Notes under the pieces: generated by a model
What the model was told of the DNA's origin: nothing
Seen by the model: only the letters and a program-made list of their open reading frames with translations
Database searches by the model: none
Virus record (IMG/VR): IMGVR_UViG_3300041809_000571
Location: 115,841-179,840 of that record
DNA length: 64,000 nucleotides
Strand: one strand, 5' to 3'
Source of the DNA: a virus
Position numbers and translations under genes: made by a program
In this document: piece after piece, positions 1-64,000 of the stretch
Numbering within the stretch: position 1 is the first letter of the stretch
Layout of the letters: every line of letters starts with the position of its first letter

Positions 1-160
1 CCAGAGGTCCACCTCTATCATGATTGAAGCCATAATTCCTCCTGTGGTTTGAATTAGAGGATAGGGACCGCATCCTCTGGCGGATTCATTAAAGGGGCTG
101 ATAGTTGTTAATCTGGGTGTAAAAGAAACCGACTTAGGCATCCCTTTATAGGAGAGCAGG

Positions 161-976
161 ATGCCCAACGTAAACATTTTGAATCCGCAGGGTGGATACG
201 CACAGGCTGTAGATGGAATCATCATCACCATGGCGGGTGCTTGGAACCTAACCACCACCTATCCCTTTGGATACGCAGTGACTTACAACTCAGCCACGTG
301 GGTATCTCTCAAGAATAACAACACCAACAATGTCCCCATGATAGGCTCCCCGTGGTGGGGAATCCTCGCCCAAGGTGCCCAAGGTCCGACCGGTCCCACT
401 GGGTATACCGGATACACTGGACCCAGCATAACCGGTCCAACGGGTCCGGGCAATTTTACGGGTTACACCGGATACACCGGGCCTGCGGGTGGAGGCTCCG
501 GGGTTCTCACAGTCGTAGCAGCCCTATTGGCTACTGACATCATCGGCCTGCTCAGCGCCCCCTATACCCTTCTTGATAGTTCTTTAGTCCCTGCCGACAA
601 GTTCGCTCAAGTTATATCTGCTCAATATCTTATACAGAATGGAACTGTTCCCTTCACAATCACCCCAGACACAATCATCTTGATACAAGGGGGGACGACT
701 GCACAACAGTGGATAGTCGAAGATAGTAACGTTGGAACGCCGCTCATGAGCCTACTGACGAACATTCCCAACCCACCTTATTCGGCTTTAGTTCTTGCCA
801 ATGAGACGACCTATGACCATACGACTGGGGCACTTCTTAGCCTCCCTTACTCCAATCTGAGTTCGGGAGCAATTACCATGATTGCTGGTTCTTCGGGTGG
901 GCCTGCGAATATATCGGACGGTAGTGGGACGCTGCGCATCAAGGTCAGTTATCAGTTAGTAGACCTTGCGTTCTAA
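161..976 (+). CDS. Collagen-like repeat protein, probable tail fibre/structural protein
   Basis: Translation has a Gly-X-Y block ([37 protein letters not shown]) of the same [10 protein letters not shown] type as the giant fibre at 22868; the N-terminal region resembles the fibre N-termini. Confidence 0.6.
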   Translation: MPNVNILNPQGGYAQAVDGIIITMAGAWNLTTTYPFGYAVTYNSATWVSLKNNNTNNVPMIGSPWWGILAQGAQGPTGPTGYTGYTGPSITGPTGPGNFTGYTGYTGPAGGGSGVLTVVAALLATDIIGLLSAPYTLLDSSLVPADKFAQVISAQYLIQNGTVPFTITPDTIILIQGGTTAQQWIVEDSNVGTPLMSLLTNIPNPPYSALVLANETTYDHTTGALLSLPYSNLSSGAITMIAGSSGGPANISDGSGTLRIKVSYQLVDLAF

Positions 977-987
977 GCGGAGACGCA

Positions 988-1275
988 TTAAAACTTAACC
1001 GGCCAATCCTGCATAATGGGGGTAGGAAATCTCCAACCGGTTAAGATGGGCTGAGCCTGTTTTTTCATTCCACATCCGCAGTCTTCACATATCGCCGGGC
1101 GCTTGCGGTTGTCCCGGCAGAGCCAAACCCACACACCGTTTTCATACAGCGCTTCATGCTCGCACTGATAGCAACCCCGGCAACGGGAGCACCGATACAC
1201 TTTCCATCCGCATTGCCAGCAGGTTACATCATGTACGGGGCAGTTCTCTCGGGGCATCAGGTCTCCAAAACACAC
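988..1275 (-). CDS. Cys-rich small protein (CxxC-rich), possibly the C-terminal fragment of a frameshifted Cys-rich gene
   Basis: 95-aa ORF with 16 Cys in CxxC/CxC arrays; its 5' end overlaps the upstream ORF in a different frame. Confidence 0.3.
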   Translation of the reverse strand: MCFGDLMPRENCPVHDVTCWQCGWKVYRCSRCRGCYQCEHEALYENGVWVWLCRDNRKRPAICEDCGCGMKKQAQPILTGWRFPTPIMQDWPVKF

Positions 1276-1798
1276 ACAGGTTGTCGGTCATGGGTTGATA
1301 AGACGAGCAGCACTCGGGGCGGTTTTCATAGATGGAACATCGGCCTTCGGGGGTAATCTTGGGGCAGTAGTACCAAAGCTTCACAATTTCTCCCTCTTTG
1401 GAGTGAAATTCTTCTTCTACCCCTCCCACCTTAAAGGGCATCCCGGCAGCGGTCAGCATCGCCTGCCCATCTTCAAACATGGAGTCTTTCCAGAAAGTCT
1501 CGGGGATGACCGGGTCTTTTTCATGGAAAGGCAGGCAAAACCTGCGACAGCAGGCTCCCGGCTCCGGGCAGATGGAGCATAACCAACTACTCTTTTCGAT
1601 TTTTGCGAGCGCTGCGGGCACGCTTGTTCTCCTCCCACAGCAAATTGAAGTACTCCCCGTGTTGGGGAATATGCTCACTCTTCTCCAACCCCAAAGCGTC
1701 CCACATCCGGTCAACGCACAGGCCGCAGATGACCGTGGCGCTCTCGCCAACGAGGAACCCATCCCGCTTGTCCTCTTTCGACTGAACAATCTTGACAT
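1229..1798 (-). CDS. Cys-rich protein; the N-terminal 70 aa are low-complexity, so the real coding part probably begins near 1588
   Basis: Protein-like Cys-rich sequence (CSICPEPGACCRRFC, YYCPKITPEGRC, ECCSSY) starts exactly where ORF 1587..1934 ends, suggesting a frameshift junction. Confidence 0.3.
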   Translation of the reverse strand: MSRLFSRKRTSGMGSSLARAPRSSAACALTGCGTLWGWRRVSIFPNTGSTSICCGRRTSVPAALAKIEKSSWLCSICPEPGACCRRFCLPFHEKDPVIPETFWKDSMFEDGQAMLTAAGMPFKVGGVEEEFHSKEGEIVKLWYYCPKITPEGRCSIYENRPECCSSYQPMTDNLCVFWRPDAPRELPRT

Positions 1799-1934
1799 CG
1801 CCGAAATGGCTGCGGCAATCGAGGGCGGCTCGTATCACGTCAAGCAGTTGACTTCGTGGTGCTGGCTTTTTTACCAGCTTTGGCTTTTTTATCGCTGCTT
1901 TCCTCATGCTCTGCCTCCCGCAATGAAATAGCAT
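1587..1934 (-). CDS. Hypothetical protein, possibly the N-terminal part of a frameshifted Cys-rich gene downstream of the radical SAM gene
   Basis: 115-aa ORF; overlaps the radical SAM 3' end by 95 nt and the next ORF by about 210 nt in another frame. Confidence 0.3.
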   Translation of the reverse strand: MLFHCGRQSMRKAAIKKPKLVKKPAPRSQLLDVIRAALDCRSHFGDVKIVQSKEDKRDGFLVGESATVICGLCVDRMWDALGLEKSEHIPQHGEYFNLLWEENKRARSARKNRKE

Positions 1935-2820
1935 TGGATTTCGCCGTGGAGATGCCTGTCAAGGCGTACTCCCGGCTGGTGGGGTCAAGGTTGTTTTCCT
2001 TGGCATACCCCTCCACTATGAAATACTCCTTGGAGAAGGTACCGTCCGTAAAATAGTTGAAGCTGTTGGCGTTGGTCTGGACCGTCCGCCAGATGAGCAC
2101 GGGCATCCCGTGTATCCGGTAAGCCGGGGCGTTCTCGTATTGACCGCAGATTTCATACTTACTTGCCAAACCGGCCACAACCTCCTCGAAGATGAGGGCA
2201 TCCTCTTCAAGCTCTTTCCACCGGTTCTCTGTGCAGATTTTGCGAAGCTGGATGTATCCAAGCTTAGGTTGCCCCGCCGCCCACTTGATGATGTCCTCAA
2301 TCTCGTGACGGTTGTAGCGGCCCACCACGATGGCGACCCGGATGCGGGGACACTCGGTCGCCGCCAGAATCTTCTCCCAGTCCAGCAGAGCGGTCATCCC
2401 CATGATTTTCTGATTGGTTGCCCGGTCAAGACTGTGGATGCTGTAGCTGACGCTGTCACAGGCATTAACCGTTTCCAGCTTGTCCAGAGCGAGGATACCA
2501 TTGGTCCTGATGCCTACCCGGCGCACCCATGGCTGGCGGCTAAGGAAAGGAATGAGCTTGTCCACGTGCTTATACGCCAGAGCGTCGGTGGTTTGCCCCG
2601 TGATGTAGATGCGGTCTATCCCGGCATGTTCCGCCTCGGCGAGAGCATGGGGAAAGGTCTTCCAGTTCTCGAAGGGGACGTTGAGTTGGTTATTGTGGAA
2701 GTATTCCTTAGCAAGGTCTCGCCCGAGGCAGAAGTAGCAATCAGCATTACAGGCCCCGAGGAGATTGATGTTCAGGAACGTGGGTTTGCTTCGTTGGCGG
2801 TTCTTGTATCGTAGGTCCAT
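1840..2820 (-). CDS. Radical SAM enzyme of unknown specificity
   Basis: CxxxCxxC cluster near the N-terminus (GACNADCYFC); a glycine-rich motif (IYITGQTTD) where GGEP would sit; size 326 aa; the GTATTATTC-N3-ATG motif lies immediately upstream on the minus strand. Confidence 0.75.
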   Translation of the reverse strand: MDLRYKNRQRSKPTFLNINLLGACNADCYFCLGRDLAKEYFHNNQLNVPFENWKTFPHALAEAEHAGIDRIYITGQTTDALAYKHVDKLIPFLSRQPWVRRVGIRTNGILALDKLETVNACDSVSYSIHSLDRATNQKIMGMTALLDWEKILAATECPRIRVAIVVGRYNRHEIEDIIKWAAGQPKLGYIQLRKICTENRWKELEEDALIFEEVVAGLASKYEICGQYENAPAYRIHGMPVLIWRTVQTNANSFNYFTDGTFSKEYFIVEGYAKENNLDPTSREYALTGISTAKSNAISLREAEHEESSDKKAKAGKKASTTKSTA

Positions 2821-2835
2821 GCAGAATAATACACA
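2821..2835 (-). promoter_or_regulatory. GTGTATTATTC-N3-ATG element upstream of the radical SAM gene
   Basis: Reverse complement of 2821-2835 reads TGTGTATTATTCTGC followed by ATG. Confidence 0.4.
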
Positions 2836-2849
2836 AAAATTGGAAAAAT

Positions 2850-2865
2850 CCCAGTATTATTCTTT
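2850..2865 (+). promoter_or_regulatory. CCCAGTATTATTC-N3-ATG element (late-promoter-like -10 / leaderless start signal)
   Basis: One of 4-5 copies at fixed 3-nt spacing from an ATG, with no SD. Confidence 0.45.
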
Positions 2866-3279
2866 ATGAAACTTACTCCCGTGATGGTTCACCGGTCGGA
2901 CTTCGACACCGACCAGATTATCCACGCCCGGTGGGACCGGCTATTTGAGTTCGAGTCATTGACATGGGATGCTGAATTCCTCGCCATGGGTTACCACCAC
3001 CCTCATGCACCCGGAGAAATGCCGGGGTTCGATGGTAACGTTGTTCTGGGACTTAGCACCATTTTCACCGATATTCCCAAGAAATTCCCCATCAAAGACC
3101 TTCTCACCTTTCTACAAGGACGAGCGCAGTCCTGCTGCATGGAAGAAGTGGAGCAACGCCTCACCCTGATGGCAAGACGCTGTTCCCAACTTGACTGTGC
3201 GGGGGATAGCCCAAATCCCACGGACGAAGAGAAGAGAGTGGCGGAATTAGCCGCTAAAAGGGTTGGATTTTACACATGA
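2866..3279 (+). CDS. Hypothetical protein
   Basis: 137-aa ORF directly preceded by the motif CCCAGTATTATTC plus 3 nt. Confidence 0.55.
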   Translation: MKLTPVMVHRSDFDTDQIIHARWDRLFEFESLTWDAEFLAMGYHHPHAPGEMPGFDGNVVLGLSTIFTDIPKKFPIKDLLTFLQGRAQSCCMEEVEQRLTLMARRCSQLDCAGDSPNPTDEEKRVAELAAKRVGFYT

Positions 3280-3509
3280 GAATGAGCAAAGCTGACAAGA
3301 AAGAACAAGCCGACCAGAAGAAGGTGTGGAAAGTCTACCCACAGGCTACCTATTGGGGAGTGGACGACAAGAAGAACTTCGGCCCCCTCGCTGCCTGCGA
3401 GGTATACCAGTCGGACGCCTTCGATGCCCCGGTAATCGGGGAAGGTAACACTTCCGGGGAAGCGTGGGCGGATGCCGTCAAGCGGCTTCCTAAAAAGGCA
3501 AAAAAGTGA
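3276..3509 (+). CDS. Hypothetical small Lys-rich protein
   Basis: 77-aa ORF; ATGA overlap with the upstream gene. Confidence 0.5.
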   Translation: MRMSKADKKEQADQKKVWKVYPQATYWGVDDKKNFGPLAACEVYQSDAFDAPVIGEGNTSGEAWADAVKRLPKKAKK

Positions 3510-3751
3510 AGTGGCTTTGTTGGTTATGGGACCTACGTGGGAAGATTACGGTGTAGCCTTCTTTGTTCGTTGCAAGTGGTGCGGCAAGAAGGTGTGTTCC
3601 CGCTAGACACGAAAGCCGGGCATCTCAGCCCGGCCCCCGTGTAGATATGGACCACCCCCTTTTAGGTGAGATTCGGCAACTTCAACCTCCCTTCCTCGGG
3701 TTTTCCTCGGGGTATGTCAGGTCTCATGGCGAGTCTCCTTTTTCTCTCGGA

Positions 3752-3774
3752 AGTGGTATTACTATGATTAAGGG
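3752..3774 (+). promoter_or_regulatory. Promoter box GTGGTATTACT followed by AAGGGG
   Basis: Variant motif copy upstream of 3784. Confidence 0.35.
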
Positions 3775-3783
3775 GTGAATAGT

Positions 3784-4086
3784 ATGGGTTTGGTGGAACG
3801 CTTGATATCGCTGACGAAAGCGGATAAGGTCAAGTGGAATGCTCGGTCAGTTCCGGGAGATTTCACTGTCGCCTTCACTTGGGTGGACGGATTTGAAATC
3901 TCCATCACCAACTTTTACAACAAGAGGGACCTCTCCGGGAAAGAAGTGGAACGTACCATGTGTATCACCAGTCCCCTCGGAATCTCAGTGGACATCAACG
4001 CCTGTCTGAAAGACATTCAAGAACTCGTCAGCCTCATCTGTGAAAAAACCATAACTGATTTCATCGGAAAACTGGCTGCTCTATGA
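3784..4086 (+). CDS. Hypothetical protein
   Basis: ORF 3775..4086; start placed at ATG 3784, 9 nt after AAGGGG; preceded by a TGGTATTACT promoter-like box. Confidence 0.5.
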   Translation: MGLVERLISLTKADKVKWNARSVPGDFTVAFTWVDGFEISITNFYNKRDLSGKEVERTMCITSPLGISVDINACLKDIQELVSLICEKTITDFIGKLAAL

Positions 4087-4769
4087 TAGACCACCTAAGT
4101 CTCACCGAAGCTACCGAACGTGCCTGCGGAGAGCCTACCCTGATAGATGCCCTCTCTTGGATTTGTATTTGGGAAACTGAGCGTGTTGTCAAACAGGCAC
4201 TAAAGGGATGCCGCTTAGGAGATGACGGTCAAATCTACGTCAAGCCGGGCATGGCAACACCGAAGGGCGGCGGCTGGGACACTTGTTTTACCATCTGTCT
4301 GGCAGCAGTCATGGAGGAGTGGGACAAGCGTCATCCCAAGAAGCGGTGGGGGCCGAATGCAACACAGGAAACACCAGAGGAGCGGCTTACCCGGCTGGAA
4401 GGCAAGGTACACGAATTGGAGAAGGTCCACCCGGATTTGAACGCTCTGGCGTCCAAGGTGGATAAGAGCAGTGCCGAAATGGGCCGTCTACGGGTCCTCG
4501 TTGGCGAGAAGCTGCCGGGGTTGGAAGACATCAGGGACCAGTGCCGCCACGCACACGCCGTGGGCAAGGAAGAAGTAGCGGGAGTCAGGCGGCTTGCTGA
4601 TGCCTGCGCTACGAGGTTGGAATTAAATCATGTAAGGGACAAGGTAACTTCCGTACTTAAAGAATTGGGATGGACCATCGCATGGGACGAGGATGGACAA
4701 CCAATCTGGAACGGAAGTAGAGAGAGGCATAATGGACCGGTCGATTCAAAAATTATTGGGTATAGCTGA
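4083..4769 (+). CDS. Hypothetical protein with coiled-coil segment
   Basis: 228-aa ORF; ATGA overlap with the upstream gene. Confidence 0.5.
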   Translation: MIDHLSLTEATERACGEPTLIDALSWICIWETERVVKQALKGCRLGDDGQIYVKPGMATPKGGGWDTCFTICLAAVMEEWDKRHPKKRWGPNATQETPEERLTRLEGKVHELEKVHPDLNALASKVDKSSAEMGRLRVLVGEKLPGLEDIRDQCRHAHAVGKEEVAGVRRLADACATRLELNHVRDKVTSVLKELGWTIAWDEDGQPIWNGSRERHNGPVDSKIIGYS

Positions 4770-6246
4770 TGATGCTAAACGCATCTATCGTTTCATCGAA
4801 GGTGATGTGCAGAAGGAAGAGTATCAGTATTGCCAGATGTTGGACCAACTGGTATTCGGCGACAAGGGCTACGTGGATACCCTCGGACAAACGTGGGAGA
4901 TGATTCACGACCCCCGCTTCCAGAAGATTGAAAACCTGTTCCTCACCGAGCGCAAGGCAGTCTTTGGCGGCAACGCCAGCATTGGACGCCAGTACATGAC
5001 AGCGGATGGCATCTTCGTATCCATCACCACAGCGGACTTGGAAGAGTACACGGAAATCCTCGGGGAGGGCCGGTACTTCCACACCATCATTGCCCACCCG
5101 AATGAGACTTGCCCCGTGCGTATCTGGAATTTCCGGCTCTACCCGGATATGATTGCCGCCAACAAGTGGGAAGTCCCCAAGCCCGGACCCGGCTTGAAAT
5201 GCACATGCAGCGGAGAGCAGGAGGGGCTGGTCATCAACGCCGACTCCCAATTGGTAGCATGGGTTAAAAACCCTCGGCAGCTTAAAGATGCCTCTGACGA
5301 TTTCTTGTGGGCGTTCATTAGACGGGAGTGTCCCAACTATTTCTCACAGGGAGGCAGTCCCAATCCATTGGCAAGGCGGTTATTCGACTTGTTCCGGGCA
5401 GACCTCTTGGGGCTTATCGCCGACTACACACCCACGCCATTAGTGGACGCCTTCATCGAACTCGAAACCGGGGACATAACCACCGGGGCTACAGAGGATG
5501 AAAAACCCAAGGTTTTCCTCGAAGCCGACATCTTGGAGAAGGCACTAACTTACCGGGCAACCATGCGAGCCACGGCGGCAAAGATTTTGAAGCAGGTGGG
5601 AATCGTGGCGCAACTGCGGTCACTACCTGACCCCCGGCTCACCGATTTTGAACGGGACCACATGCTCCGCATGGTCTATCAGTCCGACTGGCCTGACGAA
5701 AAGGTTCCCATGGTCATGAATTTGATGACCTACTTAAGCAGTGTGACGAGAAGGCCCTATGAGGACCGGCTAAAGGAACAGCTTGCCCGTGCCTCCGAGG
5801 ATGCGCTCGAAGACTGCCGGGACCTGCAATCCGGCAAGCTCGAACCCATCAACCAAGAAACCGAACCGGCTGTGGAAACTGACCTTGACCCCCACGCCGC
5901 CGTGCTGGAGTCCATCCTCCGCAATCCTCTCAAGGCAGAACTGTTTCTTATTTGGGTGGGAGCGGAAGAGCGGGGAGAGAATGGCAGGACCGAGGAGGAG
6001 AAACTCAACATGCGCCGGTTGAACTCCATCCTCACCCCTATGTTCACGGACCCGGCGTTTGAGTTGGACGAAAATAAGTACTGGGAATACATGGACCAAG
6101 CCAACCGGCTCGGCTACTATGGTAAACCCACTGTGCAGGTTGTCAAGGAGGCGGTCCTCGGCGGCGGCAAACCCGGTGACCCTTGTCTCCTTAAGGAAGT
6201 CTACGAGCAGAAAAAGAAAGATGAACCCACCGAGGAGGCGAAATGA
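4693..6246 (+). CDS. Hypothetical protein (517 aa)
   Basis: Long ORF; the alternative start ATG 4732 has an AGAGAGG RBS; no recognisable catalytic motif. Confidence 0.6.
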   Translation: MDNQSGTEVERGIMDRSIQKLLGIADDAKRIYRFIEGDVQKEEYQYCQMLDQLVFGDKGYVDTLGQTWEMIHDPRFQKIENLFLTERKAVFGGNASIGRQYMTADGIFVSITTADLEEYTEILGEGRYFHTIIAHPNETCPVRIWNFRLYPDMIAANKWEVPKPGPGLKCTCSGEQEGLVINADSQLVAWVKNPRQLKDASDDFLWAFIRRECPNYFSQGGSPNPLARRLFDLFRADLLGLIADYTPTPLVDAFIELETGDITTGATEDEKPKVFLEADILEKALTYRATMRATAAKILKQVGIVAQLRSLPDPRLTDFERDHMLRMVYQSDWPDEKVPMVMNLMTYLSSVTRRPYEDRLKEQLARASEDALEDCRDLQSGKLEPINQETEPAVETDLDPHAAVLESILRNPLKAELFLIWVGAEERGENGRTEEEKLNMRRLNSILTPMFTDPAFELDENKYWEYMDQANRLGYYGKPTVQVVKEAVLGGGKPGDPCLLKEVYEQKKKDEPTEEAK

Positions 6247-6578
6247 GGGAAGTCGGAATACGAGTAGGGGCAATTTGCAGCGGTGATGAAAAGACCAAAA
6301 TCCTGAAATTCTTCGGGTACGGCGTGTACGAGGGAGACTTCATTCCCCCAGCCAATGCCGGGGGTTTTGCTCAAATGTGCCACGAGGCCGAAGTCACCAA
6401 CCCCCGCATCAAGCTGGACAACGGCAACACCGTGTGGGGCGGCGAATGTTGGTGGGGACCGGAAGACCAAATCAAGAAAAGGGTCGATGCCTGCATTGCC
6501 GCTGGCTGGAAAATTGAGGATGTCGGCATTAAGAAGCTACGGACCGCCGAGAAGAAAGCAAAGAAAGCGAGGAAGTAA
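6243..6578 (+). CDS. Hypothetical protein
   Basis: 111-aa ORF; ATGA overlap with the upstream gene. Confidence 0.5.
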   Translation: MREVGIRVGAICSGDEKTKILKFFGYGVYEGDFIPPANAGGFAQMCHEAEVTNPRIKLDNGNTVWGGECWWGPEDQIKKRVDACIAAGWKIEDVGIKKLRTAEKKAKKARK

Positions 6579-6943
6579 TGGCAATCGTTCAGTACGAGCA
6601 TCATGGAGTAAAGGTTTTTGTGGAGGACCGGCTCAAGGGAACGCACCGGGGCAACTGTCTGTGCTTCAAGTGTGCCTCCTTCAAGCCGGGGACACCGGAG
6701 AACTGCCCGTTGGCGCAGGAGCTTTATGAGTACTGTGTCAAACATGGCATGACCACGCCGGTCTATGAATGCCCGGTGTTCGTGGAAATCAAGCTGGAAG
6801 TAAAGAAGGTGGAAAAATTCCCGGATTGTCAGTATTGTCAAATGGGTGCAGAACACACCCACAGCAAGACCACCAAGTCACCAGCGGTTGCAACTCAGCC
6901 GCTCATCAATGTGACGGCCAGCGCTTACAAAGAGCAGAGCTAG
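6578..6943 (+). CDS. Cys-rich hypothetical protein (probable Zn-binding)
   Basis: CLCFKCASF, CPLAQELYEYC, CPVF, CQYCQ motifs. Confidence 0.5.
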   Translation: MAIVQYEHHGVKVFVEDRLKGTHRGNCLCFKCASFKPGTPENCPLAQELYEYCVKHGMTTPVYECPVFVEIKLEVKKVEKFPDCQYCQMGAEHTHSKTTKSPAVATQPLINVTASAYKEQS

Positions 6944-6952
6944 GAGACCACC

Positions 6953-7210
6953 ATGGCAATTGTAGCCGCTCCCGAGGGAGCAGTAGTTCATGACGACGGA
7001 AAGGTATATCGGCGTAAGCCGTGGCGGTCGGGGACGTTTGCCCTGATACTGATTGGCAACATGGTCAACGAGGCAGGGCCGGATGGAAAGCCCACCGGTC
7101 AGAAGAGCTTTGTGTCTTTGGTTCACAAGGAGTCCACCAACCCGTTGAAGGTTTCCCGGAAGACCAAGGTTGCCACGCCGGGTGAGGCCCTTGCCAAGGC
7201 AGTCAAATAA
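6953..7210 (+). CDS. Hypothetical protein
   Basis: 85-aa ORF. Confidence 0.45.
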   Translation: MAIVAAPEGAVVHDDGKVYRRKPWRSGTFALILIGNMVNEAGPDGKPTGQKSFVSLVHKESTNPLKVSRKTKVATPGEALAKAVK

Positions 7211-7442
7211 GCTTGCGGCGAAAGAGCCGACGTACAGGTTGGACGACTAGCCTGAGTGCGGTAATCAGCATCTCCGTGGGAATGCTACGGCCACGAAAAG
7301 TCGTCTAGGTAACGCACCGGAGCCTCCCTGTTGTGGGAGGGGGCGGTGAAGCGGGGAGCAGGAGTGCCGGGTAGTGACCGGAGTAGCGATAACCCTGCTG
7401 CCTGCGGGGGTCTGTGGCTCAACCCCGCCGCATGGAGGAAAT

Positions 7443-7712
7443 ATGCTAACCAAACCAGAATGCCGTGTATTGTCTATGCTGCTGGACATGGCTGCTGATA
7501 AATTCTCCAATCATTGCTGCAATGACCTCCCGGATGAAATCACCGATGCTTTGAGCGACGAGGAGAAACTCACCCTGATAAAGGAGTACGCCGCTTGGAG
7601 CGCCGACCCGGATGAGTTCGATGGTGAACCCACCGCCAAGCGCTTCGACCATCTTGCAGACTGGATTCTCATGCGTTTCTTCTCCGAGAAGTTAAACAAG
7701 ATGGCTCAATAG
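7443..7712 (+). CDS. Hypothetical acidic protein
   Basis: Start moved to ATG 7443, after GGAGG at 7434; the upstream 230 nt are non-coding and structured. Confidence 0.45.
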   Translation: MLTKPECRVLSMLLDMAADKFSNHCCNDLPDEITDALSDEEKLTLIKEYAAWSADPDEFDGEPTAKRFDHLADWILMRFFSEKLNKMAQ

Positions 7713-7715
7713 CTT

Positions 7716-8063
7716 ATGATGCGAGGATATCACACGGTATACAAAGCTTTCCGGGTCAGGAGTGGGAAACTGTGTTTCCTGTTTCGAGGACACAAGGGGA
7801 GCCTTGAGGTTCCCATTGGGGAATGGCTTACCGCAAAGATGCGCCTCGTGCGTGATGGTAAGGGACGGCGCTACCGGGCCGGGTTCCACTTCATGTGGGA
7901 TAAAGAAGCTGTAGCGAAGTTCAACAAACGCACCAAAAACAAATACATCATCCTGAAAGTGGACGTGCGAGAGCGTCTCCGCCCCAAACCCAACAGTCCT
8001 AATGATGTCTGGCTGGCACAGCAAATGCGTGTACTCTTCTGCCACATCATCGGCTGCAAATAG
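7716..8063 (+). CDS. Hypothetical basic protein
   Basis: 115-aa ORF. Confidence 0.45.
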   Translation: MMRGYHTVYKAFRVRSGKLCFLFRGHKGSLEVPIGEWLTAKMRLVRDGKGRRYRAGFHFMWDKEAVAKFNKRTKNKYIILKVDVRERLRPKPNSPNDVWLAQQMRVLFCHIIGCK

Positions 8064-8128
8064 CACTAAAGTAGACTACGACATAGCACCGTCGTACCCC
8101 CCTCAATGGGCAAAAAACCCCAGCAAAC

Positions 8129-8140
8129 TGTGTATTATTA
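8129..8140 (+). promoter_or_regulatory. TGTGTATTATTA -10-like box about 30 nt upstream of the sugar transferase start
   Basis: Same core as the GTATTATT family, but followed by a leader with a GGAGG SD. Confidence 0.35.
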
Positions 8141-8169
8141 CCTATCAGAAAATCTGTACGGGAGGAACA

Positions 8170-8787
8170 ATGAGTGCTTGGAACGAGCGAGTTAAGCGGG
8201 CTTTTGACCTATGCGGCAGTTTGGCCGGTTTGATTATAACCGCTCCAATCCTTGCTGTGGTTGCGGTGCTTATCAAGCTGACCTCACGGGGACCTGTCCT
8301 CTACCGACAGGTGCGAGTGGGAAAGATGGGTCATCTGTTCACCCTCTTCAAATTCAGAACGATGAATACCGACAATAATCCGGCAGTCCACAAGAAATAC
8401 GTTCAGAGCCTTATTTGCGGGAAGGCTCCTGCCGCAGACGGTGTTTATAAGATAGTTAATGACCCCCGCATCACCCGGATAGGGAGTTTCCTGAGAAAGA
8501 CCAGTCTGGACGAGCTTCCCCAACTGTTCAATGTCCTTATGGGGGATATGTCACTCGTAGGCCCCCGGCCCCCGATTCCCTACGAAGTGGAAGTATACCA
8601 GCCGTGGCACCACACCCGGCTGTTTGTCAAACCCGGCATAACCGGTCTGTGGCAGGTGAGTGGGCGGAACCGGACGAGCTTTAGTGAGATGGTGATGCTG
8701 GATATCCACTACACGGCATCCTTCTCAATTTGGAATGACCTTAAGATACTGGTTAAGACCCCGTTAGTCATGGTGACGGGGAGATAA
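8170..8787 (+). CDS. Polyprenyl-phosphate sugar phosphotransferase (bacterial sugar transferase family, PglC/WbaP C-terminal type)
   Basis: Hallmark motif [21 protein letters not shown]; single N-terminal hydrophobic helix ([20 protein letters not shown]); start at ATG 8170 after GGAGG; TGTGTATTATTA box at 8129. Confidence 0.8.
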
Positions 8788-8824
8788 GTTCAGCGGCAGA
8801 ATAGCGAGCCGCTTTGGAGGGAAA

Positions 8825-9418
8825 ATGAAAAACGTGAAGTTGTTGCTTTCCTTGCTGACGATGTTCCTGTTCCTGTGCATTCCCCTGCGAGCGGACACCA
8901 TTGGAACGGTGTACTTCAACGGGGATTATGCGTTCGCCAACAACGGCTATGGGATTCCCCCATACGGTGGAACTCTGGACGGCATTGCGGAAGACTTCTA
9001 CTGTGTGGACTTCGCCCACGACATCAGCGCCGGGGAAAGCTGGAAGGCATACATCGCTCCGGTCAGCGGTACTACCTTGGAAGAGGAGGCTTGGTTGGCA
9101 ACCCAAATGCTAGGGACCACCAGCCAAACTCAGCAAGCAGAGTACCAATGGGCAATCTGGAGCTTATCGGGGGGAACCGACCCTTACGGTCAGTCCAATG
9201 CCAATGCTCTTATCGCCGAGGCTCAGTCCGCTATTAACGGTGGATACACGGGGGCCGGATGGGAAGTCCTCACCCCGGTGAACTGGGGAACCCAACCGGG
9301 ACAGCAATTTGTTGTCCAAACTCCCGAGGGACCTGCTGTTGAGCTTCTTTTATTTGGTCTACTGGGTGTCGGCTGGCTGGTTTGGAAGAAAAAGCTGAAT
9401 ATTCCTGTCCGGTCATAA
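8825..9418 (+). CDS. Secreted protein with PEP-CTERM-like C-terminal sorting signal
   Basis: N-terminal signal peptide (MKNVKLLLSLLTMFLFLCIPLRA); C-terminus TPEGPAVELLLFGLLGVGWLVWKKKLN has a PEP-like motif, then a hydrophobic helix, then a basic cluster. Confidence 0.6.
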   Translation: MKNVKLLLSLLTMFLFLCIPLRADTIGTVYFNGDYAFANNGYGIPPYGGTLDGIAEDFYCVDFAHDISAGESWKAYIAPVSGTTLEEEAWLATQMLGTTSQTQQAEYQWAIWSLSGGTDPYGQSNANALIAEAQSAINGGYTGAGWEVLTPVNWGTQPGQQFVVQTPEGPAVELLLFGLLGVGWLVWKKKLNIPVRS

Positions 9419-9443
9419 TCCGGCCATTAAAAAACGTCGATTT

Positions 9444-9476
9444 CCTCCCATTCCGTGGTATACTGAGAGTGGGAGG
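9444..9476 (+). promoter_or_regulatory. Extended -10 promoter box (GTGGTATACT) embedded in an anti-SD/SD hairpin (CCTCCCA ... TGGGAGG)
   Basis: One of five copies of the TGGTATACT/N7/GGAGG arrangement; inverted repeat flanks the box. Confidence 0.5.
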
Positions 9477-9487
9477 AAACATCGACT

Positions 9488-11998
9488 ATGAAATTCGGAA
9501 CCGTATCAGGCAATACCGAGACCAGCGGTGCTATCGGACAGCAACAGCAGTTTTCCATTCAAAGCTCGGCAATCGCTTTCGAGACACTCTCGTCTCGCTT
9601 GTACTCCGACCCAATCCAAGCGGTTATCCGGGAACTGTCCTGCAACGCCTATGACGCCCATGTGATGACGGGCAAGGCGGATGAGCCGTTCGTTGTGACG
9701 CTGCCGACGAACTTTGACGCTTCCTTCAAGATTCGGGATTTCGGACCGGGCATGTCGAACGACGAAATCCTCAGCCTCTACTGCACCTACTTCTCCAGCA
9801 ACAAAAACTCCCGCAATGACGCCATCGGCGCTTTCGGCTTGGGCAGCAAGTCGCCCTTCGCCTACTTCCTGCGCAACGGCAAGACGGGCGGATTCGCCGT
9901 CATCAGCTACCAGAGCGGTGTGGTTCGCACGTATGCGGCCTTCATTGACAACGGGTTACCCAAGATTGAATTGCAGTCGGAAGCCGAGACTACCGAGCCT
10001 GATGGTCTGGAAGTCATCTTCCCGGTCGAACAGCGGGACGTGTGGGAATTCACCAACAAAGCCAAGCTGGTGTTCGAGTTCTTCACTCCCCTGCCGACCT
10101 GCAACGTGCAATTGAACTGCCAGAAACCGGAATACTCCATTGAAGGAGAGGGGTGGGGACTGCGCAAGAATTCCTCCACCAATCAGGGCAACGGCGTTCG
10201 TGCCATCATGGGCATGGTGCCCTACTCGGTCGGCAACATCGACATCAGCCGTTTGAGCGAGAATCAAAAGAGCATCATTGCGATGCCCTTCGACATCTTC
10301 TTTGCGATTGGCGAAGTCAACCCTGCGGTTAGCCGGGAGACCCTCCAACTCGATACCCCCACGATTACCGCCATCCAAGCGAAGTTGGATGCCATCCACA
10401 CCGAACTGCTTGAAACGGTGAAGAAGAAGGTGGACAAAGCGGCTAATGAGTGGGAAGCCAAGATGGTCATTTTCAACCTGCTCCAGCACCAAGCCATCGG
10501 TCGCATCATCAACGCTGCCGCTCAGAAAGGTGCCTTCGCCGGGACCTATACCAACTTCACCCTGAGTGCTGGCAAAGACATGAAGGTTAACCAGTTAGAC
10601 TACTCCAGCATCCAAGTGACGCATTACGACAGGTCCCACAGCGGGCGTGGTAGGGCCGACCGGGAAACGCTGTTCACCTTGACCCCGGAAGAACTGGACT
10701 CCACCCTCTTGAAAACAAAGGGTGACGCAGCCAAGCGCAGTGCGTATGAGGTCGAAATCGAAGCGAACCCCAATGTGGTTTTCATCTTGGATGACATGAA
10801 ACCCACTCGTGCCAATCGCTACATCAACTACTTCATTAAAAACAAGGCGTATGACAACCCCGAAAAGCGGGACGCCTATCTTATCAGCCCCCGCCCGGAA
10901 GTCGCCGGGAGTGGAAAGGTCGCCTCGGAAGTCGCCGCTCTGCTCGCCGCCCTCGGAAATCCTCCGATGACGCTTGCCAGCAGCTACGAGACGAAGTACA
11001 AAGACAAGATGCCCAAGAAGAACTATGTGAAGAGGGGCAAGGGGTTGCTGGTGTTCGTGGAGCGCTCTTGGTACCGTGGTCGCCATGGTTCTTGGCGGCA
11101 GGCATGGGCGACGGCGGATGAAACCGTCCCCGAGATGCCGGGAACGAAGTACTACGTGGTGTTGGCGAAGGGCAACTCACGGGCAATGACCGCCGTCATC
11201 CCCGGCGTGGACAGCCCGACCGACCTTTACAACCTTATCAACAAGATGCGTGCTGCCAAGGTGTTCGGGTTCGGAGACACCGAAAAGATTTACGGCGTCC
11301 GGGAGAATTCCAAGCTGCTCAAGAACTCCAATTGGGTTCCCCTCCGGTCGGTCATTGACAAGACCATCACCAAGGTCATGAACCCCACCAAGGAACTGGC
11401 AATGAGCCTGCGCTTGAGGCCGTTCAGCAATGATTGGGAGTTCGTAATGAAGCAGGTCGCCAAGACCCTGCCTCTGTCCACTACCAGTGCTTTCCAGAAC
11501 TTCTCGGTCCAGTTGGAAGCCGCTCGCACCGCCTCCAAAGACCGGGACGAAAACCTTGTCTACGTCCTGAACGCTGTCATGTACAAGGTGACTAACGTCA
11601 CTGATTTCAGCGAAATGTGGGAGAAGGTCGAAAAACAGTATCCCCTGTTGTCCCTGATGCGGAAGGATAGCTACAGCGGCAGCAAGGAAGAAGCCGACGC
11701 CTTGATTGTCTACCTGCGGATGATTGACGAAATGATTGAAAAGGCGAACGCTCCGGTCGCTCCCCCGGCCCCGGTCGTGGACAAGTCGGAAGCTTACCGG
11801 CTCCGTAAAGCTCGCAACCCAAAGGCTTACATGGAGCGCAAGCGGCAACAGGCGGCAACCATGACGCAAGTAGCGAACGAGGATGACGCCTTAGTAGCAG
11901 GGGAGTTAACAATCGTTGATGGAACCCTCGTCCCGACCGATGCCGCCTGTGCCTGCGCCGAATTTGAAAAAGAATTGTCGGTTGCAGCGGCGGTGTAA
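9488..11998 (+). CDS. GHKL-family (Hsp90/histidine-kinase-like) ATPase domain protein, rIIA-like
   Basis: N box RELSCNAYDA, G1 box IRDFGPGMS and G2 box GAFGLGSKSPFAY; 836 aa, followed by a 400-aa partner, as in rIIA-rIIB pairs of large phages; TGGTATACT promoter box upstream. Confidence 0.6.
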   Translation: MKFGTVSGNTETSGAIGQQQQFSIQSSAIAFETLSSRLYSDPIQAVIRELSCNAYDAHVMTGKADEPFVVTLPTNFDASFKIRDFGPGMSNDEILSLYCTYFSSNKNSRNDAIGAFGLGSKSPFAYFLRNGKTGGFAVISYQSGVVRTYAAFIDNGLPKIELQSEAETTEPDGLEVIFPVEQRDVWEFTNKAKLVFEFFTPLPTCNVQLNCQKPEYSIEGEGWGLRKNSSTNQGNGVRAIMGMVPYSVGNIDISRLSENQKSIIAMPFDIFFAIGEVNPAVSRETLQLDTPTITAIQAKLDAIHTELLETVKKKVDKAANEWEAKMVIFNLLQHQAIGRIINAAAQKGAFAGTYTNFTLSAGKDMKVNQLDYSSIQVTHYDRSHSGRGRADRETLFTLTPEELDSTLLKTKGDAAKRSAYEVEIEANPNVVFILDDMKPTRANRYINYFIKNKAYDNPEKRDAYLISPRPEVAGSGKVASEVAALLAALGNPPMTLASSYETKYKDKMPKKNYVKRGKGLLVFVERSWYRGRHGSWRQAWATADETVPEMPGTKYYVVLAKGNSRAMTAVIPGVDSPTDLYNLINKMRAAKVFGFGDTEKIYGVRENSKLLKNSNWVPLRSVIDKTITKVMNPTKELAMSLRLRPFSNDWEFVMKQVAKTLPLSTTSAFQNFSVQLEAARTASKDRDENLVYVLNAVMYKVTNVTDFSEMWEKVEKQYPLLSLMRKDSYSGSKEEADALIVYLRMIDEMIEKANAPVAPPAPVVDKSEAYRLRKARNPKAYMERKRQQAATMTQVANEDDALVAGELTIVDGTLVPTDAACACAEFEKELSVAAAV

Positions 11999-12014
11999 GA
12001 ATTTTCCGAAATTT

Positions 12015-12047
12015 TCTCTCAATTCGAGGTATACTATAAGTGAGGAG
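12015..12047 (+). promoter_or_regulatory. Promoter box GAGGTATACT followed by GAGGAG
   Basis: Motif copy upstream of the rIIB-like gene. Confidence 0.4.
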
Positions 12048-12057
12048 ACACAACCTT

Positions 12058-13272
12058 ATGGCAAAAGCTACACCCATTCCGTATCAGTTGCAGGACAATT
12101 ATGTGAGCGTTCTCGTCAACGGACGCCCCTTTCAACTCTTGGCATCCCATCCCACCTTCCGCAAGATGGTCAACGCCCTCAAGATGAAGCGGTGGGCGAA
12201 GGTGCCTGACCTTGTTAATTTGGCGCAGTCCATTTCCAACCGGTCGCACGGCAACGTGGAAGTGAAGAACGGGGAAGTGTACTACAAGGGTTCCCCGGTC
12301 CACTCTTCCCTGACCGCTCTCATGCTCCGCCTGATTGAGGCCGAGCAGCCGATCAACCACATGTTGAAGTTCAGGGACCACCTGTTCTCCAACCCCCGCC
12401 CGGAGGCAGTGGAGGGTCTGTACGAATTCCTGACCCTCTACCAAATGCCGGTGACGGACGACGGCTGTTTCGTCGCCTACAAGCGGGTGGACCACAACTA
12501 CAAGGACATCCACACTCACACCGTGGACAACCATGTGGGCGCTTGCCCGGTCATACGTCGTCGGGACGTGGACAAGGACCGCAGCAACCCTTGCTCCCGT
12601 GGATTCCATTTCTGCTCTCGTGCGTACCTGTCCGGCTTCCCCGGCGAACACCTGATGGCTATCAAGGTCAACCCTGCCGACGTGGATGAAATTCCCGAGG
12701 TCCAGTGCGGCAAGGGTCGGACGTGGCGGTATGAAGTCATCGCCGAAATTCCGAACGGCGACTACTCCGACAAGGACGCCGCCTACTTCCAGAACCCGCT
12801 GATTTCCATCGGTCGTGACCGCAAGCTGTTGCTCGGCAAGTTGCTCGCCCTGCCGCTCGTAAAGCGGTTGGTCGGTCGGACCGAGCGCCAGTTGGCGGAA
12901 TACAAGAAGGCCCGGCGCAAGCTCGGTGACATCCACCCCAAGGTGGAACACGCTGGCTTGACCACCAACGCCCTCAAGAAGGCGTCGTTCGGTCGGCTCC
13001 AACAGTGGTATGAGCGGTTCACCGCCATTGCCCCCGAACTGCCCGGCGTTTCGGCAGTGTTTGTCAACCCCACCTACCCGGCTCGTGTCGCCGCCAAGTT
13101 GACGGTCACACAGGTCGCCAAGCAGATGGGCATGAAAGCATCCTTGGTCTACAAGCTGGAACGGGCGGAAACCCCGAGCCAGCGGTTCATTGATGACTAC
13201 ATTGGGGCTGTCATGGCTCTCAAAGACCAGCCCAATGGCGTTTCCTTCGCCGCCGCTACCGTAGCGGCATAG
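12058..13272 (+). CDS. Hypothetical protein, possibly rIIB-like (by synteny only)
   Basis: ORF 12040..13272 with start at ATG 12058, 10 nt after GAGGAG; GAGGTATACT box upstream; GC-rich hairpin downstream. Confidence 0.5.
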   Translation: MAKATPIPYQLQDNYVSVLVNGRPFQLLASHPTFRKMVNALKMKRWAKVPDLVNLAQSISNRSHGNVEVKNGEVYYKGSPVHSSLTALMLRLIEAEQPINHMLKFRDHLFSNPRPEAVEGLYEFLTLYQMPVTDDGCFVAYKRVDHNYKDIHTHTVDNHVGACPVIRRRDVDKDRSNPCSRGFHFCSRAYLSGFPGEHLMAIKVNPADVDEIPEVQCGKGRTWRYEVIAEIPNGDYSDKDAAYFQNPLISIGRDRKLLLGKLLALPLVKRLVGRTERQLAEYKKARRKLGDIHPKVEHAGLTTNALKKASFGRLQQWYERFTAIAPELPGVSAVFVNPTYPARVAAKLTVTQVAKQMGMKASLVYKLERAETPSQRFIDDYIGAVMALKDQPNGVSFAAATVAA

Positions 13273-13279
13273 TCGAAGC

Positions 13280-13305
13280 GGGAGCGGGTCGCCATGCCCG
13301 CTCCC
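13280..13305 (+). terminator. GC-rich hairpin (GGGAGCGGG tcgccatg CCCGCTCCC), possible terminator
   Basis: 9-bp perfect stem directly after the rIIB-like stop; no clear U-tract. Confidence 0.3.
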
Positions 13306-13332
13306 CTCCTCCTTCTGAGGGATGGGAGAGGT

Positions 13333-13455
13333 ATGTTCAAACGACTTTTCACTGGCGTCAAGACGTTAAACGCCCTCGTGACCGATAAGTGGAATGTATT
13401 CGGGGAACAGGACCGGCACGGCATCAGAATTACCCTACAGTGGAGGAAGGGATGA
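13333..13455 (+). CDS. Hypothetical micro-protein (40 aa)
   Basis: GGGAGAGG then ATG 13333; stop overlaps the next ATG as ATGA; not in the ORF track because under 60 aa. Confidence 0.25.
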   Translation: MFKRLFTGVKTLNALVTDKWNVFGEQDRHGIRITLQWRKG

Positions 13456-13592
13456 CTCGGCGAGATAAATTCTTCTCCCGATTGGAGTTCGGCTTTGTCC
13501 TACCCTTGCTCACTCTCAAATCGGTAGGCATCCTGATAAGACATGGTTCGCAGGCATTCAAGTACTACTGGCGAGAGGTTTGGGAGCAATGA
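13452..13592 (+). CDS. Hypothetical small hydrophobic protein
   Basis: GGAGG RBS; internal start of ORF 13389..13592. Confidence 0.25.
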   Translation: MTRRDKFFSRLEFGFVLPLLTLKSVGILIRHGSQAFKYYWREVWEQ

Positions 13593-13786
13593 CGAAACTG
13601 GACAAGCAGGAGTTATGGGTCGTCCTCGGGATGCTGAGCATTCTGCTCACCATTTCCTTGGGCATAACGATTTGGGCGGTGGTATCCCACATCATCCCTC
13701 GGCAAGCGTTCATCGCCAATGGAATGGGGTGGGCAATGGTCGCCCTGTGTGCGTGGAGAATCGGAAAGCTGACCGGGAGAGCGTAG
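13580..13786 (+). CDS. Small membrane protein (2 TM), holin-like size
   Basis: Two hydrophobic helices (WVVLGMLSILLTISLGITIWAVV, GMGWAMVALCAWRIG). Confidence 0.4.
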   Translation: MGAMTKLDKQELWVVLGMLSILLTISLGITIWAVVSHIIPRQAFIANGMGWAMVALCAWRIGKLTGRA

Positions 13787-13792
13787 GGAAAC

Positions 13793-13999
13793 ATGGCTGT
13801 TTCTGAAAAAGACGAGAAGAGTGCCATCCGGGAAGTCACCGAGGTTTTCACCGAAGCGAACCGGGAACTCCGGGGTGTGGCGAGTGAGGTAAAGGGAGTC
13901 GGTCAGGACTTAAAGCGGTCCATGCAGGAGCTTTGTGACGATTTTAACCGTTGCACCGGGACACCACAAATTCGCCGCAAGAGGGGATGGTTATGGTAA
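13793..13999 (+). CDS. Hypothetical small protein
   Basis: 68-aa ORF. Confidence 0.35.
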   Translation: MAVSEKDEKSAIREVTEVFTEANRELRGVASEVKGVGQDLKRSMQELCDDFNRCTGTPQIRRKRGWLW

Positions 14000-14460
14000 T
14001 TACGGTCTTAGCGTATCGCCCGAGCGGGGCAAACTACTGCCGGGGATGTGAGATGGAGCGGTGGGGGTCGGACTTCGAGTTTCATGTGTTTTCCGACGAC
14101 GGGGTCCAAAGTCCCATAGCGGATGCCGTTCCCGTTATCACCAAGTACCTGAGATATGGGGACCAAGACGATGAGTACGGGAGCTACGCTATCACCCTTC
14201 TCTTGGACGGGCAGGAGTACTACTGCTATTCTGGCGATAACGAGCAGGATAAGAACCACGTCATCACCAAGAAGCTTCTGGATGATGCCAAGGCACTAGC
14301 GGAGAGTCAGCGAGCCGCCGAGAAGGCGGCTAAGCTCGCCGCCAAGGTCGCCAAGGAAGCTGCCGAAGAGAAACGCCGGACGAACCAAAAGGAAACCTCC
14401 GACCGGCAAGAATACCTTCGGCTCAAAGCCAAATATGAGGGGAAGGGCAACTCTAAATGA
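13987..14460 (+). CDS. Hypothetical protein with Lys/Ala/Glu-rich C-terminus
   Basis: ORF 13951..14460; start at ATG 13987/13993 after GAGGGG. Confidence 0.45.
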   Translation: MVMVITVLAYRPSGANYCRGCEMERWGSDFEFHVFSDDGVQSPIADAVPVITKYLRYGDQDDEYGSYAITLLLDGQEYYCYSGDNEQDKNHVITKKLLDDAKALAESQRAAEKAAKLAAKVAKEAAEEKRRTNQKETSDRQEYLRLKAKYEGKGNSK

Positions 14461-15032
14461 TTCATCTCTACAACCACACTCCACACCCGAGTGGTCCCAT
14501 GAAGGACGCTCTGACCTTTGCCGCCCAAGCGATAGGGGTAAGGGGTGACGTAGTGGTGAAGGTGACCAGTTGCCGCCATGGGAAGGGAAGCGCAACCGCA
14601 TACCGTTCCTTTCCCTATTTGGGATTCCTCCGGGGCGTGAAGCGGCGGGAGGGCATGGACGGCAAACTTATCGGAGAGAAGCCGGGATTTGTAGTCATGT
14701 CCCTGCCGGACCGGATGCGTGGAGGGGAAACCTACGGCAGAAAGCATAGCTGGACATACGATAAATTGGATTGGTTGGATGCCTGCTGGTGGTTTGTCCG
14801 GGTCGCCCTGCATGAAATGGCTCATGTCCTCCAGTATCGGGAAAACCGGTACGCCGCTCTACGGAGCGGGGAGAAAACTCAAGCTGGTCGCCGGATGGCA
14901 CATGACCGGCGTCCCTGTGAGCTTGATGCCGACAACCGCAGGAATGACGTGGTAGATGACCGGCGTAAGGGAGCGAGGGCACAGGAGTTTGCTATCAATC
15001 TTGCCATTGCCATAGAGGAGAACCTGAGATGA
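14457..15032 (+). CDS. Putative Zn-metallopeptidase (SprT-like HExxH)
   Basis: LHEMAHVL motif preceded by a hydrophobic helix; ATGA overlap. Confidence 0.45.
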   Translation: MIHLYNHTPHPSGPMKDALTFAAQAIGVRGDVVVKVTSCRHGKGSATAYRSFPYLGFLRGVKRREGMDGKLIGEKPGFVVMSLPDRMRGGETYGRKHSWTYDKLDWLDACWWFVRVALHEMAHVLQYRENRYAALRSGEKTQAGRRMAHDRRPCELDADNRRNDVVDDRRKGARAQEFAINLAIAIEENLR

Positions 15033-15382
15033 AACCCAAAGTTAAGAAGGGGAAAGTAACGGAAATCCCGAGCAAACGCCTCAAAAAGGTGTTTGAGGCT
15101 AAAAACGTAGAGCGTTTGTTCGGACTCCTCAAGGGTTGGTCTCTGGCGGAGCTACAAGCCCTCCAGAGCGACGTTGGGCTGTTTCATGAGGCAACCGTGC
15201 GGCAAATCGACGCCGTGGCTAAAAGCGCCTCCAAGGAGCTTTTTAAGGGCAAGAACACCAAGCTCATCCGGGCCTCCATCGTGGAAGCCAAGAAACAGGT
15301 AAACTTCAAGTTGATGACAATTTGCGCCGAAATTCTCTCCGTAACGTTGTATTTCATAAGAGAGAGGGAGGAAGGCCGGTGA
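15029..15382 (+). CDS. Hypothetical protein
   Basis: 117-aa ORF; ATGA overlap. Confidence 0.5.
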   Translation: MKPKVKKGKVTEIPSKRLKKVFEAKNVERLFGLLKGWSLAELQALQSDVGLFHEATVRQIDAVAKSASKELFKGKNTKLIRASIVEAKKQVNFKLMTICAEILSVTLYFIREREEGR

Positions 15383-15531
15383 GTGAGCTTTTACCCATTG
15401 TGGGCATCGGCTGTGGTGTGGGTCTGGTCTTCGTCGGCTGGATAATCACCACCTGCACCAAAAAGTTTTTCACCTTGGGAATACCCCTCGGTATCTCAGG
15501 GTTGGTGGTTTTGACAGCAATATTCAAATAG
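15379..15531 (+). CDS. Small membrane protein (2 TM)
   Basis: GTG start after GGGAGGAAGG; hydrophobic helices IVGIGCGVGLVFVGWIITT and LGIPLGISGLVVLTAIF. Confidence 0.4.
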   Translation: MSELLPIVGIGCGVGLVFVGWIITTCTKKFFTLGIPLGISGLVVLTAIFK

Positions 15532-15539
15532 GGGGAAGC

Positions 15540-16169
15540 ATGGCACAAGTGGGCAGCGCAGAATACAAAGCACGTAAACTTCGCCAGCAACAGGAATACC
15601 TCGAACGGCTCAAGGCAAAGAAGGTCAGCCTGTTGGAGCGTGCCGAGGCAATCACGGATACCTCCAAAGACCAGCGCATCTATGTCGTGGTCGCTGACAC
15701 CGTGCAGAACTCCATCGGGCTGGACTTGGCGGATGGGCATGAAATCCTGTTCCGGGACCGTGACGCCAAAACCATCACTCAGGCCCCCGGTCGGCTCATG
15801 GCGCAGGTCGGTCATGTGACCAGCTACACCCGGCTGATGATGGCGAAAAGGTGTTTCATGGAGACTATCAGTGGTCCCTATGACCGGGATTATCTTGAGA
15901 AGGTTTGGGCAACCCTCGCCAAACCCATCACCACCATTGTGCTTGGGGCGAAAGACAGCTTCGAGCTTCACCATGTTTACCGGCTCTTGGAGAAAAAGCT
16001 GAACGGGCGGGCATATGCCTTCTACGACGACAACCCCCCGGTGTACGGCAATGAGCGGAAAATCATGACCGCTATCGCCACGGAGCCGATTCCCTTTACC
16101 ACCACAGAGGGGGTGCTGGATTACCTACCACTGTGGGCGGTAACTGAGAGCCGTATGAACAGGGGGTGA
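15540..16169 (+). CDS. Hypothetical protein, possible PTH2-like peptidyl-tRNA hydrolase fold
   Basis: Weak match to PTH2 signature (IYVVVADTV ... GRLMAQVGHV versus VVVRTDL ... GKIAAQCSHA); tentative. Confidence 0.4.
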   Translation: MAQVGSAEYKARKLRQQQEYLERLKAKKVSLLERAEAITDTSKDQRIYVVVADTVQNSIGLDLADGHEILFRDRDAKTITQAPGRLMAQVGHVTSYTRLMMAKRCFMETISGPYDRDYLEKVWATLAKPITTIVLGAKDSFELHHVYRLLEKKLNGRAYAFYDDNPPVYGNERKIMTAIATEPIPFTTTEGVLDYLPLWAVTESRMNRG

Positions 16170-16375
16170 GTACAGCAATGCCCAATCTACGCATCGTTCT
16201 GGATGAATGGGATATCCAACAGCTTCTCGCAGGCAAGCCGGTCAGCTTGTCTGGAGAAGCCCGACCGAACGATATATATCTTGACGTGGACCACATTCAC
16301 TTGGAGAGGGTGAAGTCCACGATTGAAGCTCTCATCAAAAAGCAAAAGGAGCAGGAGCAAGCAGAGGGAGGCTGA
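16166..16375 (+). CDS. Hypothetical small protein
   Basis: 69-aa ORF; ATGA overlap. Confidence 0.4.
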   Translation: MSTAMPNLRIVLDEWDIQQLLAGKPVSLSGEARPNDIYLDVDHIHLERVKSTIEALIKKQKEQEQAEGG

Positions 16376-16376
16376 T

Positions 16377-16646
16377 ATGGCAACCACAAGACAAGTGCTG
16401 GCCTACATCAAACAGAGCGACAAGGACGCCAAAGACGGCGGTCGGAGACGCTTAACCGCCCCCAAGGGCAAATTCCGGGTCATCGGCGTGGACACCTTCG
16501 AGGGTCCCCGTGCGGACTACCTCATTGACGACTTTAAGAGTCTCCATGCCGCTATTGCGTCCGCCCGGAGCCACGCCGGGAACATGAACCCCTGCTACGT
16601 CTACGACGACGAAGGGAGTAGCATGTGGAGCGGGGGAAGCGTATGA
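16377..16646 (+). CDS. Hypothetical protein
   Basis: Start at ATG 16377 after GAGGGAGG. Confidence 0.45.
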   Translation: MATTRQVLAYIKQSDKDAKDGGRRRLTAPKGKFRVIGVDTFEGPRADYLIDDFKSLHAAIASARSHAGNMNPCYVYDDEGSSMWSGGSV

Positions 16647-16864
16647 GCAAGCTCAAGGAAGCTCGCCAGAAAGCCTTCGAGAAATGGATGGACATCCTGT
16701 ATAAGGAATACGGGGTGGACATGGTGACGGAGAAAGGCCCCGAGTTTTACGAGGGGATTTTCAATGCCGGATGGCGGGCTGGTCGGCGTTACAAGAAGCA
16801 CAAGAGGCGTCTCCCATGGGGAGGCTACAAATATAGTGGAGACAGTAAAGGAAACTGCATATGA
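16643..16864 (+). CDS. Hypothetical basic protein
   Basis: ATGA-coupled start at 16643. Confidence 0.45.
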   Translation: MSKLKEARQKAFEKWMDILYKEYGVDMVTEKGPEFYEGIFNAGWRAGRRYKKHKRRLPWGGYKYSGDSKGNCI

Positions 16865-17094
16865 AACTACCATGGAAATGCCCGGCCTGCGGAACGGTTC
16901 ACGTGCATCCCACTGATGGGTGCCGACACTGCAACCGTCCGACTGAGGAACCCGACCCGATTTTCAGTCTCGGCCCCCCAACCGGTGAGCACAAACTTAC
17001 AATGCGGGTAGCAAAATGTCGAACCCCACAGGAGGGATGTGATGTTCTTTTTTTCACGCATAGCCGGGGCTTTCAAACGGTGGAAGAGAAATAA
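16861..17094 (+). CDS. Zn-ribbon protein
   Basis: CPACG ... CRHCN. Confidence 0.45.
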   Translation: MKLPWKCPACGTVHVHPTDGCRHCNRPTEEPDPIFSLGPPTGEHKLTMRVAKCRTPQEGCDVLFFTHSRGFQTVEEK

Positions 17095-17374
17095 GTCCTT
17101 CATGGAAGGCGGCACGCTGTTCATGGGGACGCCGGGCGGGGAGATGGTCAACATGGGAACCATCACCGACTTTAAGATGACTATGAAAGAACCGAGTGAT
17201 GAACAGCGGGTTCGTGAGAGCCTTGCAGAAGGCAAATGCCCCGACTGCGGCAGCATGAAATTCCTCCCCGGTCCCTGCGGCGGGGGAAGTCAGAATTATA
17301 TGTGCGCTGAATGTGGGCACCGTTTCAACATCGCCGCTATGGGCGACACTTTGATTCTCGCTGAACGCATCTAG
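17039..17374 (+). CDS. Zn-ribbon protein
   Basis: CPDCG ... CAECGH. Confidence 0.45.
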   Translation: MMFFFSRIAGAFKRWKRNKSFMEGGTLFMGTPGGEMVNMGTITDFKMTMKEPSDEQRVRESLAEGKCPDCGSMKFLPGPCGGGSQNYMCAECGHRFNIAAMGDTLILAERI

Positions 17375-17382
17375 GAGACGCT

Positions 17383-17832
17383 ATGCAAGATGCTGCCATC
17401 CCTATGAGTGGGAGAATATGGTCTACCCGTGGTGGTAAAGGCCACTACATTGAACTTGAAGGCCGGGACCCACAGGTTATAATAGCGGAGGAAAACAAAA
17501 TGCGGGATGCCGAACTAGCCCAAACCGTTTACGACTTGTTACAGCCGTGGGAAAAAGCGGTCCATGCCGAAAGCCTCAAGGCAAAGGCTAACCTTGAAGG
17601 GGAGATTGCCGCCCACGCCTCATGGGAACGAGATAACGAACGAGATGGTGACCCGTTCAGCCGTAACCCCTATGATGATGAAGACCGGCTGAGAAAGATT
17701 GCCGAGGAAAAGGCAGCGGCGGCAGAGAGAGCCAAGGACACCTTACAGTTTGTGGTGGAGACTTTTCTATCCAAGATTCCAGACCGAAAAGAGGCAACCC
17801 ATGTTGAAGACGCTAATTTACGGAAACCGTAA
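17383..17832 (+). CDS. Hypothetical acidic protein
   Basis: 149-aa ORF. Confidence 0.5.
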   Translation: MQDAAIPMSGRIWSTRGGKGHYIELEGRDPQVIIAEENKMRDAELAQTVYDLLQPWEKAVHAESLKAKANLEGEIAAHASWERDNERDGDPFSRNPYDDEDRLRKIAEEKAAAAERAKDTLQFVVETFLSKIPDRKEATHVEDANLRKP

Positions 17833-18694
17833 ACAGCCTGACATGAAGTGGGACATCAGCACCCCCGAACTGCGGGCGGAGGCGTTCCTCGAACTCTTCA
17901 AATACCTCAAGACCCAATGGAAGGTCTACCAGTGCGATTACTGGGGAAAGACCGGGGCCGAAAAAACCAAGCAGCACAAGCTGTACGGCTTGGCAAACGC
18001 CGGGGACGGTAAAGCCGCCGAAAAGCTGCTCAAGATGCGCATCGACTACGAGTATGAGAACTGGCACATAGTGAGCGTCCCAAATAATGGCGGAGAGCCT
18101 AAGCTCGTTCTGTCACGGCGGAGGAAATCTCCCTACGTTAAGGACATCTACGGGATGAGCGAAGGACGCACCCAAGTGACGCTGGACACGGGTGAGAAGA
18201 TTGAATTTGCCTACGTTCCCATCAACACCACCAGCGCCAACTGGGAGAACGGGTTTGCAGCGGCGAACTTCGTTCGTGATTCCCTCTACGAAAAATGCCA
18301 CAAGGATAACCAGTTGGAAAAGACGTTGGACGAAGTCTTGTCGCACATGAACTACATGCGGCTGGCCCTCCACTATACCCTCCACCCGGAGGCGCTCCGC
18401 TTGGGCGCAAGCTTGCCATCAATGCAACGGCGGGCACTGGAGACGGCGGCAACCTTGATTGAACAGCACGGGGACAGCGTGGCGGAGGAACTTAAGACCA
18501 CCCCCGTCCGGCCCACTGATATCCAGAATGCACAGAACGCCATCAGCAGCTTGACCCTCTTGCTGGAAAGTAGCCAGCGGCTTATGGGGGACCTGATTAA
18601 GGGGAAGTACCACCCCGTTGACGTGCAGCACGACCACACCCGCATCGGGAAGGATTTGGAAGCCATTAAGGAGAGCATGAAGTCTAACGCATGA
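17801..18694 (+). CDS. Hypothetical protein
   Basis: Start at ATG 17801 inside ORF 17699..18694. Confidence 0.5.
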   Translation: MLKTLIYGNRKQPDMKWDISTPELRAEAFLELFKYLKTQWKVYQCDYWGKTGAEKTKQHKLYGLANAGDGKAAEKLLKMRIDYEYENWHIVSVPNNGGEPKLVLSRRRKSPYVKDIYGMSEGRTQVTLDTGEKIEFAYVPINTTSANWENGFAAANFVRDSLYEKCHKDNQLEKTLDEVLSHMNYMRLALHYTLHPEALRLGASLPSMQRRALETAATLIEQHGDSVAEELKTTPVRPTDIQNAQNAISSLTLLLESSQRLMGDLIKGKYHPVDVQHDHTRIGKDLEAIKESMKSNA

Positions 18695-18700
18695 GGAACT

Positions 18701-19684
18701 ATGTGCTTTGATGAGCCGCTCCTAACTCGTGATGAGTTCCGGGAATCAGTGTTTGCCCGTGATGGGTACAAGTGTGTCGTGTGCGGGTCAAGGGAGAATG
18801 GCCTTGACGCCCACCATATCATCGACCGCAAACTCTTCTACAATGGAGGCTACTACCTCAGCAACGGTGTATCCCTGTGCTCTGATTGTCACATCAAAGC
18901 GGAAGACCCCAATGCCATCCGAGAATTCCTACCCTTCGCTCTCCGGGAGCGGGCGGGCATCAAGGAAATCATCCTACCAGACAAGCTGGACGCCAAGTGC
19001 GGAAACAACTACGACAAGTGGGGCAACTACATTTCCACCCTCATGGTGAAGTATCCCCACACGCCCCACGTGCTATGGTCGCCGGGGTACGACGCACAGG
19101 AAGATATGGTGCTGACCACCACTGACCACTGGGCGGGCAAGGAGGTAGTCATCACCGAAAAGATGGACGGTGAGGGCACCACCATGTATCAGGACAACTA
19201 CCATGCCCGGTCCTGCACGTATAAGCCGCATGTCAGCCGCAGCCGGGCGAGAGCAATATGGGGCCGCATCCGGTATGATATCCCCTTCGGCTGGCGCATT
19301 TGCGGGGAGAACGTCGCCGCCGAGCACAGCATCTCCTATGACAACCTGCCGGGGTACTTCATGGTATTCTCCATCTGGCAGGAGTTTGACGTGTGCCTTT
19401 CTTGGGACCAGACAGAAATTTGGTGCGGTCTTTTAGAGTTGCCCACCGTTCCAGTATTATGGAGAGGGACGTGGGACGAAGCCAAGTGCCGGGACATCAT
19501 CGACCACCTTGACTTGAAAAAGCAGGAAGGCATCGTCATCCGCCCGGCAGATGAATTCCGGCTGGACCAGATAGCCGACCCGGTCAACGGAGTCATGGGA
19601 AAGTGGGTCCGCAGGGGCCACGTTACCACCGACGAGCACTGGATGGATAAGCCAGTAGTTTGGAACAAACTAAAGGGGGAATAA
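18701..19684 (+). CDS. HNH nuclease fused to ATP-dependent RNA/DNA-ligase-like nucleotidyltransferase domain
   Basis: N-terminal HNH (CVVCGS ... DAHHIIDR ... NGVSLCSDCH); C-terminal ligase motifs I (EKMDGEG), IV (EGIVIRP) and V (GKWVRRGH). Confidence 0.6.
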   Translation: MCFDEPLLTRDEFRESVFARDGYKCVVCGSRENGLDAHHIIDRKLFYNGGYYLSNGVSLCSDCHIKAEDPNAIREFLPFALRERAGIKEIILPDKLDAKCGNNYDKWGNYISTLMVKYPHTPHVLWSPGYDAQEDMVLTTTDHWAGKEVVITEKMDGEGTTMYQDNYHARSCTYKPHVSRSRARAIWGRIRYDIPFGWRICGENVAAEHSISYDNLPGYFMVFSIWQEFDVCLSWDQTEIWCGLLELPTVPVLWRGTWDEAKCRDIIDHLDLKKQEGIVIRPADEFRLDQIADPVNGVMGKWVRRGHVTTDEHWMDKPVVWNKLKGE

Positions 19685-19995
19685 TGGAAGATTGGGAGAT
19701 TGAGATAGAGCTTCAAGAAAAGTTTTATGAGCGATGGGAGAAAATCGAGGAGGAAGACCTCAAGGGCAAGCCGGAAAGTCCGGTCACCAAGCGGGATGAC
19801 ATCACCGCTTTTCTTCTTTTGGATAAGCTCCAACCCGGCACGGATGATATGGTCTGCTGCGCCGAGCACGACCAAATTTGGCTGAGCATTGACACGGCGG
19901 AGTTGGCGAAAGTCATCACCGATGATGAAATTCGCACCCTCGTGCTGTGCGGTGTTCACATGGAAAATGGTGAAAGCCTTTACATGTTTCGATAA
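19684..19995 (+). CDS. Hypothetical acidic protein
   Basis: TAATG overlap; RBS AAGGGGG. Confidence 0.5.
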   Translation: MEDWEIEIELQEKFYERWEKIEEEDLKGKPESPVTKRDDITAFLLLDKLQPGTDDMVCCAEHDQIWLSIDTAELAKVITDDEIRTLVLCGVHMENGESLYMFR

Positions 19996-20003
19996 GGGGG
20001 CAT

Positions 20004-20300
20004 ATGACCCAAAAATGTACACAAACTTCGGACAGGCACTCATTCCCCATGGGAAAGGCGTACCCGGAAGCTCTCAATCCCGTGGCGGAGTTTGACATCG
20101 GGGGCCGCATGTTAAGCCTCTACACGGTCAAGGGCTACATGCCGTCCGAGAATTACACCCTGTACTGGAATGACGAGACCAATCCCGTCCAGCATAACAT
20201 GACCGCTTACGAGGTATTCAAGGCGTTGGAGAGCCTCCTCGAAACGGAAGCAGAGGAGCGCCGGGACAAGGAACTTGATTGGCAGGTGGAACACTCATGA
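20004..20300 (+). CDS. Hypothetical protein
   Basis: 98-aa ORF. Confidence 0.5.
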   Translation: MTQKCTQTSDRHSFPMGKAYPEALNPVAEFDIGGRMLSLYTVKGYMPSENYTLYWNDETNPVQHNMTAYEVFKALESLLETEAEERRDKELDWQVEHS

Positions 20301-20488
20301 GCGAATCTCCGTGCAGGATGACAATCGGTAAAGCAGAGTTGGTAATCAACCAAGAGGAATTCCAAACTATCTGGTCTTCCGTCCAGAAACGGATGCAAGA
20401 CCTTTTGATGTGGAGATACGAGGATATATCTCGCATCACGGTGGAAGAGACTTTGTATTTCCTTGGACACCGAAATGAGGGCACATGA
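20297..20488 (+). CDS. Hypothetical small protein
   Basis: ATGA-coupled. Confidence 0.4.
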   Translation: MSESPCRMTIGKAELVINQEEFQTIWSSVQKRMQDLLMWRYEDISRITVEETLYFLGHRNEGT

Positions 20489-20817
20489 GTGACCTGATTA
20501 TTACCACCGGCTGGTACTGGGTAGTGTTCAAAATCAGCCAACGGTTAGAGATACTGCGTTACACCGCCTTCTTGGAAGAAAAGGGGGTGTGGGAGGCTTT
20601 CGGCGACGATATGGAATACGACGCCGAGGACTTTGTGGTGTGGGGACCGGTAGCTACCCCGCAATATCTCGGCTGTGGTTGGTGCAACGCCACGGGATTC
20701 AAACCCAACCAAACCAAGATGGAGCACTGCCCCGGCTGCGATGGCACCGGACTGTACTCTGTGTTGGAGAAGCTACACGGAGAAAAAGCTCAGGAGGAAA
20801 ACCATGTACGACCGTGA
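20485..20817 (+). CDS. Protein with DnaJ-type CxxCxGxG zinc-finger pair
   Basis: CGWCNATG and CPGCDGTG at the C-terminus. Confidence 0.5.
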   Translation: MSDLIITTGWYWVVFKISQRLEILRYTAFLEEKGVWEAFGDDMEYDAEDFVVWGPVATPQYLGCGWCNATGFKPNQTKMEHCPGCDGTGLYSVLEKLHGEKAQEENHVRP

Positions 20818-21265
20818 AAGGTTTGAGAGGGAGTGGAAGAAGTATGAGAAAGACAACAAGATAGCCGGTATCCCCGTGGGGGCGAAGATGGCAGCGGAAG
20901 CCCTGTGGGACGCCGCTCATAAACCCTTCCCCGAGGAATCCAAGCCCGACCGGGATGATTTCCTCCAGAAGGGGTGGTACTGGATTCGGTGGGTCACGGA
21001 ATTGGGCGGGATGAAAATCGGTGGGGCAATGCAGATAGCCGAGTGGAGCGACATCAGCAAACAGTGGCTCGTCTGCGGCGGCACGGAGCCGCTAAACCCC
21101 AAGGGCTTCATCGTAATCAAACGCATCCCCAACCCCTGTAACTACTGCTCCGGGGAAGGCTACGCCGTGAACTACTTGGAGAAACCGGGCGGTAGAATCA
21201 AACTCATCAATCACAACTTCCCCTGTAACCGTTGCAAGGGCACGGGCGAGGACCCGGAACAATAA
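20804..21265 (+). CDS. Paralogous protein with DnaJ-type CxxCxGxG zinc-finger pair
   Basis: CNYCSGEG and CNRCKGTG at the C-terminus; start at ATG 20804 after AGGAGG. Confidence 0.55.
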   Translation: MYDRERFEREWKKYEKDNKIAGIPVGAKMAAEALWDAAHKPFPEESKPDRDDFLQKGWYWIRWVTELGGMKIGGAMQIAEWSDISKQWLVCGGTEPLNPKGFIVIKRIPNPCNYCSGEGYAVNYLEKPGGRIKLINHNFPCNRCKGTGEDPEQ

Positions 21266-21266
21266 C

Positions 21267-21803
21267 ATGAAAAAGTTTGGCAGACTCTACATTGACATTG
21301 ATGATACCATATTCGGCAAATATCGCCGGGACAGTTTCCTCGAATTGCGCCCCGGCATCATCGGTCAATTGCGGGTCCTCGCCAAGCTATTCGATTGTTA
21401 CTGGCTCACCTGCTGGCCTTGGGATAACCCACCACATCACATGGACGTACAAACTCTCCTCCAAGTGCTTTATGCCCATGACCTCGTAAAAGACATCAAC
21501 TACATGCGCTGGAAGCTCGCTGACCCGGACGGAAAAGCTGGGGCAGTGTTGGACCCCACTCAGCCGCAGGACTTTTGGTGGTTGGAAGACAAGCTCGATA
21601 GAGAGGAATTGGCCGCTTTGGAACGGGCGGGTAAGCTTGACCGTTACATTGAAGTCGATTCTGTTGGTCCGTGGAAGTTTGCCGATGCCTGCTTGGAGCT
21701 TTTCAAGCGCACCGAAATCAACCACGAAAACCTCATGAAAGCTGGAGGAAGTTTCAAGGTATTCCGCAAAGAAGACTTCCTCACCCCGGTCATAGTCACA
21801 TGA
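21267..21803 (+). CDS. HAD-superfamily hydrolase/phosphatase-like protein
   Basis: Motif I LYIDIDDTIF (hhhDxDxT) at the N-terminus. Confidence 0.5.
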   Translation: MKKFGRLYIDIDDTIFGKYRRDSFLELRPGIIGQLRVLAKLFDCYWLTCWPWDNPPHHMDVQTLLQVLYAHDLVKDINYMRWKLADPDGKAGAVLDPTQPQDFWWLEDKLDREELAALERAGKLDRYIEVDSVGPWKFADACLELFKRTEINHENLMKAGGSFKVFRKEDFLTPVIVT

Positions 21804-22021
21804 TACCACTAGGCACTTTAGTTGAAGTTGAGGAGACAGGCGTCCGGCTATTCGTTGTGTACCATACGAAAGATTGTGACCGGATAACTGACCTCTACTG
21901 GCTGTCCCCCGACAGGGAGGATACACAGCAGTCAGACCCACGGTTTGCCAATCCCCACTGGACAGGTGGGTACCCCGAATGGGGTTTGAAAAAAGTACGC
22001 CGACGACCAACCACGCCATAG
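21800..22021 (+). CDS. Hypothetical small protein
   Basis: ATGA-coupled start at 21800. Confidence 0.45.
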   Translation: MIPLGTLVEVEETGVRLFVVYHTKDCDRITDLYWLSPDREDTQQSDPRFANPHWTGGYPEWGLKKVRRRPTTP

Positions 22022-22062
22022 TCACCCCCTAAATCCCCACCATCCGCCTATCGCTTTCATAA

Positions 22063-22866
22063 GTGATGGGCAACTCGAACTTCATCCCGATTTGGACCGT
22101 ACTTGCTGATTACCCCAACGGCCCCTACCAGAAGACCCTCGCCCCCGCTATCACCAAATCCTTGGGACCGGCGAGCGCCGGGTCGATTCCCGTCCTTGGA
22201 GCCAATGGACAACTTGACCCCTCCTTTGGAGGCGGCGGCTCCTACATCTATCCCACGGTCAGCCTATCGGTCACTCCCAGTCAGGTGGAAGTCGCCACGA
22301 CAATGCGGAATTGTACCCTGAACTGGACGGTCAACAAGACCATGACTTTTCAGACCTTGACCGGAGACCCCAGCCTCATCCCCAGCGGGTCCGTGGATAT
22401 CACCCCCGGCACGACCTTCTTTGTCAGCAACGGACCCATCACGCCGGGCGCTCCACAGGTTTTCACCTTCAACATTCTGGTGGGAGATGGCCTCCACACC
22501 GCCACGTCAAGCTGCACTTTGACTTTCAATCCCGCCCGATACTGGGGAGTGAACGTAAACGCCCTCCTCACCAACGACCAAGTTCTGGGCCTTCCCATTA
22601 CACCCTCTGGGGGTAAGGACTTGGAAGGAAACTACAACCTCACCATCGCCTACAACTGCTCAACGGGCGGCGGCGATTACCCCTATTTCTGCTTCCCATT
22701 TGCTTATGGGACGCCCTCTAACGTAACCGTGGGAGGATTGGCGTTCTCTGCCTTCACTGTGACGCAGCAAACGGTCACTAATTTGGGAGGATACTCTGCC
22801 AACTACAACATCATTAGATTCAACTTTATACAGACAGGAGCCAACATAAGAACGGTCTGGGCTTAA
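22063..22866 (+). CDS. Tail-fibre-associated structural protein (hypothetical)
   Basis: 267-aa Gly/Thr/Asn-rich beta-type sequence immediately upstream of the giant fibre gene. Confidence 0.55.
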
Positions 22867-22867
22867 T

Positions 22868-25800
22868 ATGCCAACTCCCCTAACAGGAACGAACGTTGCA
22901 GCGCCGATAGTCCCCTTCACGGACGGAGACATTTTTCCGACCCATGAGGCGTTGTACGGTTTGGGCGGTTGGCGGGAAGTGGCTGACTACACCACCCGAG
23001 ATGCTATTCCTGTTGCCCGGCAAGAAGTCGGTATGGTGGTCTACGTTCTCTCTGACCAAACCTACTGGCAATTGCAGGTAGTTGGCAGCCCACCCACCTA
23101 TAGCCAACTTATCATGGGAAGCGCCGGGGCGACCGGCCCGACCGGATACACAGGTTACACGGGACCCGGAAATTTTACAGGCTATACCGGATACAGTGGT
23201 TCACCGGGTCTGACTTACGCCTTAACTCCCCCCACGATTGTTCAGACAGCTACTACCAGTGTTGACGGTGTGGGAGGATACACCTGCACCCTCGCTGCCA
23301 GCCCGACCGCAGGAAACGTCCTCCTCATCATGCTATTGGGTCGCTACTATCCTCTCGGCAGCACTGAGACGCTTCCTCCGGGATTCTCCACGGCTTATGC
23401 CCCTACACCGCTTAATGGTGGAGGATACAGTGCCATAGGTATGGTTGGATACCACCCGGTATCGCCGGGAGACGGCAAAGTGTGGACCGGAACGTGGACA
23501 GGCTCTTACGCCCAAATGGCGGTGATGTTCGAGCTTTCCAACGCTGGGCTTTTCGAGTGTCAGTTTGGCATTGCTACGGCAGCGGGAGTTATTGACAACA
23601 CCATCCTCACCATGGGAACCGTGAACATTCCCTTTGGAGCGGCGGTGTTCGCCCAAAGCCTTGTTGCCAAAAGTGGTGACGCTGATTACTATGTCGGCTC
23701 TTCCCCTAGCTTCTACAATCAAGGAGCAGGTAACCCACCCCTGACGTTCGGCCCCGGTGGGTTCATGAACCTCTCCGATATGGGCGGATGCTTGTACGGC
23801 GTGGGAAGCATTGTTCCTAACGCCGCCATAACCCAGACCATCAATCAGGCGTACACCAACAATGAGTACCTCATCGTCGTGGTGCCTGCGGTCATTGGTG
23901 GAGTGGGTGCAACCGGGTACACAGGCCCCGGCAACTTCACAGGATATACAGGACCGAGCGGTTACACGGGGCCAACCGGTTATCCCGGCTCGGCAATGAG
24001 TACCGGAGCAACTGGATATTCGGGGTACACTGGTTACACTGGTCCGGGAATAACTGGCTACACCGGCCCCGGAAATTTCACAGGATTTACGGGCTACACG
24101 GGATTCACGGGATACACGGGTCTCCCCGGCTCCGCCACGAATACCGGTGCGACTGGGTACACGGGTTACACTGGTCCCAATATAACCGGTTACACCGGCC
24201 CGACCGGGCCGGGTAATTTCACGGGATACACGGGCTACACGGGACCTAACATAACCGGCTACACAGGTCCAACCGGTTACACCGGGCCGGGAAATTTCAC
24301 AGGTTATACTGGACGAACTGGTTATACCGGGTACACCGGAATCCCCGGCTCTGCAACAGCTACGGGAGCCACTGGACCCATTGGTCCCACGGGTTATACG
24401 GGTTATGTCGGTTACACCGGACCCACCGGGCCGGGTAATTTCACAGGATATACGGGATACACGGGACAAGGAATGACCGGTGCGACCGGATATACCGGAC
24501 CGGGTAATTTCACAGGTTATACAGGACCGGGGAACTTCACTGGCTCAACCGGCTACACTGGACCCAGCATAACTGGTTACACAGGTTATACAGGCCCCGG
24601 AAATTTCACGGGTTATACGGGGTACACGGGATACACAGGACCTAATATCACGGGATATACCGGCCCAACCGGGCCGGGTAATTTCACCGGTTACTCTGGG
24701 TACACCGGTTACACTGGACCTAATAGCACAGGTTGGACAGGCTACACTGGACCCGGTAATTTCACTGGGTTTACTGGTTATACAGGTTACACCGGTCCAC
24801 ATATCACGGGATACACCGGCCCGACCGGGCCGGGTAATTTCACGGGCTTCACCGGATACACAGGACCACAAATAACCGGACCCACAGGACCCGGAAACTT
24901 TACGGGATATACCGGATACACGGGAGACACGGGTTGGACTGGTTATGTCGGCTACAGCGGACCCACTGGTTACACCGGGCCGGGGAACTTCACTGGCTTT
25001 ACGGGCTACACAGGTCCTAGTTACTCCGGGTGGACTGGTTACACAGGATATACCGGTCCGGGTAATTTCACAGGATTCACCGGTTACACGGGTTATACAG
25101 GGCCTAACATCACAGGCTACACGGGACCAACCGGACCCGGTAATTTCACAGGTTATACCGGTCCGACAGGTCACACGGGTTACTCTGGTTACACCGGCCC
25201 TACCGGTCCGGGTAATTTCACAGGATTCACCGGATATTCTGGATATACAGGATTTAGCGGTTACACTGGACCCACGGGACCGGGGAACTTCACTGGCTTT
25301 ACGGGCTACACCGGTTACACTGGTCCACAGGTTACCGGCTACACGGGACCGACCGGACCCGGAAATTTCACAGGTTATACCGGCTATACTGGCTACGGAA
25401 GCACCGGTTACACCGGATACACAGGTCGAACTGGCTACACAGGTCCTACTGGTTTTACCGGCTACACAGGAAATGCTCCTGCCTTAGCCTTCGGTGAGTT
25501 GACCTTCGACAACAACAGCACTCCCACTACGATGACCTTGCAGAGCACGTGGTACCAAATCACGGGAATGCTGCTGGGGAACTACAACGGTGGAGTGACG
25601 CCGGTCGGAGGAGCTACCTCCAACTTCACCATGAATACGGGTGGAGAATATCAGACTGCCATGAGCATGTCCCTATTCCCCTCCGCCACAGGGCATACCT
25701 TTCTGTTTGGTGTCTTTCACAACGGCGTTCTTATCACTGACCACACGGCGGAAATACAACTAGCCGACACCGATACGGTCGTTATTGGTATCACGGGTAT

Positions 25801-27466
25801 TGAAAACTTTACGGCGGGAGACACGGCTGACCTTCGGGTACAGTGTCTTGATGCAGCAGGACAGAGCATCACTCCCGTCTACATGAACTTCAACGTGTAC
25901 GCCGTGGGAGGAGTGGGACCAAGCGGATATACAGGTTACACTGGATATAGCGGATTTACGGGACCGACTGGTCCCGGCAACTTTACAGGTTACACAGGTT
26001 ATACGGGAGCGACGGGTTTCACTGGGCCTACAGGACCCGGAAACTTCACTGGGTTTACAGGCTACACGGGGTTCTCAGGTTACACGGGAAACACTGGTCC
26101 TACCGGCCCCGGAAATTTCACAGGCTTCACGGGTTATTCGGGTTACAGCGGTCCAACCGGATATACTGGTCCAACCGGGCCGGGGAATTTCACTGGTTAC
26201 ACGGGGTACACAGGTTACTCTGGTTATACCGGTAACACTGGATATACCGGACCCGGTAATTTCACAGGTTACACAGGTTACTCAGGATACACGGGTCCCA
26301 CGGGATTTACGGGTTTCACGGGTCCCGGCAATTTTACCGGCTACACCGGTTACACCGGTTACATAGGAACTACTGGTTACACCGGATATACCGGCCCCGG
26401 AAACTTTACGGGTTACACAGGTTATACCGGATATACAGGAACTACTGGCTATACGGGCTACACTGGACCCGGAGCGTTCACCGGCTACACTGGATATACA
26501 GGCTATACCGGATATACGGGGTATGGCAGTACGGGGATGACCGGCTACACCGGATACACCGGATATACTGGAACTGGAGGAACCGGCTACACCGGTTACA
26601 CGGGACCAAGCGGTGGCCCTATCGGCCCCACGGGATACACGGGGCCAATGGGCGGAGACCAAGTCGATGTCAATGGCAGCCAAGTCATCACCGCCGCAGC
26701 ATTCACCGGCTACAGCGGTCCAACTGGGTACACGGGGTATGGTGCCACAGGTTATACGGGGCCGGGAAATTTCACGGGGTATACGGGTTACACAGGACTA
26801 GCTGGGGTGGGGTCGTTCACCCTCACCGAGAATGGGGTCACGGTCAGCACCTCCGCCGCCAATTTCAGCAACACCACCCCTGCCGCACCGGCAGGTGGGA
26901 CCAATGTCAAGTGGCAGAACGATAGCTCCACCCCGCCTAATGTGTCTGCCTATATGCCTAGTAGCCTTTACCTGCTTGAGCAGCATACTGCCTCAAGCTC
27001 AGCCTCCTTAGCATTCACGAACTGGTATTCCTCTTCCTTTGATGAGTATGTTGTTGAGTTTAAAGAGTTTATACCATCTACTGGGAGCCCTTATCTTGTC
27101 ATCCAACTTGGTGGAGATTCAACATCTGGTCATTATTTCTGGAGTTGGGTTTATAACGGTACTTCTGGGGCTGGTGCTCCCGGCACGCAGGACCAGACAG
27201 CCTTAAGCTATAGCTCAGGGATTGTCATCAACAACAACGGTAGCACTACACTACCGATAAGCGGCACGCTAAAGCTTTTCAATCCAGCCGGTACAACATA
27301 CCCTAAAGTAGTAATGCTGACCTCAGCATCTTTAGTCAGCAGACTAGTAACAAACAGTGGGGGAGGGTACTGGAACTCCACATCCGCCTACACTGCATTC
27401 TCTATATTGTTCTCCAGTGGCAATATCGCTACGGGAACGGCCCGTTGCTATGGAGTAGGACACTAA
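22868..27466 (+). CDS. Giant collagen-like tail fibre protein (1532 aa)
   Basis: Two long Gly-X-Y blocks dominated by GYT/GPT triplets and the recurring GPGNFTG unit, separated by a globular beta-domain; the C-terminal domain begins with the [10 protein letters not shown] module. Confidence 0.85.
23903..25478 (+). repeat. Tandem nucleotide repeats encoding collagen-like block 1 ([24 protein letters not shown] units of about 26 aa / 78 nt)
   Basis: Repeated ggttacaccggcccgaccgggccgggtaatttcac(a/g)gg(a/t)tacacggg units visible in the sequence. Confidence 0.8.
25919..26800 (+). repeat. Tandem nucleotide repeats encoding collagen-like block 2
   Basis: Same unit family as block 1. Confidence 0.8.
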
Positions 27467-28209
27467 TGGCAAACGCAATCAATCTAAACAACACCACCCC
27501 TGCGGCACCAGCCGGAGGCAAAAACGTCATCTGGCAGAACGACGGGTTGACTCCGCCCAATGTATCGGCATATGTACCCGGCATGATATTCAACGTGGAT
27601 ACTCCACCCGCCAGTCCCAGTGCTTACGACGACGAGTTCAACTCCACGACCTTGAATGCCAAGTGGACGCAGACGACCAGCGCCCTCTCCTCATACAGTA
27701 TCGGCACACAGGTTCCCGGCTGTATCTACTGCAACATGACGGTGCCCGGTTACTACAATATCAGCCAGCCGTTTCCCGTGTCCTCCGGTGTAGCCACGGA
27801 TGTCACGGTGAAGTGCTACATTCGGCCTTATGCAAACTATCAGTTCATCTACCTGAAGCTGACCGACAACCTAACACCCTCAAACGGTATCGGGACCGCC
27901 ATCTCTTATGTGAATGCCGTGGTTTGGGACTGGAGTTGGTGGTCGGGCGGGAGCAACAACCAGAACTTCCCGGCAGTGCCGTACTCAGGCGGGACATGGT
28001 ACCTGCACCTGCAAAAGACCGCAGCCAATGTATGGTCAGCCTATGGTAGTGATGACGGGATAAGCTGGATTGTGTTGAGCAGCAACATCAACTCTGGTTA
28101 CAACCCAACTATCAATTATCTAACCCTGACAATGGAGCAGGACTCAACTTCCAGTCGCATACAGATGGCGGTTGACTGGGTGCGCTGCAACTGGCTGGTG
28201 ATACCGTAG
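27466..28209 (+). CDS. Tail fibre tip/alternative receptor-binding protein
   Basis: N-terminal [33 protein letters not shown] module shared with the fibre C-terminal domain and with the next gene; TAATG overlap. Confidence 0.65.
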   Translation: MANAINLNNTTPAAPAGGKNVIWQNDGLTPPNVSAYVPGMIFNVDTPPASPSAYDDEFNSTTLNAKWTQTTSALSSYSIGTQVPGCIYCNMTVPGYYNISQPFPVSSGVATDVTVKCYIRPYANYQFIYLKLTDNLTPSNGIGTAISYVNAVVWDWSWWSGGSNNQNFPAVPYSGGTWYLHLQKTAANVWSAYGSDDGISWIVLSSNINSGYNPTINYLTLTMEQDSTSSRIQMAVDWVRCNWLVIP

Positions 28210-28219
28210 GAGAATATCT

Positions 28220-29017
28220 ATGCCGATGAATCTCAACAACACGACTCCCGTCGCTCCCGCTGGCAACACTAACGTCTCGTGGCAGAAAGACGGCAGCGGA
28301 AATGTATCTGCCTATGTCTCTGCCTCTGGTAGTGCGTCTTCCGGGTTACGTTCGGCGCTTCCCGGTTCACCCACAACGGGACAAGTCTACTACTGCACTG
28401 ATGCCCCGTGGGTCTATGAATATAATGGGTCGAAATGGGTAGCCTACTGGAGGGGGGCTCCCGCCGACGACCCGTCGCTGCTGACTGCGACTCCCGTGCA
28501 GTATTATCCGAATACCTCTGCTCACTCTGCCACTACCTCCTTGGGAGGGGTTAGCCTCAATGGAACCTCCACGGGTCCCGACACTTGCTACTATTACTGC
28601 TGGCCGGTAACAGCGTCCACAACCCTGAAAGTCAGCTTGGGGCTGACAGGGGGCGGCGGATGCGCCGTCATCAACACCAATACCAATGCCGGGATGCTGT
28701 TCAGGTTTACGGACTACCATACCATGTACTACACACAGTACAACCTAACCACCAGTTATGTCGCTAACCAATCAAACTTTACCACGGGTGGTGCATGGCC
28801 CGAAGGCTACTGGGGGCTGACGTTCGGCTCGAACTCGTGGGCGCTGAACTGTTTTGTAGACCCCAACATGACTACTAATGCGTGGGGCGGAGCGTTTGCC
28901 TTATCGGGAACTTTAGCCTATGTGGGGACAAACTTCACCCATATAGGGTTTGGGGCAAGTTCCACTGGGGCTATAGGTCCCTCTTGGCTCTGGCATTGGA
29001 GGCAGGTGAGTGCATAG
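28220..29017 (+). CDS. Tail fibre tip/alternative receptor-binding protein
   Basis: N-terminal NLNNTTPVAPAGNTNVSWQKDGSGNVSAYVS module; RBS GGAG. Confidence 0.65.
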   Translation: MPMNLNNTTPVAPAGNTNVSWQKDGSGNVSAYVSASGSASSGLRSALPGSPTTGQVYYCTDAPWVYEYNGSKWVAYWRGAPADDPSLLTATPVQYYPNTSAHSATTSLGGVSLNGTSTGPDTCYYYCWPVTASTTLKVSLGLTGGGGCAVINTNTNAGMLFRFTDYHTMYYTQYNLTTSYVANQSNFTTGGAWPEGYWGLTFGSNSWALNCFVDPNMTTNAWGGAFALSGTLAYVGTNFTHIGFGASSTGAIGPSWLWHWRQVSA

Positions 29018-29043
29018 GGACTTTTTGGGCAATCCCCAGATAA

Positions 29044-29059
29044 CCCAGTATTATTCCAT
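29044..29059 (+). promoter_or_regulatory. CCCAGTATTATTC-N3-ATG element
   Basis: Identical 13-mer to the 2850 copy. Confidence 0.45.
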
Positions 29060-29824
29060 ATGAGACCACAGCTTTCAGAAATCCTCATCAAGGTACTGAA
29101 TCCCCAAGGCACCTCCGAGGCCGGACAAATCATCCACCTTGCCCTCCTTCGTTATTGTGACTCCAAACGCAAGTGGCAAAACACTGAATACCTATGGCTG
29201 GGGATACAGGAGCACAAACGTCTGACCGGGATATACCCCGTCCGTGATGCCATGGCGGCATGGCTCTATCATGCCGCTGAAACCAACGATGAGGAGATGG
29301 GAGCAGTGGCCTTCCTCCGGGACAGCCAAAGACTGGGCTTTACTTTCGATGAGGCTGAGAATTACGTCATTCCCCTCATCATGCAATCCCGCCCCTCTCG
29401 AACAAGCGCTTCGGTGGTAGGGGATATGCGCATCGCCATATTGGGACAGAACCGGGTGAAGTACCTTGCTTACTCTCGAAAACTCCAGCAATCATGGAAA
29501 TTTCTCGGTCCCCACCAATGGGAACAGGGGAGAATAGCCGCCCTCAAAGAGTTGCTATCCCGGCCCCGGCTATATTTCCGGGAAGAGTTCGAGTCCAAAA
29601 TGGCCGGAATCGCCAAGGAGAACATGCAAGCGGAGCTTTCATTACTCGGCTACATTCCTCCTCCTGCTAAAGAACCGGAACCGGTGGAAGTACCCGCTCC
29701 CCTCGTAGTGCCCATAAGAATAATGAGCATGGAGGAGATAGTTAAAAAGCAAGAGGAAGCTAAGGCGGCTATGGGTATGACCGGTCCTACCGGTCCAGCC
29801 GGGCCTCCTCCAGCGGCGGAATAA
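29060..29824 (+). CDS. Hypothetical protein (possible fibre assembly/accessory protein)
   Basis: Preceded by CCCAGTATTATTC plus 3 nt; C-terminus has a short GMTGPTGPAGPP collagen-like bit. Confidence 0.55.
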   Translation: MRPQLSEILIKVLNPQGTSEAGQIIHLALLRYCDSKRKWQNTEYLWLGIQEHKRLTGIYPVRDAMAAWLYHAAETNDEEMGAVAFLRDSQRLGFTFDEAENYVIPLIMQSRPSRTSASVVGDMRIAILGQNRVKYLAYSRKLQQSWKFLGPHQWEQGRIAALKELLSRPRLYFREEFESKMAGIAKENMQAELSLLGYIPPPAKEPEPVEVPAPLVVPIRIMSMEEIVKKQEEAKAAMGMTGPTGPAGPPPAAE

Positions 29825-29896
29825 TTTCCATGAAACTCAGTATCTATACTTGTCGGGATAGGACGAAAGCACCCGGCATCTCTGCCGCAAGTCAAA

Positions 29897-29940
29897 CGGG
29901 GTGCGTTTCAGTACGGACGCACCCCGTGCGCATTTTGCGC
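29897..29940 (+). terminator. Probable intrinsic terminator after the fibre module
   Basis: 10-bp GC-rich stem CGGGGTGCGT / ACGCACCCCG with 10-nt loop, followed by GCGCATTTTGCGC. Confidence 0.5.
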
Positions 29941-30019
29941 ATCAAATAGGAAACGAGCTACGGAACTCATCATGTAATGAGGAACCGGAAATTACCCTGA
30001 TGCTTAGACGAGAGAAGCA

Positions 30020-31039
30020 GTGCCAAGAATGCCTAAAAAGCAGTGCAAACGGCTTGACCCTAACATCAAGAGCGAGGCTGAGGAAGAACTTGCCAGCAGC
30101 CTAAAGCATCTTATCGTCGGACAGACACGGGCAATTGAGGTACTCGTAGACGCATACGAAACCTTCCGTGCTGGTTTAGCCCCGCCTGACCATCCTGTCG
30201 GAAATCTAATATTCCTCGGTCCCACCGGTTGCGGGAAGACCTACGTCATTGAAGTAATGGCGGAGCTTCTCTTCGGTACAAAAAAAGCCCTCAAAAAGGT
30301 GGACTGCGCCGAGTTCCAACATTCTCACGACATTGCCAAACTGGTGGGTTCCCCACCCGGATACTTGGGACATCGGGATACACCAGCCTACTTACGTCAG
30401 GAAAGTCTGGATGCCCACCATACCAAGGAATTGGCATTGACACTTTTACTCTTTGATGAGTTTGAGAAGTCTAACGATGCCCTGTGGAACTTGTTACTTG
30501 GAATACTTGACAAAGGTACACTTACCTTGGGTGACAACAAGCAAAGCACCTTCGATAAATGCCTCATCATCATGACGGGAAATCTCGGTTCCCGAGAAAT
30601 GCAATATCTCGCCCGAGGTGGACTGGGATTCGCCGGGTCTTCCACAAAGAGCAGTGAGGCATTCAACAAAGAGGTGGAAACGGCAGGACTAGAAGCCGCC
30701 AAAAAACGCTTCACCCCGGAGTTCCTCAACCGCATAGATGAGATAGTGGTGTTTCACTCCTTGGATGAGAAGCAACTCAAACAGGTGGTGGAATTGGAAA
30801 TCGAACAGGTGCAGAGCCGGGTGTTAAAGATGCGAGACCCCCGGCAGTTCGTCTTGGAATTCACCCCCGCCGCCAAAGACTTGCTGATAGCCCAAGGAAC
30901 GGACTTAAAGAACGGGGCACGTCCTCTCAAACGGATAATGGAGAAGCTGGTAGTAAAGCGGCTTTCCCGTTTTCTTAACACCAAACAAGTCAACATGGGG
31001 GGACCTCATCGTAGTGGACAAAGACAACGAAGACCTTAG
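30020..31039 (+). CDS. ClpA/ClpB D2-type AAA+ ATPase (stand-alone)
   Basis: LIVGQTRAIEVLVDAYETFRAGLAPPDHPVGNLIFLGPTGCGKTYV matches the ClpB D2 sensor and Walker A region; Walker B LLLFDEFEKS; C-terminal VVFHSLDEKQLKQVVELEI; GTG 30020 or ATG 30029 start. Confidence 0.7.
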   Translation: MPRMPKKQCKRLDPNIKSEAEEELASSLKHLIVGQTRAIEVLVDAYETFRAGLAPPDHPVGNLIFLGPTGCGKTYVIEVMAELLFGTKKALKKVDCAEFQHSHDIAKLVGSPPGYLGHRDTPAYLRQESLDAHHTKELALTLLLFDEFEKSNDALWNLLLGILDKGTLTLGDNKQSTFDKCLIIMTGNLGSREMQYLARGGLGFAGSSTKSSEAFNKEVETAGLEAAKKRFTPEFLNRIDEIVVFHSLDEKQLKQVVELEIEQVQSRVLKMRDPRQFVLEFTPAAKDLLIAQGTDLKNGARPLKRIMEKLVVKRLSRFLNTKQVNMGGPHRSGQRQRRP

Positions 31040-31119
31040 TTTCACCCGTGTTGCCGAGGGCGTACTGGTCGCCGAAGCCCCTGCCAGCTAAATATTCACC
31101 CCCTTTATAGAGGTGTGCT

Positions 31120-31494
31120 ATGTTTGGATGGGCAAAAAAGCTAGGGGCTTATGGAAAGAACCTCTTTGAGCGCTGTCTCAAAGAGCCTGATGTCAACAGC
31201 CGGGTGGTGTTCCTTGGGACCTTCATCATCACCTCGGCGTTGATGGTTGGGCATTTCGTCGTCTACGCTGTGGGATTCCTGCACGGCAAACCCATCGACC
31301 CCGCTTATCCTACCGTCCTCGGTGTCCTCGGAGCCGGGCATGGTGTCAACGGTCTCGCCCGCTTCTTCACCAAGAAGAACGGTGGAGACGGTAATGGGAA
31401 TGGTGACAACGGGAACGGAAATCCGCCTGCACCAGACCCTCCTGCACCGCCTGCACCGGGCCTACCGCAGCCGGGCGCACCTGTGGCTAATTAA
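31120..31494 (+). CDS. Membrane protein with Gly/Asn/Pro-rich C-terminal tail
   Basis: Two hydrophobic helices followed by GDGNGNGDNGNGNPPAPDPPAPPAPG. Confidence 0.5.
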   Translation: MFGWAKKLGAYGKNLFERCLKEPDVNSRVVFLGTFIITSALMVGHFVVYAVGFLHGKPIDPAYPTVLGVLGAGHGVNGLARFFTKKNGGDGNGNGDNGNGNPPAPDPPAPPAPGLPQPGAPVAN

Positions 31495-32131
31495 CCACAT
31501 ATGATGATTGTTTCTTCTGCGTGGCGTGAGCTTCCGGCGATGGACCACTTTGAGTGACTCCATTGGAAGCCACGGCGGTCACATAGTAGTAATAGGTAAC
31601 CCCGCCCACAAGCTGTTTGATATCCACATAAAACAAGGCATTGACCGGAGTAGAGTTGAGCGGGGTAGCGCTCTCTTTTCCTGCTGCCGTTCCCCTGTAC
31701 ACGTAATACCCAACCACCCCCGGAGTCGGAGAAGCGGGCCAGACAAGGACAATATCATGGATACCCGTGCCACTCACCGGCACCCGCAGAGGACTATTGG
31801 GAGCAGTGCTGGTGACCACCAGCGAGGCGGTTCTCACCCCGGCATCTGACGGCGCTATCTCCACGTTTACGGTGCATTGGGCACCCGGACCCAGCCCCGT
31901 ACCACAAGTGTTGGATTGGTAGAAATTTGGGGCATAGGGGCCGGTGAAAGTTACGCTGGATATGGTGATAGAGGACGTGGAGGTGTTGGTCAGTGTAACG
32001 GTCAGCGGGTTGCTGGCTACTGCGTCCGGCTGATTCCCGAAGGAGAGCGAGGTGGGGGAAGCGGTCATCTGTGCCCACCCACTCAAGGATAGAGCGAAAA
32101 ACAAAACCGCCAACATCAACAGACGTTTCAT
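31487..32131 (-). CDS. Secreted Ig-like/fibronectin-III-like protein
   Basis: Signal peptide MKRLLMLAVLFFALSLSGWAQ; beta-sandwich-type sequence with an FN3-like VVGYYVYRG ... YYYYVTAV segment. Confidence 0.6.
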   Translation of the reverse strand: MKRLLMLAVLFFALSLSGWAQMTASPTSLSFGNQPDAVASNPLTVTLTNTSTSSITISSVTFTGPYAPNFYQSNTCGTGLGPGAQCTVNVEIAPSDAGVRTASLVVTSTAPNSPLRVPVSGTGIHDIVLVWPASPTPGVVGYYVYRGTAAGKESATPLNSTPVNALFYVDIKQLVGGVTYYYYVTAVASNGVTQSGPSPEAHATQKKQSSYVVN

Positions 32132-33670
32132 TTACACCCCCACCAGAGTCAGCATGAGATTAGCCAGCGTGGCATCCGCCGTTGCCGGGCCGAGAACCAT
32201 AAGCACATCGTTGGGATTGAAGTTCACAGCAGAGGAGGAGAATGTCCCTACCGTGCCGCCAGCCGGGAAAGTGCAGGTGCCGAACTGATTGCCATTCTGG
32301 TAGAAGGTCAGTACCGCACTTGCCGTTGCTGCCGCCTGCGCCAGAGCCACGGAGCCAACCATGTTGGCAGGCATGGAGAACGTATTGGCAAAGGCGTACA
32401 GTAGGAGAGTCTGCAACCCCGCCAGCACGCCCAGAGCGAAGACAGCAAGGGGCGGCTTAGCTCCCAATCCGGGTGCTCCAGTGTACCCGGTATAGCCGGT
32501 CATCCCCGGACCCGTGGGGCCGACAGGGCCGCTCGGGCCGGTATAACCCTGACCAGAGGGTCCGGTGGGTCCACTCGGTCCTCCGGGGCCTGTGTACCCT
32601 GTGAAGGAAAGCCCGGCCTGTCCTCCCGGCCCGGTGTACCCAGTGAAGCCTTGCGGCCCTGTGTATCCGGTAAAGGCGGGACCAGTCGGACCCGTTGGAC
32701 CGGTATCACCTGTTCCCGTATACCCCGTGTCACCCGTGTACCCTGAGTAAGAAGGACCGGTGGGACCTTGGGGGCCAGTTGGGCCGGTAAAGGTGGAACC
32801 AGTCGGACCAGTGTACCCTGTATCACCCGTGTAACTACTCGGACCAGTGTACCCAAGACCAGTCGGACCGGTTGGACCAGTCGGGCCTGTGTACCCCGTG
32901 AAAGCAAAGCCGGTGTAGCCGGTGTACCCGGTGTTAGCCGGTCCGGTTGGGCCGGTTGCACCGACGCCGGGCAAGGGTCCCCATGGAGACAGGTAACCAT
33001 AGACATTGCTGATATCCGCCGCCGACAAGGCGTAGGAATAGACCCGCACATCATCCATCAACCCGGAGAAGGGAAAGGCAGGGGCGTTGTTGCTCCGGGA
33101 GCCGAGTGCTTTCTGCATTCCACTTGGAACGAAAGTGAAGGACTTACTGAAAGCGTTACTGACCGGCTGACCGTTCACATAGAAAGTGTGTGAGCCGCCG
33201 TTGTTTACATAGGCTACGTGAGTCCATTTGCCAGCGGGGATGACGCCGCCGACTGACCACGCTGCAAACACACCGGGGTAGTAGACCTCCAGTCCACCGC
33301 CGCCCGGAACTTGGGTGGAGATTCCTAGAACCACGGAGTTGATGCCACTGACATAATTGGTGCCAAACAATGTTTGCCGGACGCCGGGCGTCGGCGTTTG
33401 AATCCACATGGCGATGGTGAAGTTTGCGGTGAGAGCCGAATTGAGACTTCCCGCCGCCGAACCGGAAAGAGGCAGGAAGGTGGTCTTACCGTCAAAACAC
33501 CCCGCCCATGGTCCAACCTTCCCCCCGGAGTAGTAGCCGCTGATGCCCGCCGCTGCGCCCGTCCAGTTGCTCATCTGACCGCTGGAAGAGTCATAAGCAG
33601 CCGGACCAGTCCCCTCATCAAAAGCCCACCACCCAACAAGATTGTTGGTCATATTGATATCGTTTGGCAT
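32132..33670 (-). CDS. LamG/concanavalin-like lectin domain fused to a collagen-like region (fibre/adhesin)
   Basis: N-terminal [12 protein letters not shown] ... [17 protein letters not shown] (LamG-type); central Gly-X-Y run ([30 protein letters not shown] ...); hydrophobic C-terminal domain. Confidence 0.7.
32455..32965 (-). repeat. Collagen-like Gly-X-Y repeat-encoding region
   Basis: Repetitive ggtcc/ggacc-rich triplet periodicity. Confidence 0.7.
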
Positions 33671-33850
33671 GTCATCCCCCTACTTAGAAACGTAAAAGCG
33701 GCCAAATGAGACTGCTGCGGAAAGTCTCTTCCACCCTCGAAATCACCGAGAAATTTTCCTATTAAAATCAATGGTTTGAAAATTTATTCACGAAAGTCGC
33801 AATATTTTGGGTATTTGTGGATACATGGGCTACAGCCCATTGGAGGCAAT

Positions 33851-34216
33851 ATGAGCGGAGAATTGATTGAGGACGGAGTCCCCGTCCCTCAGAAGGAATC
33901 GAAGTACGCTGTGTTGGGAAAGCTGAGAGTCGGGCAGAGCGCCGTCATCGCCGTACCCCGGTCTTCCAGTCTGAGCAAGACCATTGCCGTTCTGCAAACG
34001 AAAACAGGGAAGCGTTTCAAGCGTCTCAAGGTGGAGGGCGGCGTCCGGGTGTGGCGCATCGACCCCGAGGAAGCGAAGCCGAGGAAAGGCAAGAAGTCAG
34101 CCACTCCTATTCCGGTTGCGCCCCCGTCCATCGACCCGGTAGCATCAACCCCAATGCCAGCGCCTCCCACCGAGGATGGCGAGGCATCCCTGCACGCCGT
34201 GGATGCTGAGGCATAA
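33851..34216 (+). CDS. Hypothetical basic protein
   Basis: Start at ATG 33851 after GGAGG. Confidence 0.45.
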   Translation: MSGELIEDGVPVPQKESKYAVLGKLRVGQSAVIAVPRSSSLSKTIAVLQTKTGKRFKRLKVEGGVRVWRIDPEEAKPRKGKKSATPIPVAPPSIDPVASTPMPAPPTEDGEASLHAVDAEA

Positions 34217-34230
34217 AATAACCCATATTT

Positions 34231-34263
34231 CCCTCCACTTTGTGGTATACTGAGAGTGGAGGG
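34231..34263 (+). promoter_or_regulatory. Extended -10 promoter box (GTGGTATACT) in an anti-SD/SD hairpin (CCCTCCA ... TGGAGGG)
   Basis: Same architecture as 9444-9476, with compensatory base changes in the stem. Confidence 0.5.
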
Positions 34264-34266
34264 AAC

Positions 34267-34731
34267 ATGGCAAAGAGCGATTTCGTCACTCGCAAGACCA
34301 TCTGTCCCAACGAGCATTGCGGTAACACCAGATACGAGCGGACTTACGCTCGCAACGATAGTGGCACATTAGTGCCGGTGTGGAAGTGTATCAACTGCTT
34401 ACGGGAATACCCTCGAACGGGGCGCAACCGGCGCACCAACCATATGCGAGCAGTGGACATGTGGCGGAAGCTTCGTGACGAATGGAAGCCGGTAGACGAG
34501 AAGCTCATGGCTCTGGCGGAAGCCAAGGTCATCAAGAACGGAGCGATTCTGGTTTACGGCTCCGCCTACAACTACCACATGGACCGGTTGCTCATGGAAG
34601 AGCGCATGTCGAACTTCAACGTCCGCTACTGCGGTGAGCAGGCTCGCCGCCAACTGGCGGAAGCGGTGAAGTTCATCGCTGAGGAGGAATCCAAGTGTCA
34701 ATCACCCATGTCGTTATCACCAACGCCGTAG
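34267..34731 (+). CDS. Zn-finger protein
   Basis: CPNEHCG ... CINC; TGGTATACT box plus GGAGGG upstream. Confidence 0.5.
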   Translation: MAKSDFVTRKTICPNEHCGNTRYERTYARNDSGTLVPVWKCINCLREYPRTGRNRRTNHMRAVDMWRKLRDEWKPVDEKLMALAEAKVIKNGAILVYGSAYNYHMDRLLMEERMSNFNVRYCGEQARRQLAEAVKFIAEEESKCQSPMSLSPTP

Positions 34732-34867
34732 TCTTTCTGCTCTTGGGAGTCTGGTGGAGCAAACAGGGTTGGTTTAACCTGTTGCTCAAGCTCAGCTTCT
34801 TTGGGCTGTGGGTTGCCAACGGGCTGGTTGCTTTGAACCTGCTCGGATACATCGTGAAGAGGTAAAC

Positions 34868-35383
34868 ATGGAAAGCGTAATGACTGTCGTTAAGGCTCAC
34901 CGCCTCGCCAAAGAATGGCATGGCGAGCAAATGTATGGGGACAAACCCTATATCCACCACTGTGAGATGGTGGTCCGGGTCCTCGAAATGTTTGAATGGG
35001 GGGACGACATGGAGTTGCTCTCCGCCGCCCTCCTGCATGATACCATGGAGGATGCCCGCATCACTCACGCCAAACTGATGGACGAATTCTCCGAATCCAT
35101 CGCCGACCTCGTACAACTCGTCACCGACAAACAGGGACGTAATCGCCGGGAGCGCCACGAGCGCACCTACCCCCTTATCCGAGGCAACAAGAGGGCGACC
35201 GCCCTCAAGCTCGCCGACCGGATTGCCAACGTCATCCAGTGCCGTCTGTACAGCAACGAGGGGTTGCTGGCGATGTACCAAAAAGAGCACAATGACTTCA
35301 AGGCGATGCTTATCGACCCGGCAATTAGTTGTGCCAAGCTCGATATGATGTGGAATTACCTCAACAACTTGCTGGCGGAATAA
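34868..35383 (+). CDS. HD-domain phosphohydrolase with SpoT/Mesh1-type (p)ppGpp hydrolase signature
   Basis: AHRLAKEWHGEQMYGDKPYIHHCEMV ... LSAALLHDTMEDA resembles the RelA/SpoT HD signature AHxGQxRxxGxPYIxH ... AALLHDxxED. Confidence 0.6.
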   Translation: MESVMTVVKAHRLAKEWHGEQMYGDKPYIHHCEMVVRVLEMFEWGDDMELLSAALLHDTMEDARITHAKLMDEFSESIADLVQLVTDKQGRNRRERHERTYPLIRGNKRATALKLADRIANVIQCRLYSNEGLLAMYQKEHNDFKAMLIDPAISCAKLDMMWNYLNNLLAE

Positions 35384-35398
35384 TCCTGCTGATTTTGT

Positions 35399-35427
35399 CC
35401 TCGGCGTGGTATACTGTAATTGAGGGG
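35399..35427 (+). promoter_or_regulatory. Extended -10 promoter box (GTGGTATACT) followed by GAGGGG; CCTC upstream
   Basis: Motif copy upstream of the CCA-adding enzyme gene. Confidence 0.45.
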
Positions 35428-35432
35428 GATAC

Positions 35433-36797
35433 ATGACTCCGAAGGAAGCGGCTGTCGAAGTTCTCAAGACCCTGTACAAGAATAATTACCGCTCTTACCT
35501 CGTGGGTGGATGCGTGCGAGACCTTATCCTTGGGCGTGAGCCAAAGGATTATGACATCACCACCGAGGCCCTCCCCGAGCAGGTAGAAGCCGTTTTCCCC
35601 AAGACTGTTGCCGTGGGCAAGTCCTTTGGTGTCATCACCGTGGTTATGGGTGACGTGAACATCGAAGTGGCAACCTTCCGTTCAGATGGCGCTTACAGCG
35701 ACAACCGCCGACCTGACTCCGTGACCTTCACTCCTTCCGCTGCCGACGACGTAAAGCGCCGGGACTTCACCATGAACGGCTTGCTCTGCGTGGGTGAAGC
35801 CGACACTTCCAGCGTAGCCAACTACGAGACTTCGCTTGCCGGGTCGAATGTCCATTACACCGTGCAGGAAGGCGAGTCCCCGGACGGCGAATCTCACACC
35901 TATGGAATAATGGATTTCGTCGGCGGCATGGACGATATCAAGGAGCGGAAGATTCGTTGTATCGGCGACCCCAACGAACGCTTCAAGGAAGATGCCCTGC
36001 GGATGCTGCGGGCCTGCCGGTTCGCCGCTCAGTTACGATTTCACATTGATGATGACACCCTCTTGGCTATTCAGGAGAATGCCGCTCTTATCACCAAGGT
36101 TTCGGTGGAGCGTATCGCCGTGGAACTCGTCAAGATTCTGACCAGTCCCCACCCGGTCAACGGGTTGGTGCCCTTGGTCACCACCGGTCTTATGGAGCAC
36201 CTGCCTTTTAGTGAGGCAATCAAGAAGGGTCTTGCTTACATCCTGCGCCGGTTTGGTAAGTTCCAGACTAAGGATGCTAATTTGGCACTGGCAATGTTCT
36301 TCGCCCACACTGACCCTACCATGGTTCGGGTGGATTACCTATTGAAGAAGGTTCTCAAGCTGTCCAATGACCACGTTAACGCCGCAGCCGGGGCGCTGGA
36401 CACCCTTTACGACATGCTCTTCGCCGGTCTTTTCAATCTCAAGCACGCTCAGCACCGGCTCAAGAAGATGATGCGGAATCCGGGTGCTATGCTCGGCGTT
36501 GAACTGTTGGAGCAGAACCTTGCGTTGAACTTTCCACCCTTCCCTGATGGAGACGTGAAGGATTTCCACAGTCTCATCGAATACCTGCGGGCATTGACCC
36601 CGGAAGAAATCAACCCTCCCAAGTTTGTGACTGGCGAGGATTTGATGGCGATGGGAATGGAGCCTTGCCGGGAAATGGGCAATATCCTTGACGATGTTGA
36701 GGATATGCAGCTTAATGGGGAACTGCGGGACCGGACTCATGCCCTCCTCGTGGCGGAGCGTTATGTCTCCGACTTCAAGAACGGAGTCCTGCGATGA
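35433..36797 (+). CDS. tRNA nucleotidyltransferase (CCA-adding enzyme / polyA polymerase head-domain family)
   Basis: LVGGCVRDLILGREPKDYDITT ... GKSFGVITVV ... EVATFRSD is the class II head-domain signature; TGGTATACT box upstream. Confidence 0.8.
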   Translation: MTPKEAAVEVLKTLYKNNYRSYLVGGCVRDLILGREPKDYDITTEALPEQVEAVFPKTVAVGKSFGVITVVMGDVNIEVATFRSDGAYSDNRRPDSVTFTPSAADDVKRRDFTMNGLLCVGEADTSSVANYETSLAGSNVHYTVQEGESPDGESHTYGIMDFVGGMDDIKERKIRCIGDPNERFKEDALRMLRACRFAAQLRFHIDDDTLLAIQENAALITKVSVERIAVELVKILTSPHPVNGLVPLVTTGLMEHLPFSEAIKKGLAYILRRFGKFQTKDANLALAMFFAHTDPTMVRVDYLLKKVLKLSNDHVNAAAGALDTLYDMLFAGLFNLKHAQHRLKKMMRNPGAMLGVELLEQNLALNFPPFPDGDVKDFHSLIEYLRALTPEEINPPKFVTGEDLMAMGMEPCREMGNILDDVEDMQLNGELRDRTHALLVAERYVSDFKNGVLR

Positions 36798-37345
36798 CCA
36801 AGTACGCCAAGGTCGGAGAGAAGGTCATCGTCAAAGAGTTCATCACCTTTGAGAGGGTGGGCTACCCGCTCACCCTCGATATCGTCCGGCAGAAGTTCAG
36901 CGGGGAAGTGGAGACCGCACTTCGCAAGATGGAGTTCATCCTGACTACCCCACGGGGACCAATCACTGAGGTATTTCATGAGCCTCCCAAGGTGGATAGT
37001 TTCGTGGAACGGCAACTGGTCCGGGCGATATGCGGATACATCATGCGCCGGGAGAACTTCGGCGGCAGGGAACGAAAAATCTTCGAGGGTCCGCCTCCCC
37101 CGTCCACCTGCGAGGACCAGACTGGCAAGCTGCTTCCCGTGTTGGCAAGGCGTATGGTAACGACCGGGACTTACTACCCGGCCTATGGCGGCGGGTGGGG
37201 TTACTCGGACTATGAGGATTACGAGCCTGCGGAGCTTTGCGACACCAAACAGCACTGTGTCTACACCTTGGAGGGAGTAAGCCACTTGGGATTCCCCTTC
37301 AACTTCAACATTCTGGCGTCCCACTGCGAGAGGGAGGCACAATGA
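36794..37345 (+). CDS. Hypothetical protein
   Basis: 183-aa ORF; ATGA overlap. Confidence 0.5.
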   Translation: MTKYAKVGEKVIVKEFITFERVGYPLTLDIVRQKFSGEVETALRKMEFILTTPRGPITEVFHEPPKVDSFVERQLVRAICGYIMRRENFGGRERKIFEGPPPPSTCEDQTGKLLPVLARRMVTTGTYYPAYGGGWGYSDYEDYEPAELCDTKQHCVYTLEGVSHLGFPFNFNILASHCEREAQ

Positions 37346-37602
37346 AAAAGTGCCGCTATCACGTTGACCACAAACCTTGGGTTATCTGGAGTGCCTGTGG
37401 CATCGGGATGCCATGGTTCAAATACATCATCACCTACGGGCAGTATCCCCACAAGGGTTGGGGAGCCAGAAAAGCCGCCAAGCGGATAATTGAGATGGAA
37501 TCCCAAAGGAACATGCGACCGGAGTTCTTCATCGCTCTACCCGAGGGGAAAATACCTCGCTGCCCGGCACCGAGGAGAATCCGACACCGGGGGCGAGCAT
37601 GA
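37342..37602 (+). CDS. Hypothetical basic protein
   Basis: Start at ATG 37342 after GGGAGG. Confidence 0.45.
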   Translation: MKKCRYHVDHKPWVIWSACGIGMPWFKYIITYGQYPHKGWGARKAAKRIIEMESQRNMRPEFFIALPEGKIPRCPAPRRIRHRGRA

Positions 37603-38153
37603 ACGGGGCGGAACTGACGATGATGATTATCCACTACCCGGACATCGAAATCCGGGCGTGGGACCCGGTCACTGGCGACTATCAAACGGTGTCTGCTATC
37701 GAGTTTAATGCCGCTGCCGAAGCGGTAGAGTTACACACATTCAAAACCATCAAACTAAAGGAGAAAACCATGGTATTCGTATTCGGTTCCAACGAAAAGG
37801 GCATTCACGGCGGCGGAGCGGCGAAATTCGCTGTCTTGAAACATGGAGCTATCTACGGTCAGGGCGTGGGACGGCAAGGCAACAGCTACGCCGTTCCCAC
37901 CTGCTGCCGTCCGGTTCATACGGGAGCGGACTGCCTCTCCTATGATGAAATCCAGAAATACGTGGACCAGTTCATCCAGTACGCCAAGGACAATCCGACC
38001 GAGGAATTCCAAGTCACACAGGTCGGTTGTGGCCTCGCCGGGCTTAACCCCGCCGACATCGCCCCCATGTTCGCCGCCGCCCCGGATAACTGTCTTTTTG
38101 ACAGCGCATGGGAACAGTGGCTCCCCGGCAAGAGGTTTTGGGGAACTTTCTAG
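37599..38153 (+). CDS. Hypothetical Rossmann-like protein with Gly-rich motif FGSNEKGIHGGGAA
   Basis: Conserved-looking glycine loop; family not assigned. Confidence 0.5.
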   Translation: MNGAELTMMIIHYPDIEIRAWDPVTGDYQTVSAIEFNAAAEAVELHTFKTIKLKEKTMVFVFGSNEKGIHGGGAAKFAVLKHGAIYGQGVGRQGNSYAVPTCCRPVHTGADCLSYDEIQKYVDQFIQYAKDNPTEEFQVTQVGCGLAGLNPADIAPMFAAAPDNCLFDSAWEQWLPGKRFWGTF

Positions 38154-38158
38154 GTTTT

Positions 38159-38171
38159 CAGTATTATAGGT
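38159..38171 (+). promoter_or_regulatory. CAGTATTATA-N3-ATG element
   Basis: Variant copy preceding the unannotated micro-ORF 38172. Confidence 0.4.
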
Positions 38172-38345
38172 ATGGGGGTAAAGTCGATGCTATCCCGTAT
38201 CCTGTTTGGAATGTTATGGTTAGTCAAAGTGGCCCTGTTGGGTTTGGGACTTATAGTCCTCGCATCGGTATGCTTTGGCTATTACTGCGGCATTAAAGCC
38301 GCTGCCGTCGAACGCCGCTATGCGGAAGAGGATGACTCATGTTGA
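38172..38345 (+). CDS. Small membrane protein (57 aa, 1 TM)
   Basis: Not in the ORF track (under 60 aa); translation MGVKSMLSRILFGMLWLVKVALLGLGLIVLASVCFGYYCG ...; preceded by CAGTATTATA plus 3 nt; ATGTTGA overlap with the next gene. Confidence 0.4.
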   Translation: MGVKSMLSRILFGMLWLVKVALLGLGLIVLASVCFGYYCGIKAAAVERRYAEEDDSC

Positions 38346-38776
38346 ACCGAATGACAGACCGGAACGGCTCTTTCCGAAAGCTCCTCGGAGCGGTCGGGGG
38401 AGCACTCTTGTTTGCCGATGGGACTTACGTGACGATGATTGGCGCTCTCCTCATCTTGTGGGCATTTTTTGAGGATTTCGGAAATCTCACACTGTGGGTC
38501 TTTGACGACCGTTGCACCAACAAGGCATACGATGCCCTCAAGAAAGACCCGCACGCCTCTGTAAACGCCTTCCACGCTCACCAAGTGGCATTGCGGCAGT
38601 ATGCTGAGCGGCAACACCGCACTTTTCGGCAGCGTATCGCCTTCGCTTGGCGGCGGCTCATAGCGAAGGCCAACCGGCTGGCGGACCAACTGGACCTTTG
38701 GGAGAGCAAGCTTACAATTCTGAACTTCTACGACAAGCTGTCCCGGCTGTACCGGGGCAGATGGGAGGAAGTGTGA
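38339..38776 (+). CDS. Membrane-associated hypothetical protein
   Basis: N-terminal hydrophobic segments; 145 aa. Confidence 0.5.
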   Translation: MLNRMTDRNGSFRKLLGAVGGALLFADGTYVTMIGALLILWAFFEDFGNLTLWVFDDRCTNKAYDALKKDPHASVNAFHAHQVALRQYAERQHRTFRQRIAFAWRRLIAKANRLADQLDLWESKLTILNFYDKLSRLYRGRWEEV

Positions 38777-38964
38777 AAATCGTTCTGGAAATGAACCACG
38801 ACGAAGCCCTATGCCTGCTGGAGAAACTCAGTGAGGCCGTTGTTACTGATGACACTCCCGAGCAGATTCCCACGACGCTCTTCAAGCGTCTCCGGGAAGC
38901 TATCAAACACCCGCAACCGGACAAAGAACCGGACATCGAAGCACCGGGAAGATTGGGGGATTGA
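38773..38964 (+). CDS. Hypothetical small acidic protein
   Basis: GTG start after GGGAGG; GTGTGA overlap. Confidence 0.35.
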   Translation: MKIVLEMNHDEALCLLEKLSEAVVTDDTPEQIPTTLFKRLREAIKHPQPDKEPDIEAPGRLGD

Positions 38965-39195
38965 ATGCTAAAGCCCTGTCAGCGCTGCAAAAGCCAGCGT
39001 ATGCTATTAGTTAACGGCAAGTGTTCCGACCTTTGCCAGCTTATCTATCAGGACAAAGAAGCGGACGGATACGTGCCCTACAACCTGAATGTTGGTGGGG
39101 GCGACTACATTGAATTCACCGTCTGCTTGGAATGCGGGCAGGTACAGGGAACATTCCCCGTGCCCGAGGAAACCGTGGCAGAGGTATTTCCATGA
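38965..39195 (+). CDS. Zn-ribbon protein
   Basis: CQRC ... C ... CLECG. Confidence 0.4.
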   Translation: MLKPCQRCKSQRMLLVNGKCSDLCQLIYQDKEADGYVPYNLNVGGGDYIEFTVCLECGQVQGTFPVPEETVAEVFP

Positions 39196-39389
39196 GCATG
39201 ATTGGTGACATCGCCACGGAGGCGACCGTCGAAGAGTTTGTGAAGGAAATTGACCGGCTCATCATCAAGCACCGGGATAGCCCGGAGGCGATGAAAGCCC
39301 TCAAGGAAGCCGGGCGGTTCGCCCTCACGCAATTTGATTACACCACCCCGGCGTGGGCACATACGTTCGCCGCCAAGTTCCGGGAGTAA
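39192..39389 (+). CDS. Hypothetical small protein
   Basis: ATGA-coupled start at 39192. Confidence 0.4.
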   Translation: MSMIGDIATEATVEEFVKEIDRLIIKHRDSPEAMKALKEAGRFALTQFDYTTPAWAHTFAAKFRE

Positions 39390-39413
39390 GAAAAACTACC
39401 CACTTTTTCTTAC
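39386..39413. terminator. Bidirectional hairpin between convergent genes
   Basis: GTAAGAAAAA ctacccac TTTTTCTTAC perfect 10-bp inverted repeat spanning both stop codons. Confidence 0.45.
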
Positions 39414-42400
39414 TCTTCTCGGGGCGGACCCGAGAACATCTCATCTTCAAACCACTCAATATGCGGCAGTTCCCGTGCGGAGGCTTTCTTGACTTCCGGC
39501 AGGGGTTCGACCTTGAGCACGAAGCCTGTCTCCGTCCCCTTGCCTCGGCCCTTACCTTTTGCTCTCAACCCCACGACAAACGGCGGCTCCCCTTCCAGCT
39601 TGTCAAGGAACCGCAGGTCATGCAGGTCCCCATCAATGACCGGGCGACCGTAGTACTGCGCCGGGAGCGGCTGCTTGGGCTTAAGGTCGAAGACCACGGC
39701 GACGGATACCCCGTGCTTTAATGCTTCCTGTACTTCCTTCTCATTTGTCTCCGACCGGCTGAACACAATGTCGTAGTTCTCCCGGATTTTCTCCCATGGC
39801 TTCGGGACCTTGGTGTAGTCGTAGAACTGCACCATGGGGTATTCCTTCGCCATCATGACCCCGAGGTTCGGCAAGTCGGAAGTACCGTTTATACGGATGG
39901 CGGGAAGGAGGTCCATCTTCTTCGCCTTACGGACAATTTTCTCAATGCTCTTGCGAAGCTCCTTGAGGAATGTTGGCCGGTCAGTGAAGTAGAGCTTGGT
40001 CTTGTAGATGCGTGAACCCTGAATCTTGGGAGAGTTCACCCACTCGCCTGCGGTGTTGAGGCAGTGGTGACGGCATTCCGGCGTGCTGAATGGACAGACG
40101 TTCCCATACCCGGATTTGTCGGCGGGCATCAGGTGCATGACCCCGGTCAGATATCCCTTGGGGATACCCTTCATCATCTTGCGGTTCTCCGTGTTCACAA
40201 GGGCGGGCTGGTAGGGCTTCTGCGTCTTGAGGTTCTTGGTAGTGACAAACTCCTTGGGCATGGGCCGGTCATCGGCGGCGGTCAGTCGCTTCTTAAGGGG
40301 GAACCACTGGTCCTTGGCCCCGGACCACTTGTCCTTAATAGTATAGCCCTCCAACATCACGGGAGCGCCCTCAATCAGCCGGACTTCATCCTCGCCGCCG
40401 TAGAGGTTCAACTCCATGGTCATATCCCAGTCAATGGAGCTTGCCGGAACCTTCGCTCTCAGGATAAACTCCTCACCGCCCATACCGGCATAAGGTACCG
40501 CCATGTTCTCCCGGAAGGTCCACGCCACACCCAACTTCGTGGTATCGAGGTCTTCAATGCTCCCCAGCTTGACGGCCCGCCAGATAGTAATCGGGAACCT
40601 CCAAGAACTGAACGTCTGCACAAAGCCGTCATAGATGTCCCGGAGTTCCTCTGACTCTGCAAGATTCTCCTCACCTTGTTCCGCTGCCTCATTTTCCAAA
40701 TAGGGGTGGAAACCATCAATCCATTCCTCATAGGGAGGCCACACGAACTTGCCCGCCGTCTTGGAAGCTCCCCGGTAATAGGGTGCTTCCTCAGTATTCT
40801 CCAGTCCCTTGAGGTAACCATGCTGAGACTCGTTGAAGTTGATGATGCGGACCTTGTCCCAGTCGATAAGCTGATTGAGCTTGTGCGCCCCGCCCGCTCC
40901 CAACACCGGTTGATTGAATAGCAGCACTTGGTGGGGGACCTGTGTGGTGCCGTGCTTGTCGTAGATACCGTCATACCCGGCGTCAATGAGTTCTCTCTGC
41001 GTCGGTGCCTTGCTGATAAACCGATGGCTCTCTCCTCCCATGGAGGACACCCACTCGCCTTGCGGGTTTTTCACTGCCAACTTTAGAGGACGGGTGAAGT
41101 GAAGCTCCATGAAAGCTCCCTGCGCCCGGCCTGCCGCCCACGGGCTGGTGCGGTTCATAGACGGGTGGGTATAGACTCCCACTCCCATCTCATTGTAGCC
41201 CTCGGTCTCACCATAGAAGCTCTTCTGAGTCTTTATCTTCTTCGCCCGGTAAGCTGAGGTACCGTGATAGAGCGGACGGCTCCAAGTTGCCTCTTCAACC
41301 TCAACCGGCTCCTTGGCTGACCGCTTCTGCAACCGCTGCTCACGCTCTGCTATCTCCTCGGGCGTCATATGGTAAATGGTGGTGGTGCCCTCACGAGTCC
41401 AGTAGCCGGGAAGGTCTGCTTCTCTCCAAGCGCCGGGGGGAAGACCCTCTTGAGATACCACCTCTTCCTCTTCCGGCTCGTTGATGGGAGTGATGCTATA
41501 GTCATCAGCGAGAAGGATGTCGTCACCATCCGGGTAATTGTGAGGGATAATCCAACCGGGTAATCCCGACTCCGGGAGGCTGTCCAATATCTCCTCAGTG
41601 CCATACTGTGACCGCAGCCCGAACATATCTTCCAATCTCTCCAAGTCATCCCCGCCGTCTATTCGAGGTAGACGAATGGGCTTGGTGACTTGGTACTCCA
41701 AGATGCGGAAATTCCCCTCTTCTCCCCCATGCCAGCCTTGGAAGTTTTCCGCCACGGAACGGGAGGTGCTAAACCATGCCGGGGTTTGGATGTCCATTGC
41801 TGGAAAATCCTCCGCCGTGCCGTGATAGAGGATAGTGCCCTTGGGGATGAGGTAAGTCTTGCGCCAGCGCCTCCACCATTCACCGGAACTCCACTTGTGG
41901 ACGGAGCCGGGCGGCATCCAGTCAACCACCTCATAGGTTTCGGAATGGGGATACTTTCGCTTGATAGCCTCTATCACCTCGGGAGGAGTAAACTTAAGGT
42001 CAAATCTCCTTCCTCCCCACGGACCGAAAACCACCGTGTCGTCTAGGCTCTCTTCGGGATTCTTGGAGTAATCGTAATCTTCGGCGTCCGTCCAGACGTA
42101 GATTTGTTCCTTGTCGTTGTCGATATAAAAATTTCCCCTCGGGATGCGGTCGAACTCCGGTCCCCGGTCAGGGATTCCCATGCGAGCAAACCAATCGGTA
42201 TGCGCCATTCCTCTTGGGCTAAGGAGAGCTTTGCCTTCCCATATCGCCCACGGGTATCCTACCAATCCGGCTATCTTCATAGCTGCCCGTAGACTGGGGT
42301 GCATATCCCGCTCAATGTCAGTGCTGCCTTTGCAGTCCAAGCAGAAATAAGTGTCGGTGGTCGGTGAATGCATCGCCCATGCTGTCTGGTCCGAACCGCA

Positions 42401-44110
42401 ACGAGGACAGAAGCCGCCCCACTCCGAGGCGGTCTTAGCAGTCTTAGCGGTCATCAAGGGTTGGATTACATCCTTACCCCAGTACCGATAATCAGCATCC
42501 ACAGTGGGAGACACAAGGGCAAAATAGGTCACCGCTCCTTGGTCCACGACGTAGGGGATGTATCCACTGGCGGCTGCTCCTAACCGTGCCATGCGTGCAT
42601 ACAGGGCGGCTCTCCCAGCGCCCTCCGCCGAAAAGTACATCGCCGGGGGGCGGAGATTGCGCAGGGCACTCATGACCAGACCGCCTACCTTGGTGAACAC
42701 CTCGGCGACGTGTCCGGTATTGGTAGTCCCGTAGGCACCCAGCAGGTTGGCATCGGCATTCAGGAAGAGGAAACTGACCGCCCGGTTACCAAAGGTAGGA
42801 AGCCCCGGCTCGGCATCCGTCCAACTCTGCATGACAGCGGTGTAGGGGATGTATCCCTTCTGTGTCTCGGGGGCCTTGATGTAAAATTGGGAAATCCAGC
42901 GGTCCCCGCTGGCATACCGCCAGTCTTCCCAATCGGCTGGCTCCGGGGCCTTGCGGTCAGCGGTCTTCTGGAAAAGCCCGGCGTTCTGGTCGATGAACTG
43001 CACGGCAAGAGCCGTATCATTTAGGTCTTGCGTGCTCATCGCTTGCAGTTGTTCGGGAGTAACCTCGTACACCGAGATTTTGGTTTCGGGTTTGCCGGGA
43101 TACTGCCGTCGTGCCGTTTCTGCTTTAACAAGAGCGTTGAAATCGTGAGGTCCCTTGGAGTCAATGGCAAGCTCTCCCTTGCGACAGAAAGCATGAACCA
43201 CTGTCTTCTGTTCCCCGGATTCCTCCACGATTGCCCATATCGGCCAGCCAAACTTCTGATGCAAGGCATTGGCAAAGACAGTACAGTAGCCTCCTTGCCA
43301 GCGTTCGCCCGCTGCCGTCTTAGGTTGAGCGAAAGTTACGTCACTGTCATAGACACTATAGTCCATGCCGCTCCTGCTCCACTTCACCGTCAGGAACCGT
43401 TCATTGCCGCCGTGATATTTCTGACGAACATCCTCGCCCGCATCATTAGTCTCCATGATTTCCCGGACGCCCAAGAGAGTACCCTTCTCTCCTGTGGACT
43501 TACGGATGACCGTGCAACCGATTTCACCCGGCTTGGCAAGAGCGTTATCTACCCGGTAAATATGAGAGGGGTCAAAGACTACTATCTGCGGTCCTATATC
43601 TAAAGTTTTCCATCCCCCTCCCTTATGATAGACGGCGTCGAACTTAGACTTAAGAGTCTCAGTCATCTGCTGAGTGGCTTTTACTCTACTCCATGTGGAG
43701 GTATCGGGGTCATAACCATTTTTTAACCACCACTTCATCATTGTATGAGGGGTATTGAAATTTATAGATTCAAGCCGTGGGACATCTAAGTAATAGACCT
43801 TAAGCCCTTTCAGGCTATTACCATTAAACTTTTTTCCAACTGACTGGGAAGGCGTCATATATACACCAAAACCTAAAAAGTGAATTGGTGGAGGAAGTCC
43901 CATAGCATATTCCCGATTTTCCTCAAACCCATGAGAAACCGGACCCTGACCAGCCTCGCCCTCGAATACCTTAAACCCCTCTTGGTCAATTAACTCTCGT
44001 GCTTCCGATGTAGTTCCATGGTATACTGGACCAAACAAATGCCGGTCTAACGCCTCTTGGAGAGAGATTGTCTGTGCTTTCGGAAATGCAGTTTTAGATA
44101 CATTCGTCAT
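39410..44110 (-). CDS. Giant polyvalent protein (1566 aa) with three H-Y-E type ADP-ribosyltransferase-like modules and a Cys-cluster C-terminal domain
   Basis: ART signatures VYHGTTS, ILYHGTAEDF ... AWFSTS ... FRILEYQV (PARP/diphtheria-toxin-like His, Tyr/Ser and Glu positions) and PLYHGTSAY; C-terminal CPFSTPECRHHC cluster; recurrent PDRGPEFDRIPRG module. Confidence 0.8.
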   Translation of the reverse strand: MTNVSKTAFPKAQTISLQEALDRHLFGPVYHGTTSEARELIDQEGFKVFEGEAGQGPVSHGFEENREYAMGLPPPIHFLGFGVYMTPSQSVGKKFNGNSLKGLKVYYLDVPRLESINFNTPHTMMKWWLKNGYDPDTSTWSRVKATQQMTETLKSKFDAVYHKGGGWKTLDIGPQIVVFDPSHIYRVDNALAKPGEIGCTVIRKSTGEKGTLLGVREIMETNDAGEDVRQKYHGGNERFLTVKWSRSGMDYSVYDSDVTFAQPKTAAGERWQGGYCTVFANALHQKFGWPIWAIVEESGEQKTVVHAFCRKGELAIDSKGPHDFNALVKAETARRQYPGKPETKISVYEVTPEQLQAMSTQDLNDTALAVQFIDQNAGLFQKTADRKAPEPADWEDWRYASGDRWISQFYIKAPETQKGYIPYTAVMQSWTDAEPGLPTFGNRAVSFLFLNADANLLGAYGTTNTGHVAEVFTKVGGLVMSALRNLRPPAMYFSAEGAGRAALYARMARLGAAASGYIPYVVDQGAVTYFALVSPTVDADYRYWGKDVIQPLMTAKTAKTASEWGGFCPRCGSDQTAWAMHSPTTDTYFCLDCKGSTDIERDMHPSLRAAMKIAGLVGYPWAIWEGKALLSPRGMAHTDWFARMGIPDRGPEFDRIPRGNFYIDNDKEQIYVWTDAEDYDYSKNPEESLDDTVVFGPWGGRRFDLKFTPPEVIEAIKRKYPHSETYEVVDWMPPGSVHKWSSGEWWRRWRKTYLIPKGTILYHGTAEDFPAMDIQTPAWFSTSRSVAENFQGWHGGEEGNFRILEYQVTKPIRLPRIDGGDDLERLEDMFGLRSQYGTEEILDSLPESGLPGWIIPHNYPDGDDILLADDYSITPINEPEEEEVVSQEGLPPGAWREADLPGYWTREGTTTIYHMTPEEIAEREQRLQKRSAKEPVEVEEATWSRPLYHGTSAYRAKKIKTQKSFYGETEGYNEMGVGVYTHPSMNRTSPWAAGRAQGAFMELHFTRPLKLAVKNPQGEWVSSMGGESHRFISKAPTQRELIDAGYDGIYDKHGTTQVPHQVLLFNQPVLGAGGAHKLNQLIDWDKVRIINFNESQHGYLKGLENTEEAPYYRGASKTAGKFVWPPYEEWIDGFHPYLENEAAEQGEENLAESEELRDIYDGFVQTFSSWRFPITIWRAVKLGSIEDLDTTKLGVAWTFRENMAVPYAGMGGEEFILRAKVPASSIDWDMTMELNLYGGEDEVRLIEGAPVMLEGYTIKDKWSGAKDQWFPLKKRLTAADDRPMPKEFVTTKNLKTQKPYQPALVNTENRKMMKGIPKGYLTGVMHLMPADKSGYGNVCPFSTPECRHHCLNTAGEWVNSPKIQGSRIYKTKLYFTDRPTFLKELRKSIEKIVRKAKKMDLLPAIRINGTSDLPNLGVMMAKEYPMVQFYDYTKVPKPWEKIRENYDIVFSRSETNEKEVQEALKHGVSVAVVFDLKPKQPLPAQYYGRPVIDGDLHDLRFLDKLEGEPPFVVGLRAKGKGRGKGTETGFVLKVEPLPEVKKASARELPHIEWFEDEMFSGPPREE

Positions 44111-44973
44111 ACCGTTTCCTTAATAGCACAACGATACCCACTCCAATCGTTATACCGCCCATGAGCTACATACAAAAGCATATGATAGTTAACCCCGGAG
44201 TTCCTACACCACGCCTTAAGATTTCTTATCTCAAGGGTTTCTCCTGCGGGAGTGGAAACAGCATATACCCGTTTGGTTGGGTGACCATACCTCCTGAAGT
44301 TTTCTAGCCTCTTTTGATTAGCTATCCTAATGCTTTCGGGACTTAATTGTTTTGGCTTACCCATCAATGCGCTAGAGATTAAATTTCTATGATTCTCTGA
44401 AAAAACACCCCGCTTTCTTCCCGCATTCTTTTTGGAAATCAAAGCCTTTGTCTCTTTAGAGTGTTGTTTTCCGTAAAAGGAGTTGTTAACCCCGGTGGTA
44501 TCTCTATGGATTTCATGCATAAGTTTTTTGGTTTCCTCGGAGTGGTTTTTACCGAAAAACGGATTGTTCTTTCCACTGCGAGCTTCCCCCGTTATCTTGC
44601 TCCGTTGCTCTGTATCCCATACATACCCAGAAATACCCTCTCCCCCTTCGGTAACATTTGTCAGAGGCCCCTCTCCAAGATTAAAACGCCCAATTAGACA
44701 AATGATTTTCTTCTCAAGAGTAAATGCTCTTTCCTCAGACAAAGTATCCTTTATTATGACTACGGTTGGAGATTTTCCGATGTCTAATAACTTTTGTATT
44801 ATCCTATCTTTATGCGGATTGTGGTGCTTTCCTATGTAACAGGAATGACGCCACGCCCGCCTCCCTTTTCCCTTTCCCACGTAAAATGGCTGATAAGAAA
44901 GTAGTATTTCCCCATACACATACTTTCCCGGCTTCCTTGGGTCGCACAATATGTAAACATAAAATCCACTCAT
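44107..44973 (-). CDS. GIY-YIG homing endonuclease with NUMOD3 repeats
   Basis: GFYVYIL ... FYVGKGKG ... R ... H ... E ... N GIY-YIG core; three NUMOD3-like repeats (GKNNPFFGKNHSEETKK, GVNNSFYGKQHSKETK, GVFSENHRNLIS). Confidence 0.8.
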   Translation of the reverse strand: MSGFYVYILCDPRKPGKYVYGEILLSYQPFYVGKGKGRRAWRHSCYIGKHHNPHKDRIIQKLLDIGKSPTVVIIKDTLSEERAFTLEKKIICLIGRFNLGEGPLTNVTEGGEGISGYVWDTEQRSKITGEARSGKNNPFFGKNHSEETKKLMHEIHRDTTGVNNSFYGKQHSKETKALISKKNAGRKRGVFSENHRNLISSALMGKPKQLSPESIRIANQKRLENFRRYGHPTKRVYAVSTPAGETLEIRNLKAWCRNSGVNYHMLLYVAHGRYNDWSGYRCAIKETV

Positions 44974-45001
44974 ACTTATGAACCCAATAGTCGGTATATA
45001 C

Positions 45002-46651
45002 TTAACTACCAGAATTTACAAGCAGCCACTCCGCTAACTCAGGGGGAATCTTATGATTTGTTATTGAAGCTGTTTTCTGGCTGGCGGTTACTCCCGTATC
45101 TCCCTTGGCAACCTTGATGTATTTCGGAGGGACAGCGCCGTACAGGATGACAGTGTTGGGGGACATCCCCTGTTCATAGTCGTAATGGTAGTCGTCATCT
45201 CCCAGAGCGTGGGCGAGATACTCCCGTGCCTCTCCCTCGGCGATGTCGGATTCCCTTCCAGCAAAAGGTAAGCTGCTGGGAGGAAGCTCCCGTTTCATAG
45301 CCTCAGTGTCGATTTCCAACACAGTGTCGTAATAGTAGCTGGACTCATCCCAATCGGTGCTGGTGAAGACCGCCGCTCCCGTGCTTCGGTTGCTCAATCC
45401 CCGAGTCTCGTTCATGGAGAGCAACCCCTGTTGCAGGATGGTCTCCACCTTGTTCTCATCCGTCCCATGATACAAGGTGGAAGGGTAGGCCCAAAATTCC
45501 TTGTTAAATTTTTCTTCCGAATCAGGCAGGAACTTCTCGGCATTGTAATCGAAGAGGAGGTCTCGAACGTCAGACCACATGGTGAAGGTTCCGTCATCAT
45601 CCACGGCGACCACCGCACCGCCCACCTCATAAAGCCTGCCACCATTGTAGGCGAGCGCCATCTCCGCTCCATGCTGAGCGAGGATGGCTTCCACTTTTGG
45701 CAAGTCACCCTCCACCTCATAGAGGGCGTTTTCCAAAGTGTTGTATCCTGCGTATCCCCGCTTGCTGACAAAGAATGCTTTCTTGAGGGCGGCGGTGAAC
45801 TCTGCCTTCTGTGGGTCGTATTGTTGTGCAAATGCTGACTTAATTTGGTTAGGCTCGAAGGCTATCCAAGCGACTCCACCTTCCACCAGATTCTTGTAAC
45901 GGATACCGTCGTGCCCTGCGGCTTGCAGCTTTGTTCTTGCTTGCATGGCGAGGTCATAGGCGGCATCTTTGAGCATCTCCTCTTCCCCCTCTTCGGGGTG
46001 CATACGCTCGAACAGCCACTCATTCTGTCCCTGCCGGAAAGTTGTATCAGTATCGTACTCTTGATACCACTCATCGGCTTTTTGTGTGGAACTTTCCTCA
46101 TCCTCGGGGCTTATGCCATCGGCTATCATGGCGGACTGCAAAAGCTCCTCTTCATACCCACCTATCTTCCCCTGATAGATGAACTGGAGCATGTTCTTTT
46201 CGCTGCCAAAGTCCTTGGGGTTGATTATGCGGAGATACACGGGAATGACACGGGGTTTTTCTTCGTCGCCCTCATACCGGGTCTGGGTCCACCCCTTGCC
46301 CATAGCGAACATATCAGCGACCTTGGGGTCTACAGCGAAGTGCGCTCCCATGAAAGCGCCGGGGTCCCAGCCGCTACCGGAGGACAGCGGCTCGCCCGTC
46401 TCCGTGGTCACAACACCGTCTGTGCTGAACTCCTCGAAGTCCACCGATGACCGGGTGCCGTGGTAGACTCGGAGCGGTCGGCCCTGCTGGTCCACCACCT
46501 TGGACCCGGCAAACCAACGCCGGAAATTAGGAGACTCCACACCGGCTCCCCTTTTAGGTGAGGCAGTTTTTCTGGGCCGAGTAATCTGGTGCGCTACCCG
46601 AGCCAACTCCTCATCCGTTACGGAGTTAGTGTCCTTTTCGAGTAAGTCCAT
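45002..46651 (-). CDS. Polyvalent-family protein (549 aa) with two ART-like modules
   Basis: RVYHGTRSS and TLYHGTDENK ... AAVFTSTDW signatures. Confidence 0.7.
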   Translation of the reverse strand: MDLLEKDTNSVTDEELARVAHQITRPRKTASPKRGAGVESPNFRRWFAGSKVVDQQGRPLRVYHGTRSSVDFEEFSTDGVVTTETGEPLSSGSGWDPGAFMGAHFAVDPKVADMFAMGKGWTQTRYEGDEEKPRVIPVYLRIINPKDFGSEKNMLQFIYQGKIGGYEEELLQSAMIADGISPEDEESSTQKADEWYQEYDTDTTFRQGQNEWLFERMHPEEGEEEMLKDAAYDLAMQARTKLQAAGHDGIRYKNLVEGGVAWIAFEPNQIKSAFAQQYDPQKAEFTAALKKAFFVSKRGYAGYNTLENALYEVEGDLPKVEAILAQHGAEMALAYNGGRLYEVGGAVVAVDDDGTFTMWSDVRDLLFDYNAEKFLPDSEEKFNKEFWAYPSTLYHGTDENKVETILQQGLLSMNETRGLSNRSTGAAVFTSTDWDESSYYYDTVLEIDTEAMKRELPPSSLPFAGRESDIAEGEAREYLAHALGDDDYHYDYEQGMSPNTVILYGAVPPKYIKVAKGDTGVTASQKTASITNHKIPPELAEWLLVNSGS

Positions 46652-49600
46652 ATTTCCTCGGGTTTTTCAAGATGTACTGTGTCACTTCTGCCACGTCTTT
46701 CTCGTTACCATACAGGGGACGCTCCCCCCCGCCGGATTCGGGCATCTCCCCCATAAACTGGTTCATGAAGTCGTCGGGTTGATAAGGACCTCCATCCAAG
46801 CTCACCTCGGGGTTCGCCGGGTCCATGTCAAAATCCTTCGCCATGACCGCTGGTGACCGCTGACCCTTGATGTCATAGGTCTTTCCGTCCAGTGCCATGC
46901 AGTAAACATGGGTCATGTTCCAGTCCACCAAATTGCCGCTATCTTCAAGCTCTGCAATCTGTTCTGGACTCATCTCCCCGATATCGTGCCACGGGTCTCC
47001 CTCGGGGTCAGACATAAAGTACACAACACCTTGATTCAATCGAGCCAAGGCCACAGCAAATATGCCACACCCCTCAGTCATGTAATAGCCGGGGTCAAAC
47101 ACACTGGAATCATCGCCGTGTCCGGGCTGGAGGAGTCCAAGACCGGGCAAAGAGGCGGTGACGGGCAGTTGCAGGGCGTGCCATTGGTCTTTCATATCCC
47201 GCCACTTATCCAGCGTCAGTTGTACTCCATCCTTGAGCCGGATTTCCTCTTCATCATTGAAACTTCCGCTCATCGACAGCGCCAAGGTAGCAAACCAATC
47301 CACATCCTCGATTCTCACCTTGGCGTGGAAGACTCGATAGTTTCTGCTGGGGCTGCCATAAGGATAGGCTCCTACGTCATGTCCCGGTGTACCGGAGGAC
47401 ATCGACCAGTAGACCCCAAAGTCCTCTTGCTTTATGCCCGACCATGGCTTATCAGCAGGAAGAGAGACGGCCCGGTATACATCCAGAGGCCACTTCTGGG
47501 AAAGGAAAAACTTGTGAGAGGCGGCGAAGCGCTTCTGGGCCTCTTCTGGGGAAATTGTTAAGTCTTCTTCCTCATTGGTATCATCCACCCCGAACTCTAT
47601 CTTCAAACGGTTGGTAAAAGTGTCAGGTCCACCAAGCTCCTCAACGAACTGCCGGAAGGTGGGGATGCCTGTAGATGCAGCGGTCTTACCCCCCATCTCG
47701 GGGGGCAATGGCTTCCCCATTCTTCTAGCTATTTCAATAACCCTGTTTACCAGATTGACACATCTCGGACTTTCAATATACCACTTGGCCCCACCCTCGA
47801 ACAAGGCGGCATAGGTGTCAGCGATGACCTCTTCGGGGCGATGCTGTCCACCAAAAAAGTTGTCGAACGTAGTACGGGCATCCATCGGTGCATTGGGGGG
47901 TTTACCATCTTCCCTGAACGGGGCGAGAACATCCCTGAAATCACGGTTGAAATTCACCATTAAATCATGTCCTATTTCATGGTTGACCACCATCCTGCGG
48001 GAGTCCTCGTTACCCTCAAAGAAGGTATCACTGACACGGGTCAGACCCGGTCCCTGCCTACGGGCATCAAACGGCCTGCCGGGGACATACTCAAAGCCTG
48101 CTGGCGGATTGGCAATGAATTCCTCCTTGGTAAGCTGCCATGGTTCCTTGATTGGCTTATCCTCCGAGTCGGAAACCTTGTAAACATCTGCTGTTTTACT
48201 AACACTTTCCGCAGGCTTGACAACGTAGTTCTCCCCATATCTTGTGTTGAACTGGGCGAGGAAATCCGGGGGAATCTCCCCATAATGAACAATCAACTCC
48301 GTGGGAAGCCGCTTGCCCTCTACTTTCTCCAAGTGATACTTCTCTCTGACTTCAATCACAGCTAAGATACGATTGGACCCCCCGTAGCCTATAGGCATCT
48401 CAATGCGGGCATTATTGAAGTTGTAAACCGCATTAGGCTCCTTGGGGTTGGCATATCGCTTGAGGGCAATAGTGACCTTGGCGACGGCATCCCGGAACAT
48501 CCGTTCTCCCTCCTCGGGGGAGGGGAATAGTTTCCTGATTTCTTCCGCAGGGGGAATACTGGACTTCCCTGATTCCTCAGCGAAAGCCCTTTGGTAAGTT
48601 CTGGAAAGCTCCCAGTCCTGTTCCTTCTTAGCATGGTGAGCGGCGGAGCGAGCAAGGGCGGCGAAGAAACACTCGGGAAGAATTTCCAACAGTCGCTTTT
48701 GAACCTCGGGGTGAAAATCCCCGTTGAATTCATCGTTGTTGGTGCCGTAATACTTGAACCGTAGTCCCCGCAGGGCCTTGTAAATATACTTCTTTCTTTC
48801 ATCATCCACGTATTCTCCCCAACCCTTCGCCCTTTCAGGATAGGTGACAGCGAGGTAAGCGGGAAGAATATAGTAGGAGTTACCCATGTCGGAGATGCTG
48901 GGAAGAGCCTGTTGTAGATAGCCCGTGACACTATCCTCATCAAGATACATGGTGTTGGGCTGCAAATCCATACAGACAACGATGACTCCGTGCTCATTCC
49001 CTCGCTGCCGGGGAGAACTCATGGCGGTGGTGAGATTTTGAGTGACGTATACGCCGCCGTAGGATTCCCGGCTAGGGGAGTAGGCACCGGCATTGGGGTC
49101 ATCTCCCCAGTTGCGCTTCTTGGGGCGGGGATTAAGTCCCTCGGTCAAAATACTGCGGAGGTTACTGGGGCTGGACCCATGGTACCAGATGGACCGCTGG
49201 GCCGCAGCCTTGCCATAGCCGTAAGGCTTGACATTCCCCAGCCACTTATCAAACTCCTCAATGTCTGAGAAGGTTAGAAGGTCGTGGTCATCATCCTCAA
49301 TTTCATATACCGGGTAAGGCTTAGTCAAGGAGGCTAAAGCGGAACGAATGAGGGTGTAAGTCCGGGGAGTTGTGTGCCGACTCTGGAAAGTCACCCCGTT
49401 ATCAGTTATGATAACCCGGATGTTCCCTCGGTGCATTGCCTGCATACATGCCCGGATAGCTTCTTGCATATTCTGAGGCTCTTCCTTGTCGCAAAGTCCA
49501 TATGCCACAGCGTTCCGAGCATGGGTACTGCCTGCATTAGGGATAACCTTTCCCTTGGAGGTTATCCAAGAGCTTTCGGTGATGGGCGGCATTGCCTTGG

Positions 49601-52600
49601 AGGCTTCCTTTTCCAAAGAAGCATTTACGTTAGGACTGACCGGGTCGCAGATGGTGTTATCTGCCGCTTTGATTTGGTTGGGACTAAACACGGCGTAGGT
49701 GTCAGTCTTGCGTCCTTTCGCTTGATACGTGTCCACGGTGTTGTGAATGATGATACCATCATGCCCACCCGCCTTAGCCTCGGCTACTGTGGTATCCGTC
49801 CCGTGCCAGCTTGCTCCTCCTTTGTCCACCACGTAGGGATTCTTTATGGAGAGGTAAAACCCCTTGGTCCCCGGTTCGCATCCCTGATAGTCCCACGCCC
49901 GGTGGGGGTCGGCGTAGCTGGAAGCGGTGCTGTAGTCGGCAGCAAACCAGAAGGCCCGCTCCGGGTCTTCCTTGTGAAGGAACCGTTCAGTGGGTGTTTG
50001 AAATACCCCTTCTTCCTTGAGCCAGCGGGTGTCGGGGGAGCCATGATATACCAGCAGGGGCTTACCGTAGGGGTTCACTACCCTAGAGCCGTCGAACCAT
50101 TTCATGAATGCTTCACTGAACGTCCGGGTATCGGGCACATAGGTTCGATACTTGGGACGCCGGGCGGCGGTGATATGCTCATACTTGGGCTTTAACCAAC
50201 GTGAAGACCCACGGCGCTTCCAACCCGTGACATGCACCGGAGCATCGTGGTGGAGGGTAATCTCCTTCTCTTCCGGCTGGCCCCTAAGCGCCCACACGGT
50301 TTGTCCCCAATCCACGGCATCGAAAGTGACTTCTCCCCGGAAGATGTAGGTCTTGCGCCCCTTGTTGTATTCCTTGTACTCCTCCGCCTCGTCCGGGTCC
50401 CACACGCCAGCCCCGGCTGCTGTCTCATAGTCGGCGTTGTAGGGAACGGCAGCCGTCTCATCGTAAGTCCAGTAGATGCCAAAGCCCCGAGTATACGGAT
50501 AGCGGTTGTGCATTTTGACTGCCCGGTAAATGACCAGCGGCTCGGTCAGTGTATTGAGAAATGCCCGGATTTCCGCATACCGGACGGACTTGCTGGGGTA
50601 GACCCTGTGAAACTCCTCCACGGTGGGAAGCTGCGAAGGGTGACGCACGTGGTCAAAGATGGTCAAGGGTGCGGCGGTCTTGGTTGTAGCCTCCCACAGG
50701 GCCTTCATAGGATTGGGGAGACCCAACTCTTCCCGGTAATCATATTGACCAACGTGCGGTCCTCCCTCCACGTGAATGATGAAGTCCACCATCCGGCCTT
50801 CCACCTGCTGATATTTGTCCCAGAGTGGCTGGTCTCTCTCCACCATATCCCATGCAGGTGTGCCCTTGGGGAAGTCAATGACCACATCAATGTCAGACTT
50901 GGGCTTGAGTTCGTCACGGGCAGCGGAGCCAGCCAAGGAGATGCGTTGGCATTCGGGGTATATCTTGCGTATATCCGCTACCATCTCAGCGATAGTGGAT
51001 TGAGTCTCAGGTTTAAGCGGCTCGCCGCCCGGCTCCGTGCTCCACGCTTCCTTGGGAATAAGCAGGGCGTTCCTGCCCTTGTTGAACTCCTTGTTTAACT
51101 CCTTTGCCTCCTCCACACCGCCGTATTGCTCCCACCGCTCATACTCATTCATGCCCGTGAAGAGCCGATTCAAGGTGGTCCTTCCGCCCTGCACCAGCCA
51201 GCTTGACAAGTCGCTGCGGGGGTGAGAAAACTGCAAGACCTTATCGAGCGCCTGTAACTTGTCTTCATCACTCTTGGCAAGATACACCCCTTGCACAAGA
51301 TTCATCAGACGCCCCTCGGCTTGGTCGCTTATCCGCCAGCCGCCTTCCGGGGTATCAAAGTAGTCTGGTGCCCGTTCAAAATAATCCTCCGGGAATTTCT
51401 TGGATATGCCCTCTCTCTCCAGCATCTCCGAGGCATACTCCTCCGGTCCCATCGCACTGTGACCACAGAGGATGGAGTTGACGTAAATCTTTAGGCAGTT
51501 GTCAATGACGGTTTCCGCTATCTGATTGAGGCCCGCCGAGTCCCGGACAAACCCGGTCTTCATGTAGTCTTCCCAAATCTTGATGAGCCGGGCGGCAGGC
51601 ACGACATTCCACTGTTGACGATACCTCTTCTGGCGGACGTGTTGCATGTATTCGGTGATTACTTCTACGGCTACCACACTCTCCCGGTCGAAGAAAGCCT
51701 CTGCCGCATCATAGTAAGCATCATCACTGGCAGTTTTTTGAGAGGCATTCATGTTGCTATCGAAACTCTCAGTGTCAATGAACGAGAATTCTCCCAGACC
51801 GTAGCGATTCTTGATGTGTTCAACCACGTCATTGGGTGTATATCCCCCGGCATTCTTGACAAGGTGAACGAGCCTGTGGGTTCGGTCTACAATCGCCACT
51901 CCCCGCTCTATCCGGTCATAAGAAGGACCGGCAAACGGCAGGCTGAGTTCCTCTAACCACTGGGCATGACTCTTGTTCCCAATCTGTACGGTGGATTGAA
52001 TCTTTCCCTCATAACGAATCCACATGATGACCGTCTTCGGAACAGCGGCATCCTTAAACCCAAACCCGTCATCTTCATCATAAACTTCGGGAAGGTCCTC
52101 CTCCGTCAACTCCTTCACGTACCGGAAATCTTTTCCTTCAACTAACTGAGTGCGGGGGGTGATGAGGATAGCGCTGTAAGCCTTGTCGCCGCCGCTGGGG
52201 TCCATGGTGTACTGCACGTCATCACACAGATAGTCATCCTCGGTGGGGTATATCTCCACTACCCACGCCGTGGAGTTACGGCTGTAATCCTCGGTCAGCC
52301 GACTGAACCAGTAATCAGGGTCGCCCACGTGGACCGCCCGTAGATGCGGGTAGTCATTTGCGGAGCCTGCCAAGCCCACGGTGTCCAAGGTGTGTGTCTT
52401 AAGGACCGGCTGGCGTTCCCACACCACCCGCTCGAAGTTCCCCATCTCCTCCGCCAAGGAGACAAGCTCATGCTCGTATTCCAGCTTCTTCACTTCCTCA
52501 GTGTAGACCGGAGACAAGGCAGCGGTCAGAGGACGTTCACTGTGGGGATTCTGGACTTGGTCGTCCTCATAAAAGTCGTTGTGCCGGTCCGGGAATGGTT

Positions 52601-55600
52601 CATCATATGACCACCCCTGCTGACCGGAGATGCCAAGGTCATCTATCGCCTTGCCGGTAGGGACCGCCGCTTGCTTGGGAAGCGCTATGGTCTTGATGAG
52701 TTTAAGATTCTGCGGGGGGATATCCCAGAGATATTTCCATGCCGTAGGGTATTCGTGTCTAACCTCGAAGTCAGGCCAGAATGTTCCCTCTCCCTGCGGA
52801 ACCTTCACCTCCCAAATGTCACAAGCCTGTCCCGTGTAGGATTGCTGCTCACCTACCCAGTTCTCGGCATCAGAAAGACTACCAAATAGATATACCGCTG
52901 GCTCATGCTCCACATCCTCATATTGCTGCTTGTGGTACATCTGCAATCCATTCTTTAGAATGGAATTCCGGCTACGGCGGCGGCTGACATGGTAGGCAAT
53001 CTGAGGATACTCAAACTCATCGGCTGCCCACTTGCCCCGCAAGCGGGGAGCAACCTCATCTACAAACTCAAAGTCCCGGAGCGAGGGGTATTTCTGCTTT
53101 ATTTTAGCTACCACTTCTTCGGGAGTAAAGTCAAAGTCAGCCTCTCCTGTAATAGATTCACCCGCCCTTGAACCCTTGGGAGCGGCGTCAGTGTATAGAC
53201 GGACTCGCTTCTTTTTCTTGTTGACTTCCGCCCTTCCCCGAGGGACTTTATCAAACTCTGGCCCCCATGAAGGAATGGGGTCATGCCGCTGAGAGTGTTG
53301 ATTGAGTTCTTGAAACCATTTAACATGCCAGAGGCCCATGTCGTCGGTTAACAACACCTTGTTGTGCCATGTCGCCCACAGTAGCTCAAAATCATAAGGC
53401 TCGTAAGAGGCTACCTGTTTTATGGGAAGCGGGTAACGTTGTCGGAACTCTTCCACCCATCGGGTTACCCTCGGCCTGCATGATTCCATAGATTCTTGGT
53501 GCTCTGGGTTACCAAAGAACCCAGCATCATGCAGAGTATTCCCCCTACCGGTCAGGTCAAGAGATGTATCGTCTGGCAGGACAACAAACTGGTGCTCCCA
53601 ATTACCCCGAAGCTTTCCCCCAAATAAAGCTTGGGTAAAGAGAGAAGAGAATTTGCACGCCCCTTCAAGGTCATTAGGCTCGGAACGACCATACTCTTTG
53701 GCACGTTCCTTCCACTTTTCAATGAGAAAAGATTTAGCCTTATCCACCCATTCTGGCGTAGGGGGATATAGAGATTGAATATTCATGATAGAGGCTACGG
53801 CAATGCCCTTGCCTCGGAAGGGAAGCTTACCTTGCTCCTTGGGTGGTTTCCATTCAGGTTCTACCGGAGCATGGAACTGGTTATAGAACTCCAACAGGTC
53901 TTCATCAGCGTGAAGGTCCAGAACGTTCTGATACGTGCGGTCCAGCTTGATAGCCTCTTTAACCGGCATGACCGCAGACACCTTAGCCGCCTGCGGGTTC
54001 TCCACCCAGAACTCATTGCCGAACCCCCGGCTTACTTGATGGTAAGACTCCCTTGGTACCTCCGACATATCAATGACAGCGACATAGGCCCGGTCATTCT
54101 CGTAGTAGTCTGTCCAATTCTCTAAGTGGGAGGTGACCATCAACTTGCCCGGTACGGGTGTGCCGCCTCCCATGCTGGACATATCCCGAGGACCCTTTGC
54201 CGGGTCGATAGTGAAGTTGGGGTTATCGGTGACATGGAAGTACAATCCATGTTTGATGTCTATGGAGAAATCATGCTTGAAGTCCTCAAAAGTGGGAGCC
54301 TTGCGTGCTTCCGCTTTGAGACCGTTCAACAAAGGATGTGACCAGCGCTTGGGGGCTGTACCCTTTTTGGGGTCAATCGTACCCTTTTTGTGTACAGAAG
54401 AAGTTACCACAAGGTCGGAAGGGATGTTGTCAACGATGTTGAAATCTCGAAGCTGGGGGAAAGTCTGCAATACAGCTTCTACGAGGTATTCCGGGGCAAA
54501 GGTAAAATCGGCCCGACCTGTGATACCACCCCGCCCAGCCTCAGTAAAAAGTATGACCTCATCATCTTGCGGTTGAACCCAAACCCTTCCTCGGGGGATA
54601 CGGTCAAATTCCTTGCCAGAATCGGGAAGCCCAACCCGCTCAAACCACCTGACGTGAGGTTCAATCTCCAAAGAAAAAATTACCCGGTCATTCACAATAG
54701 CCCACAAAAAGCTCCGGGTACCATCCATGATGTCGGGGGCAAGACGTAGCTTTTTGGCAGCGGCCTTGTAAAGCTGCATCGGGCCTATGGCTCCCTTTAC
54801 CCGTGCCCCGTGTCCAATTGCCAAGCTCTCGGCAAGGCTGTCTCCTACTTCCTTACCCACTGACCGCTGATTGGCAAGCTGGTCAGTATCCGGCAGCAAG
54901 CGCCGGGCGGTGACATTGACAGCGTAAACGGTGATATCCTCTCCGGGGTAAGCCAACTCCCCAAAGTTCTTGGCGTTCCCCGGATACACAGACAAATACA
55001 CGTAACCGGGGCTGGTTTGATATGACTTGGCCCTGCCGGGACTGGTCGGGAGCAACCCCTCCTCCATCACGGGCAAGGAGGAGGCGGTACCGTGGTAAAG
55101 GGTGATGAAGCGGTTGGGGTCGGAGCGAAGGAAGCTGGCAAGGGCCTTTATGCGCTCTGGCGAGGGGTTCTGGTAGAACACGTCATGCCACTGGGGGTCG
55201 GAGGAGAAATCAGTTGCCTCTGCCCATGCAGCGGTCTTTATCTTTCCCGTAGCTATAGCGAAAGCCCGTTCCGCCATACGCTTGGCAAAAATCTCCTCGG
55301 GGTCAGAGAGATATTCCTCCTCGGTGGGAGGATGAGCGGGGTCGAACGGTTTAGATGGTCGGCCCTCTGCTGCCCAGATAGCGTGAGCGCCTTCCTCAAA
55401 CAAAGTTCTGACGATATCGGTAACGCTGATGGCGGGGTTGATGAATATCATCGAACCACCGTGGGAAAGCCCGTATCCTCCCTGCCACTTTAGGGGAGAA
55501 CCGCCCTCTAATTCCACCTCTTCCGGTTTATTGAAGGTCTTGATGGGGGTTTCAAGTACTTTCTCGTATATTTCCCTAAGTCGTTGATTCTTAAGTAAAG

Positions 55601-55709
55601 TACTGAGGTGACCTACAACCACTCCGGGAGCGTGGTTGTGTATCTTCTCAAGGAATCCCCGGTCAAGGTTATCCCAAACTCCCGCCGTCTTGTAGATAAG
55701 CTCTTCCAT
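46626..55709 (-). CDS. Giant polyvalent protein (3027 aa): 3 ART-like modules, minimal nucleotidyltransferase, HExxH metallopeptidase-like motif, and 3 copies of a novel repeat module
   Basis: TLYHGTASSLPVMEEGLLP, LVYHGSPDTRW, IWYHGSSPSNLRSILTEGLNP (PARP-like HGS ... ILxEGL); NTase motif LAGSAARDELKPKSDIDVVIDF; NHEIGHDL; repeats around GLPDSGKEFDRIPRG, PSWGPEFDKVPRG and AGPSYDRIERG. Confidence 0.85.
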   Translation of the reverse strand: MEELIYKTAGVWDNLDRGFLEKIHNHAPGVVVGHLSTLLKNQRLREIYEKVLETPIKTFNKPEEVELEGGSPLKWQGGYGLSHGGSMIFINPAISVTDIVRTLFEEGAHAIWAAEGRPSKPFDPAHPPTEEEYLSDPEEIFAKRMAERAFAIATGKIKTAAWAEATDFSSDPQWHDVFYQNPSPERIKALASFLRSDPNRFITLYHGTASSLPVMEEGLLPTSPGRAKSYQTSPGYVYLSVYPGNAKNFGELAYPGEDITVYAVNVTARRLLPDTDQLANQRSVGKEVGDSLAESLAIGHGARVKGAIGPMQLYKAAAKKLRLAPDIMDGTRSFLWAIVNDRVIFSLEIEPHVRWFERVGLPDSGKEFDRIPRGRVWVQPQDDEVILFTEAGRGGITGRADFTFAPEYLVEAVLQTFPQLRDFNIVDNIPSDLVVTSSVHKKGTIDPKKGTAPKRWSHPLLNGLKAEARKAPTFEDFKHDFSIDIKHGLYFHVTDNPNFTIDPAKGPRDMSSMGGGTPVPGKLMVTSHLENWTDYYENDRAYVAVIDMSEVPRESYHQVSRGFGNEFWVENPQAAKVSAVMPVKEAIKLDRTYQNVLDLHADEDLLEFYNQFHAPVEPEWKPPKEQGKLPFRGKGIAVASIMNIQSLYPPTPEWVDKAKSFLIEKWKERAKEYGRSEPNDLEGACKFSSLFTQALFGGKLRGNWEHQFVVLPDDTSLDLTGRGNTLHDAGFFGNPEHQESMESCRPRVTRWVEEFRQRYPLPIKQVASYEPYDFELLWATWHNKVLLTDDMGLWHVKWFQELNQHSQRHDPIPSWGPEFDKVPRGRAEVNKKKKRVRLYTDAAPKGSRAGESITGEADFDFTPEEVVAKIKQKYPSLRDFEFVDEVAPRLRGKWAADEFEYPQIAYHVSRRRSRNSILKNGLQMYHKQQYEDVEHEPAVYLFGSLSDAENWVGEQQSYTGQACDIWEVKVPQGEGTFWPDFEVRHEYPTAWKYLWDIPPQNLKLIKTIALPKQAAVPTGKAIDDLGISGQQGWSYDEPFPDRHNDFYEDDQVQNPHSERPLTAALSPVYTEEVKKLEYEHELVSLAEEMGNFERVVWERQPVLKTHTLDTVGLAGSANDYPHLRAVHVGDPDYWFSRLTEDYSRNSTAWVVEIYPTEDDYLCDDVQYTMDPSGGDKAYSAILITPRTQLVEGKDFRYVKELTEEDLPEVYDEDDGFGFKDAAVPKTVIMWIRYEGKIQSTVQIGNKSHAQWLEELSLPFAGPSYDRIERGVAIVDRTHRLVHLVKNAGGYTPNDVVEHIKNRYGLGEFSFIDTESFDSNMNASQKTASDDAYYDAAEAFFDRESVVAVEVITEYMQHVRQKRYRQQWNVVPAARLIKIWEDYMKTGFVRDSAGLNQIAETVIDNCLKIYVNSILCGHSAMGPEEYASEMLEREGISKKFPEDYFERAPDYFDTPEGGWRISDQAEGRLMNLVQGVYLAKSDEDKLQALDKVLQFSHPRSDLSSWLVQGGRTTLNRLFTGMNEYERWEQYGGVEEAKELNKEFNKGRNALLIPKEAWSTEPGGEPLKPETQSTIAEMVADIRKIYPECQRISLAGSAARDELKPKSDIDVVIDFPKGTPAWDMVERDQPLWDKYQQVEGRMVDFIIHVEGGPHVGQYDYREELGLPNPMKALWEATTKTAAPLTIFDHVRHPSQLPTVEEFHRVYPSKSVRYAEIRAFLNTLTEPLVIYRAVKMHNRYPYTRGFGIYWTYDETAAVPYNADYETAAGAGVWDPDEAEEYKEYNKGRKTYIFRGEVTFDAVDWGQTVWALRGQPEEKEITLHHDAPVHVTGWKRRGSSRWLKPKYEHITAARRPKYRTYVPDTRTFSEAFMKWFDGSRVVNPYGKPLLVYHGSPDTRWLKEEGVFQTPTERFLHKEDPERAFWFAADYSTASSYADPHRAWDYQGCEPGTKGFYLSIKNPYVVDKGGASWHGTDTTVAEAKAGGHDGIIIHNTVDTYQAKGRKTDTYAVFSPNQIKAADNTICDPVSPNVNASLEKEASKAMPPITESSWITSKGKVIPNAGSTHARNAVAYGLCDKEEPQNMQEAIRACMQAMHRGNIRVIITDNGVTFQSRHTTPRTYTLIRSALASLTKPYPVYEIEDDDHDLLTFSDIEEFDKWLGNVKPYGYGKAAAQRSIWYHGSSPSNLRSILTEGLNPRPKKRNWGDDPNAGAYSPSRESYGGVYVTQNLTTAMSSPRQRGNEHGVIVVCMDLQPNTMYLDEDSVTGYLQQALPSISDMGNSYYILPAYLAVTYPERAKGWGEYVDDERKKYIYKALRGLRFKYYGTNNDEFNGDFHPEVQKRLLEILPECFFAALARSAAHHAKKEQDWELSRTYQRAFAEESGKSSIPPAEEIRKLFPSPEEGERMFRDAVAKVTIALKRYANPKEPNAVYNFNNARIEMPIGYGGSNRILAVIEVREKYHLEKVEGKRLPTELIVHYGEIPPDFLAQFNTRYGENYVVKPAESVSKTADVYKVSDSEDKPIKEPWQLTKEEFIANPPAGFEYVPGRPFDARRQGPGLTRVSDTFFEGNEDSRRMVVNHEIGHDLMVNFNRDFRDVLAPFREDGKPPNAPMDARTTFDNFFGGQHRPEEVIADTYAALFEGGAKWYIESPRCVNLVNRVIEIARRMGKPLPPEMGGKTAASTGIPTFRQFVEELGGPDTFTNRLKIEFGVDDTNEEEDLTISPEEAQKRFAASHKFFLSQKWPLDVYRAVSLPADKPWSGIKQEDFGVYWSMSSGTPGHDVGAYPYGSPSRNYRVFHAKVRIEDVDWFATLALSMSGSFNDEEEIRLKDGVQLTLDKWRDMKDQWHALQLPVTASLPGLGLLQPGHGDDSSVFDPGYYMTEGCGIFAVALARLNQGVVYFMSDPEGDPWHDIGEMSPEQIAELEDSGNLVDWNMTHVYCMALDGKTYDIKGQRSPAVMAKDFDMDPANPEVSLDGGPYQPDDFMNQFMGEMPESGGGERPLYGNEKDVAEVTQYILKNPRKYGLTRKGH

Positions 55710-55724
55710 CTATAGAAGAATCAG

Positions 55725-58700
55725 TTAGAGGGTTTCTAGCCAATCTGCGGCATCCTGCGTGGAAGTGAAGCTTTTAGACCAGTTTGGATGGTCATGCGGA
55801 CCCATCTCCAAGGTCACTTCTCCCTGAAATGGCATCATCAGAAGAGCCTCGGTGATGAGTCGGCGGCTCTTGGTGACATTTCGTGCCTGAATGGAAAACT
55901 GACCGGCATCCCGGTCAACCCGGAGGTGCCCGTTCTCCATGGCAAGGTTCTCGGCATACCCGAGGTAATCCTCCCCTCCCTGCTCCTCTACCTCCCAATC
56001 ATCCATACCGCAAAGGTTCTCCGCCATCGCCCACTCCCCGTGAAGTTCGTAAGGGTGAGTCATGGGAAGGGGTCGCCCGTCCCGAGATATCCAGCCGCCG
56101 TTTTGAGAGAGCTTGGACCAATCGCCGGAACGTTCAGGCCACGGGCCGGATGGTTGCAGAAGAGGGTTTACCCTGCGCCGGGCAGCTTTCACCCGGAAGC
56201 CCCCCTTTATCTTGCCGCCGTAAACCTGCTCTTCTTCATTGACGTGAGGGGTCTTGTACAAGGACGAGTCGTAACCTCTCGGATTCATCTCCAAGAGCAT
56301 GTTTTCCATAATCCCGGCACCCTCATCATTCGCCGAATGCACAAACCACCGCTGGGGAATGAGGTTGTTAGCCTTGAGCCACTTGATACAATCCACCCCG
56401 GTCTTCTCCTGATATCGTTCGTAAGGTGGTGTACCTGACTTGTACCGTTCTTCCTCCTCGGCGTAAGTGGGGTAATGCTCCAGAGCCAAATCGTGGTCAA
56501 AGGAGATGGCCTCGGGCATGGGATGCGTTGTCATGTACTGGACAAACTCCTCATAGTTCCTGACCCAATCGACATCGGAAGCAGTGGGTCGGCGCATGTC
56601 GTCAACATAAAGGAGCCTAGCGGGTTGCTCCTCCGCCTTCTTCCTCACTTTCTTAGTTGGGTTGACATAGATTTTTAGCAGATTGGGGAAGGTATAGGGG
56701 GCCATGCACTGCCACGCTTCCTCGGGGGTAAGAGGGTAGACTTCCATGAAATCCAGACCCATCTGGAGGCGTTTCTTTGCCCGGTGATTACCGTCAATGA
56801 GGATGTAGTGCTTCTGTGGCTCGGGATGATTTTTATCTGGCTTATAAACGAGTGGAGCCACGATACCGGGCTTCTCGATATCAACCTCGTTCATGTGTTC
56901 CTTGTTCAGGCCCACGTTCATGAGGTTGATTCTGCCCTCTTCCTCCGCTTTGTCATCCTCCACCGTGCCGACAAAAGCCTCAAGGAATGCCTTGGGGGCC
57001 TTCTGTGCGGGCCGGGGATTGGCGGCGATAAACTCTTCTGCTTTGTCAACAGCAAACTGCAATCCCCAGTAGGAGAAGCGCTCATCCTGCCAAGCCTTCT
57101 TAACAGTGGGCTGTGGACCCGTCAGCGGCTTGTACATGATGTACTCGCTGTCTACATAAGGCTCGAACCCTAACTTACCATAGAAGTCATAGAGGGTTTC
57201 TATCTCTGTTACTTCATCTAAGGGAGAGGCGTGCAGGTAGCTGTCTTGTGCTCCTGCCCGGCGTGCCGCCTGTAAAACCGTATCCACGAGAGCGGTGCCC
57301 AGTCCTGTGCGCCGGGCGGCAGGGTTGACTTCCACAGCGAGTAGGAGGAAGGTACGGTAGTTCTCGTTGCCTTCGACCTTATCCGATTCGTCGTAGTCGG
57401 TAGAGAATCCATTTTCATCCAACCAATCTTCCAGTCCCTCAAGGTTGGTGATTTCCCCACGGGCATAGCCAAGGCGGTGTTTGGCTTCAAGCTGGGTTCC
57501 CCTCTTGATAACCCGGATACCACTTCCCGCCGATACCTTCTCTATGGGGGCTTCGGTAACGGACGCCTCACGGGAGATGAATGCAACCTTATCCCGGTCG
57601 GCAACCATCCAGTCCTCTTCTCCGGGAAGCTTGTAGCCTTGCAGTCTACGCCAGATGTTGGGAACCCGCTTCTTGTTGTACCTATCCGGGAGATAGCTCT
57701 TGATTCCTTTCCACCTCGGACTCATGAATTGCATCAAGGCGAAGTACATCGCCTTGCCCAGTCCGTATCCCCGGTGCCGTGGTTTCACTTCCACCAGACC
57801 TATTCCGAGGTAATCGTTCAGGGGTCCACTGTCGCTCTGCCGTTTGGTAGATAGTTTGCCAACACATTTGTTGTCCTCCGTCCATGCCGTGATGTATTCG
57901 GCGTCTTCGGGGTCATCCACGACGATGCGATAGCTTCCTACGTGGGCTACTACGTTCTTGTCTTCCCACTGTTCTACGGAGGCAATCTTCCTTGGCTCCG
58001 GTAGCACTGTGATATTTTTAGGAGGAACAAAGCGAGTTGAATAGGAAGGAACGCCGGTTTCCCCTACCCCCAAGGGGTCCTTCGCCAAGCGTAATCCCTC
58101 AGTCTTAATGCGGAGGGTAACTAGCTCGTCATCCTTACCCCGGATGAACTCAGCGAGGAGATTTTTCCAGTAATCCACCCCCTCAATCGCCGTCAAGAAT
58201 ACCAACCCACGACTCTCCTCGAAGGGGAAGTTTGGCTCCTTTTGCGGAACCAACCCCTCTTGAAGTATCTTGGGGACCCGGCTCTTAAAAGTCACATGAT
58301 AGAGAATCTCGGGAATCTCAGCAGCGGTCTTGGGAACAACCGCCGAGCCGGTACCTTTCCGTTGATACTCCGGGTCGTTCAGGTTGGTGATTACCACTCG
58401 CCAGTCATCCTCTTCTCCGGGGTGGAATTGGTCGCAGGTGATGTCAATAATCTTATCCTGCGTCTCTACCCACCAGTGTAGTCCATGCCTGCCCACCTGC
58501 AAGTGCTCACCCTTTTCCGGCCCCTCTCCATAATACCCACCCGCCCGGTGAGCGTCGGGGAATCCGTGCTCTCGCAGGAACTTCGCCAACAGGTCCGCCA
58601 GACAGAGGCACTGCTCACGGAAACAGGACTTGTCCTCTAACCACTCATACCAATCCTCTTGCTCCTCCCGGAATTGCCACACGAGTTTGGCGAGCGTATC

Positions 58701-60035
58701 CTCCTCGGCGGCTCTCCTTCGCCGGATAACCTTAATCTGCTTATTGATGGCCGCTTTGATATTTTCCGGGAGAGGATAGTTGCAGCCAATTGACCCATCA
58801 TCCTCCACCCAGAAGATGGCGATATCTCCGCTCGTCTTTCCATGGGAATCTCCCCATGGGGTGTCGCCCCAACCAATGGCGGGTCCACCGCCCTGCGGAC
58901 CTTCGGGGGCACGGGGGTCGGTTTTGGTCCAATCGTATTCACTCTGCTCCCTCTCCAGAATCGGCTGGCTGAATATGTGGCTGTGGTGCCATCCACCCGC
59001 CTTACACTCCTGATAGTTGTGGGCTTCTTCAATGTGCCCATCCAGCAAAGACACCGCTCCCAAGGAGAACGGCTTGCCATTCCAACGAGCGTTGTCTCTT
59101 GTGAGAGCGGCGGTCTTGGGTCTTGGGATAAGCTCAATGTGCTTTACCCCGTTCTCCTCCACCACCCGGTAATCCTTAGCCAGCCGTGCCCACACATTCT
59201 TGGCATCCCGAGACTGAGTGAAACCTTCCCTGAATATTTTGTAGCCTTTCTTTCTTGCCTCTTCAATAGCCATGCGGTAGAGAGTCAAGCCGATGCCGTG
59301 GTATTTAAGGTCGGTGCTGACCCATACGTTCATCACCCGAACGGTTCCCTTCTCCTGTGTATACTCGTAGTGCTCCTCGTTGTTCTTCGTGTACGAGTTT
59401 ATGGCGGCGACGGTGATACCCCCGACTTGGTATCCGTCTAGGTAGGCGTTGACCGCAAAGGTGGGATAGGGTCCCGGTTCCTTGGTTATCTTATAAGTTA
59501 CACCTTCGGGGGTGGGGAACTTAGAGGCAAGCTTCCCCTGTTTTGGGGGGTCGGGACGGCAGAATCCCTTTTGGCTAGTCAATAACTCGTCCTCCATGGC
59601 GGTATACTCAAACCCGTCGCTGAACTTAATCTTATAGGCTCTTGGTGACCCTTCTTCAAGACGTTGGACGGGGGTCATACCACTTAACTCCTTCAGCCAT
59701 CCATCTGCCTCTGCCTTTCCTAGCACCGTGACCTTCTGATGTGAGTGATACCACAGCTTGGCATCGGCGGACTCGGGACTCTCCCAACACATATACTCGA
59801 ACCACGCCTGCTCACCGGGCTTCCATTCATTCTTCCAGTAAAGGCGGCTAGTAGCAGGGGACTTGGAGGCGAACTTCCCCTCGTCCTTATCGTCTTGACC
59901 GTTTCCAGTAGTCAGGACCAGACAACATGCACCTTTTTCATCCCTTACAATGCGACATTTGTCGTCTGAGTAAAGGATGGTTTCGTCTTCATCCTTGCTG
60001 TTGACGGGAACTTTGTTCACTGTGTTTTCAGGCAT
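55725..60035 (-). CDS. Giant polyvalent protein (1436 aa): 3 GNAT acetyltransferase modules, a degenerate ART-like module, and a ParB-like nuclease domain
   Basis: GNAT motif A (YHGIGLTLYRMAIEEARKKG, HRGYGLGKAMYFAL, RRTGLGTALVDTVLQAARRAG); ILYHVTFKSRVPKILQEGLVP; ParB-type YILIDGNHRAKKRL near the N-terminus. Confidence 0.8.
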   Translation of the reverse strand: MPENTVNKVPVNSKDEDETILYSDDKCRIVRDEKGACCLVLTTGNGQDDKDEGKFASKSPATSRLYWKNEWKPGEQAWFEYMCWESPESADAKLWYHSHQKVTVLGKAEADGWLKELSGMTPVQRLEEGSPRAYKIKFSDGFEYTAMEDELLTSQKGFCRPDPPKQGKLASKFPTPEGVTYKITKEPGPYPTFAVNAYLDGYQVGGITVAAINSYTKNNEEHYEYTQEKGTVRVMNVWVSTDLKYHGIGLTLYRMAIEEARKKGYKIFREGFTQSRDAKNVWARLAKDYRVVEENGVKHIELIPRPKTAALTRDNARWNGKPFSLGAVSLLDGHIEEAHNYQECKAGGWHHSHIFSQPILEREQSEYDWTKTDPRAPEGPQGGGPAIGWGDTPWGDSHGKTSGDIAIFWVEDDGSIGCNYPLPENIKAAINKQIKVIRRRRAAEEDTLAKLVWQFREEQEDWYEWLEDKSCFREQCLCLADLLAKFLREHGFPDAHRAGGYYGEGPEKGEHLQVGRHGLHWWVETQDKIIDITCDQFHPGEEDDWRVVITNLNDPEYQRKGTGSAVVPKTAAEIPEILYHVTFKSRVPKILQEGLVPQKEPNFPFEESRGLVFLTAIEGVDYWKNLLAEFIRGKDDELVTLRIKTEGLRLAKDPLGVGETGVPSYSTRFVPPKNITVLPEPRKIASVEQWEDKNVVAHVGSYRIVVDDPEDAEYITAWTEDNKCVGKLSTKRQSDSGPLNDYLGIGLVEVKPRHRGYGLGKAMYFALMQFMSPRWKGIKSYLPDRYNKKRVPNIWRRLQGYKLPGEEDWMVADRDKVAFISREASVTEAPIEKVSAGSGIRVIKRGTQLEAKHRLGYARGEITNLEGLEDWLDENGFSTDYDESDKVEGNENYRTFLLLAVEVNPAARRTGLGTALVDTVLQAARRAGAQDSYLHASPLDEVTEIETLYDFYGKLGFEPYVDSEYIMYKPLTGPQPTVKKAWQDERFSYWGLQFAVDKAEEFIAANPRPAQKAPKAFLEAFVGTVEDDKAEEEGRINLMNVGLNKEHMNEVDIEKPGIVAPLVYKPDKNHPEPQKHYILIDGNHRAKKRLQMGLDFMEVYPLTPEEAWQCMAPYTFPNLLKIYVNPTKKVRKKAEEQPARLLYVDDMRRPTASDVDWVRNYEEFVQYMTTHPMPEAISFDHDLALEHYPTYAEEEERYKSGTPPYERYQEKTGVDCIKWLKANNLIPQRWFVHSANDEGAGIMENMLLEMNPRGYDSSLYKTPHVNEEEQVYGGKIKGGFRVKAARRRVNPLLQPSGPWPERSGDWSKLSQNGGWISRDGRPLPMTHPYELHGEWAMAENLCGMDDWEVEEQGGEDYLGYAENLAMENGHLRVDRDAGQFSIQARNVTKSRRLITEALLMMPFQGEVTLEMGPHDHPNWSKSFTSTQDAADWLETL

Positions 60036-60699
60036 AAGCCTTGGTTTCCTTCTCCCACATTTTCAGATATTCAACCGCCCTTTGCACAATGCCGATATCA
60101 TCCTTTAGCAAGCCTATTCCACGATTGCAGCCTCCGCAGAGCATCCCACGAGGAGAATCCGTTATGTGGTTGTGGTCAAGGTCCGTTGCCGGTGCCTGTC
60201 GGCATATGGCACAAAGCCCTGCTTGGACAGTAAGCCGTTCTTGGATGTAGGACTCGTCAACACCGTATATATAGCGGCGATGTGCCGCTTGGACCTTTCT
60301 TGGGTTGTTTTTTCTCCATTCGGCATGCTGCTTTCGCCTCTTTTCCAGACTACGATGCTCTAGCTGCTGGCTGTAGCAAGCCTTACATAACCCAAATGCT
60401 TCATGGGGACGGTCTGGGTGGCACCCCGCCTTTCTCCCCTTGAAGTTCCCCTTGTGCATAGAATCAACGATAAACTGCTTGTTTTTCTTTCGGCACTCCT
60501 CCTTGAAACAGGTCGTAAGGTCCTTTGCATAGTATCTGGGAACCTTGAATTCCTCATTGCAAAACCGACAAATCCTCCTTATCGAATGCTTCTCTCTTGT
60601 TGCCTCGCCATAGCATTTCCGGCTACAAAAATTTTTCTCTTTGATGCTCGCAGGGCACCTGTCAAACTCTTTTTTGCACCATCCACATTCCACCAACAT
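60028..60699 (-). CDS. HNH homing endonuclease (endonuclease VII-type HNH) with N-terminal Cys-rich zinc-finger repeats
   Basis: GLCAICRQAPATDLDHNHITDSPRGMLCGGCNRGIG. Confidence 0.75.
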   Translation of the reverse strand: MLVECGWCKKEFDRCPASIKEKNFCSRKCYGEATREKHSIRRICRFCNEEFKVPRYYAKDLTTCFKEECRKKNKQFIVDSMHKGNFKGRKAGCHPDRPHEAFGLCKACYSQQLEHRSLEKRRKQHAEWRKNNPRKVQAAHRRYIYGVDESYIQERLTVQAGLCAICRQAPATDLDHNHITDSPRGMLCGGCNRGIGLLKDDIGIVQRAVEYLKMWEKETKAYA

Positions 60700-60729
60700 A
60701 AAGCACCTCCTATATGAAGGAGGTAAAAG

Positions 60730-63700
60730 TTAAGGTTTCAAGGGGTTATGCCCCATGTCAGAATTGGAGTCCCATATTTCAACCGTACCGGGGTCTTTCT
60801 CGTTTGTTGCTTCTAACGGAACCCCGATGTGCTCCAATGTCCAGACCCGGACTAGCAACTTAATCTTGTCTTTTAGCTTCTCATCCGCCAGCCGGGCGGT
60901 GAAGATTTTCACCTCCACACCATCCTCGATTGCCGCCTTGATTTTCTCCACCATCGCCGGTACCGGCTCGCCAATCTTGAGCGGGTCGAACTCCTCCGTC
61001 TCCTTGGCGAGAGTGCCATCAAGGTCCACGCCAATCCACTCCCCCCACTCCTTGGCGGCAGTGATATCTGTCTTCCGAGGGTTAAATTCTCCCGTATTGC
61101 TGAGAGCCGATTTAATTTGGTTGGCATTGAACACCCCGAAGTTTAGGGCGTTAAGCTCCACCAAAGCGACTCCATCATACCCCGCCTTCTTAATGAAAAA
61201 GAGGAAACTGGGAAGCTCCAAGGCTACCCATGAGCCTTTGGCAACCTGACTGACAAAAGCATCGGCATCATATTTGACTTTCTGCCGGTCGGTAAGCTCC
61301 TCCTCCATGACTCCGTAGTAATCGGCACATGCTCGGCTCTCATCAAACTGGTCCATCTCCCCGGAGTTGAAGTATTCCTCGGCAAGATACTGGGCATCGT
61401 TCTGACGGTAGTCAAACAGTTTCTTTATCTTAAGATAACAGGGCATGATGTTTGCCCCAATGGTCGCCTGTCCCCCATCCATGACAGGGGTGCCTTTCTC
61501 TTCTTCCCACTTCATAACCCCGGAATACATGGAAGCGAAGTCCGGGTTGGTGGTAAAGAATATCAAGCCGCCTCGGAATCCTTTGTCCTGTCGGAACCGC
61601 TGGAAGTTTGACGAAGTGCCGTGGTAAACCTTGAGGGGCTTACCGTCCTTGCCTACAATCTCAGAGCCATCAAACCACCGCCTGAATCCCGGCTCCTGCG
61701 TGATGTCAAAGGGTCGCCGGGGCGGGAGGTCTAGCTTAAGCTGTTCTGCCGCCGTCATCCTCGGCGACCTTGGGTTGAAGGTCCCCACATTCTTAATGGC
61801 GGATTTTGCTTGCCGGGGATTCCAGATGATGTAGTGGTGGGTCCCCGGATAAATTCCCATGTTGGGGAACTGCTTATCCGGCTCCATCTGGATGATACCG
61901 TCGAATCCCATTGTGCGGTAGACTTGGGAGATGAAATCCCCGGCGTTGATGTAAACATCTTCGGGAAGATTATCAGAGTTACGGAAAGCTTGCTCAAACT
62001 CATAGGCGGTGAAATCACTGTAGAGTTCACCGTTCGCCGTCACTTTACTCCAAACATCCTGTCCATCCACACCCTGTTTTTCAGCGACTTTCAAGACGGC
62101 ATTGTAAAGCCGCATCCCCGAGCCGGATTCCCGGCCTGTCGCCTCATTGTAGTTTATGTAAAACTCAGTCCCACCTTTTCGGGTGACGACGACCGGTCTC
62201 TCGATACGCAGGTAAGTGGCGTAGACTATCCCCTCTTCATCGGGACCCACAATTTCCTTTATGGCACGTTCGTTGGCGTCGGCTCGCAGGTCTTGATACT
62301 CAGTGGTATTATACCCCGGAAAATCCTCCCCCATCTCGCTGTAAAGGTCGTTGATGAGTTCATCCGTCCGGCGCTCAATACGATTGGTGATGTCGGGTCC
62401 GGTCGGTGTGGCGTAGTTCCTTGTTACATCGCCTTCACTGTCAGTGAAATATATTCCCTGCCCATAATAATTCTCAACATCAGAACGGGAGGGATTGAAC
62501 ACCTCAAACTGATGGGTGCTGCCGTGGTAGACAGGTTTGGGACTACCATCCGGTTCCTTCACCACAGAGTTGCGGAACCACGCCTTAAACGCCGGGGTAT
62601 TCGTCATCTCCTGCTTGGGGTGGAGATAAGTTAGGTCATTAACGGAGACTCCCGCCGTTACAGACTTCTGCACCGCAACCTGACCCACAAGCTGGACGGC
62701 TCTGCCGGTGTAGGTTCGCCACTCGCCCAATGCGCTCTCCTGCGTCCCCATGGCTCCGGGAATGGGCTTGAACTCCAGCACCGCTACTTGCTCCTCATCT
62801 GTTTGTGCCAAGGCGGCGGTATCGGACATGAAGAACAGAGGGTCCATCCTGCCGCCTGCCTGCTCCCGGAAGAAAGCCCATGTTTTGAAAAGCTGGAAAG
62901 CGTCCTCTCGCTTTTCCTCGGGAGTGGCCGGTCTCTCAAAGTATGAATAGTATTGAGCGTCCCGGCCTTGCCAACCGTGCGCTCCCTTGGCGGGAACATA
63001 TCCAAGGGTCTTAGCTTCCTCCGCTGTCATCCCCATGGCACTGCTGCGCTCGGGGATATCCATGGAGTGCTTGGTAGTTACCCCCCGAACAACGGCAGAA
63101 AGAACAGAGGGAAGACCGTCCTCATCCACCACCATGTTGGACTGGGTGCCGTAATAGCGCTTGATGTCGCTTAGCCACTCCCGTTGTGCCCCCTCACCCT
63201 TACGAGCGGTTTCCAGCATCTCCTGCGGAGTGAACCTGCCGCTGGCTACACGGATAGCGATAAGGATGGCATGATAGATATCCTCGGCAATCCGCAAATC
63301 GGTGGTGAAACTAATGGATTTCTCTGTACCCCCACCTAGCCCATGACCATAACCCTGATTAAGCTCCTCTCGGGTCTTTATGCCCCCATAAAAAACCGCA
63401 TCCGCCGCTGTAGTTACGTGGTAGAGCCGGGCGGGAAGGGGCTTGAATGCCTTGCTACAACTGCCGCCGATACAGCCCGGTGAAAGGTCCCTCTGGTCAG
63501 CCTCCTCGGGAGAGATTTTACCGAGGGAAAGGGCGGTAAGCAAGGAGGTCTGCCATTCCTTCCTACGCTGCCAACGCTTATGACCCTCCTCCTGTGTCTC
63601 TTGCTCGTTCCACACCCCGGAGTAATCACGCTCATTTTGCAGATAAGCGTCATCGGCGGCGGCTGTAACTGAGAGAGATTCTCTCTGTGGTAGTGGAACT

Positions 63701-64000
63701 TCTTCCATGGATTCCTTAACCTTGCCTGTTTCGATAGCCTTGCGCTTGTCCAACCGCCATGCTCTGGTGGGCCAGACTACTCCCTGATGAGCAGCGTGCG
63801 CCCCGTGTTCAAGGAGCCACTGAGTAAGCCTTGGAGTAACATACTTCTGGAGTTTCTTGCCTATGACGGTAAGTTCCCCGAAGTCGTTATAGTAATCCAG
63901 TTTCTTCCGCTGTGTGGGAGTAAGTTGGTGAATAAGGCCCCATACATCGTGAATTATCTCCTCGGGTACTCCCGGCTGATTGATGGGTTGGTCGTCAAAC
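60730..64000 (-). CDS. Polyvalent protein with 3 ART-like modules and a C-terminal HAD-like domain; N-terminus lies beyond the window end
   Basis: RLYHVTTAAD, PVYHGSTHQFEVFNP and KVYHGTSSNFQRF; C-terminal IGVDLDGTLA HAD motif I; the reading frame continues without a stop from the TTG at 63753 up to position 64000. Confidence 0.75.
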   Translation of the reverse strand, partial: FDDQPINQPGVPEEIIHDVWGLIHQLTPTQRKKLDYYNDFGELTVIGKKLQKYVTPRLTQWLLEHGAHAAHQGVVWPTRAWRLDKRKAIETGKVKESMEEVPLPQRESLSVTAAADDAYLQNERDYSGVWNEQETQEEGHKRWQRRKEWQTSLLTALSLGKISPEEADQRDLSPGCIGGSCSKAFKPLPARLYHVTTAADAVFYGGIKTREELNQGYGHGLGGGTEKSISFTTDLRIAEDIYHAILIAIRVASGRFTPQEMLETARKGEGAQREWLSDIKRYYGTQSNMVVDEDGLPSVLSAVVRGVTTKHSMDIPERSSAMGMTAEEAKTLGYVPAKGAHGWQGRDAQYYSYFERPATPEEKREDAFQLFKTWAFFREQAGGRMDPLFFMSDTAALAQTDEEQVAVLEFKPIPGAMGTQESALGEWRTYTGRAVQLVGQVAVQKSVTAGVSVNDLTYLHPKQEMTNTPAFKAWFRNSVVKEPDGSPKPVYHGSTHQFEVFNPSRSDVENYYGQGIYFTDSEGDVTRNYATPTGPDITNRIERRTDELINDLYSEMGEDFPGYNTTEYQDLRADANERAIKEIVGPDEEGIVYATYLRIERPVVVTRKGGTEFYINYNEATGRESGSGMRLYNAVLKVAEKQGVDGQDVWSKVTANGELYSDFTAYEFEQAFRNSDNLPEDVYINAGDFISQVYRTMGFDGIIQMEPDKQFPNMGIYPGTHHYIIWNPRQAKSAIKNVGTFNPRSPRMTAAEQLKLDLPPRRPFDITQEPGFRRWFDGSEIVGKDGKPLKVYHGTSSNFQRFRQDKGFRGGLIFFTTNPDFASMYSGVMKWEEEKGTPVMDGGQATIGANIMPCYLKIKKLFDYRQNDAQYLAEEYFNSGEMDQFDESRACADYYGVMEEELTDRQKVKYDADAFVSQVAKGSWVALELPSFLFFIKKAGYDGVALVELNALNFGVFNANQIKSALSNTGEFNPRKTDITAAKEWGEWIGVDLDGTLAKETEEFDPLKIGEPVPAMVEKIKAAIEDGVEVKIFTARLADEKLKDKIKLLVRVWTLEHIGVPLEATNEKDPGTVEIWDSNSDMGHNPLKP

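Follow-up and report, generated by a model that had tools for sequence, protein, structure and literature searches.

What is the role of the promoter-like word AGTATTATYC, which is strongly conserved and stands 3 bases before the ATG of a few genes lacking a Shine-Dalgarno (SD) sequence in a 364-kb phage and its relatives? We addressed this in the window, the whole 64-kb stretch of DNA that was analyzed, and in 16.5 kb of extra genome beyond it. The core GTATTATTC occurs three times in the window against 0.12 copies expected from shuffles, and 0 of 100 shuffles reached three. One copy lies on the minus strand at 2832..2824 (context TGTGTATTATTC), is followed by TGC and then ATG 2820..2818, and is the proposed -10 element of a radical SAM gene. 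The other two are on the plus strand within CAGTATTATTC. The copy at 2852..2862 (9-mer at 2854..2862) is followed by TTT and ATG 2866 and is identical in relatives L127-L130, and the copy at 29046..29056 (9-mer at 29048..29056) is followed by CAT and ATG 29060 and has seven-way comparative support. As the first-pass annotation had reported, these two share an identical 13-mer, CCCAGTATTATTC, at 2850-2862 and 29044-29056. Its observation of divergent copies between 2821 and 2865 was likewise confirmed: the two copies, at 2824-2862, make up a perfect 9-bp inverted repeat, GAATAATAC-N21-GTATTATTC, 30 bp from centre to centre, filling the 45-bp intergenic spacer with one copy facing each gene. Since this spacer needs two promoters, its two copies sit where promoters must be. 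A wider word, CAGTATTAT, is found five times in the window (0.22 expected), always on the plus strand and co-oriented with genes, and is the top over-represented non-tRNA 9-mer in 80.5 kb of the genome.

The ATGs at 2820 (minus strand), 2866 and 29060 (both plus strand) are each the first start codon of their own ORF, and we regard all three as real gene starts. The SD-less radical SAM gene (1840..2820, minus strand, 326 aa) is the first gene of the divergent pair, and its Pfam domain (PF04055, residues 19-181) begins at residue 19, which argues that ATG 2820 is the true start. Its SD-less partner (2866..3279, plus strand, 137 aa) corresponds to the N-terminal part of a 352-aa ORF of relatives, which is split in the window by an 824-bp insertion at 3258-4081. 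The third SD-less gene (29060..29824, plus strand, 254 aa) has a weak PHROG phosphohydrolase match and is followed by a ClpB-like AAA ATPase gene; the codons just after its ATG carry three synonymous changes and one R-to-K change relative to the nearest relative, which supports this start as well. An AGGAGG-type word of at least 4 nt is absent 3-12 nt upstream of all three ATGs, and GGAGG or AGGAG precedes most other genes in the window.

The first-pass annotation had counted four equivalent SD-less starts. This holds for the three exact sites and was overstated for the fourth, which is ambiguous. There, CAGTATTATA (38159..38168, plus strand; the copy at 38161 reads GTATTATA) is followed by GGT and then ATG 38172, so that, aligned on TATTAT, it lies one base closer to the ATG than at the other three sites. 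The gene is a membrane micro-ORF (38172..38345, plus strand) conserved in relative L131, with a product of 57 aa, or of 52 aa from a second in-frame ATG at 38187 that has GGGGG 9 nt upstream. Because of this SD-like word before the alternative ATG, the site may be a short-leader promoter. A further copy, TGTGTATTATTA (8129..8140, plus strand; GTATTATTA at 8132), is separated by 29 nt from ATG 8170, whose GGAGG SD occupies 8161-8165. As previously proposed, we read it as a promoter at ordinary distance from the SD-led sugar transferase gene. Two copies are intragenic: CAGTATTAT at 19452..19460 (plus strand), within an HNH/RNA-ligase gene, and a perfect CAGTATTATCC at 28499..28509 (plus strand), a possible internal promoter. 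No ATG follows the latter, showing that the word can also occur away from starts. The TATTAT core is also present ahead of a tRNA cluster (L146, position 1863, TGGTATTAT) and past tRNA-Trp, ahead of a non-coding stretch (L146, position 5739, CAGTATTATAG), and relative L131 carries TGGTATTAT-ataagtg at 4072 (plus strand) and 3933 (minus strand). TATTAT and TATACT hexamers can replace each other in the extended -10 class.

Sites occur only about once every 15-20 kb, and the 16.5 kb beyond the window contained no further one. A scan of 80.5 kb for TANNNT at -11 showed no enrichment beyond the genes at 2820, 2866 and 29060, which does not support a general role. Of the linked genes, one encodes a radical SAM enzyme, another is a small membrane ORF and two are unknowns, of which one is weakly HD-phosphohydrolase-like. 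None of this points to a time of expression, and the suggestion that the element marks late transcripts is unsupported. It is a mark of a few genes rather than of late or structural genes at large.

Comparison across relatives was based on seven distinct orthologous loci of the 29060 gene, on separate metagenome contigs, whose proteins are 48-83% identical. AGTATT(A/G)T(C/T)C-N3-ATG was present in 7/7, and no SD-like word of at least 4 nt was found within 20 nt upstream at any of them. The spacing and an 11-nt core are kept where the surroundings have diverged: mean pairwise identity is 0.87 in the motif versus 0.34 in the upstream flank, 0.35 in the N3 and 0.46 in the first 27 coding bases. 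At 9/9 sites the first T of the hexamer (TATTAT, or TATTGT in two orthologues) is at -11 from the ATG, a pyrimidine is at -1, A is at +1 and the start codon is ATG, not GUG or UUG. Across the orthologues the T, A and final T of the hexamer are invariant and only its fifth position varies, and this T-A-x-x-x-T profile with Y-1/A+1 fits a -10 hexamer plus start site. The motif still tracks the ATG in L235, where the N-terminus has another length, and in L233 it corrects a wrongly called start by indicating the true ATG. Conservation beyond the needs of TANNNT (the AG upstream, both middle Ts and the C at -4) hints at a more specific reader. Elsewhere in IMG/VR, 5 of 120 chance matches to the pattern lay at plausible ORF starts, compared with all exact copies in the clade.

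Several known promoter classes were compared with these sites. Canonical sigma-70 promoters, whether of the -35/-10 or of the extended -10 form, were rejected, as there is no TTGACA-like -35 at 16-18 nt and no TG at -15/-14. No -35 box is conserved across the orthologues, the TG extension is absent at every site (instead of TGn, the upstream triplet reads CAG, TAG, GAG or GTG), and a sigma-70 consensus scan was not enriched over shuffles and flagged only 29026-29054, at 9/12. A T4-type late promoter was rejected because the element, AGTATTRTYC, does not match the consensus TATAAATA; gp55/gp33 homologues were not found among the proteins scanned (80.5 kb of the 364-kb genome). Promoters of the phiKZ/AR9 virion RNA polymerase type were dismissed since the upstream flanks are GC-normal and unconserved rather than long and AT-rich. 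The sites do show three sequence features of TA-led genes: a TANNNT with its first T about 10-12 nt upstream, no SD and an AUG start. No significant RNA structure is predicted for them, their folds being no better than shuffles (z -0.5 to +0.6).

Taken together, we estimate a probability of about 60% that the element is a promoter with a -10 alone, from which transcription starts at the A of the ATG to yield a leaderless mRNA. AGTATT(A/G)T(C/T)C would be a -10-type element (hexamer TATTAT) acting without a -35 or TG extension. RNA polymerase would start on the A, with five bases (Y-C-Y-N-Y) between it and the hexamer, which lies one base nearer the proposed start than the textbook -12..-7. The mRNA would begin 5'-AUG, and such a message requires no SD. 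Leaderless translation requires an ATG start. Where transcripts read through from upstream genes, this ATG would be internal, SD-less and thus poorly translated, so that expression of these genes would depend mainly on the firing of their own promoter. Junctions of mosaic gene blocks are likewise marked by the conserved word, which probably serves there as a short homology patch for recombination. The first-pass annotation had suggested a -10-like signal placing the 5' end on the ATG. Its promoter part is supported by the fixed spacing, the seven-locus conservation, the pyrimidine before the A, the missing SD and the core before SD-led and RNA genes, while the start position is unproven: we infer it, like leaderless translation and the reading polymerase, from these sequence features. 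The reader we infer by default is the host primary-sigma holoenzyme, roughly two to one over a phage factor. There is a weak hint that the host belongs to the Acidobacteriota.

In bacterial leaderless genes, a TANNNT signal lies about 12 bp upstream of the start (PMC3160421), and in Deinococcus a -10 region adjacent to ORFs has been shown experimentally (PMC12340547); TA-led genes are known in Actinobacteria and Deinococcus-Thermus (PMC3160421; PMC12340547). The phage sites resemble them in having TANNNT about 11-12 nt before the start, no SD, an ATG, a -10 that can act without a -35 and a 5' end predicted at the start codon. Unlike the genome-wide TA-led mode, however, they form a rare class in a genome otherwise made up of SD-led genes; their conserved word far exceeds TANNNT in length, and the start is predicted from sequence. 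The Thermus phages YS40 and Lalka27a also have class-specific -10 elements without a -35 (bioRxiv 10.64898/2026.04.20.719267, citing Sevostyanova et al. 2007). Most of their transcripts are leaderless by 5' mapping, whereas here leaderless messages would be a minority class, proposed from sequence. The Lalka late promoter consensus is TAGGGT versus TATTAT here, and the host lineage of this phage, which comes from a peat metagenome, differs from theirs.

A variant nested in the preferred reading keeps the architecture and the leaderless outcome and has the element read by a phage product, either a sigma-like factor or an RNA polymerase, or by a host polymerase that the phage has appropriated. 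The element would then define a dedicated temporal regulon, on the model of T4 gp55 with its -10-only TATAAATA or of the jumbo-phage polymerases. We consider this the unlikelier share, although every site lacks a -35 box and TG extension and the eleven conserved positions exceed what a housekeeping -10 needs. In addition, a leadered promoter class in the same phages drifts (TGGTATACT in the window versus TGTATAAT in L231) and the element stays constant, which suggests a different reader. Precedents are the AR9 virion polymerase, whose promoter ends TATTAT-N6-G(+1) (PMC5312081), and Lalka27a, which pairs leaderless transcripts with a distinct late -10 ascribed to a phage factor (bioRxiv 10.64898/2026.04.20.719267). 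However, no sigma-like or polymerase gene, including RNA polymerase subunits, was found among the scanned proteins of the 64-kb window (genome 364 kb), -10-only promoters are normal for the host polymerase in several phyla (PMC12340547, PMC3160421), and the exchange of TATTAT with TATACT in the extended -10 class also counts against a phage reader. The early promoters of AR9 and phiKZ-like jumbo phages resemble the element in that TATTAT closes the AR9 consensus and the start is fixed 6-7 nt downstream (PMC5312081), but the AR9 element is a long AT-rich 13-mer, its transcripts carry 26-491 nt UTRs, and multisubunit phage polymerase genes were not seen among the scanned window proteins. T4 late promoters (TATAAATA, gp55/gp33/gp45; PMC2988020) are similarly -10-only, AT-rich over about 8-9 bp, without a -35 and often located within the upstream gene or at its end, but their sequence differs and T4 late mRNAs carry leaders and SDs. 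In its fullest form, which we hold to be equally doubtful, a clade-specific factor or polymerase of huge peat phages would read the element and control a small regulon of obligatorily leaderless mRNAs, translated only from their own transcripts. Hairpins hiding the SD in read-through RNA would be a parallel device at SD-led genes, together giving a two-part system that ties translation to promoter choice.

It is less probable still that the element acts in RNA, as a non-SD ribosome-recruiting signal or a protein-binding operator of the T4 RegA kind that fixes the distance to the AUG in a leadered, often polycistronic mRNA. The exact spacing, the tracking of the start codon when the N-terminus changes length and the AU-richness, reminiscent of S1-dependent enhancers, favor this possibility, and a translational signal would also suit L131 and L047, where the upstream co-directional gene ends directly at the element or within it. 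Yet the core also occurs where no start follows (the tRNA cluster promoter, the site past tRNA-Trp and the copy 29 nt before an SD-led gene), two copies occupy promoter positions in the divergent spacer, and the conservation profile is that of a -10 plus start site. The rest of the genome is GGAGG-led, indicating a host ribosome competent for SDs, and no complementarity to the usual 16S 3' tail was seen by inspection. We think it highly improbable that the word serves chiefly as a recombination junction, or as an operator for a DNA-binding protein with the inverted repeat of the divergent pair as its site, so that the ATG adjacency would merely result from cassette exchange. The motif edges 2825 and 29047 are exactly where nucleotide homology with the mosaic relative begins, and in relatives an HNH ORF has mostly taken the place of the radical SAM gene, right up to the motif, which persists as an orphan GTATTATTT. 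The two sites of the relative have a 20-mer in common, AGTATTATTCTTTATGAAAC, and those of the window a different 13-mer, which suggests exchange between sites. T4-type PeSLs are a precedent, being short conserved promoter-containing motifs at indel or replacement junctions between related phages (PMC2839356, PMC4122927). PeSLs combine a full sigma-70 -35/-10 with a terminator stem-loop of the GGGG...CCCC type. The present sites lack a -35, some copies have only short, non-significant GGG...CCC hairpins upstream, and a full PeSL cassette was rejected for want of a -35 and of a stable GC stem-loop terminator. A junction role leaves unexplained the exact spacing with a free N3, the Y at -1, the strict orientation towards the gene and the retention in orthologues of 48-59% identity with unrelated flanks, and the sites at 29048 and in all orthologues are single half-sites. 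As PeSLs are promoters themselves, this would be an added role more than an alternative. Chance, or a functionless relic of local duplication, is effectively refuted: there are only three exact copies, two of them with extra flanking bases in common, but the shuffles, the rarity of chance IMG/VR matches at ORF starts and a seven-way conservation that exceeds the coding level all stand against it.

The element most likely represents a type of signal that is already known, here in a new phage group. Since a -10 beside the ATG leading to leaderless mRNA is well established in bacteria and Thermus phages, a more than modest conceptual gain would require a phage-specific reader. The element provides a concrete regulatory signature for an uncultivated 364-kb phage lineage. 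The motif aids gene calling, as with the L233 start, and flags sites of mosaic gene exchange. It also suggests that some huge phages may mix SD-led and leaderless initiation to separate gene classes.

Our analysis confirmed that the association between the element (AGTATTRTYC-N3-ATG, with its TATTAT hexamer) and certain gene starts is real and non-random. GTATTATTC was present in three copies in the window against 0.12 expected, and every copy was followed by three variable bases and then by a real gene's first ATG. These were a radical SAM gene (copy at 2832..2824, ATG at 2820, minus strand), a gene of unknown function encoding 137 aa (2854..2862, ATG at 2866, plus strand) and a gene of unknown function encoding 254 aa (29048..29056, ATG at 29060, plus strand). 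None of the three has a Shine-Dalgarno (SD) sequence; GGAGG or AGGAG stands at the usual distance in most window genes. Two of the copies had been reported as divergent and flanking the 2821-2865 spacer, and they do point outwards within these 45 bp, forming a perfect 9-bp inverted repeat (2824-2862). Across 80.5 kb of the genome, CAGTATTAT was observed six times (0.22 expected), always on the coding strand, and was the top over-represented 9-mer, tRNA words excepted.

The first-pass annotation had proposed a fixed N3 spacing at four SD-less starts. This holds at 2820, 2866 and 29060. The fourth copy, at 38161 before a membrane micro-ORF (CAGTATTATA-GGT-ATG), lies one base closer to its ATG, and a second in-frame ATG 15 nt downstream is preceded by GGGGG; therefore this site may be an ordinary short-leader promoter. 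A fifth copy had been placed at normal promoter distance from the sugar-transferase gene, and TGTGTATTATTA at 8132 indeed lies 29 nt upstream of that gene's SD-led ATG. For the proposed "late" timing, no support was found. Two intragenic copies, at 28499-28509 (perfect CAGTATTATCC) and 19452-19460 (CAGTATTATGG), have no start codon after them and may be internal promoters. We also noted hairpin-like words of the form GGG(G)-A-rich-CCC(C) lying 0-9 nt before several of the TATTAT copies (29026-29041, 8106-8124 and ~556-571 of metagenome locus L234). They recall the GGGG…CCCC stems of PeSLs, the mobile regulatory cassettes of T4-type phages; their folding was not significant.

Relatives in IMG/VR and JGI comprised a 140-kb contig, IMGVR_UViG_3300018019_000005 (= Ga0187874_10000061), plus fragments, and were mosaics whose blocks matched the window at 66-97% nucleotide identity. 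A metagenome scan recovered only this already-known contig, and query 35433-36797 had no relatives in IMG/VR. At the 2866 and 38161 sites the relatives were too alike to inform; homologues of the 2866 gene were near-identical, plus one matching an internal region. In the nearest relative of the 29060 gene (…GTTCATAGTATTATTCTTTATG), motif and spacing are retained, N3 is altered and 31 upstream nt are missing, so that the motif directly follows the upstream stop codon. A protein search returned homologues of this gene down to 48% identity, and the DNA of seven distinct loci was then compared: the window (CCAGTATTATTC-cat-ATG) and metagenome loci L131 (ATAGTATTATTC-ttt-ATG), L231 (TTCAGTATTATCC-tgc-ATG), L233 (CGCAGTATTATCC-cgc-ATG), L234 (TCCAGTATTATCC-ccc-ATG), L235 (TTCAGTATTGTCC-tgt-ATG) and L239 (CGAGTATTGTCC-ccc-ATG). 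Mean pairwise identity among the seven was 0.87 in the motif (-14..-4), 0.34 in the upstream flank (-40..-15), 0.35 in N3 and 0.46 in the first 27 coding bases past the ATG, and an SD-like word was found at none of them. The called start of L233 is a downstream ATG, but its conserved N-terminus (MRPSTQDII…) starts from the ATG linked to the motif. L235 has an N-terminus of another length with the motif still 3 nt upstream of the ATG, which shows that the element tracks the start codon and not a fixed protein position.

IMG/VR scans for the motif itself returned almost entirely chance matches in unrelated, mostly AT-rich contigs, with a plausible ORF start at only 5 of 120 chance matches; the element is thus not a general phage feature. 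One match, on L047, precedes a homologue of window gene 37770-38153, but is possibly a coincidence because, in this phage of 38% GC, the motif overlaps the end of the upstream coding sequence (…EYYSK*). The radical SAM gene had no relatives in the IMG/VR scan; a protein search found many, the closest (P0016) likewise in a divergent arrangement, and the motif is absent at two of its relatives in unrelated phages (L237, L238).

The best-supported interpretation, to which we assign a probability of roughly 60%, is that the element is the -10 region of a promoter for leaderless mRNA, with the start site inferred. Positions 1-2 (T, A) and 6 (T) of the hexamer are invariant and the sole variable base is position 5, a pattern of conservation typical of a -10 hexamer. 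At this distance from the motif, the A of the ATG falls within the usual start window, and a classical Y-1/R+1 dinucleotide is present, with a pyrimidine at -1 and an A at +1 at all nine sites. This geometry matches the TANNNT signal that bacterial leaderless genes carry ~12 bp ahead of their start codons (PMC3160421), as well as the "-10 region adjacent to ORFs" whose promoter function at leaderless genes was demonstrated by mutagenesis in Deinococcus (PMC12340547). A DNA-level role is further favored because the core recurs without an adjoining translation start: at 8132; in L146, the DNA just upstream of the window, where TGGTATTAT-gtaagtg (1863) heads ~340 nt of non-coding sequence and a tRNA cluster and CAGTATTATAG (5739) lies after tRNA-Trp and before a ~750-nt non-coding stretch; and in the relatives' L131, as a divergent pair, TGGTATTAT-ataagtg and -atgagtg (4072+ and 3933-). 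Moreover, two promoters must fit into the 45-bp divergent spacer, where no -10-like words other than the two copies are oriented towards their genes.

Other readings fared less well. A canonical -35/-10 promoter was rejected: a conserved -35 is absent and a scan with the sigma-70 consensus was not enriched over shuffles. An extended -10 was rejected at the element sites, where the upstream triplet is CAG, TAG, GAG or GTG, and at TGTGTATTAT, because there the TG adjoins the hexamer and the spacer base is missing. As for an RNA structure, the site folds no better than shuffles and Rfam matched no family in the window or around 2700-4300. Nor does the element mark a genome-wide mode: across 80.5 kb, TANNNT at -11 showed no enrichment once the three genes were set aside, and no further element copies lay in the additional 16.5 kb of the same contig.

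Promoters consisting of a -10 alone are normal in several phyla, which counts against the need for a specific factor to read the element. Nevertheless, the 11-nt conservation, the absent -35 and TG, and a word that stays stable while the leadered class of promoters drifts hint at a specific (phage) factor; 22% of the genome was examined for this question. Lalka27a (bioRxiv 10.64898/2026.04.20.719267) and T4 gp55 (PMC2988020) offer precedents.

The leadered class, TTTCCYTCC-N6-7-TGGTATACT-N6-GGAGG…ATG, occurs before rIIA, rIIB, a 154-aa gene and the gene for a CCA-adding-type enzyme (9430-9495, 12000-12065, 34220-34275 and 35385-35440, with TGGTATACT at 9459, 12030, 34246 and 35410). TATTAT and TATACT are interchangeable in this class, which again favors a DNA-level -10, and in the more distant L231 the hexamer is a perfect TGTATAAT. 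At two of the four sites the 5' arm TTTCCTCCC pairs perfectly with the SD GGGAGGAAA, leaving the -10 in the loop; folding gave dG -28.3 kcal/mol (z -6.2) for 9430-9495 and -25.4 kcal/mol (z -4.9) for 34220-34275. Read-through RNA would hide the SD and promoter-initiated RNA would leave it free, a device that would complement the leaderless class. Hiding the SD in read-through RNA is the logic of T4 genes e and soc.

Nucleotide homology with the relative starts exactly at 2825 and 29047, the motif edges. In relatives (L127 8334-8977 vs window 1840-2820), an opposite-strand HNH endonuclease ORF takes the place of ~80% of the radical SAM gene, a replacement that extends to the motif and leaves behind 43 C-terminal aa plus an orphan GTATTATTT. 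The relative's two sites share the 20-mer AGTATTATTCTTTATGAAAC and the window's two share CCCAGTATTATTC, the identical 13-mer seen at first pass. Such junctions resemble PeSL shuffling in T4-type phages (PMC2839356, PMC4122927), although the -35 and terminator stem-loop of PeSLs are missing here. Insertions were seen as well. One of 824 bp relative to the relatives (3258-4081) carries two small ORFs, has no Rfam intron match and splits a 352-aa ORF (L127 9019-10077) into 2866-3279 and 4083-4769. In L001 (4688-5017 and 6227-6742; cf. window 30029-31039) a ClpB-like AAA ATPase gene, its protein 97% identical, is broken by ~1.2 kb, a candidate intron, intein or endonuclease insertion.

The window (GC ~54%) is part of the 364,142-bp metagenomic contig ENA ERZ27249816:k141_1180871 (~127.1-191.1 kb), its genes recur on JGI peat-type metagenome contigs, and its source is a jumbo phage. 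It encodes rIIA and rIIB, a collagen-like tail fibre, an HNH/RNA-ligase gene, the CCA-adding-type enzyme, the ClpB-like ATPase, homing endonucleases and a minus-strand run of giant "polyvalent" proteins. The last (39410-63999 plus L148; 1566, 549, 3027, 1436, 1261 and 2028 aa) carry repeated ART-PolyVal ADP-ribosyltransferase, GNAT, nucleotidyltransferase, cREC_REC and GP88 domains, and a GIY-YIG + NUMOD3 homing-endonuclease gene (44107-44973, minus strand) lies in a low-GC island (GC 0.48) between their genes. Megablast against phages found no close cultured relative, and tblastn matches to rIIA reached at most 33% identity. The top matches of the sugar-transferase gene are Acidobacteriota MAGs; since its other matches spread over many phyla, this only hints at an Acidobacteriota host. 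In the 10 kb just upstream, 26 tRNA genes cluster at L146 2212-9357, with multiple Arg, Lys, Pro and Met and one odd 2-nt anticodon call. The GC-rich non-coding stretches at L146 1872-2211 (~340 nt) and 5733-6485 (~750 nt, preceding an HNH gene), downstream of the TGGTATTAT and CAGTATTATAG promoter-like words, match no Rfam family and are therefore possible unknown RNAs.

Taken together, we predict that RNA polymerase would initiate at the ATG's A, producing a leaderless mRNA. In read-through RNA from upstream genes the same ATG would be poorly translated because it lacks an SD, and expression of these genes would thus be tied to their own promoter. The arrangement is useful for the annotation of this lineage of phages, and its general interest, moderate to low as it stands, would rise if a phage-specific reader exists.

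Follow-up and report, generated by a model that had tools for sequence, protein, structure and literature searches.

The G-TATA-n-T box found before about ten genes in the window—the whole stretch of 64,000 nucleotides that was analysed, lying on a 364-kb peat-metagenome contig that belongs to an uncultivated giant phage with both rIIA and rIIB—very probably serves as promoter in a regulatory cassette common to a gene family. The explanation that we favour, with a confidence slightly better than even, combines three elements, i.e. the box would act as the -10 element of a promoter family shared by a clade of such uncultivated phages, two hairpins would gate the Shine-Dalgarno (SD) sequences of rIIA and of the gene starting at 34267, and the cassettes would double as recombination junctions between gene modules. 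A promoter box lying inside an SD-hiding hairpin is an arrangement known already from phage T4.

The preliminary description of this DNA had placed a box before each of the genes starting at 3784, 9488, 12058, 34267 and 35433, and all five were found on reading the sequence. At each of them the box is followed, at a fixed distance of 6-7 nt, by a purine-rich SD and then by the ATG. The sites and their upstream elements are as follows:

3752-3762, plus strand: variant box GTGGTATTACT before ATG 3784, a weaker member of the family, without hairpin (fold z +0.7)
9429-9434, plus strand: A-run of the A/T-rich upstream element of the putative rIIA promoter, at -29 to -24 from the G of the box
9456-9464, plus strand: box TGGTATACT with the putative -10 hexamer TATACT at 9459-9464, the predicted rIIA promoter
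9488, plus strand: ATG of rIIA (phrog_612 match, 5e-113), with its SD at 9471-9476 and the predicted transcription start at about 9470-9471
12027-12035, plus strand: box AGGTATACT before rIIB (ATG 12058), without hairpin (fold z +0.3)
34243-34251, plus strand: box TGGTATACT before a 154-aa gene (ATG 34267), with the predicted start at about 34257-34258
35407-35415, plus strand: box TGGTATACT before a CCA-adding/poly(A) polymerase gene (ATG 35433), without significant hairpin (z +1.1)
34215-34221, 35379-35384 and 11997-12002, plus strand: A-runs equivalent to that at rIIA, in the same upstream element of the other sites

It may be added that the gene at 34267 encodes a small protein of 154 aa, and that the rIIB protein has a C-terminal HTH domain.

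The exact 9-mer TGGTATACT occurs five times in the window against 0.23 expected, and 16 times against 7.7 if one mismatch is allowed, while GTATACT and GTATTAT head the list of 7-mers enriched in the window's intergenic DNA (2.7 kb); a chance origin can be excluded. In 249 kb of related DNA, 30 of the 71 box copies (42%) are followed 3-10 nt later by an SD and a start codon, versus only 4 of 203 copies (2%) of 14 permuted control heptamers. Concerning the orthologues of rIIA and rIIB, the box precedes them invariably in relatives down to 35% protein identity; throughout the range of 35-84% identity just the fifth position of the hexamer varies, the bases G, T, A, T, A and T staying the same, despite differing flanks and a GC content of the DNA of 45-64%. 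The box is likewise kept before the orthologue of the CCA-adding/poly(A) polymerase gene in the relative L097, and the gap of L014 orthologous to the 3752 site has the similar GTGGTATTCCT. Further upstream, A-A-A-A-T is conserved at -30 to -26 from the box among 28 non-redundant sites, this A-rich element reading AAAAATCCCTCAAAAT in the IMG/VR members. No TTGACA-type -35 element was seen at the family promoters; more distant rIIA loci have a canonical TTGACA-17-TATAAT at the same place.

The family extends to genes lacking an SD, as well as to candidate and looser members:

2854-2868, plus strand: leaderless-type GTATTAT, 5 nt, ATG 2866, without SD
2818-2832, minus strand: leaderless-type GTATTAT, 5 nt, ATG of a radical-SAM gene (2820-1840), in the same divergent gap
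29048-29062, plus strand: leaderless-type GTATTAT, 5 nt, ATG 29060, with a conserved orthologue in L097
8132-8138, plus strand: candidate GTATTAT with TGT in front, 24 nt from the SD of a sugar-transferase gene (ATG 8170, according to the source's own gene call), with a longer leader
38161-38167, plus strand: candidate GTATTAT before either ATG 38172 (4 nt, leaderless-like) or ATG 38187 (SD GGGGG), conserved in L097 and L098
33811-33850, plus strand: looser relative in a divergent gap, with the box-like GGTATTTGT, then a leader hairpin (33825-33840), an SD and ATG 33851

GTATWWT-N5-ATG was found three times in the window against 0.22 expected, all three being real gene starts without an SD. 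Two of them, at 2854 (plus) and 2832 (minus), stand back to back in a divergent gap of 45 nt, which must hold two promoters; in the third case, the orthologue at 2461 of L097 keeps box, 5 nt and ATG within differing flanks. The divergent gap at 33811-33850 must hold a promoter too, and its box-like GGTATTTGT is counted as a looser relative; the same arrangement is present in L097 and L098, while the hairpin of L099 contains a compensated pair. As the leaderless copies lie 5 nt before the ATG, transcription would start about 6 nt after the box, which at the SD-type sites is the first G of the SD. The earlier proposal of a promoter-type box with the start at the SD is thus supported by the orthologous conservation, the enrichment before gene starts and the fixed leaderless spacing.

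In the model that we propose, the promoter would be made up of an A/T-rich element upstream (type AAnAATCC), G-TATA-n-T or G-TATTAT, and between them a variable spacer of 12-13 nt, with the transcription start some 6-7 nt after the box. The RNA would begin at the first G of the SD at 9456, 12027, 34243 and 35407, and at the A of the ATG at 2854, 2832 (minus) and 29048. At rIIA and 34267, the variable spacer would in addition hold an anti-SD tract, so that in read-through RNA this tract would fold onto the SD—at 34267 also onto the AUG—giving a helix with an energy between -25 and -28 kcal/mol and leaving the gene untranslated; RNA made from the gene's own promoter would be free of the 5' arm and its SD would be open. 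The features on which the gating part is based are:

9436-9486, plus strand: rIIA hairpin, 5' strand 9436-9455 and 3' strand 9463-9486, 21 pairs (-28.3 kcal/mol, z -6.3)
9441-9450 and 9470-9479, plus strand: arms of the rIIA hairpin as read from the sequence, the anti-SD TTTCCTCCCA and TGGGAGGAAA, the latter being the SD
34223-34270, plus strand: 34267 hairpin, 13 pairs between 34229-34241 and 34253-34265, anti-SD with SD (-25.4 kcal/mol, z -4.4)

The perfect inverted repeats reported previously—CCTCCCA (9444-9450) with TGGGAGG (9470-9476) and CCCTCCA (34231-34237) with TGGAGGG (34257-34263)—are present and extend further than first described, to 21 pairs at rIIA and, at 34267, to 13 pairs plus a CCAU/AUGG pairing (34223-34226 with 34267-34270) that takes in the start codon. 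None of 200 shuffles was as stable as either hairpin. That of rIIA is the most stable upstream structure among the 77 gene starts of the window and that of 34267 is joint second; both are among the four least SD-accessible starts, 34267 being the lowest. The read-through leaders, with the energies given above, differ from those beginning at the predicted start sites, which are unstructured by folding, the RNA from 9470 onward reaching only -0.5 kcal/mol. Both hairpins have the same register relative to the box, and the compensatory swaps noticed earlier can be read directly as two adjacent, fully compensated pairs, U-A and C-G at rIIA versus C-G and U-A at 34267. None of 34 unrelated phage sites in which box and SD are laid out alike reached z -3. 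Over 25 sites, upstream arms pair better with their own downstream arms than with those of other sites (p = 0.0005), also without the two window sites (p = 0.012). It should be pointed out here that both hairpins of the window stem from the same cassette as paralogous copies, and represent little more than one evolutionary origin.

The hairpin is gene-specific and not a property of the family, since among the five listed sites it is confined to rIIA and 34267. At 3752, 12027 and 35407 the folds are no better than those of shuffles, and most family members in relatives are without a hairpin. The CCTC/GAGG pairing described at 35399-35425 exists as sequence, but does not fold better than shuffles (z +1.1), and the idea of an SD sequestered on read-through RNA, predicted by folding for rIIA and 34267, finds no support at the other three sites. 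Box sites as a class show upstream pairing no better than at non-box gene starts; nine rIIA upstream regions together give a weak consensus fold (-1.1 kcal/mol), and in the rIIA of L013 the helix is wholly absent. Of the relatives, L012, L097 and L102 have kept the helix at the same genes, and only the loop and flanks have changed; the hairpin of the 34267 orthologue in L102 reaches z -3.0. In the rIIA of L014 a 12-pair helix survives, with C changed to U opposite G and A changed to G opposite U, and L014, L015, L019 and L016 build the rIIA helix from different arms.

The cassettes also appear to be mobile. The 34243-type is found in L097, L102 and L105; in L102 and L105 the cassette together with the first 12 nt of the gene is about 95% identical, the gene behind it being unrelated. 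A hybrid in L098 has the 34243-type 5' half joined directly to the CCA-adding/poly(A) polymerase gene, and its orphaned 5' arm carries a change. Such mosaic junctions suggest that the cassettes mark recombination sites between gene modules, like the PeSLs of T4-type phages.

Among the alternatives, the hairpins could be terminators or attenuators insulating the gene from upstream transcription, followed by a restart promoter, with the hiding of the SD incidental. The promoter-early stem-loops (PeSLs), which overlie the -10 or fall between it and the -35, do act as terminators (PMC2839356), and the window cassettes share both their layout (stop codon in A/T-rich DNA, promoter, stem-loop, SD, ATG) and their recombination behaviour. 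We nevertheless regard this as unlikely: neither helix is followed by a U-run or was listed in a terminator scan, the loop of 11-19 nt is unlike that of an intrinsic terminator, and the 3' arm coincides exactly with the SD (at 34267 with the AUG as well), whereas in PeSLs the stems are of the GGGG/CCCC kind, the SD taking no part in them. It is decidedly unlikely that the hairpins are functionless, their complementarity being inherited from the duplication of a cassette with a chance anti-SD tract. The two hairpin cassettes of the window are indeed the most similar pair in the family and the class-level comparison with non-box starts was null; against this stand the two compensated pairs that have arisen since the duplication, the retention of the helix in L012, L097 and L102, its different arms in the other four rIIA loci, and the change in the orphaned arm of L098. 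A role in processing or stability, e.g. as RNase III sites at which polycistronic RNA would be cut between genes, with a more stable 3' end upstream and perhaps an SD freed by the cleavage, seems very unlikely, even though the helix at 9436-9486, with about 20 pairs and small internal loops, is of a size within the range of RNase III substrates and the position is strictly intergenic. The conserved sequence to be expected at a common processing site is missing, the helix exists at two sites only, and its arms coincide with the SD instead of flanking it.

Two further readings concern the box itself and the palindromes around it. The box might be an RNA-level signal 5' of the SD—an A/U-rich enhancer, for instance, or a site bound by a translational regulator—with the hairpins modulating access, as the fixed 6-7 nt to the SD and the A/U-rich character of the box in a GC-rich genome would allow; T4 rIIA and rIIB are, moreover, targets of the translational repressor RegA. 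This is highly improbable in view of the SD-less copies 5 nt from the ATG, including those on both strands of one divergent gap, the A-rich element at a fixed upstream distance, the varying base, whose position is also the variable one in -10 hexamers of the sigma-70 type, and the canonical promoter at the same spot in distant relatives. The palindromes had alternatively been seen as operators for a phage regulator, which would be a dimer with its sites overlapping the promoter. Inverted repeats do bracket the -10, rIIB with its HTH domain could be mentioned in this respect, and perfect palindromes lie just upstream of the box in L013 (TCGGAATTCCGA) and L106 (TGACCGGTCA). The half-sites, however, differ between the two window sites, compensating base pairs rather than preserving sequence, and in L014 the pairing is kept only via G-U wobbles, which mean something to RNA but not to a DNA half-site; arms that are 19-27 nt apart and enclose the entire -10 would be unusual in an operator, and the right half-site is simply the SD. 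The operator is thus disfavoured and we give it the lowest probability of all.

The reading of the box as a -10 promoter element invites comparison with several known systems. TG-n-TATACT at three window sites, the absence of a -35 hexamer, the invariant A at position 2 and last T of the hexamer and an A-tract near -43 to -39 all resemble extended -10 (TGn) sigma-70 promoters with a UP-like element. The name given earlier, "extended -10", suits these three sites, but not strictly the clade, in which the conserved base is a G directly before TATAnT and the TG dinucleotide is often missing. Leaderless mRNAs, starting at the A of the AUG 6-7 nt after the -10, are known chiefly from actinobacteria, Deinococcus-Thermus, archaea and some few genes of phages; the three window genes with box, 5 nt and ATG but no SD conform to them, although here the leaderless state is predicted from geometry only. 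As for the polymerase or sigma factor that would read the box, the promoters of the phage sigma factor gp36 of phiEco32 also have one short, phage-group-specific element containing GTATA (tAATGTAtA) and no -35, with the start 6-8 bp downstream (PMC8948821), the sequence match being only partial.

The PeSLs, mobile regulatory cassettes of T4-type phages (PMC2839356, PMC4122927), are likewise repeated units of 50-60 nt with a stop codon in A/T-rich DNA, promoter, stem-loop at or near the -10, SD and start codon, and recombination with crossovers between -10 and ATG deletes or swaps the genes behind them. They differ in having full consensus -35/-10 elements and G-run/C-run terminator stems, whereas the present cassettes are without TTGACA, mostly without a stem-loop and, where one is present, have anti-SD/SD arms. 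With regard to gating, a promoter inside an RBS-hiding hairpin has been described for T4 e, soc, 49, I-TevI/II/III and segB and for Aeh1 mobE (PMC3014915, PMC2988022). The T4 internal promoter is late (TATAAATA, read with gp55) and separates early from late timing for harmful or late proteins, whereas the present box is a different, sigma-70-like element, the genes are rIIA and one for a small protein, and the gating is a predicted one. The gene upstream of rIIA may have the same kind of box (8132); if this box drives it, a T4-like early/late temporal logic is not evident. In both systems a stable helix holds the SD and/or the AUG, transcripts from the gene's own promoter are without the 5' strand (here as predicted), upstream read-through RNA is poorly translated (here, again, by prediction), and the arrangement is kept at the same gene in relatives; the gating at rIIA and 34267 likely resembles that of the T4 genes e and I-TevI.

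The five (G)TGGTAT(T)ACT boxes reported in the preliminary description—at 3752, 9456, 12027, 34243 and 35407, ahead of the ATGs at 3784, 9488, 12058, 34267 and 35433, respectively—are all present at their positions, and reading of the sequence finds each of them followed, 6-7 nt on, by a purine-rich Shine-Dalgarno sequence (SD) and then by the ATG. The site 34243 precedes a gene for a protein of 154 aa; the genes behind 9456, 12027 and 35407 are listed here together with the further content from which the window is recognised as phage DNA:

9488-11998: rIIA (phrog_612, 5e-113)
12058-13272: rIIB
22868-27466: collagen-like tail fibre, 1532 aa
34808-35383: HD-domain gene
35433-36797: CCA-adding/poly(A) polymerase gene
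39410 to beyond 63753, minus strand: run of genes for giant 'polyvalent' proteins

Metagenome samples of JGI and ENA, taken to be peat or bog, contain the exact rIIA protein on a 364,142-bp contig and on several shorter contigs, and the window is thus part of an uncultivated giant phage. A 5-kb megablast query found no match among phage records, there being no close record in that collection, and the best rIIA match by tblastn against phage records reached 36% identity, so that no annotated relative was usable. The DNA of relatives (loci designated L012, L013 and so on) was obtained via homologues of rIIA and of the CCA enzyme; a first IMG/VR scan with rIIA had returned distant loci only (≤43% identity) with ordinary TTGACA-17-TATAAT promoters, which served only as a positional control. 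Concerning the host, the nearest named cellular homologue of the CCA enzyme, in an Acidobacteriia genome bin (46% identity), may be taken as a weak hint, and nothing usable was found in the literature on the host and giant peat phages. Since most neighbouring genes received no name from Pfam or PHROGs, the timing class is not readable from the gene content.

Some features of these genes may be recorded here. At its C terminus the rIIB homologue has a helix-turn-helix domain (HTH_31, residues 343-378), which is not known from T4 rIIB. The stretch 39410-63753 on the minus strand comprises seven tightly packed genes, including those for proteins of 3027, 1566, 1436 and 1007 aa, with ART-PolyVal, GP88, GNAT, nucleotidyltransferase and cREC domains; neither the box nor any other promoter candidate was seen between the seven genes, so their promoter would lie beyond the window end. 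A GIY-YIG/NUMOD3 homing-endonuclease-like gene (44107-44973, minus strand) sits between two of the polyvalent-protein genes, in the lowest-GC stretch of the window (0.478).

The box is strongly over-represented, the exact TGGTATACT occurring five times in the window against 0.23 expected from shuffles, and 16 times against 7.7 with one mismatch allowed; the 6- and 7-mers of the intergenic DNA (2.7 kb) were moreover counted without bias and set against those of the whole window, and GTATACT and GTATTAT came out on top. Exact copies of TGGTATACT also lie inside genes, at 8592-8600 (minus strand) and 44019-44027 (plus strand), both antisense to the resident gene and followed by neither SD nor ATG; two such copies are slightly above chance (0.23 expected window-wide), and they could be antisense promoters or nothing. 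Nearly every rIIA or rIIB orthologue examined—from 84% down to about 35% protein identity, in DNA of 45% to 64% GC—has the box 6-7 nt ahead of the SD, the locus L027 (31% identity) being the single exception seen. The variants include TGGTATACT, TGTATAGT, TGTATATT, TGTATACT, CGGTATACT, CCGTATACT, TGGTATATT, TGTATAAT and others, among which the G and the bases T, A, T, A and T are invariant, the fifth base of the hexamer alone varies and the flanks vary freely. In 249 kb of clade DNA, 30 of the 71 copies of GTATAnT are positioned 3-10 nt 5' of an SD with an ORF start (ORFs of at least 40 codons), compared with 4 of 203 for 14 permuted control heptamers.

The hexamer reads TATACT, TATAGT, TATAAT, TATATT or TATTAT at every orthologous rIIA/rIIB site and is thus of the TAnnnT type, in which A and T occupy positions 2 and 6. 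In -10 elements of the sigma-70 family these two positions, the second and the last, matter most, and variation at the fifth base only is the pattern of such an element. The more distant rIIA loci have a textbook TTGACA-17-TATAAT at the position equivalent to the box, so that a promoter before rIIA is the ancestral expectation. The reading of the box as a promoter is well supported by this comparative and positional evidence. The box had been described as an extended -10 promoter, of which the promoter part is supported and the extension is found at some sites only: the TG one base 5' of the hexamer (TGG-TAT...) is present at 3752, 9456, 34243 and 35407, and absent at 12027 (AGG) and in many relatives, which have CGG, CCG or a TG directly abutting the hexamer. 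The clade-wide invariant upstream of the hexamer is the G at -13. When 28 non-redundant sites were aligned on the box, A-A-A-A-T, followed by Cs, appeared at -30 to -26 from the box G, and this A-rich element reads AAAAATCCCTCAAAAT in six further IMG/VR members. With the box G set at -13 it falls near -43 to -39, which is where the proximal UP-element subsite of E. coli promoters lies. No TTGACA-like -35 hexamer is present in the 28 aligned sites, which have only the A-rich element further upstream, and a consensus -35/-10 scan of 2500-14000 listed none of the box sites.

Two observations concern the DNA upstream of the box. A direct repeat GGCCA-n5-6-CGGCCA (9410-9428) precedes the rIIA box by about 30-50 nt. 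Relatives of 50-84% identity have retained it, and it may reflect protein-coding conservation or a binding site; in the window, its first copy overlaps the final codons of the gene preceding rIIA. In two relatives (L013, about 9955-9968, TCGGAATTCCGA; L106, about 8750-8760, TGACCGGTCA) perfect palindromes sit entirely upstream of the rIIA/rIIB box and leave out the SD; they could be regulator sites.

The strongest new evidence beyond the five sites initially described comes from copies in which GTATTAT is followed, with no SD, by exactly five bases and ATG; the window has three of them against 0.22 expected, all at real gene starts:

ATG 2866, plus strand: GTATTAT, 5 nt, ATG
ATG 2820, minus strand: the same arrangement, before a radical-SAM gene
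ATG 29060, plus strand: GTATTAT, 5 nt, ATG

The copies at 2866 and 2820 stand back to back in a gap of 45 nt between divergent genes, where two promoters are required and which contains little else. The relative L097 keeps the 29060-type box, the five bases and the ATG, the flanks being different. The arrangement GTATTAT-N5-ATG is that of putative leaderless mRNAs, which would place the transcription start about 6 nt after the box. At the sites of the preliminary description, RNA would accordingly begin with the first G of the SD, the predicted starts lying near 9470-9471, 12042, 34257-34258 and 35422. Three further candidate members were found:

8132: 24-nt leader before a sugar-transferase gene
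38161: further candidate box
33811: looser GGTATTTGT, then a small leader hairpin

The hairpin at the last of these (33825-33840, ATGGGC-taca-GCCCAT) lies between the box-like GGTATTTGT and the SD of a gene whose true start is ATG 33851, not TTG at 33776; it has a compensated pair, ACGGGC/GCCCGT, in the relative L099 (about 3920-3945). The box family is confirmed; from the initial five sites it now extends to the whole phage clade, with about a dozen members in the window itself.

Concerning the inverted repeats that had been reported to pair an anti-SD tract with the SD at rIIA and at the 34267 gene, both are perfect and located as described, and the helices are longer than had been seen. The first (9436-9455 with 9463-9486) has 21 pairs and -28.3 kcal/mol, with a z (fold stability against shuffles) of -6.3; the second (34229-34241 with 34253-34265) has 13 pairs plus four more including the AUG, -25.4 kcal/mol and a z of -4.4. 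No shuffle folds as well as the 9436-9486 or the 34223-34270 helix. Numbered from the box, both have the same register, with the anti-SD 5' arm in the variable promoter spacer, the -10 in the loop and the SD—together with the AUG at 34267—as the 3' arm. The compensatory swaps were found as well, adjacent pairs being U-A and C-G in one copy and C-G and U-A in the other. Among 77 window gene starts the two helices rank first and joint second in upstream stability, and both genes are among the four with the least accessible SD, 34267 being the lowest. The broad IMG/VR pattern TGGTATACT-N5-8-GGAGG retrieves mostly unrelated phages and was used as background only; none of 34 unrelated phage sites with the layout TGGTATACT-N-GGAGG-start reaches a z of -3. 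Upstream and downstream arms of one site pair better with each other than with arms taken from other sites (p = 0.0005, and 0.012 when the two window sites are left out). In the rIIA helix of L014, substitutions are confined to the arm facing the SD (C to U twice, A to G once), and all three still pair, as G-U wobbles; L014, L015, L019, L020 and L016 all have a helix at rIIA, formed by different arms, and the close relatives L012, L097 and L102 have unchanged arms, with the differences in loop and flanks. It should be noted that base pairs of the hairpin cassettes (six cassettes) were counted by hand from the sequence, the alignment having misplaced a one-base loop insertion. These observations argue that the two window helices would not be accidents.

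As a family-wide feature the hairpin did not survive. A stable helix including the SD and/or start codon is present only at 9436-9486 and 34223-34270; the sites 3752, 12027 and 35407 fold like shuffles, and for the weaker CCTC/GAGG pairing proposed at 35399-35425 the letters are there and the structure is not (z +1.1).

Stability of the region at 25 clade sites, as z against shuffles restricted to the 35 nt preceding the box
Window 9458: -5.5
Window 34245: -3.4
L019 (rIIA): -2.8
L014 9099: -2.65
L014 (rIIA), L015 1441 and L016 (rIIA): about -1.7 each
The 18 remaining sites: -1.2 to +1.8

As a class, box sites show no better upstream pairing than 206 non-box gene starts, a comparison made less sensitive by the crudeness of the gene calls and by unequal GC, and a class-wide hairpin was dropped for want of a difference. 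A hairpin common to the rIIA orthologues was likewise rejected, the consensus fold of nine rIIA upstream regions being weak (-1.1 kcal/mol); the registers of their helices differ. Of the six distinct IMG/VR members with GGTATACTGAGAGTGG, just one has retained the helix, namely the copy of the 34243 cassette (z -3.0); for the rest, z lies between -1.7 and +1.3. With these tests giving no class-wide hairpin and the window helices arguably being no accident, the helix is a gene-specific addition at rIIA and the 34267 gene. Within the operon of giant polyvalent proteins, a hairpin ACCTCC-ttcatata-GGAGGT (60703-60726, minus strand) stands directly before ATG 60699 of the gene 60028-60699 (minus strand) with no box in its 8-nt loop, so that hiding of the SD also occurs without an internal promoter.

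The predicted start coincides with the first base of the 3' arm, a geometry fitting a transcript without the 5' strand, and RNAs from the predicted starts are essentially unstructured (-0.5 and 0 kcal/mol). Read-through RNA from the upstream gene would carry both arms and be untranslatable at rIIA and 34267, and RNA from each gene's own promoter would be translatable; neither sequence reading nor the consensus scan found anything resembling a terminator in the interval from the upstream gene to the helix. The proposal that the SD is sequestered in read-through transcripts is supported by folding at these two genes and not at the other three sites, and a translational gate can be inferred with good reason for two genes only. 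A simple early/late switch is not evident, as the 8132-type box may drive the gene upstream of rIIA; the arrangement could serve to uncouple levels of expression, not timing.

The helices might alternatively act as terminators or insulators, as in the promoter-early stem-loop (PeSL) cassettes of T4-type phages; the arms, however, coincide with the SD, loops measure 11-19 nt, neither stem is followed by a T-run (U-run in the RNA) and the terminator scan lists neither. The same loop sizes led to rejection of a cruciform presenting the -10, since loops of 11-19 nt make extrusion unlikely. Translational coupling, in which a terminating ribosome opens the helix, was rejected as the main effect, the upstream stop codons probably lying too far from the helix (18 nt before it at rIIA, 7-13 nt at 34267) for its core to be melted. 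An RNase III or stability role may exist. That the palindromes form a DNA operator, the alternative initially offered, is unlikely: the half-sites CCTCCCA/TGGGAGG and CCCTCCA/TGGAGGG are not conserved, they are compensated, pairing in L014 is kept through G-U wobbles, and other members have no repeat. The compensated pairs, and the fact that the same genes have retained the helix, speak against hairpins inherited without function, and a role of the box itself at the RNA level is unlikely in view of the SD-less copies on both strands of the divergent gap.

Regarding other elements, Rfam gave no match anywhere in the window, and tRNA and consensus promoter/terminator scans gave nothing relevant. 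Right after the rIIB stop codon, a hairpin GGGAGCGGG-tcgccatg-CCCGCTCCC (13273-13300), followed by a CT-rich tract, not a U-run, may mark the end of the rIIA-rIIB unit. The long GC-rich intergenic stretch 7211-7440 contains several hairpins (e.g. GCCTCCC-tgttgt-GGGAGGGGGC at about 7320-7345), is partly conserved (gccgggtagtgaccggagtagcgat) upstream of a gene in L013 and may be a non-coding RNA or leader. A conserved non-coding element seems to occupy the 195-nt gap 29825-30019, which precedes the AAA/Lon-like gene (30020-31039): the motif cacccggcatctctgccgcaag and the hairpin 29896-29929 recur in L100 (64% GC), and the remainder of the leader in L097.

The alignment of 28 sites and six further distinct IMG/VR sites displays a composite motif of the PeSL type, i.e. 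an A/T-rich region with an upstream stop codon, promoter, SD and start codon. The relatives L102 and L105 match the window at about 95% identity through the end of the upstream gene, the entire cassette and the initial 12 nt of coding sequence (ATGGCAAAGAGC), beyond which their gene is unrelated to the window gene (6 of 23 residues aligned). L098 has a hybrid cassette, in which the 5' half is of the 34243 type and the SD half is a different one, with the junction at the box and the CCA gene immediately behind. It lacks the genes that separate the two cassettes in L097 and in the window, and its orphaned anti-SD arm has a T-to-C change. Recombination between cassettes, swapping or deleting the genes behind them, is thus seen in two cases only. 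Most cassettes have no significant stem-loop that could terminate upstream transcription, and in the two window cassettes with one, lacking a U-run, the arms are anti-SD and SD. In its widest form the model would combine a clade-wide single-element promoter, possibly with a phage-encoded sigma-like factor, every transcript starting exactly at the SD or AUG, recruitment of the spacer at chosen genes as an anti-SD arm making translation strictly dependent on the own promoter, and use of the same cassettes as recombination joints shuffling genes among phages; taken as a whole, we consider this improbable.

The box, the A/T-rich element and the predicted start give a concrete promoter model for very large soil/peat phages with no cultured member, which helps to define operons and possibly timing classes in uncultured giant phage genomes, and the predicted transcripts starting exactly at the SD or AUG inform how the host starts translation. 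Both ideas, the promoter and the translational gate, have clear precedents in the hairpin-embedded promoters of T4, PeSL cassettes, and extended -10 and leaderless promoters. In T4, the genes e, soc, 49, I-TevI and other homing endonuclease genes have a late promoter in the 5' strand region of a helix hiding the ribosome-binding site (PMC3014915, PMC2988022), the same design as that proposed for the rIIA and 34267 helices. PeSLs recombine with crossovers between the -10 and the ATG (PMC2839356, PMC4122927), and the two cases described here match this; PeSLs differ, however, in that their promoter is a full -35/-10 one and their GC-run stems act as transcription terminators. This suggests that two T4 designs—a hairpin hiding the ribosome-binding site with a promoter inside, and cassettes serving as joints—recur in a distant lineage with a different promoter sequence, which would argue for their convergent or very old use.

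What the first reader, a model, noticed from the sequence alone, without database searches (positions are those of the whole stretch)
8129..9418. Phage-encoded PglC-like phosphoglycosyl transferase adjacent to a PEP-CTERM-like secreted protein
The sugar transferase carries the textbook [21 protein letters not shown] motif. The next gene encodes a signal-peptide protein ending in TPEGPAVELLLFGLLGVGWLVWKKKLN, which fits the PEP-CTERM/exosortase sorting signal architecture. PEP-CTERM proteins and EpsB/WbaP-family sugar transferases are the two hallmarks of exosortase/EPS systems, and seeing both as a phage moron is unexpected. This suggests host surface-glycan remodelling or superinfection exclusion, or glycosylation of the phage's own Thr-rich collagen-like fibres. 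It also narrows the host to an exosortase-bearing Gram-negative.
Basis: partly seen in the sequence, partly recalled or inferred. Interest (0 to 1): 0.7.

Follow-up and report, generated by a model that had tools for sequence, protein, structure and literature searches.

The report
Phage sugar transferase plus thioester adhesin
A giant soil phage that probably infects Acidobacteria carries two genes taken from its host's cell-surface toolkit: a stripped-down enzyme that starts surface-sugar chains, and a small secreted protein that looks like a covalent "thioester" adhesin, a kind so far described only in Gram-positive bacteria, whose host sorting tag is mutated in the phage copy.

The parts
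8160..8165 (+). Shine-Dalgarno (GGGAGG) of the transferase gene
   Evidence: Read directly from the sequence, 4 nt before ATG 8170.
8170..8787 (+). Gene for a minimal monotopic phosphoglycosyl transferase (205 aa)
   Evidence: Pfam Bac_transf E 1.1e-65 covering the whole model. TIGR03025 EPS_sugtrans scores 292.9 bits, just under its 295.55 cutoff. The best solved relative is the WbaP catalytic domain at 2.6e-49, against PglC at 1.6e-32. An identical 205-aa protein is called on a 364-kb contig. dN/dS is 0.10 against relative L059.
8209..8286 (+). The only hydrophobic segment of the transferase (aa 14-39, with Pro26): predicted re-entrant membrane helix
   Evidence: Hydropathy windows above 1.8 occur only at aa 14-39. 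Pro26 is invariant among 12 relatives. The re-entrant topology is inferred from the known PglC/WbaP fold.
8509..8514 (+). Codons for the Asp114-Glu115 catalytic dyad, within DELPQ
   Evidence: D114 and E115 are invariant in alignment A2 and align with WbaP's DELPQ.
8825..9418 (+). Gene for a secreted 197-aa protein: signal peptide, thioester domain and a decayed PEP-CTERM tail
   Evidence: ORF with a GGAGGG Shine-Dalgarno at 8815-8820. More than 120 homologues, 40-55% identical apart from three phage-lineage copies (86-99%). dN/dS is 0.165 overall against relative L058.
8825..8893 (+). Sec-type signal peptide (aa 1-23, MKNVK + hydrophobic core + LRA|D)
   Evidence: Hydrophobic stretch at aa 3-23. 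Ala23 is nearly invariant and the next residue is a consensus Asp in alignment A1. The cleavage site is inferred.
8894..9322 (+). Thioester domain (aa 24-166), about 143 aa
9002..9004 (+). Cys60 codon (motif YCVD): predicted thioester-forming cysteine and the only Cys in the mature protein
   Evidence: C60 is conserved in 26/26, 68/68 and 51/51 sequences of the three alignments. It matches the [YFL]C-hydrophobic-hydrophilic motif of TEDs.
9146..9160 (+). Q108-W-A-I-W112: the TQxx(hydrophobic)W motif, in the second of the three core helices
   Evidence: W112 is conserved 51/51 and Q108 43/51 in the distant set. It lies in the second of the three helices of the model. Motif definition.
9302..9304 (+). 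Gln160 codon (GQQFVV): predicted thioester-forming glutamine
   Evidence: Q160 is conserved 26/26, 68/68 and 51/51. It fits the weak (hydrophobic)Q(hydrophilic)(hydrophobic)(hydrophobic) motif, next to a beta strand as in known TEDs.
9323..9415 (+). C-terminal tail (aa 167-197): P-E-G in place of PEP, hydrophobic helix aa 171-187, K188-K190, then LNIPVRS
   Evidence: No TIGR02595 or PF07589 match, while 23 and 22 of the 26 A1 members match. PEG occurs only in the phage-lineage copies among 120 homologues. The tail HMM gives 15.5-18.6 bits, against a bacterial median of 48.6 and minimum of 23.4. Tail dN/dS is 0.69.

Best explanation
This is a two-gene cassette of host origin inside a roughly 364-kb jumbo phage whose host is most likely a Terriglobia-class acidobacterium.

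Gene 1 encodes only the catalytic core of an EPS-type initiating phosphoglycosyl transferase. It keeps one membrane-embedded helix and the DE-dyad domain, and it lacks the 130-150-aa N-terminal extension found in its acidobacterial relatives. In the infected cell it would sit on the inner face of the cytoplasmic membrane and load a sugar-1-phosphate onto undecaprenyl phosphate. That feeds, or competes with, the host's Wza/Wzc-type exopolysaccharide pathway.

Gene 2 encodes a Sec-exported protein of about 143 mature-domain residues with the fold and all three signature motifs of a thioester domain. Cys60 and Gln160 would form an internal thioester. That bond can react with an amine on a target to give a permanent isopeptide link. 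In the bacteria this small family ends in a canonical PEP-CTERM tag for exosortase. In the phage lineage the tag has changed (PEP to PEG, RR to KKK, faster evolution). The protein is therefore probably handled differently: most simply it stays anchored in the inner membrane by its C-terminal helix, or it is a poor exosortase substrate.

Together, though not as an obligate pair, the two genes would remodel the envelope or matrix of the infected cell. The likely benefit is excluding other phages or keeping infected cells stuck in the aggregate.

Supported by sequence analysis only: gene identities, conserved catalytic and motif residues, phage context, host lineage, purifying selection, tag decay. 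Inferred: thioester formation, localisation, sugar identity, target and selective benefit.
For: Transferase identity. Its closest bacterial relatives (57-62% identical) lie in clusters with Poly_export, GNVR/Wzz and a ParA-type kinase; the richer of the two also has DegT, a hexapeptide transferase and a GT2. The N-terminal extension is absent from the phage copy.

Tag decay.

Phage context: an identical transferase lies at about 135 kb on a 364,142-bp contig between phage genes and rIIA/rIIB. The same gene order is seen in three other assemblies. It also holds in diverged relative L058, where the TED gene is followed by rIIA. GC3 is within the range of the phage genes compared, though similar to the bacterial homologues too.

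Functionality: dN/dS is 0.10 for the transferase and 0.10 for the TED domain.

Host lineage: 47 of 48 genome hits are Acidobacteriota. Named transferase relatives come mostly from Terriglobia.

Independence of the two genes.
Against: Foldseek gives no significant PDB hit. The full-length model finds nothing. The trimmed model has a TED as its top hit, but at E 0.2 and TM 0.50. The query itself has no Pfam TED hit, most family hits fall below the 22-bit cutoff, and TIGR03934 (TQXA) hits 1 of 26 at 0.045. Family profiles do not reach TED chains in the PDB by sequence; A1 finds nothing and A4 finds only spurious Ig light-chain and haemagglutinin matches. I could not measure the Cys60-Gln160 distance because model coordinates are not exposed. 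The Cys-to-Gln spacing of 100 residues is shorter than in solved TEDs (129-153). No other glycosyltransferase or flippase was found among the window ORFs scanned, so the transferase may make a dead-end product. Only 64 kb of the 364 kb was examined. Whether a PEG tail is still cleaved by exosortase is unknown, and I found no mutational data on the motif.
Confidence: 0.6

Rival explanations
1. The pair is a working piece of an exosortase/EPS system. The second protein is a true PEP-CTERM substrate that host exosortase cleaves and places on the surface, and it is glycosylated through a lipid-linked glycan started by the neighbouring transferase.
For: The protein clearly descends from a PEP-CTERM family, and 23 of 23 bacterial relatives pass TIGR02595. 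The tail keeps P-E, a Gly-rich hydrophobic helix and a basic cluster. PEGP and KKK are conserved between phage relatives that are 86% identical. PF02397 transferases are found near exosortase genes (Haft 2006).
Against: The phage tail fails both PEP-CTERM models and scores below all 115 bacterial tails. Replacement of the third motif residue is seen in only one other of 120 homologues. The transferase scores far below the XrtA-linked EpsB model, 163.6 against 393. The two genes are never neighbours in 48 bacterial loci, and a related phage fragment lacks the second gene.
Confidence: 0.2
2. The transferase is a host-shutdown weapon. An orphan initiating enzyme with no partner enzymes locks undecaprenyl phosphate into dead-end Und-PP-sugar. 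That starves EPS, LPS and peptidoglycan synthesis and eases lysis or virion escape. The neighbouring protein is functionally unrelated.
For: No other glycan gene was found among the window ORFs scanned. The transferase is conserved in a relative without the TED gene. It lacks the N-terminal extension of its bacterial relatives, which may be regulatory. Und-P sequestration by blocked pathways is an established effect (review PMC12826051, listed but not read in full).
Against: The enzyme is closest to the host's own EPS initiators. Its product is therefore likely to be accepted by host enzymes rather than stranded. Only 64 of 364 kb was examined for partner genes.
Confidence: 0.15
3. The second protein has a TED-like shape but forms no thioester. 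It is simply a small membrane-anchored periplasmic protein next to rIIA/rIIB, acting non-covalently, for example in superinfection exclusion or lysis timing.
For: It lies directly upstream of rIIA/rIIB. The query has no direct Pfam TED hit and Foldseek is not significant. The phage copy has lost a 13-26-residue loop present in all bacterial homologues.
Against: Cys60 is the lone Cys in the mature secreted protein. Cys60 and Gln160 are invariant over family members only 22-46% identical, and they are the only two residues universally conserved in TEDs. The domain is under strong purifying selection in the phage.
Confidence: 0.15
4. Assembly artefact or host fragment: the two genes are bacterial DNA wrongly joined to phage sequence.
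For: Both genes have their nearest non-phage relatives in Acidobacteriota.
Against: The same gene order appears in four independent assemblies, one of them placing the genes at about 135 kb in a 364-kb contig. Diverged relatives keep the order TED-rIIA, and keep the transferase in syntenic phage context. The best bacterial identities are only about 55% and 63%. GC3 is within the range of the phage genes compared, though similar to the bacterial homologues too.
Confidence: 0.02

Closest known systems
Thioester domains (TEDs) of Gram-positive TIE adhesins (Cpa/Spy0125, SfbI, FbaB, CpTIE, BaTIE; Pfam PF08341)
   Different: It is about 143 aa, against roughly 175-260 aa. It has no isopeptide or ester stalk domains. 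The Cys-Gln spacing is 100 residues. The family is diderm (Acidobacteriota) and carries PEP-CTERM instead of LPXTG, whereas TEDs were reported 'exclusively in Gram-positive bacteria'. This copy is encoded by a phage. Sequence similarity is sub-threshold for the query.
PEP-CTERM/exosortase sorting signal (TIGR02595, PF07589; Haft 2006)
   Same: A tripartite C-terminal tail (signature, hydrophobic helix, basic cluster) plus an N-terminal signal peptide. It is homologous by descent to tails that pass the models.
   Different: The signature is PEG, not the near-invariant PEP. The basic cluster is KKK instead of Arg-rich, and there is a Glu in the helix. There is no model hit even at E<=10. It is the lowest-scoring tail in the family, and its dN/dS is 0.69.
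Small monotopic phosphoglycosyl transferases (PglC type) and the WbaP/EPS_sugtrans catalytic domain
   Same: It is 205 aa with one N-terminal membrane helix containing a conserved Pro. The motifs KFRTM, DPR and DELPQ...MSLVGPRP are present and the DE dyad is intact.
   Different: By sequence it is nearer WbaP (2.6e-49) than PglC (1.6e-32). Most of its nearest relatives are 320-360-aa acidobacterial EPS-cluster enzymes with an extra N-terminal region that the phage copy lacks. The sugar substrate is unknown.
Phage surface-conversion genes (GtrABC, O-acetylases) and the rare phage-borne Bac_transf genes (e.g. Microcystis phage MaAM05, Aphanizomenon phage Yong-DA)
   Same: A phage-carried glycan enzyme that probably alters the infected cell's surface. 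Bac_transf genes do occur in a few phages.
   Different: Classical conversion uses GtrB-type Und-P-glucose synthases, not an initiating phosphoglycosyl transferase; this point rests on general knowledge. Only 41 of 50,697 phage records match, none above 47% identity. IMG/VR gives 43 loci, none of them a close relative (best 54%). None of those genes has been studied functionally, as far as I could find.
TIE(pLS20) adhesin of conjugative plasmid pLS20
   Same: A mobile genetic element carrying a TED protein that acts at the cell surface of its carrier cell.
   Different: That protein is 778 aa, class II, with Cna stalk domains, in a Gram-positive host, and it promotes mating-pair formation. Here a phage carries a minimal TED with a membrane tail.

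Membership tests
Monotopic phosphoglycosyl transferase superfamily (Pfam Bac_transf PF02397) | A full-length match to the Bac_transf model above the gathering score | tested here: met
   221 bits against a cutoff of 27, covering model positions 1-178 of 179.
Monotopic phosphoglycosyl transferase superfamily (Pfam Bac_transf PF02397) | An Asp-Glu catalytic dyad and a single N-terminal membrane helix with a helix-breaking Pro | tested here: met
   D114, E115 and P26 are invariant in A2. The only hydrophobic segment is aa 14-39. The re-entrant topology itself was not tested.
PglC-type small PGT (diNAcBac-1-P transferase) | About 200 aa with no extra domains | tested here: met
   205 aa, containing only the Bac_transf domain.
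PglC-type small PGT (diNAcBac-1-P transferase) | Closest sequence kinship to PglC, and use of UDP-diNAcBac | tested here: not met
   WbaP catalytic domain scores 170.7 bits (2.6e-49), PglC 115.9 bits (1.6e-32). Substrate use cannot be tested here.
TIGR03013 EpsB_2 (XrtA/PEP-CTERM system glycosyltransferase) | A score above the curated cutoff | tested here: not met
   163.6 bits against a cutoff of 393.35.
TIGR03025 EPS_sugtrans | A score above the curated cutoff | tested here: inconclusive
   292.9 bits against 295.55. Only the C-terminal 193 of 445 model positions can match, because the N-terminal part is absent.
PEP-CTERM sorting domain (TIGR02595 / PF07589) | The near-invariant Pro-Glu-Pro tripeptide | tested here: not met
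   The tripeptide is P167-E168-G169. PEP occurs in 105 of 120 homologues and 50 of 51 distant representatives. PEG occurs only in the phage-lineage copies.
PEP-CTERM sorting domain (TIGR02595 / PF07589) | A hydrophobic helix followed by a basic cluster at the C-terminus, plus an N-terminal signal peptide | tested here: met
   Hydrophobic helix aa 171-187, K188-K190, and an N-terminal hydrophobic stretch at aa 3-23. Feature definition from Haft 2006.
PEP-CTERM sorting domain (TIGR02595 / PF07589) | Recognition by the family HMMs | tested here: not met
   No hit at E<=10. 23 of 26 (TIGR02595) and 22 of 26 (PF07589) alignment members hit, and none of the three phage-lineage copies does. The family tail HMM gives 15.5-18.6 bits, against a bacterial minimum of 23.4.
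PEP-CTERM sorting domain (TIGR02595 / PF07589) | Cleavage or sorting by an exosortase in the host | not testable with these tools
   The host is uncultured and no exosortase gene was looked for. The presence of one is inferred from the canonical tags of the bacterial homologues.
Thioester domain (TED, PF08341; Walden 2015, Miller 2018) | The bond-forming Cys in a [YFL]C(hydrophobic)(hydrophilic) motif, in a beta context | tested here: met
   Y59-C60-V61-D62 lies at the end of a strand. C60 is invariant in every alignment. Definition.
Thioester domain (TED, PF08341; Walden 2015, Miller 2018) | The bond-forming Gln in a weak (hydrophobic)Q(hydrophilic)(hydrophobic)(hydrophobic) motif, in a beta context | tested here: met
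   G159-Q160-Q-F-V-V; the bacterial form is GQEFLV. Q160 is invariant (26/26, 68/68, 51/51) and sits next to the last strands. The first position is Gly rather than hydrophobic.
Thioester domain (TED, PF08341; Walden 2015, Miller 2018) | The TQxx(hydrophobic)W motif on the central helix | tested here: met
   Y107-Q108-W-A-I-W112 lies in the second of the three helices, with Tyr in place of the motif's Thr. W112 is conserved 51/51 and Q108 43/51.
Thioester domain (TED, PF08341; Walden 2015, Miller 2018) | The TED fold | tested here: met
Thioester domain (TED, PF08341; Walden 2015, Miller 2018) | A Pfam or NCBIfam model hit above threshold | tested here: not met
   The query has no hit. Relatives reach 16.8-19.3 bits against a cutoff of 22. 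The best of the 26 has E 3.6e-5; its bit score was not printed. TIGR03934 hits 1 of 26 at E 0.045.
Thioester domain (TED, PF08341; Walden 2015, Miller 2018) | An actual Cys-Gln thioester (-17 Da, reactive to amines) | not testable with these tools
   This needs mass spectrometry.

The most novel reading that the evidence does not exclude
A jumbo phage deploys a covalent thioester "warhead" in the envelope of its acidobacterial host. This would be the first phage-encoded TED and part of a large, unrecognised TED family in diderm bacteria. The family has about 1,100 cluster representatives at E<=1e-10, nearly all carrying PEP-CTERM anchors. In this reading the phage deliberately broke the PEP signature so that the protein escapes exosortase, or jams it, and stays at the inner membrane. 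There it covalently captures an envelope component or an incoming rival phage's protein. Meanwhile the unregulated EPS-initiating transferase rewires matrix production.
Probability: 0.25. Interest if true: 0.8.

Novelty: new variant of a known kind. Interest (0 to 1): 0.62.

Why it matters
Thioester domains are the chemistry behind covalent host adhesion by streptococci and other Gram-positive pathogens. They were reported as exclusive to Gram-positives. This locus points to a large family of minimal TEDs, about 143 aa, in soil Acidobacteria that are anchored by PEP-CTERM instead of LPXTG. It also shows that a phage has captured one and altered its sorting tag. If the thioester forms, three things follow. 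Covalent adhesion would extend to diderm soil bacteria and to viruses. The domain would be the smallest natural TED scaffold available for protein-ligation tools. The natural PEP-to-PEG variant would be a ready-made probe of what exosortase recognises, which has hardly been tested by mutation.

The transferase adds one of the few phage-borne initiating phosphoglycosyl transferases with clear evidence of selection. It suggests that phages manipulate exopolysaccharide production in Acidobacteria, a dominant soil phylum with very few known viruses. The two genes also give a concrete host assignment for an uncultured 364-kb phage.

Tried and rejected
1. My first guess was a Cys60-Gln108 thioester. 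Reading Miller 2018 and Walden 2015 corrected this. Q108 belongs to the non-essential TQxx(hydrophobic)W helix motif, and the bond-forming Gln is the invariant Q160.

3. Foldseek against the PDB gave nothing significant with the full-length model. The trimmed model gave only a suggestive top hit. The afdb50 library was unavailable.

4. I looked for the same genes in known phages. There is no DNA relative in INPHARED apart from one 131-bp match, no TED homologue in INPHARED or IMG/VR, and only distant Bac_transf genes in either.

5. I looked for a conserved partner of the TED gene in 48 bacterial loci. There is none: no transferase, and no neighbour family present in more than 13 loci.

6. I looked for other glycan genes, or a second PEP-like tail, in the window. 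There are none.

7. The promoter and terminator scan around the cassette gave no more than chance.

8. There are no tRNAs in the window.

9. Literature searches for TED together with PEP-CTERM gave zero papers. A search for phage phosphoglycosyl transferases turned up no functional study.

10. Glycosylation of virion fibres: rejected on topology, by inference only.
Full report
**1. What is there**

The + strand between 8.0 and 9.5 kb carries two closely spaced ORFs, and rIIA and rIIB homologues follow them (PHROG hits 4.9e-113 and 2.2e-58).

- The first ORF is open from 8002, but the upstream gene ends at 8063. The start that makes sense is ATG 8170, four bases after GGGAGG. This gives 205 aa, which is the protein that independent gene callers report on public contigs.
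- The second ORF (8825-9418, 197 aa) also has a strong Shine-Dalgarno sequence.
- The quoted [21 protein letters not shown] and TPEGPAVELLLFGLLGVGWLVWKKKLN strings are both present. The protein continues for five more residues, IPVRS.

**2. It is phage DNA, not a host fragment**

The window has collagen-like tail fibres, an HNH-RNA ligase, a tRNA nucleotidyltransferase and a block of giant "polyvalent" ADP-ribosyltransferase proteins.

- A transferase identical in sequence lies at about 135 kb on a 364,142-bp ENA contig, with the same neighbours on both sides.
- Three further independent assemblies (ENA, Logan, JGI) show the same order: transferase, 197-aa gene, then rIIA and rIIB where the contig is long enough.
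- A relative about 85% identical keeps the 197-aa gene followed by rIIA.
- A more distant fragment, L057, is syntenic with window 1055-8787 and has the transferase at 69-73% amino-acid identity. There a different gene (DUF7448) follows it.
- GC and GC3 of the two genes fall within the range of the phage genes compared.
- Against the diverged relative, dN/dS is 0.10 for the transferase and 0.165 for the second gene (0.10 for its domain). Both genes are therefore maintained by selection in the phage lineage.
- INPHARED has no relative of this phage, and IMG/VR has none of either gene.

**3. The transferase**

- Pfam Bac_transf matches end to end (1.1e-65).
- The protein has one hydrophobic segment (aa 14-39, with invariant Pro26). 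It has the KFRTM and DPR motifs and the D114-E115 dyad. It is a complete minimal monotopic phosphoglycosyl transferase, and PglC-like in size.
- By sequence it is nearer the WbaP catalytic domain (2.6e-49) than PglC (1.6e-32).
- It lands 2.7 bits under the EPS_sugtrans cutoff, because it lacks that family's N-terminal half. It is far below the XrtA-linked EpsB model, 163.6 against 393.
- Apart from the phage-lineage copies, its nearest relatives with a source name (57-63% identical) are mostly from Acidobacteriota/Terriglobia. Most are 320-360 aa, with a 130-150-residue N-terminal extension that the phage copy lacks.
- The two I inspected sit in Wza/Wzc-type exopolysaccharide clusters, with Poly_export, GNVR/Wzz and a ParA-type kinase. 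The richer one also carries DegT, a hexapeptide acetyltransferase and a GT2.
- I found no other glycan gene among the window ORFs scanned.
- Bac_transf genes are rare in phages: 41 of 50,697 INPHARED records, none above 47% identity, and 43 loci in IMG/VR.

**4. The second protein: its tail**

It has more than 120 homologues, 40-55% identical apart from three phage-lineage copies (86-99%), and almost all are 195-250 aa. A genome scan gave 48 loci. Of these, 47 are in Acidobacteriota (Acidiferrales/Acidoferrum/Terriglobia MAGs) and one is in Binatus.

- The bacterial copies end in a textbook TPEPSSLLLLGxGLxGL...RR.
- TIGR02595 hits 23 of the 26 aligned sequences, which is every bacterial one. 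It hits none of the three phage-lineage sequences. PF07589 behaves the same way, 22 of 26.
- Among 120 homologues, PEP occurs in 105, and [SA]EP in about ten. PEG occurs only in the phage-lineage copies. Among 51 distant representatives, 50 have PEP.
- I built a tail HMM from the bacterial copies and cross-validated it five-fold. Held-out bacterial tails scored 23.4-62.8 bits (median 48.6, n=115). The phage tails scored 15.5-18.6 and 8.7-13.6 bits.
- The tail evolves faster than the rest of the protein (dN/dS 0.69 against 0.10; the counts are small). PEGP and KKK are kept in both phage relatives.

Even so, the tail is plainly a derivative of a PEP-CTERM tag rather than an unrelated anchor.

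**5. The second protein: its body**

The mature part has one cysteine, which is invariant.

- An AlphaFold model of aa 24-166 built on 68 sequences is confident (pLDDT 93.2, pTM 0.88). It shows a beta region, three helices, then a beta region.
- Pfam TED matches 14 of the 26 close family members at E<=1 (best 3.6e-5), but not the query.
- The literature defines TEDs by three motifs: [YFL]C(hydrophobic)(hydrophilic) with the bond-forming Cys; a weak (hydrophobic)Q(hydrophilic)(hydrophobic)(hydrophobic) with the bond-forming Gln, both in beta context; and a helical TQxx(hydrophobic)W. Only the Cys and the Gln are universally conserved. The topology is three core helices between beta regions.
- The phage protein has Y-C60-V-D at a strand end, Y-Q108-W-A-I-W112 in the second of the three helices, and G-Q160-Q-F-V-V by the last strands.
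- Across 51 representatives only 22-46% identical to the query, C60, Q160 and W112 are each conserved 51/51.
- Caveats. Foldseek is not significant: the best hit is a TED at E 0.2 and TM 0.50. Sequence profiles do not reach PDB TEDs. I could not measure the Cys-Gln distance.
- The domain is smaller than any solved TED. The phage copy has also lost a 13-26-residue loop present in all bacterial homologues.
- An exhaustive profile search finds 1,138 cluster representatives at E<=1e-10. The family is therefore large. Where sources name its members, the names refer only to the PEP-CTERM tag.
- TEDs were reported as exclusively Gram-positive. No paper in the searchable library mentions TED together with PEP-CTERM.

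**6. Are the two genes a system?**

In 48 bacterial loci the TED gene stands alone. There is no transferase within 6 kb, and no neighbour family occurs in more than 13 loci. In phage fragment L057 the transferase is present without the TED gene. The adjacency is therefore specific to this phage lineage, and the two genes need not depend on each other. Both nevertheless come from the host's surface/matrix toolkit.

**7. Most likely mechanism**

The phage makes an unregulated catalytic core of the host's EPS-initiating enzyme. It also exports a thioester-bearing adhesin whose exosortase tag has been altered. Together they change the surface or matrix of the infected cell. I put about 0.85-0.9 on the two identities and about 0.4 on this functional reading.

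The rivals are:

- Und-P sequestration by an orphan transferase;
- a TED-shaped protein that forms no thioester;
- an assembly artefact, which is effectively excluded.

**8. Novelty and score**

The transferase is a new member of a known kind in an unusual carrier. The TED with a PEP-CTERM-derived tail is a new variant of a known kind: a diderm lineage, minimal size, a different anchor and phage capture with tag decay. None of it is demonstrated biochemically. Interest is 0.62.

Noticed in passing
window 9436-9486 and 34202-34270 (weaker copies near 35406 on + and 47770 on -): A recurring hairpin sits just upstream of genes. Its left arm (TTTCCTCCCA) pairs with the Shine-Dalgarno sequence of the downstream gene (TGGGAGGAAA). 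Its loop holds an exact shared 15-mer, GTGGTATACTGAGAG, with a -10-like TATACT. The second copy has compensating changes in both arms (TTTCCCTCCA / TGGAGGGAA). The RNA fold is -30.4 kcal/mol, z = -4.15. The 69-nt spacer is 65/69 identical in relative L058, although dS of the adjacent gene is 0.5. It looks like a phage promoter combined with a hairpin that sequesters the ribosome-binding site, and it marks rIIA as a separate unit from the cassette.
   Followed up: partly
window 39410-63753, - strand: A run of giant ORFs (1566, 549, 3027, 1436 and 1007 aa). They carry ART-PolyVal ADP-ribosyltransferase, GNAT acetyltransferase, cREC_REC and GP88 domains. A GIY-YIG/NUMOD3 homing endonuclease (44107-44973) and an endonuclease VII gene (60028-60699) interrupt the run. 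These are polyvalent proteins of the kind typically injected into the host.
   Followed up: no
L103 5871-6941 and L104 10001-11044 (bacterial relatives of the transferase); alignment A2 columns 1-150: Acidobacterial EPS-cluster transferases carry a conserved N-terminal extension of about 130-150 aa (motif ...RETD[IV]IGWYK...). It has no Pfam match, and the phage enzyme lacks it entirely. It may be a regulatory domain that the phage has discarded.
   Followed up: no
window 18701-19684 (+): A single ORF fuses an N-terminal HNH endonuclease region (aa 10-70) to an RNA ligase domain (aa 115-325). A tRNA nucleotidyltransferase lies nearby at 35433-36797, although the window contains no tRNA genes.
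   Followed up: no
window 9059-9070, the stretch coding APVSG|TTLEEE in the TED gene: The phage-lineage TEDs lack a 13-26-residue loop (for example ADYSSTYLKSQNTY) that every bacterial homologue has between the last N-terminal strand and helix 1. It might alter access to the thioester or its target specificity.
   Followed up: no
profile of alignment A4, positions 38-102: The family profile matches bovine antibody light-chain constant domains at E 0.001-0.06, through a ...TLVCLISDF...W...Y... pattern. I judged this a chance or convergent beta-strand pattern, not homology.
   Followed up: partly
window 1840-2820 (-) and 30020-31039 (+): A radical SAM enzyme and a ClpB/Cdc48-type AAA ATPase are encoded by the phage. 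Neither has an obvious link to the cassette.
   Followed up: no
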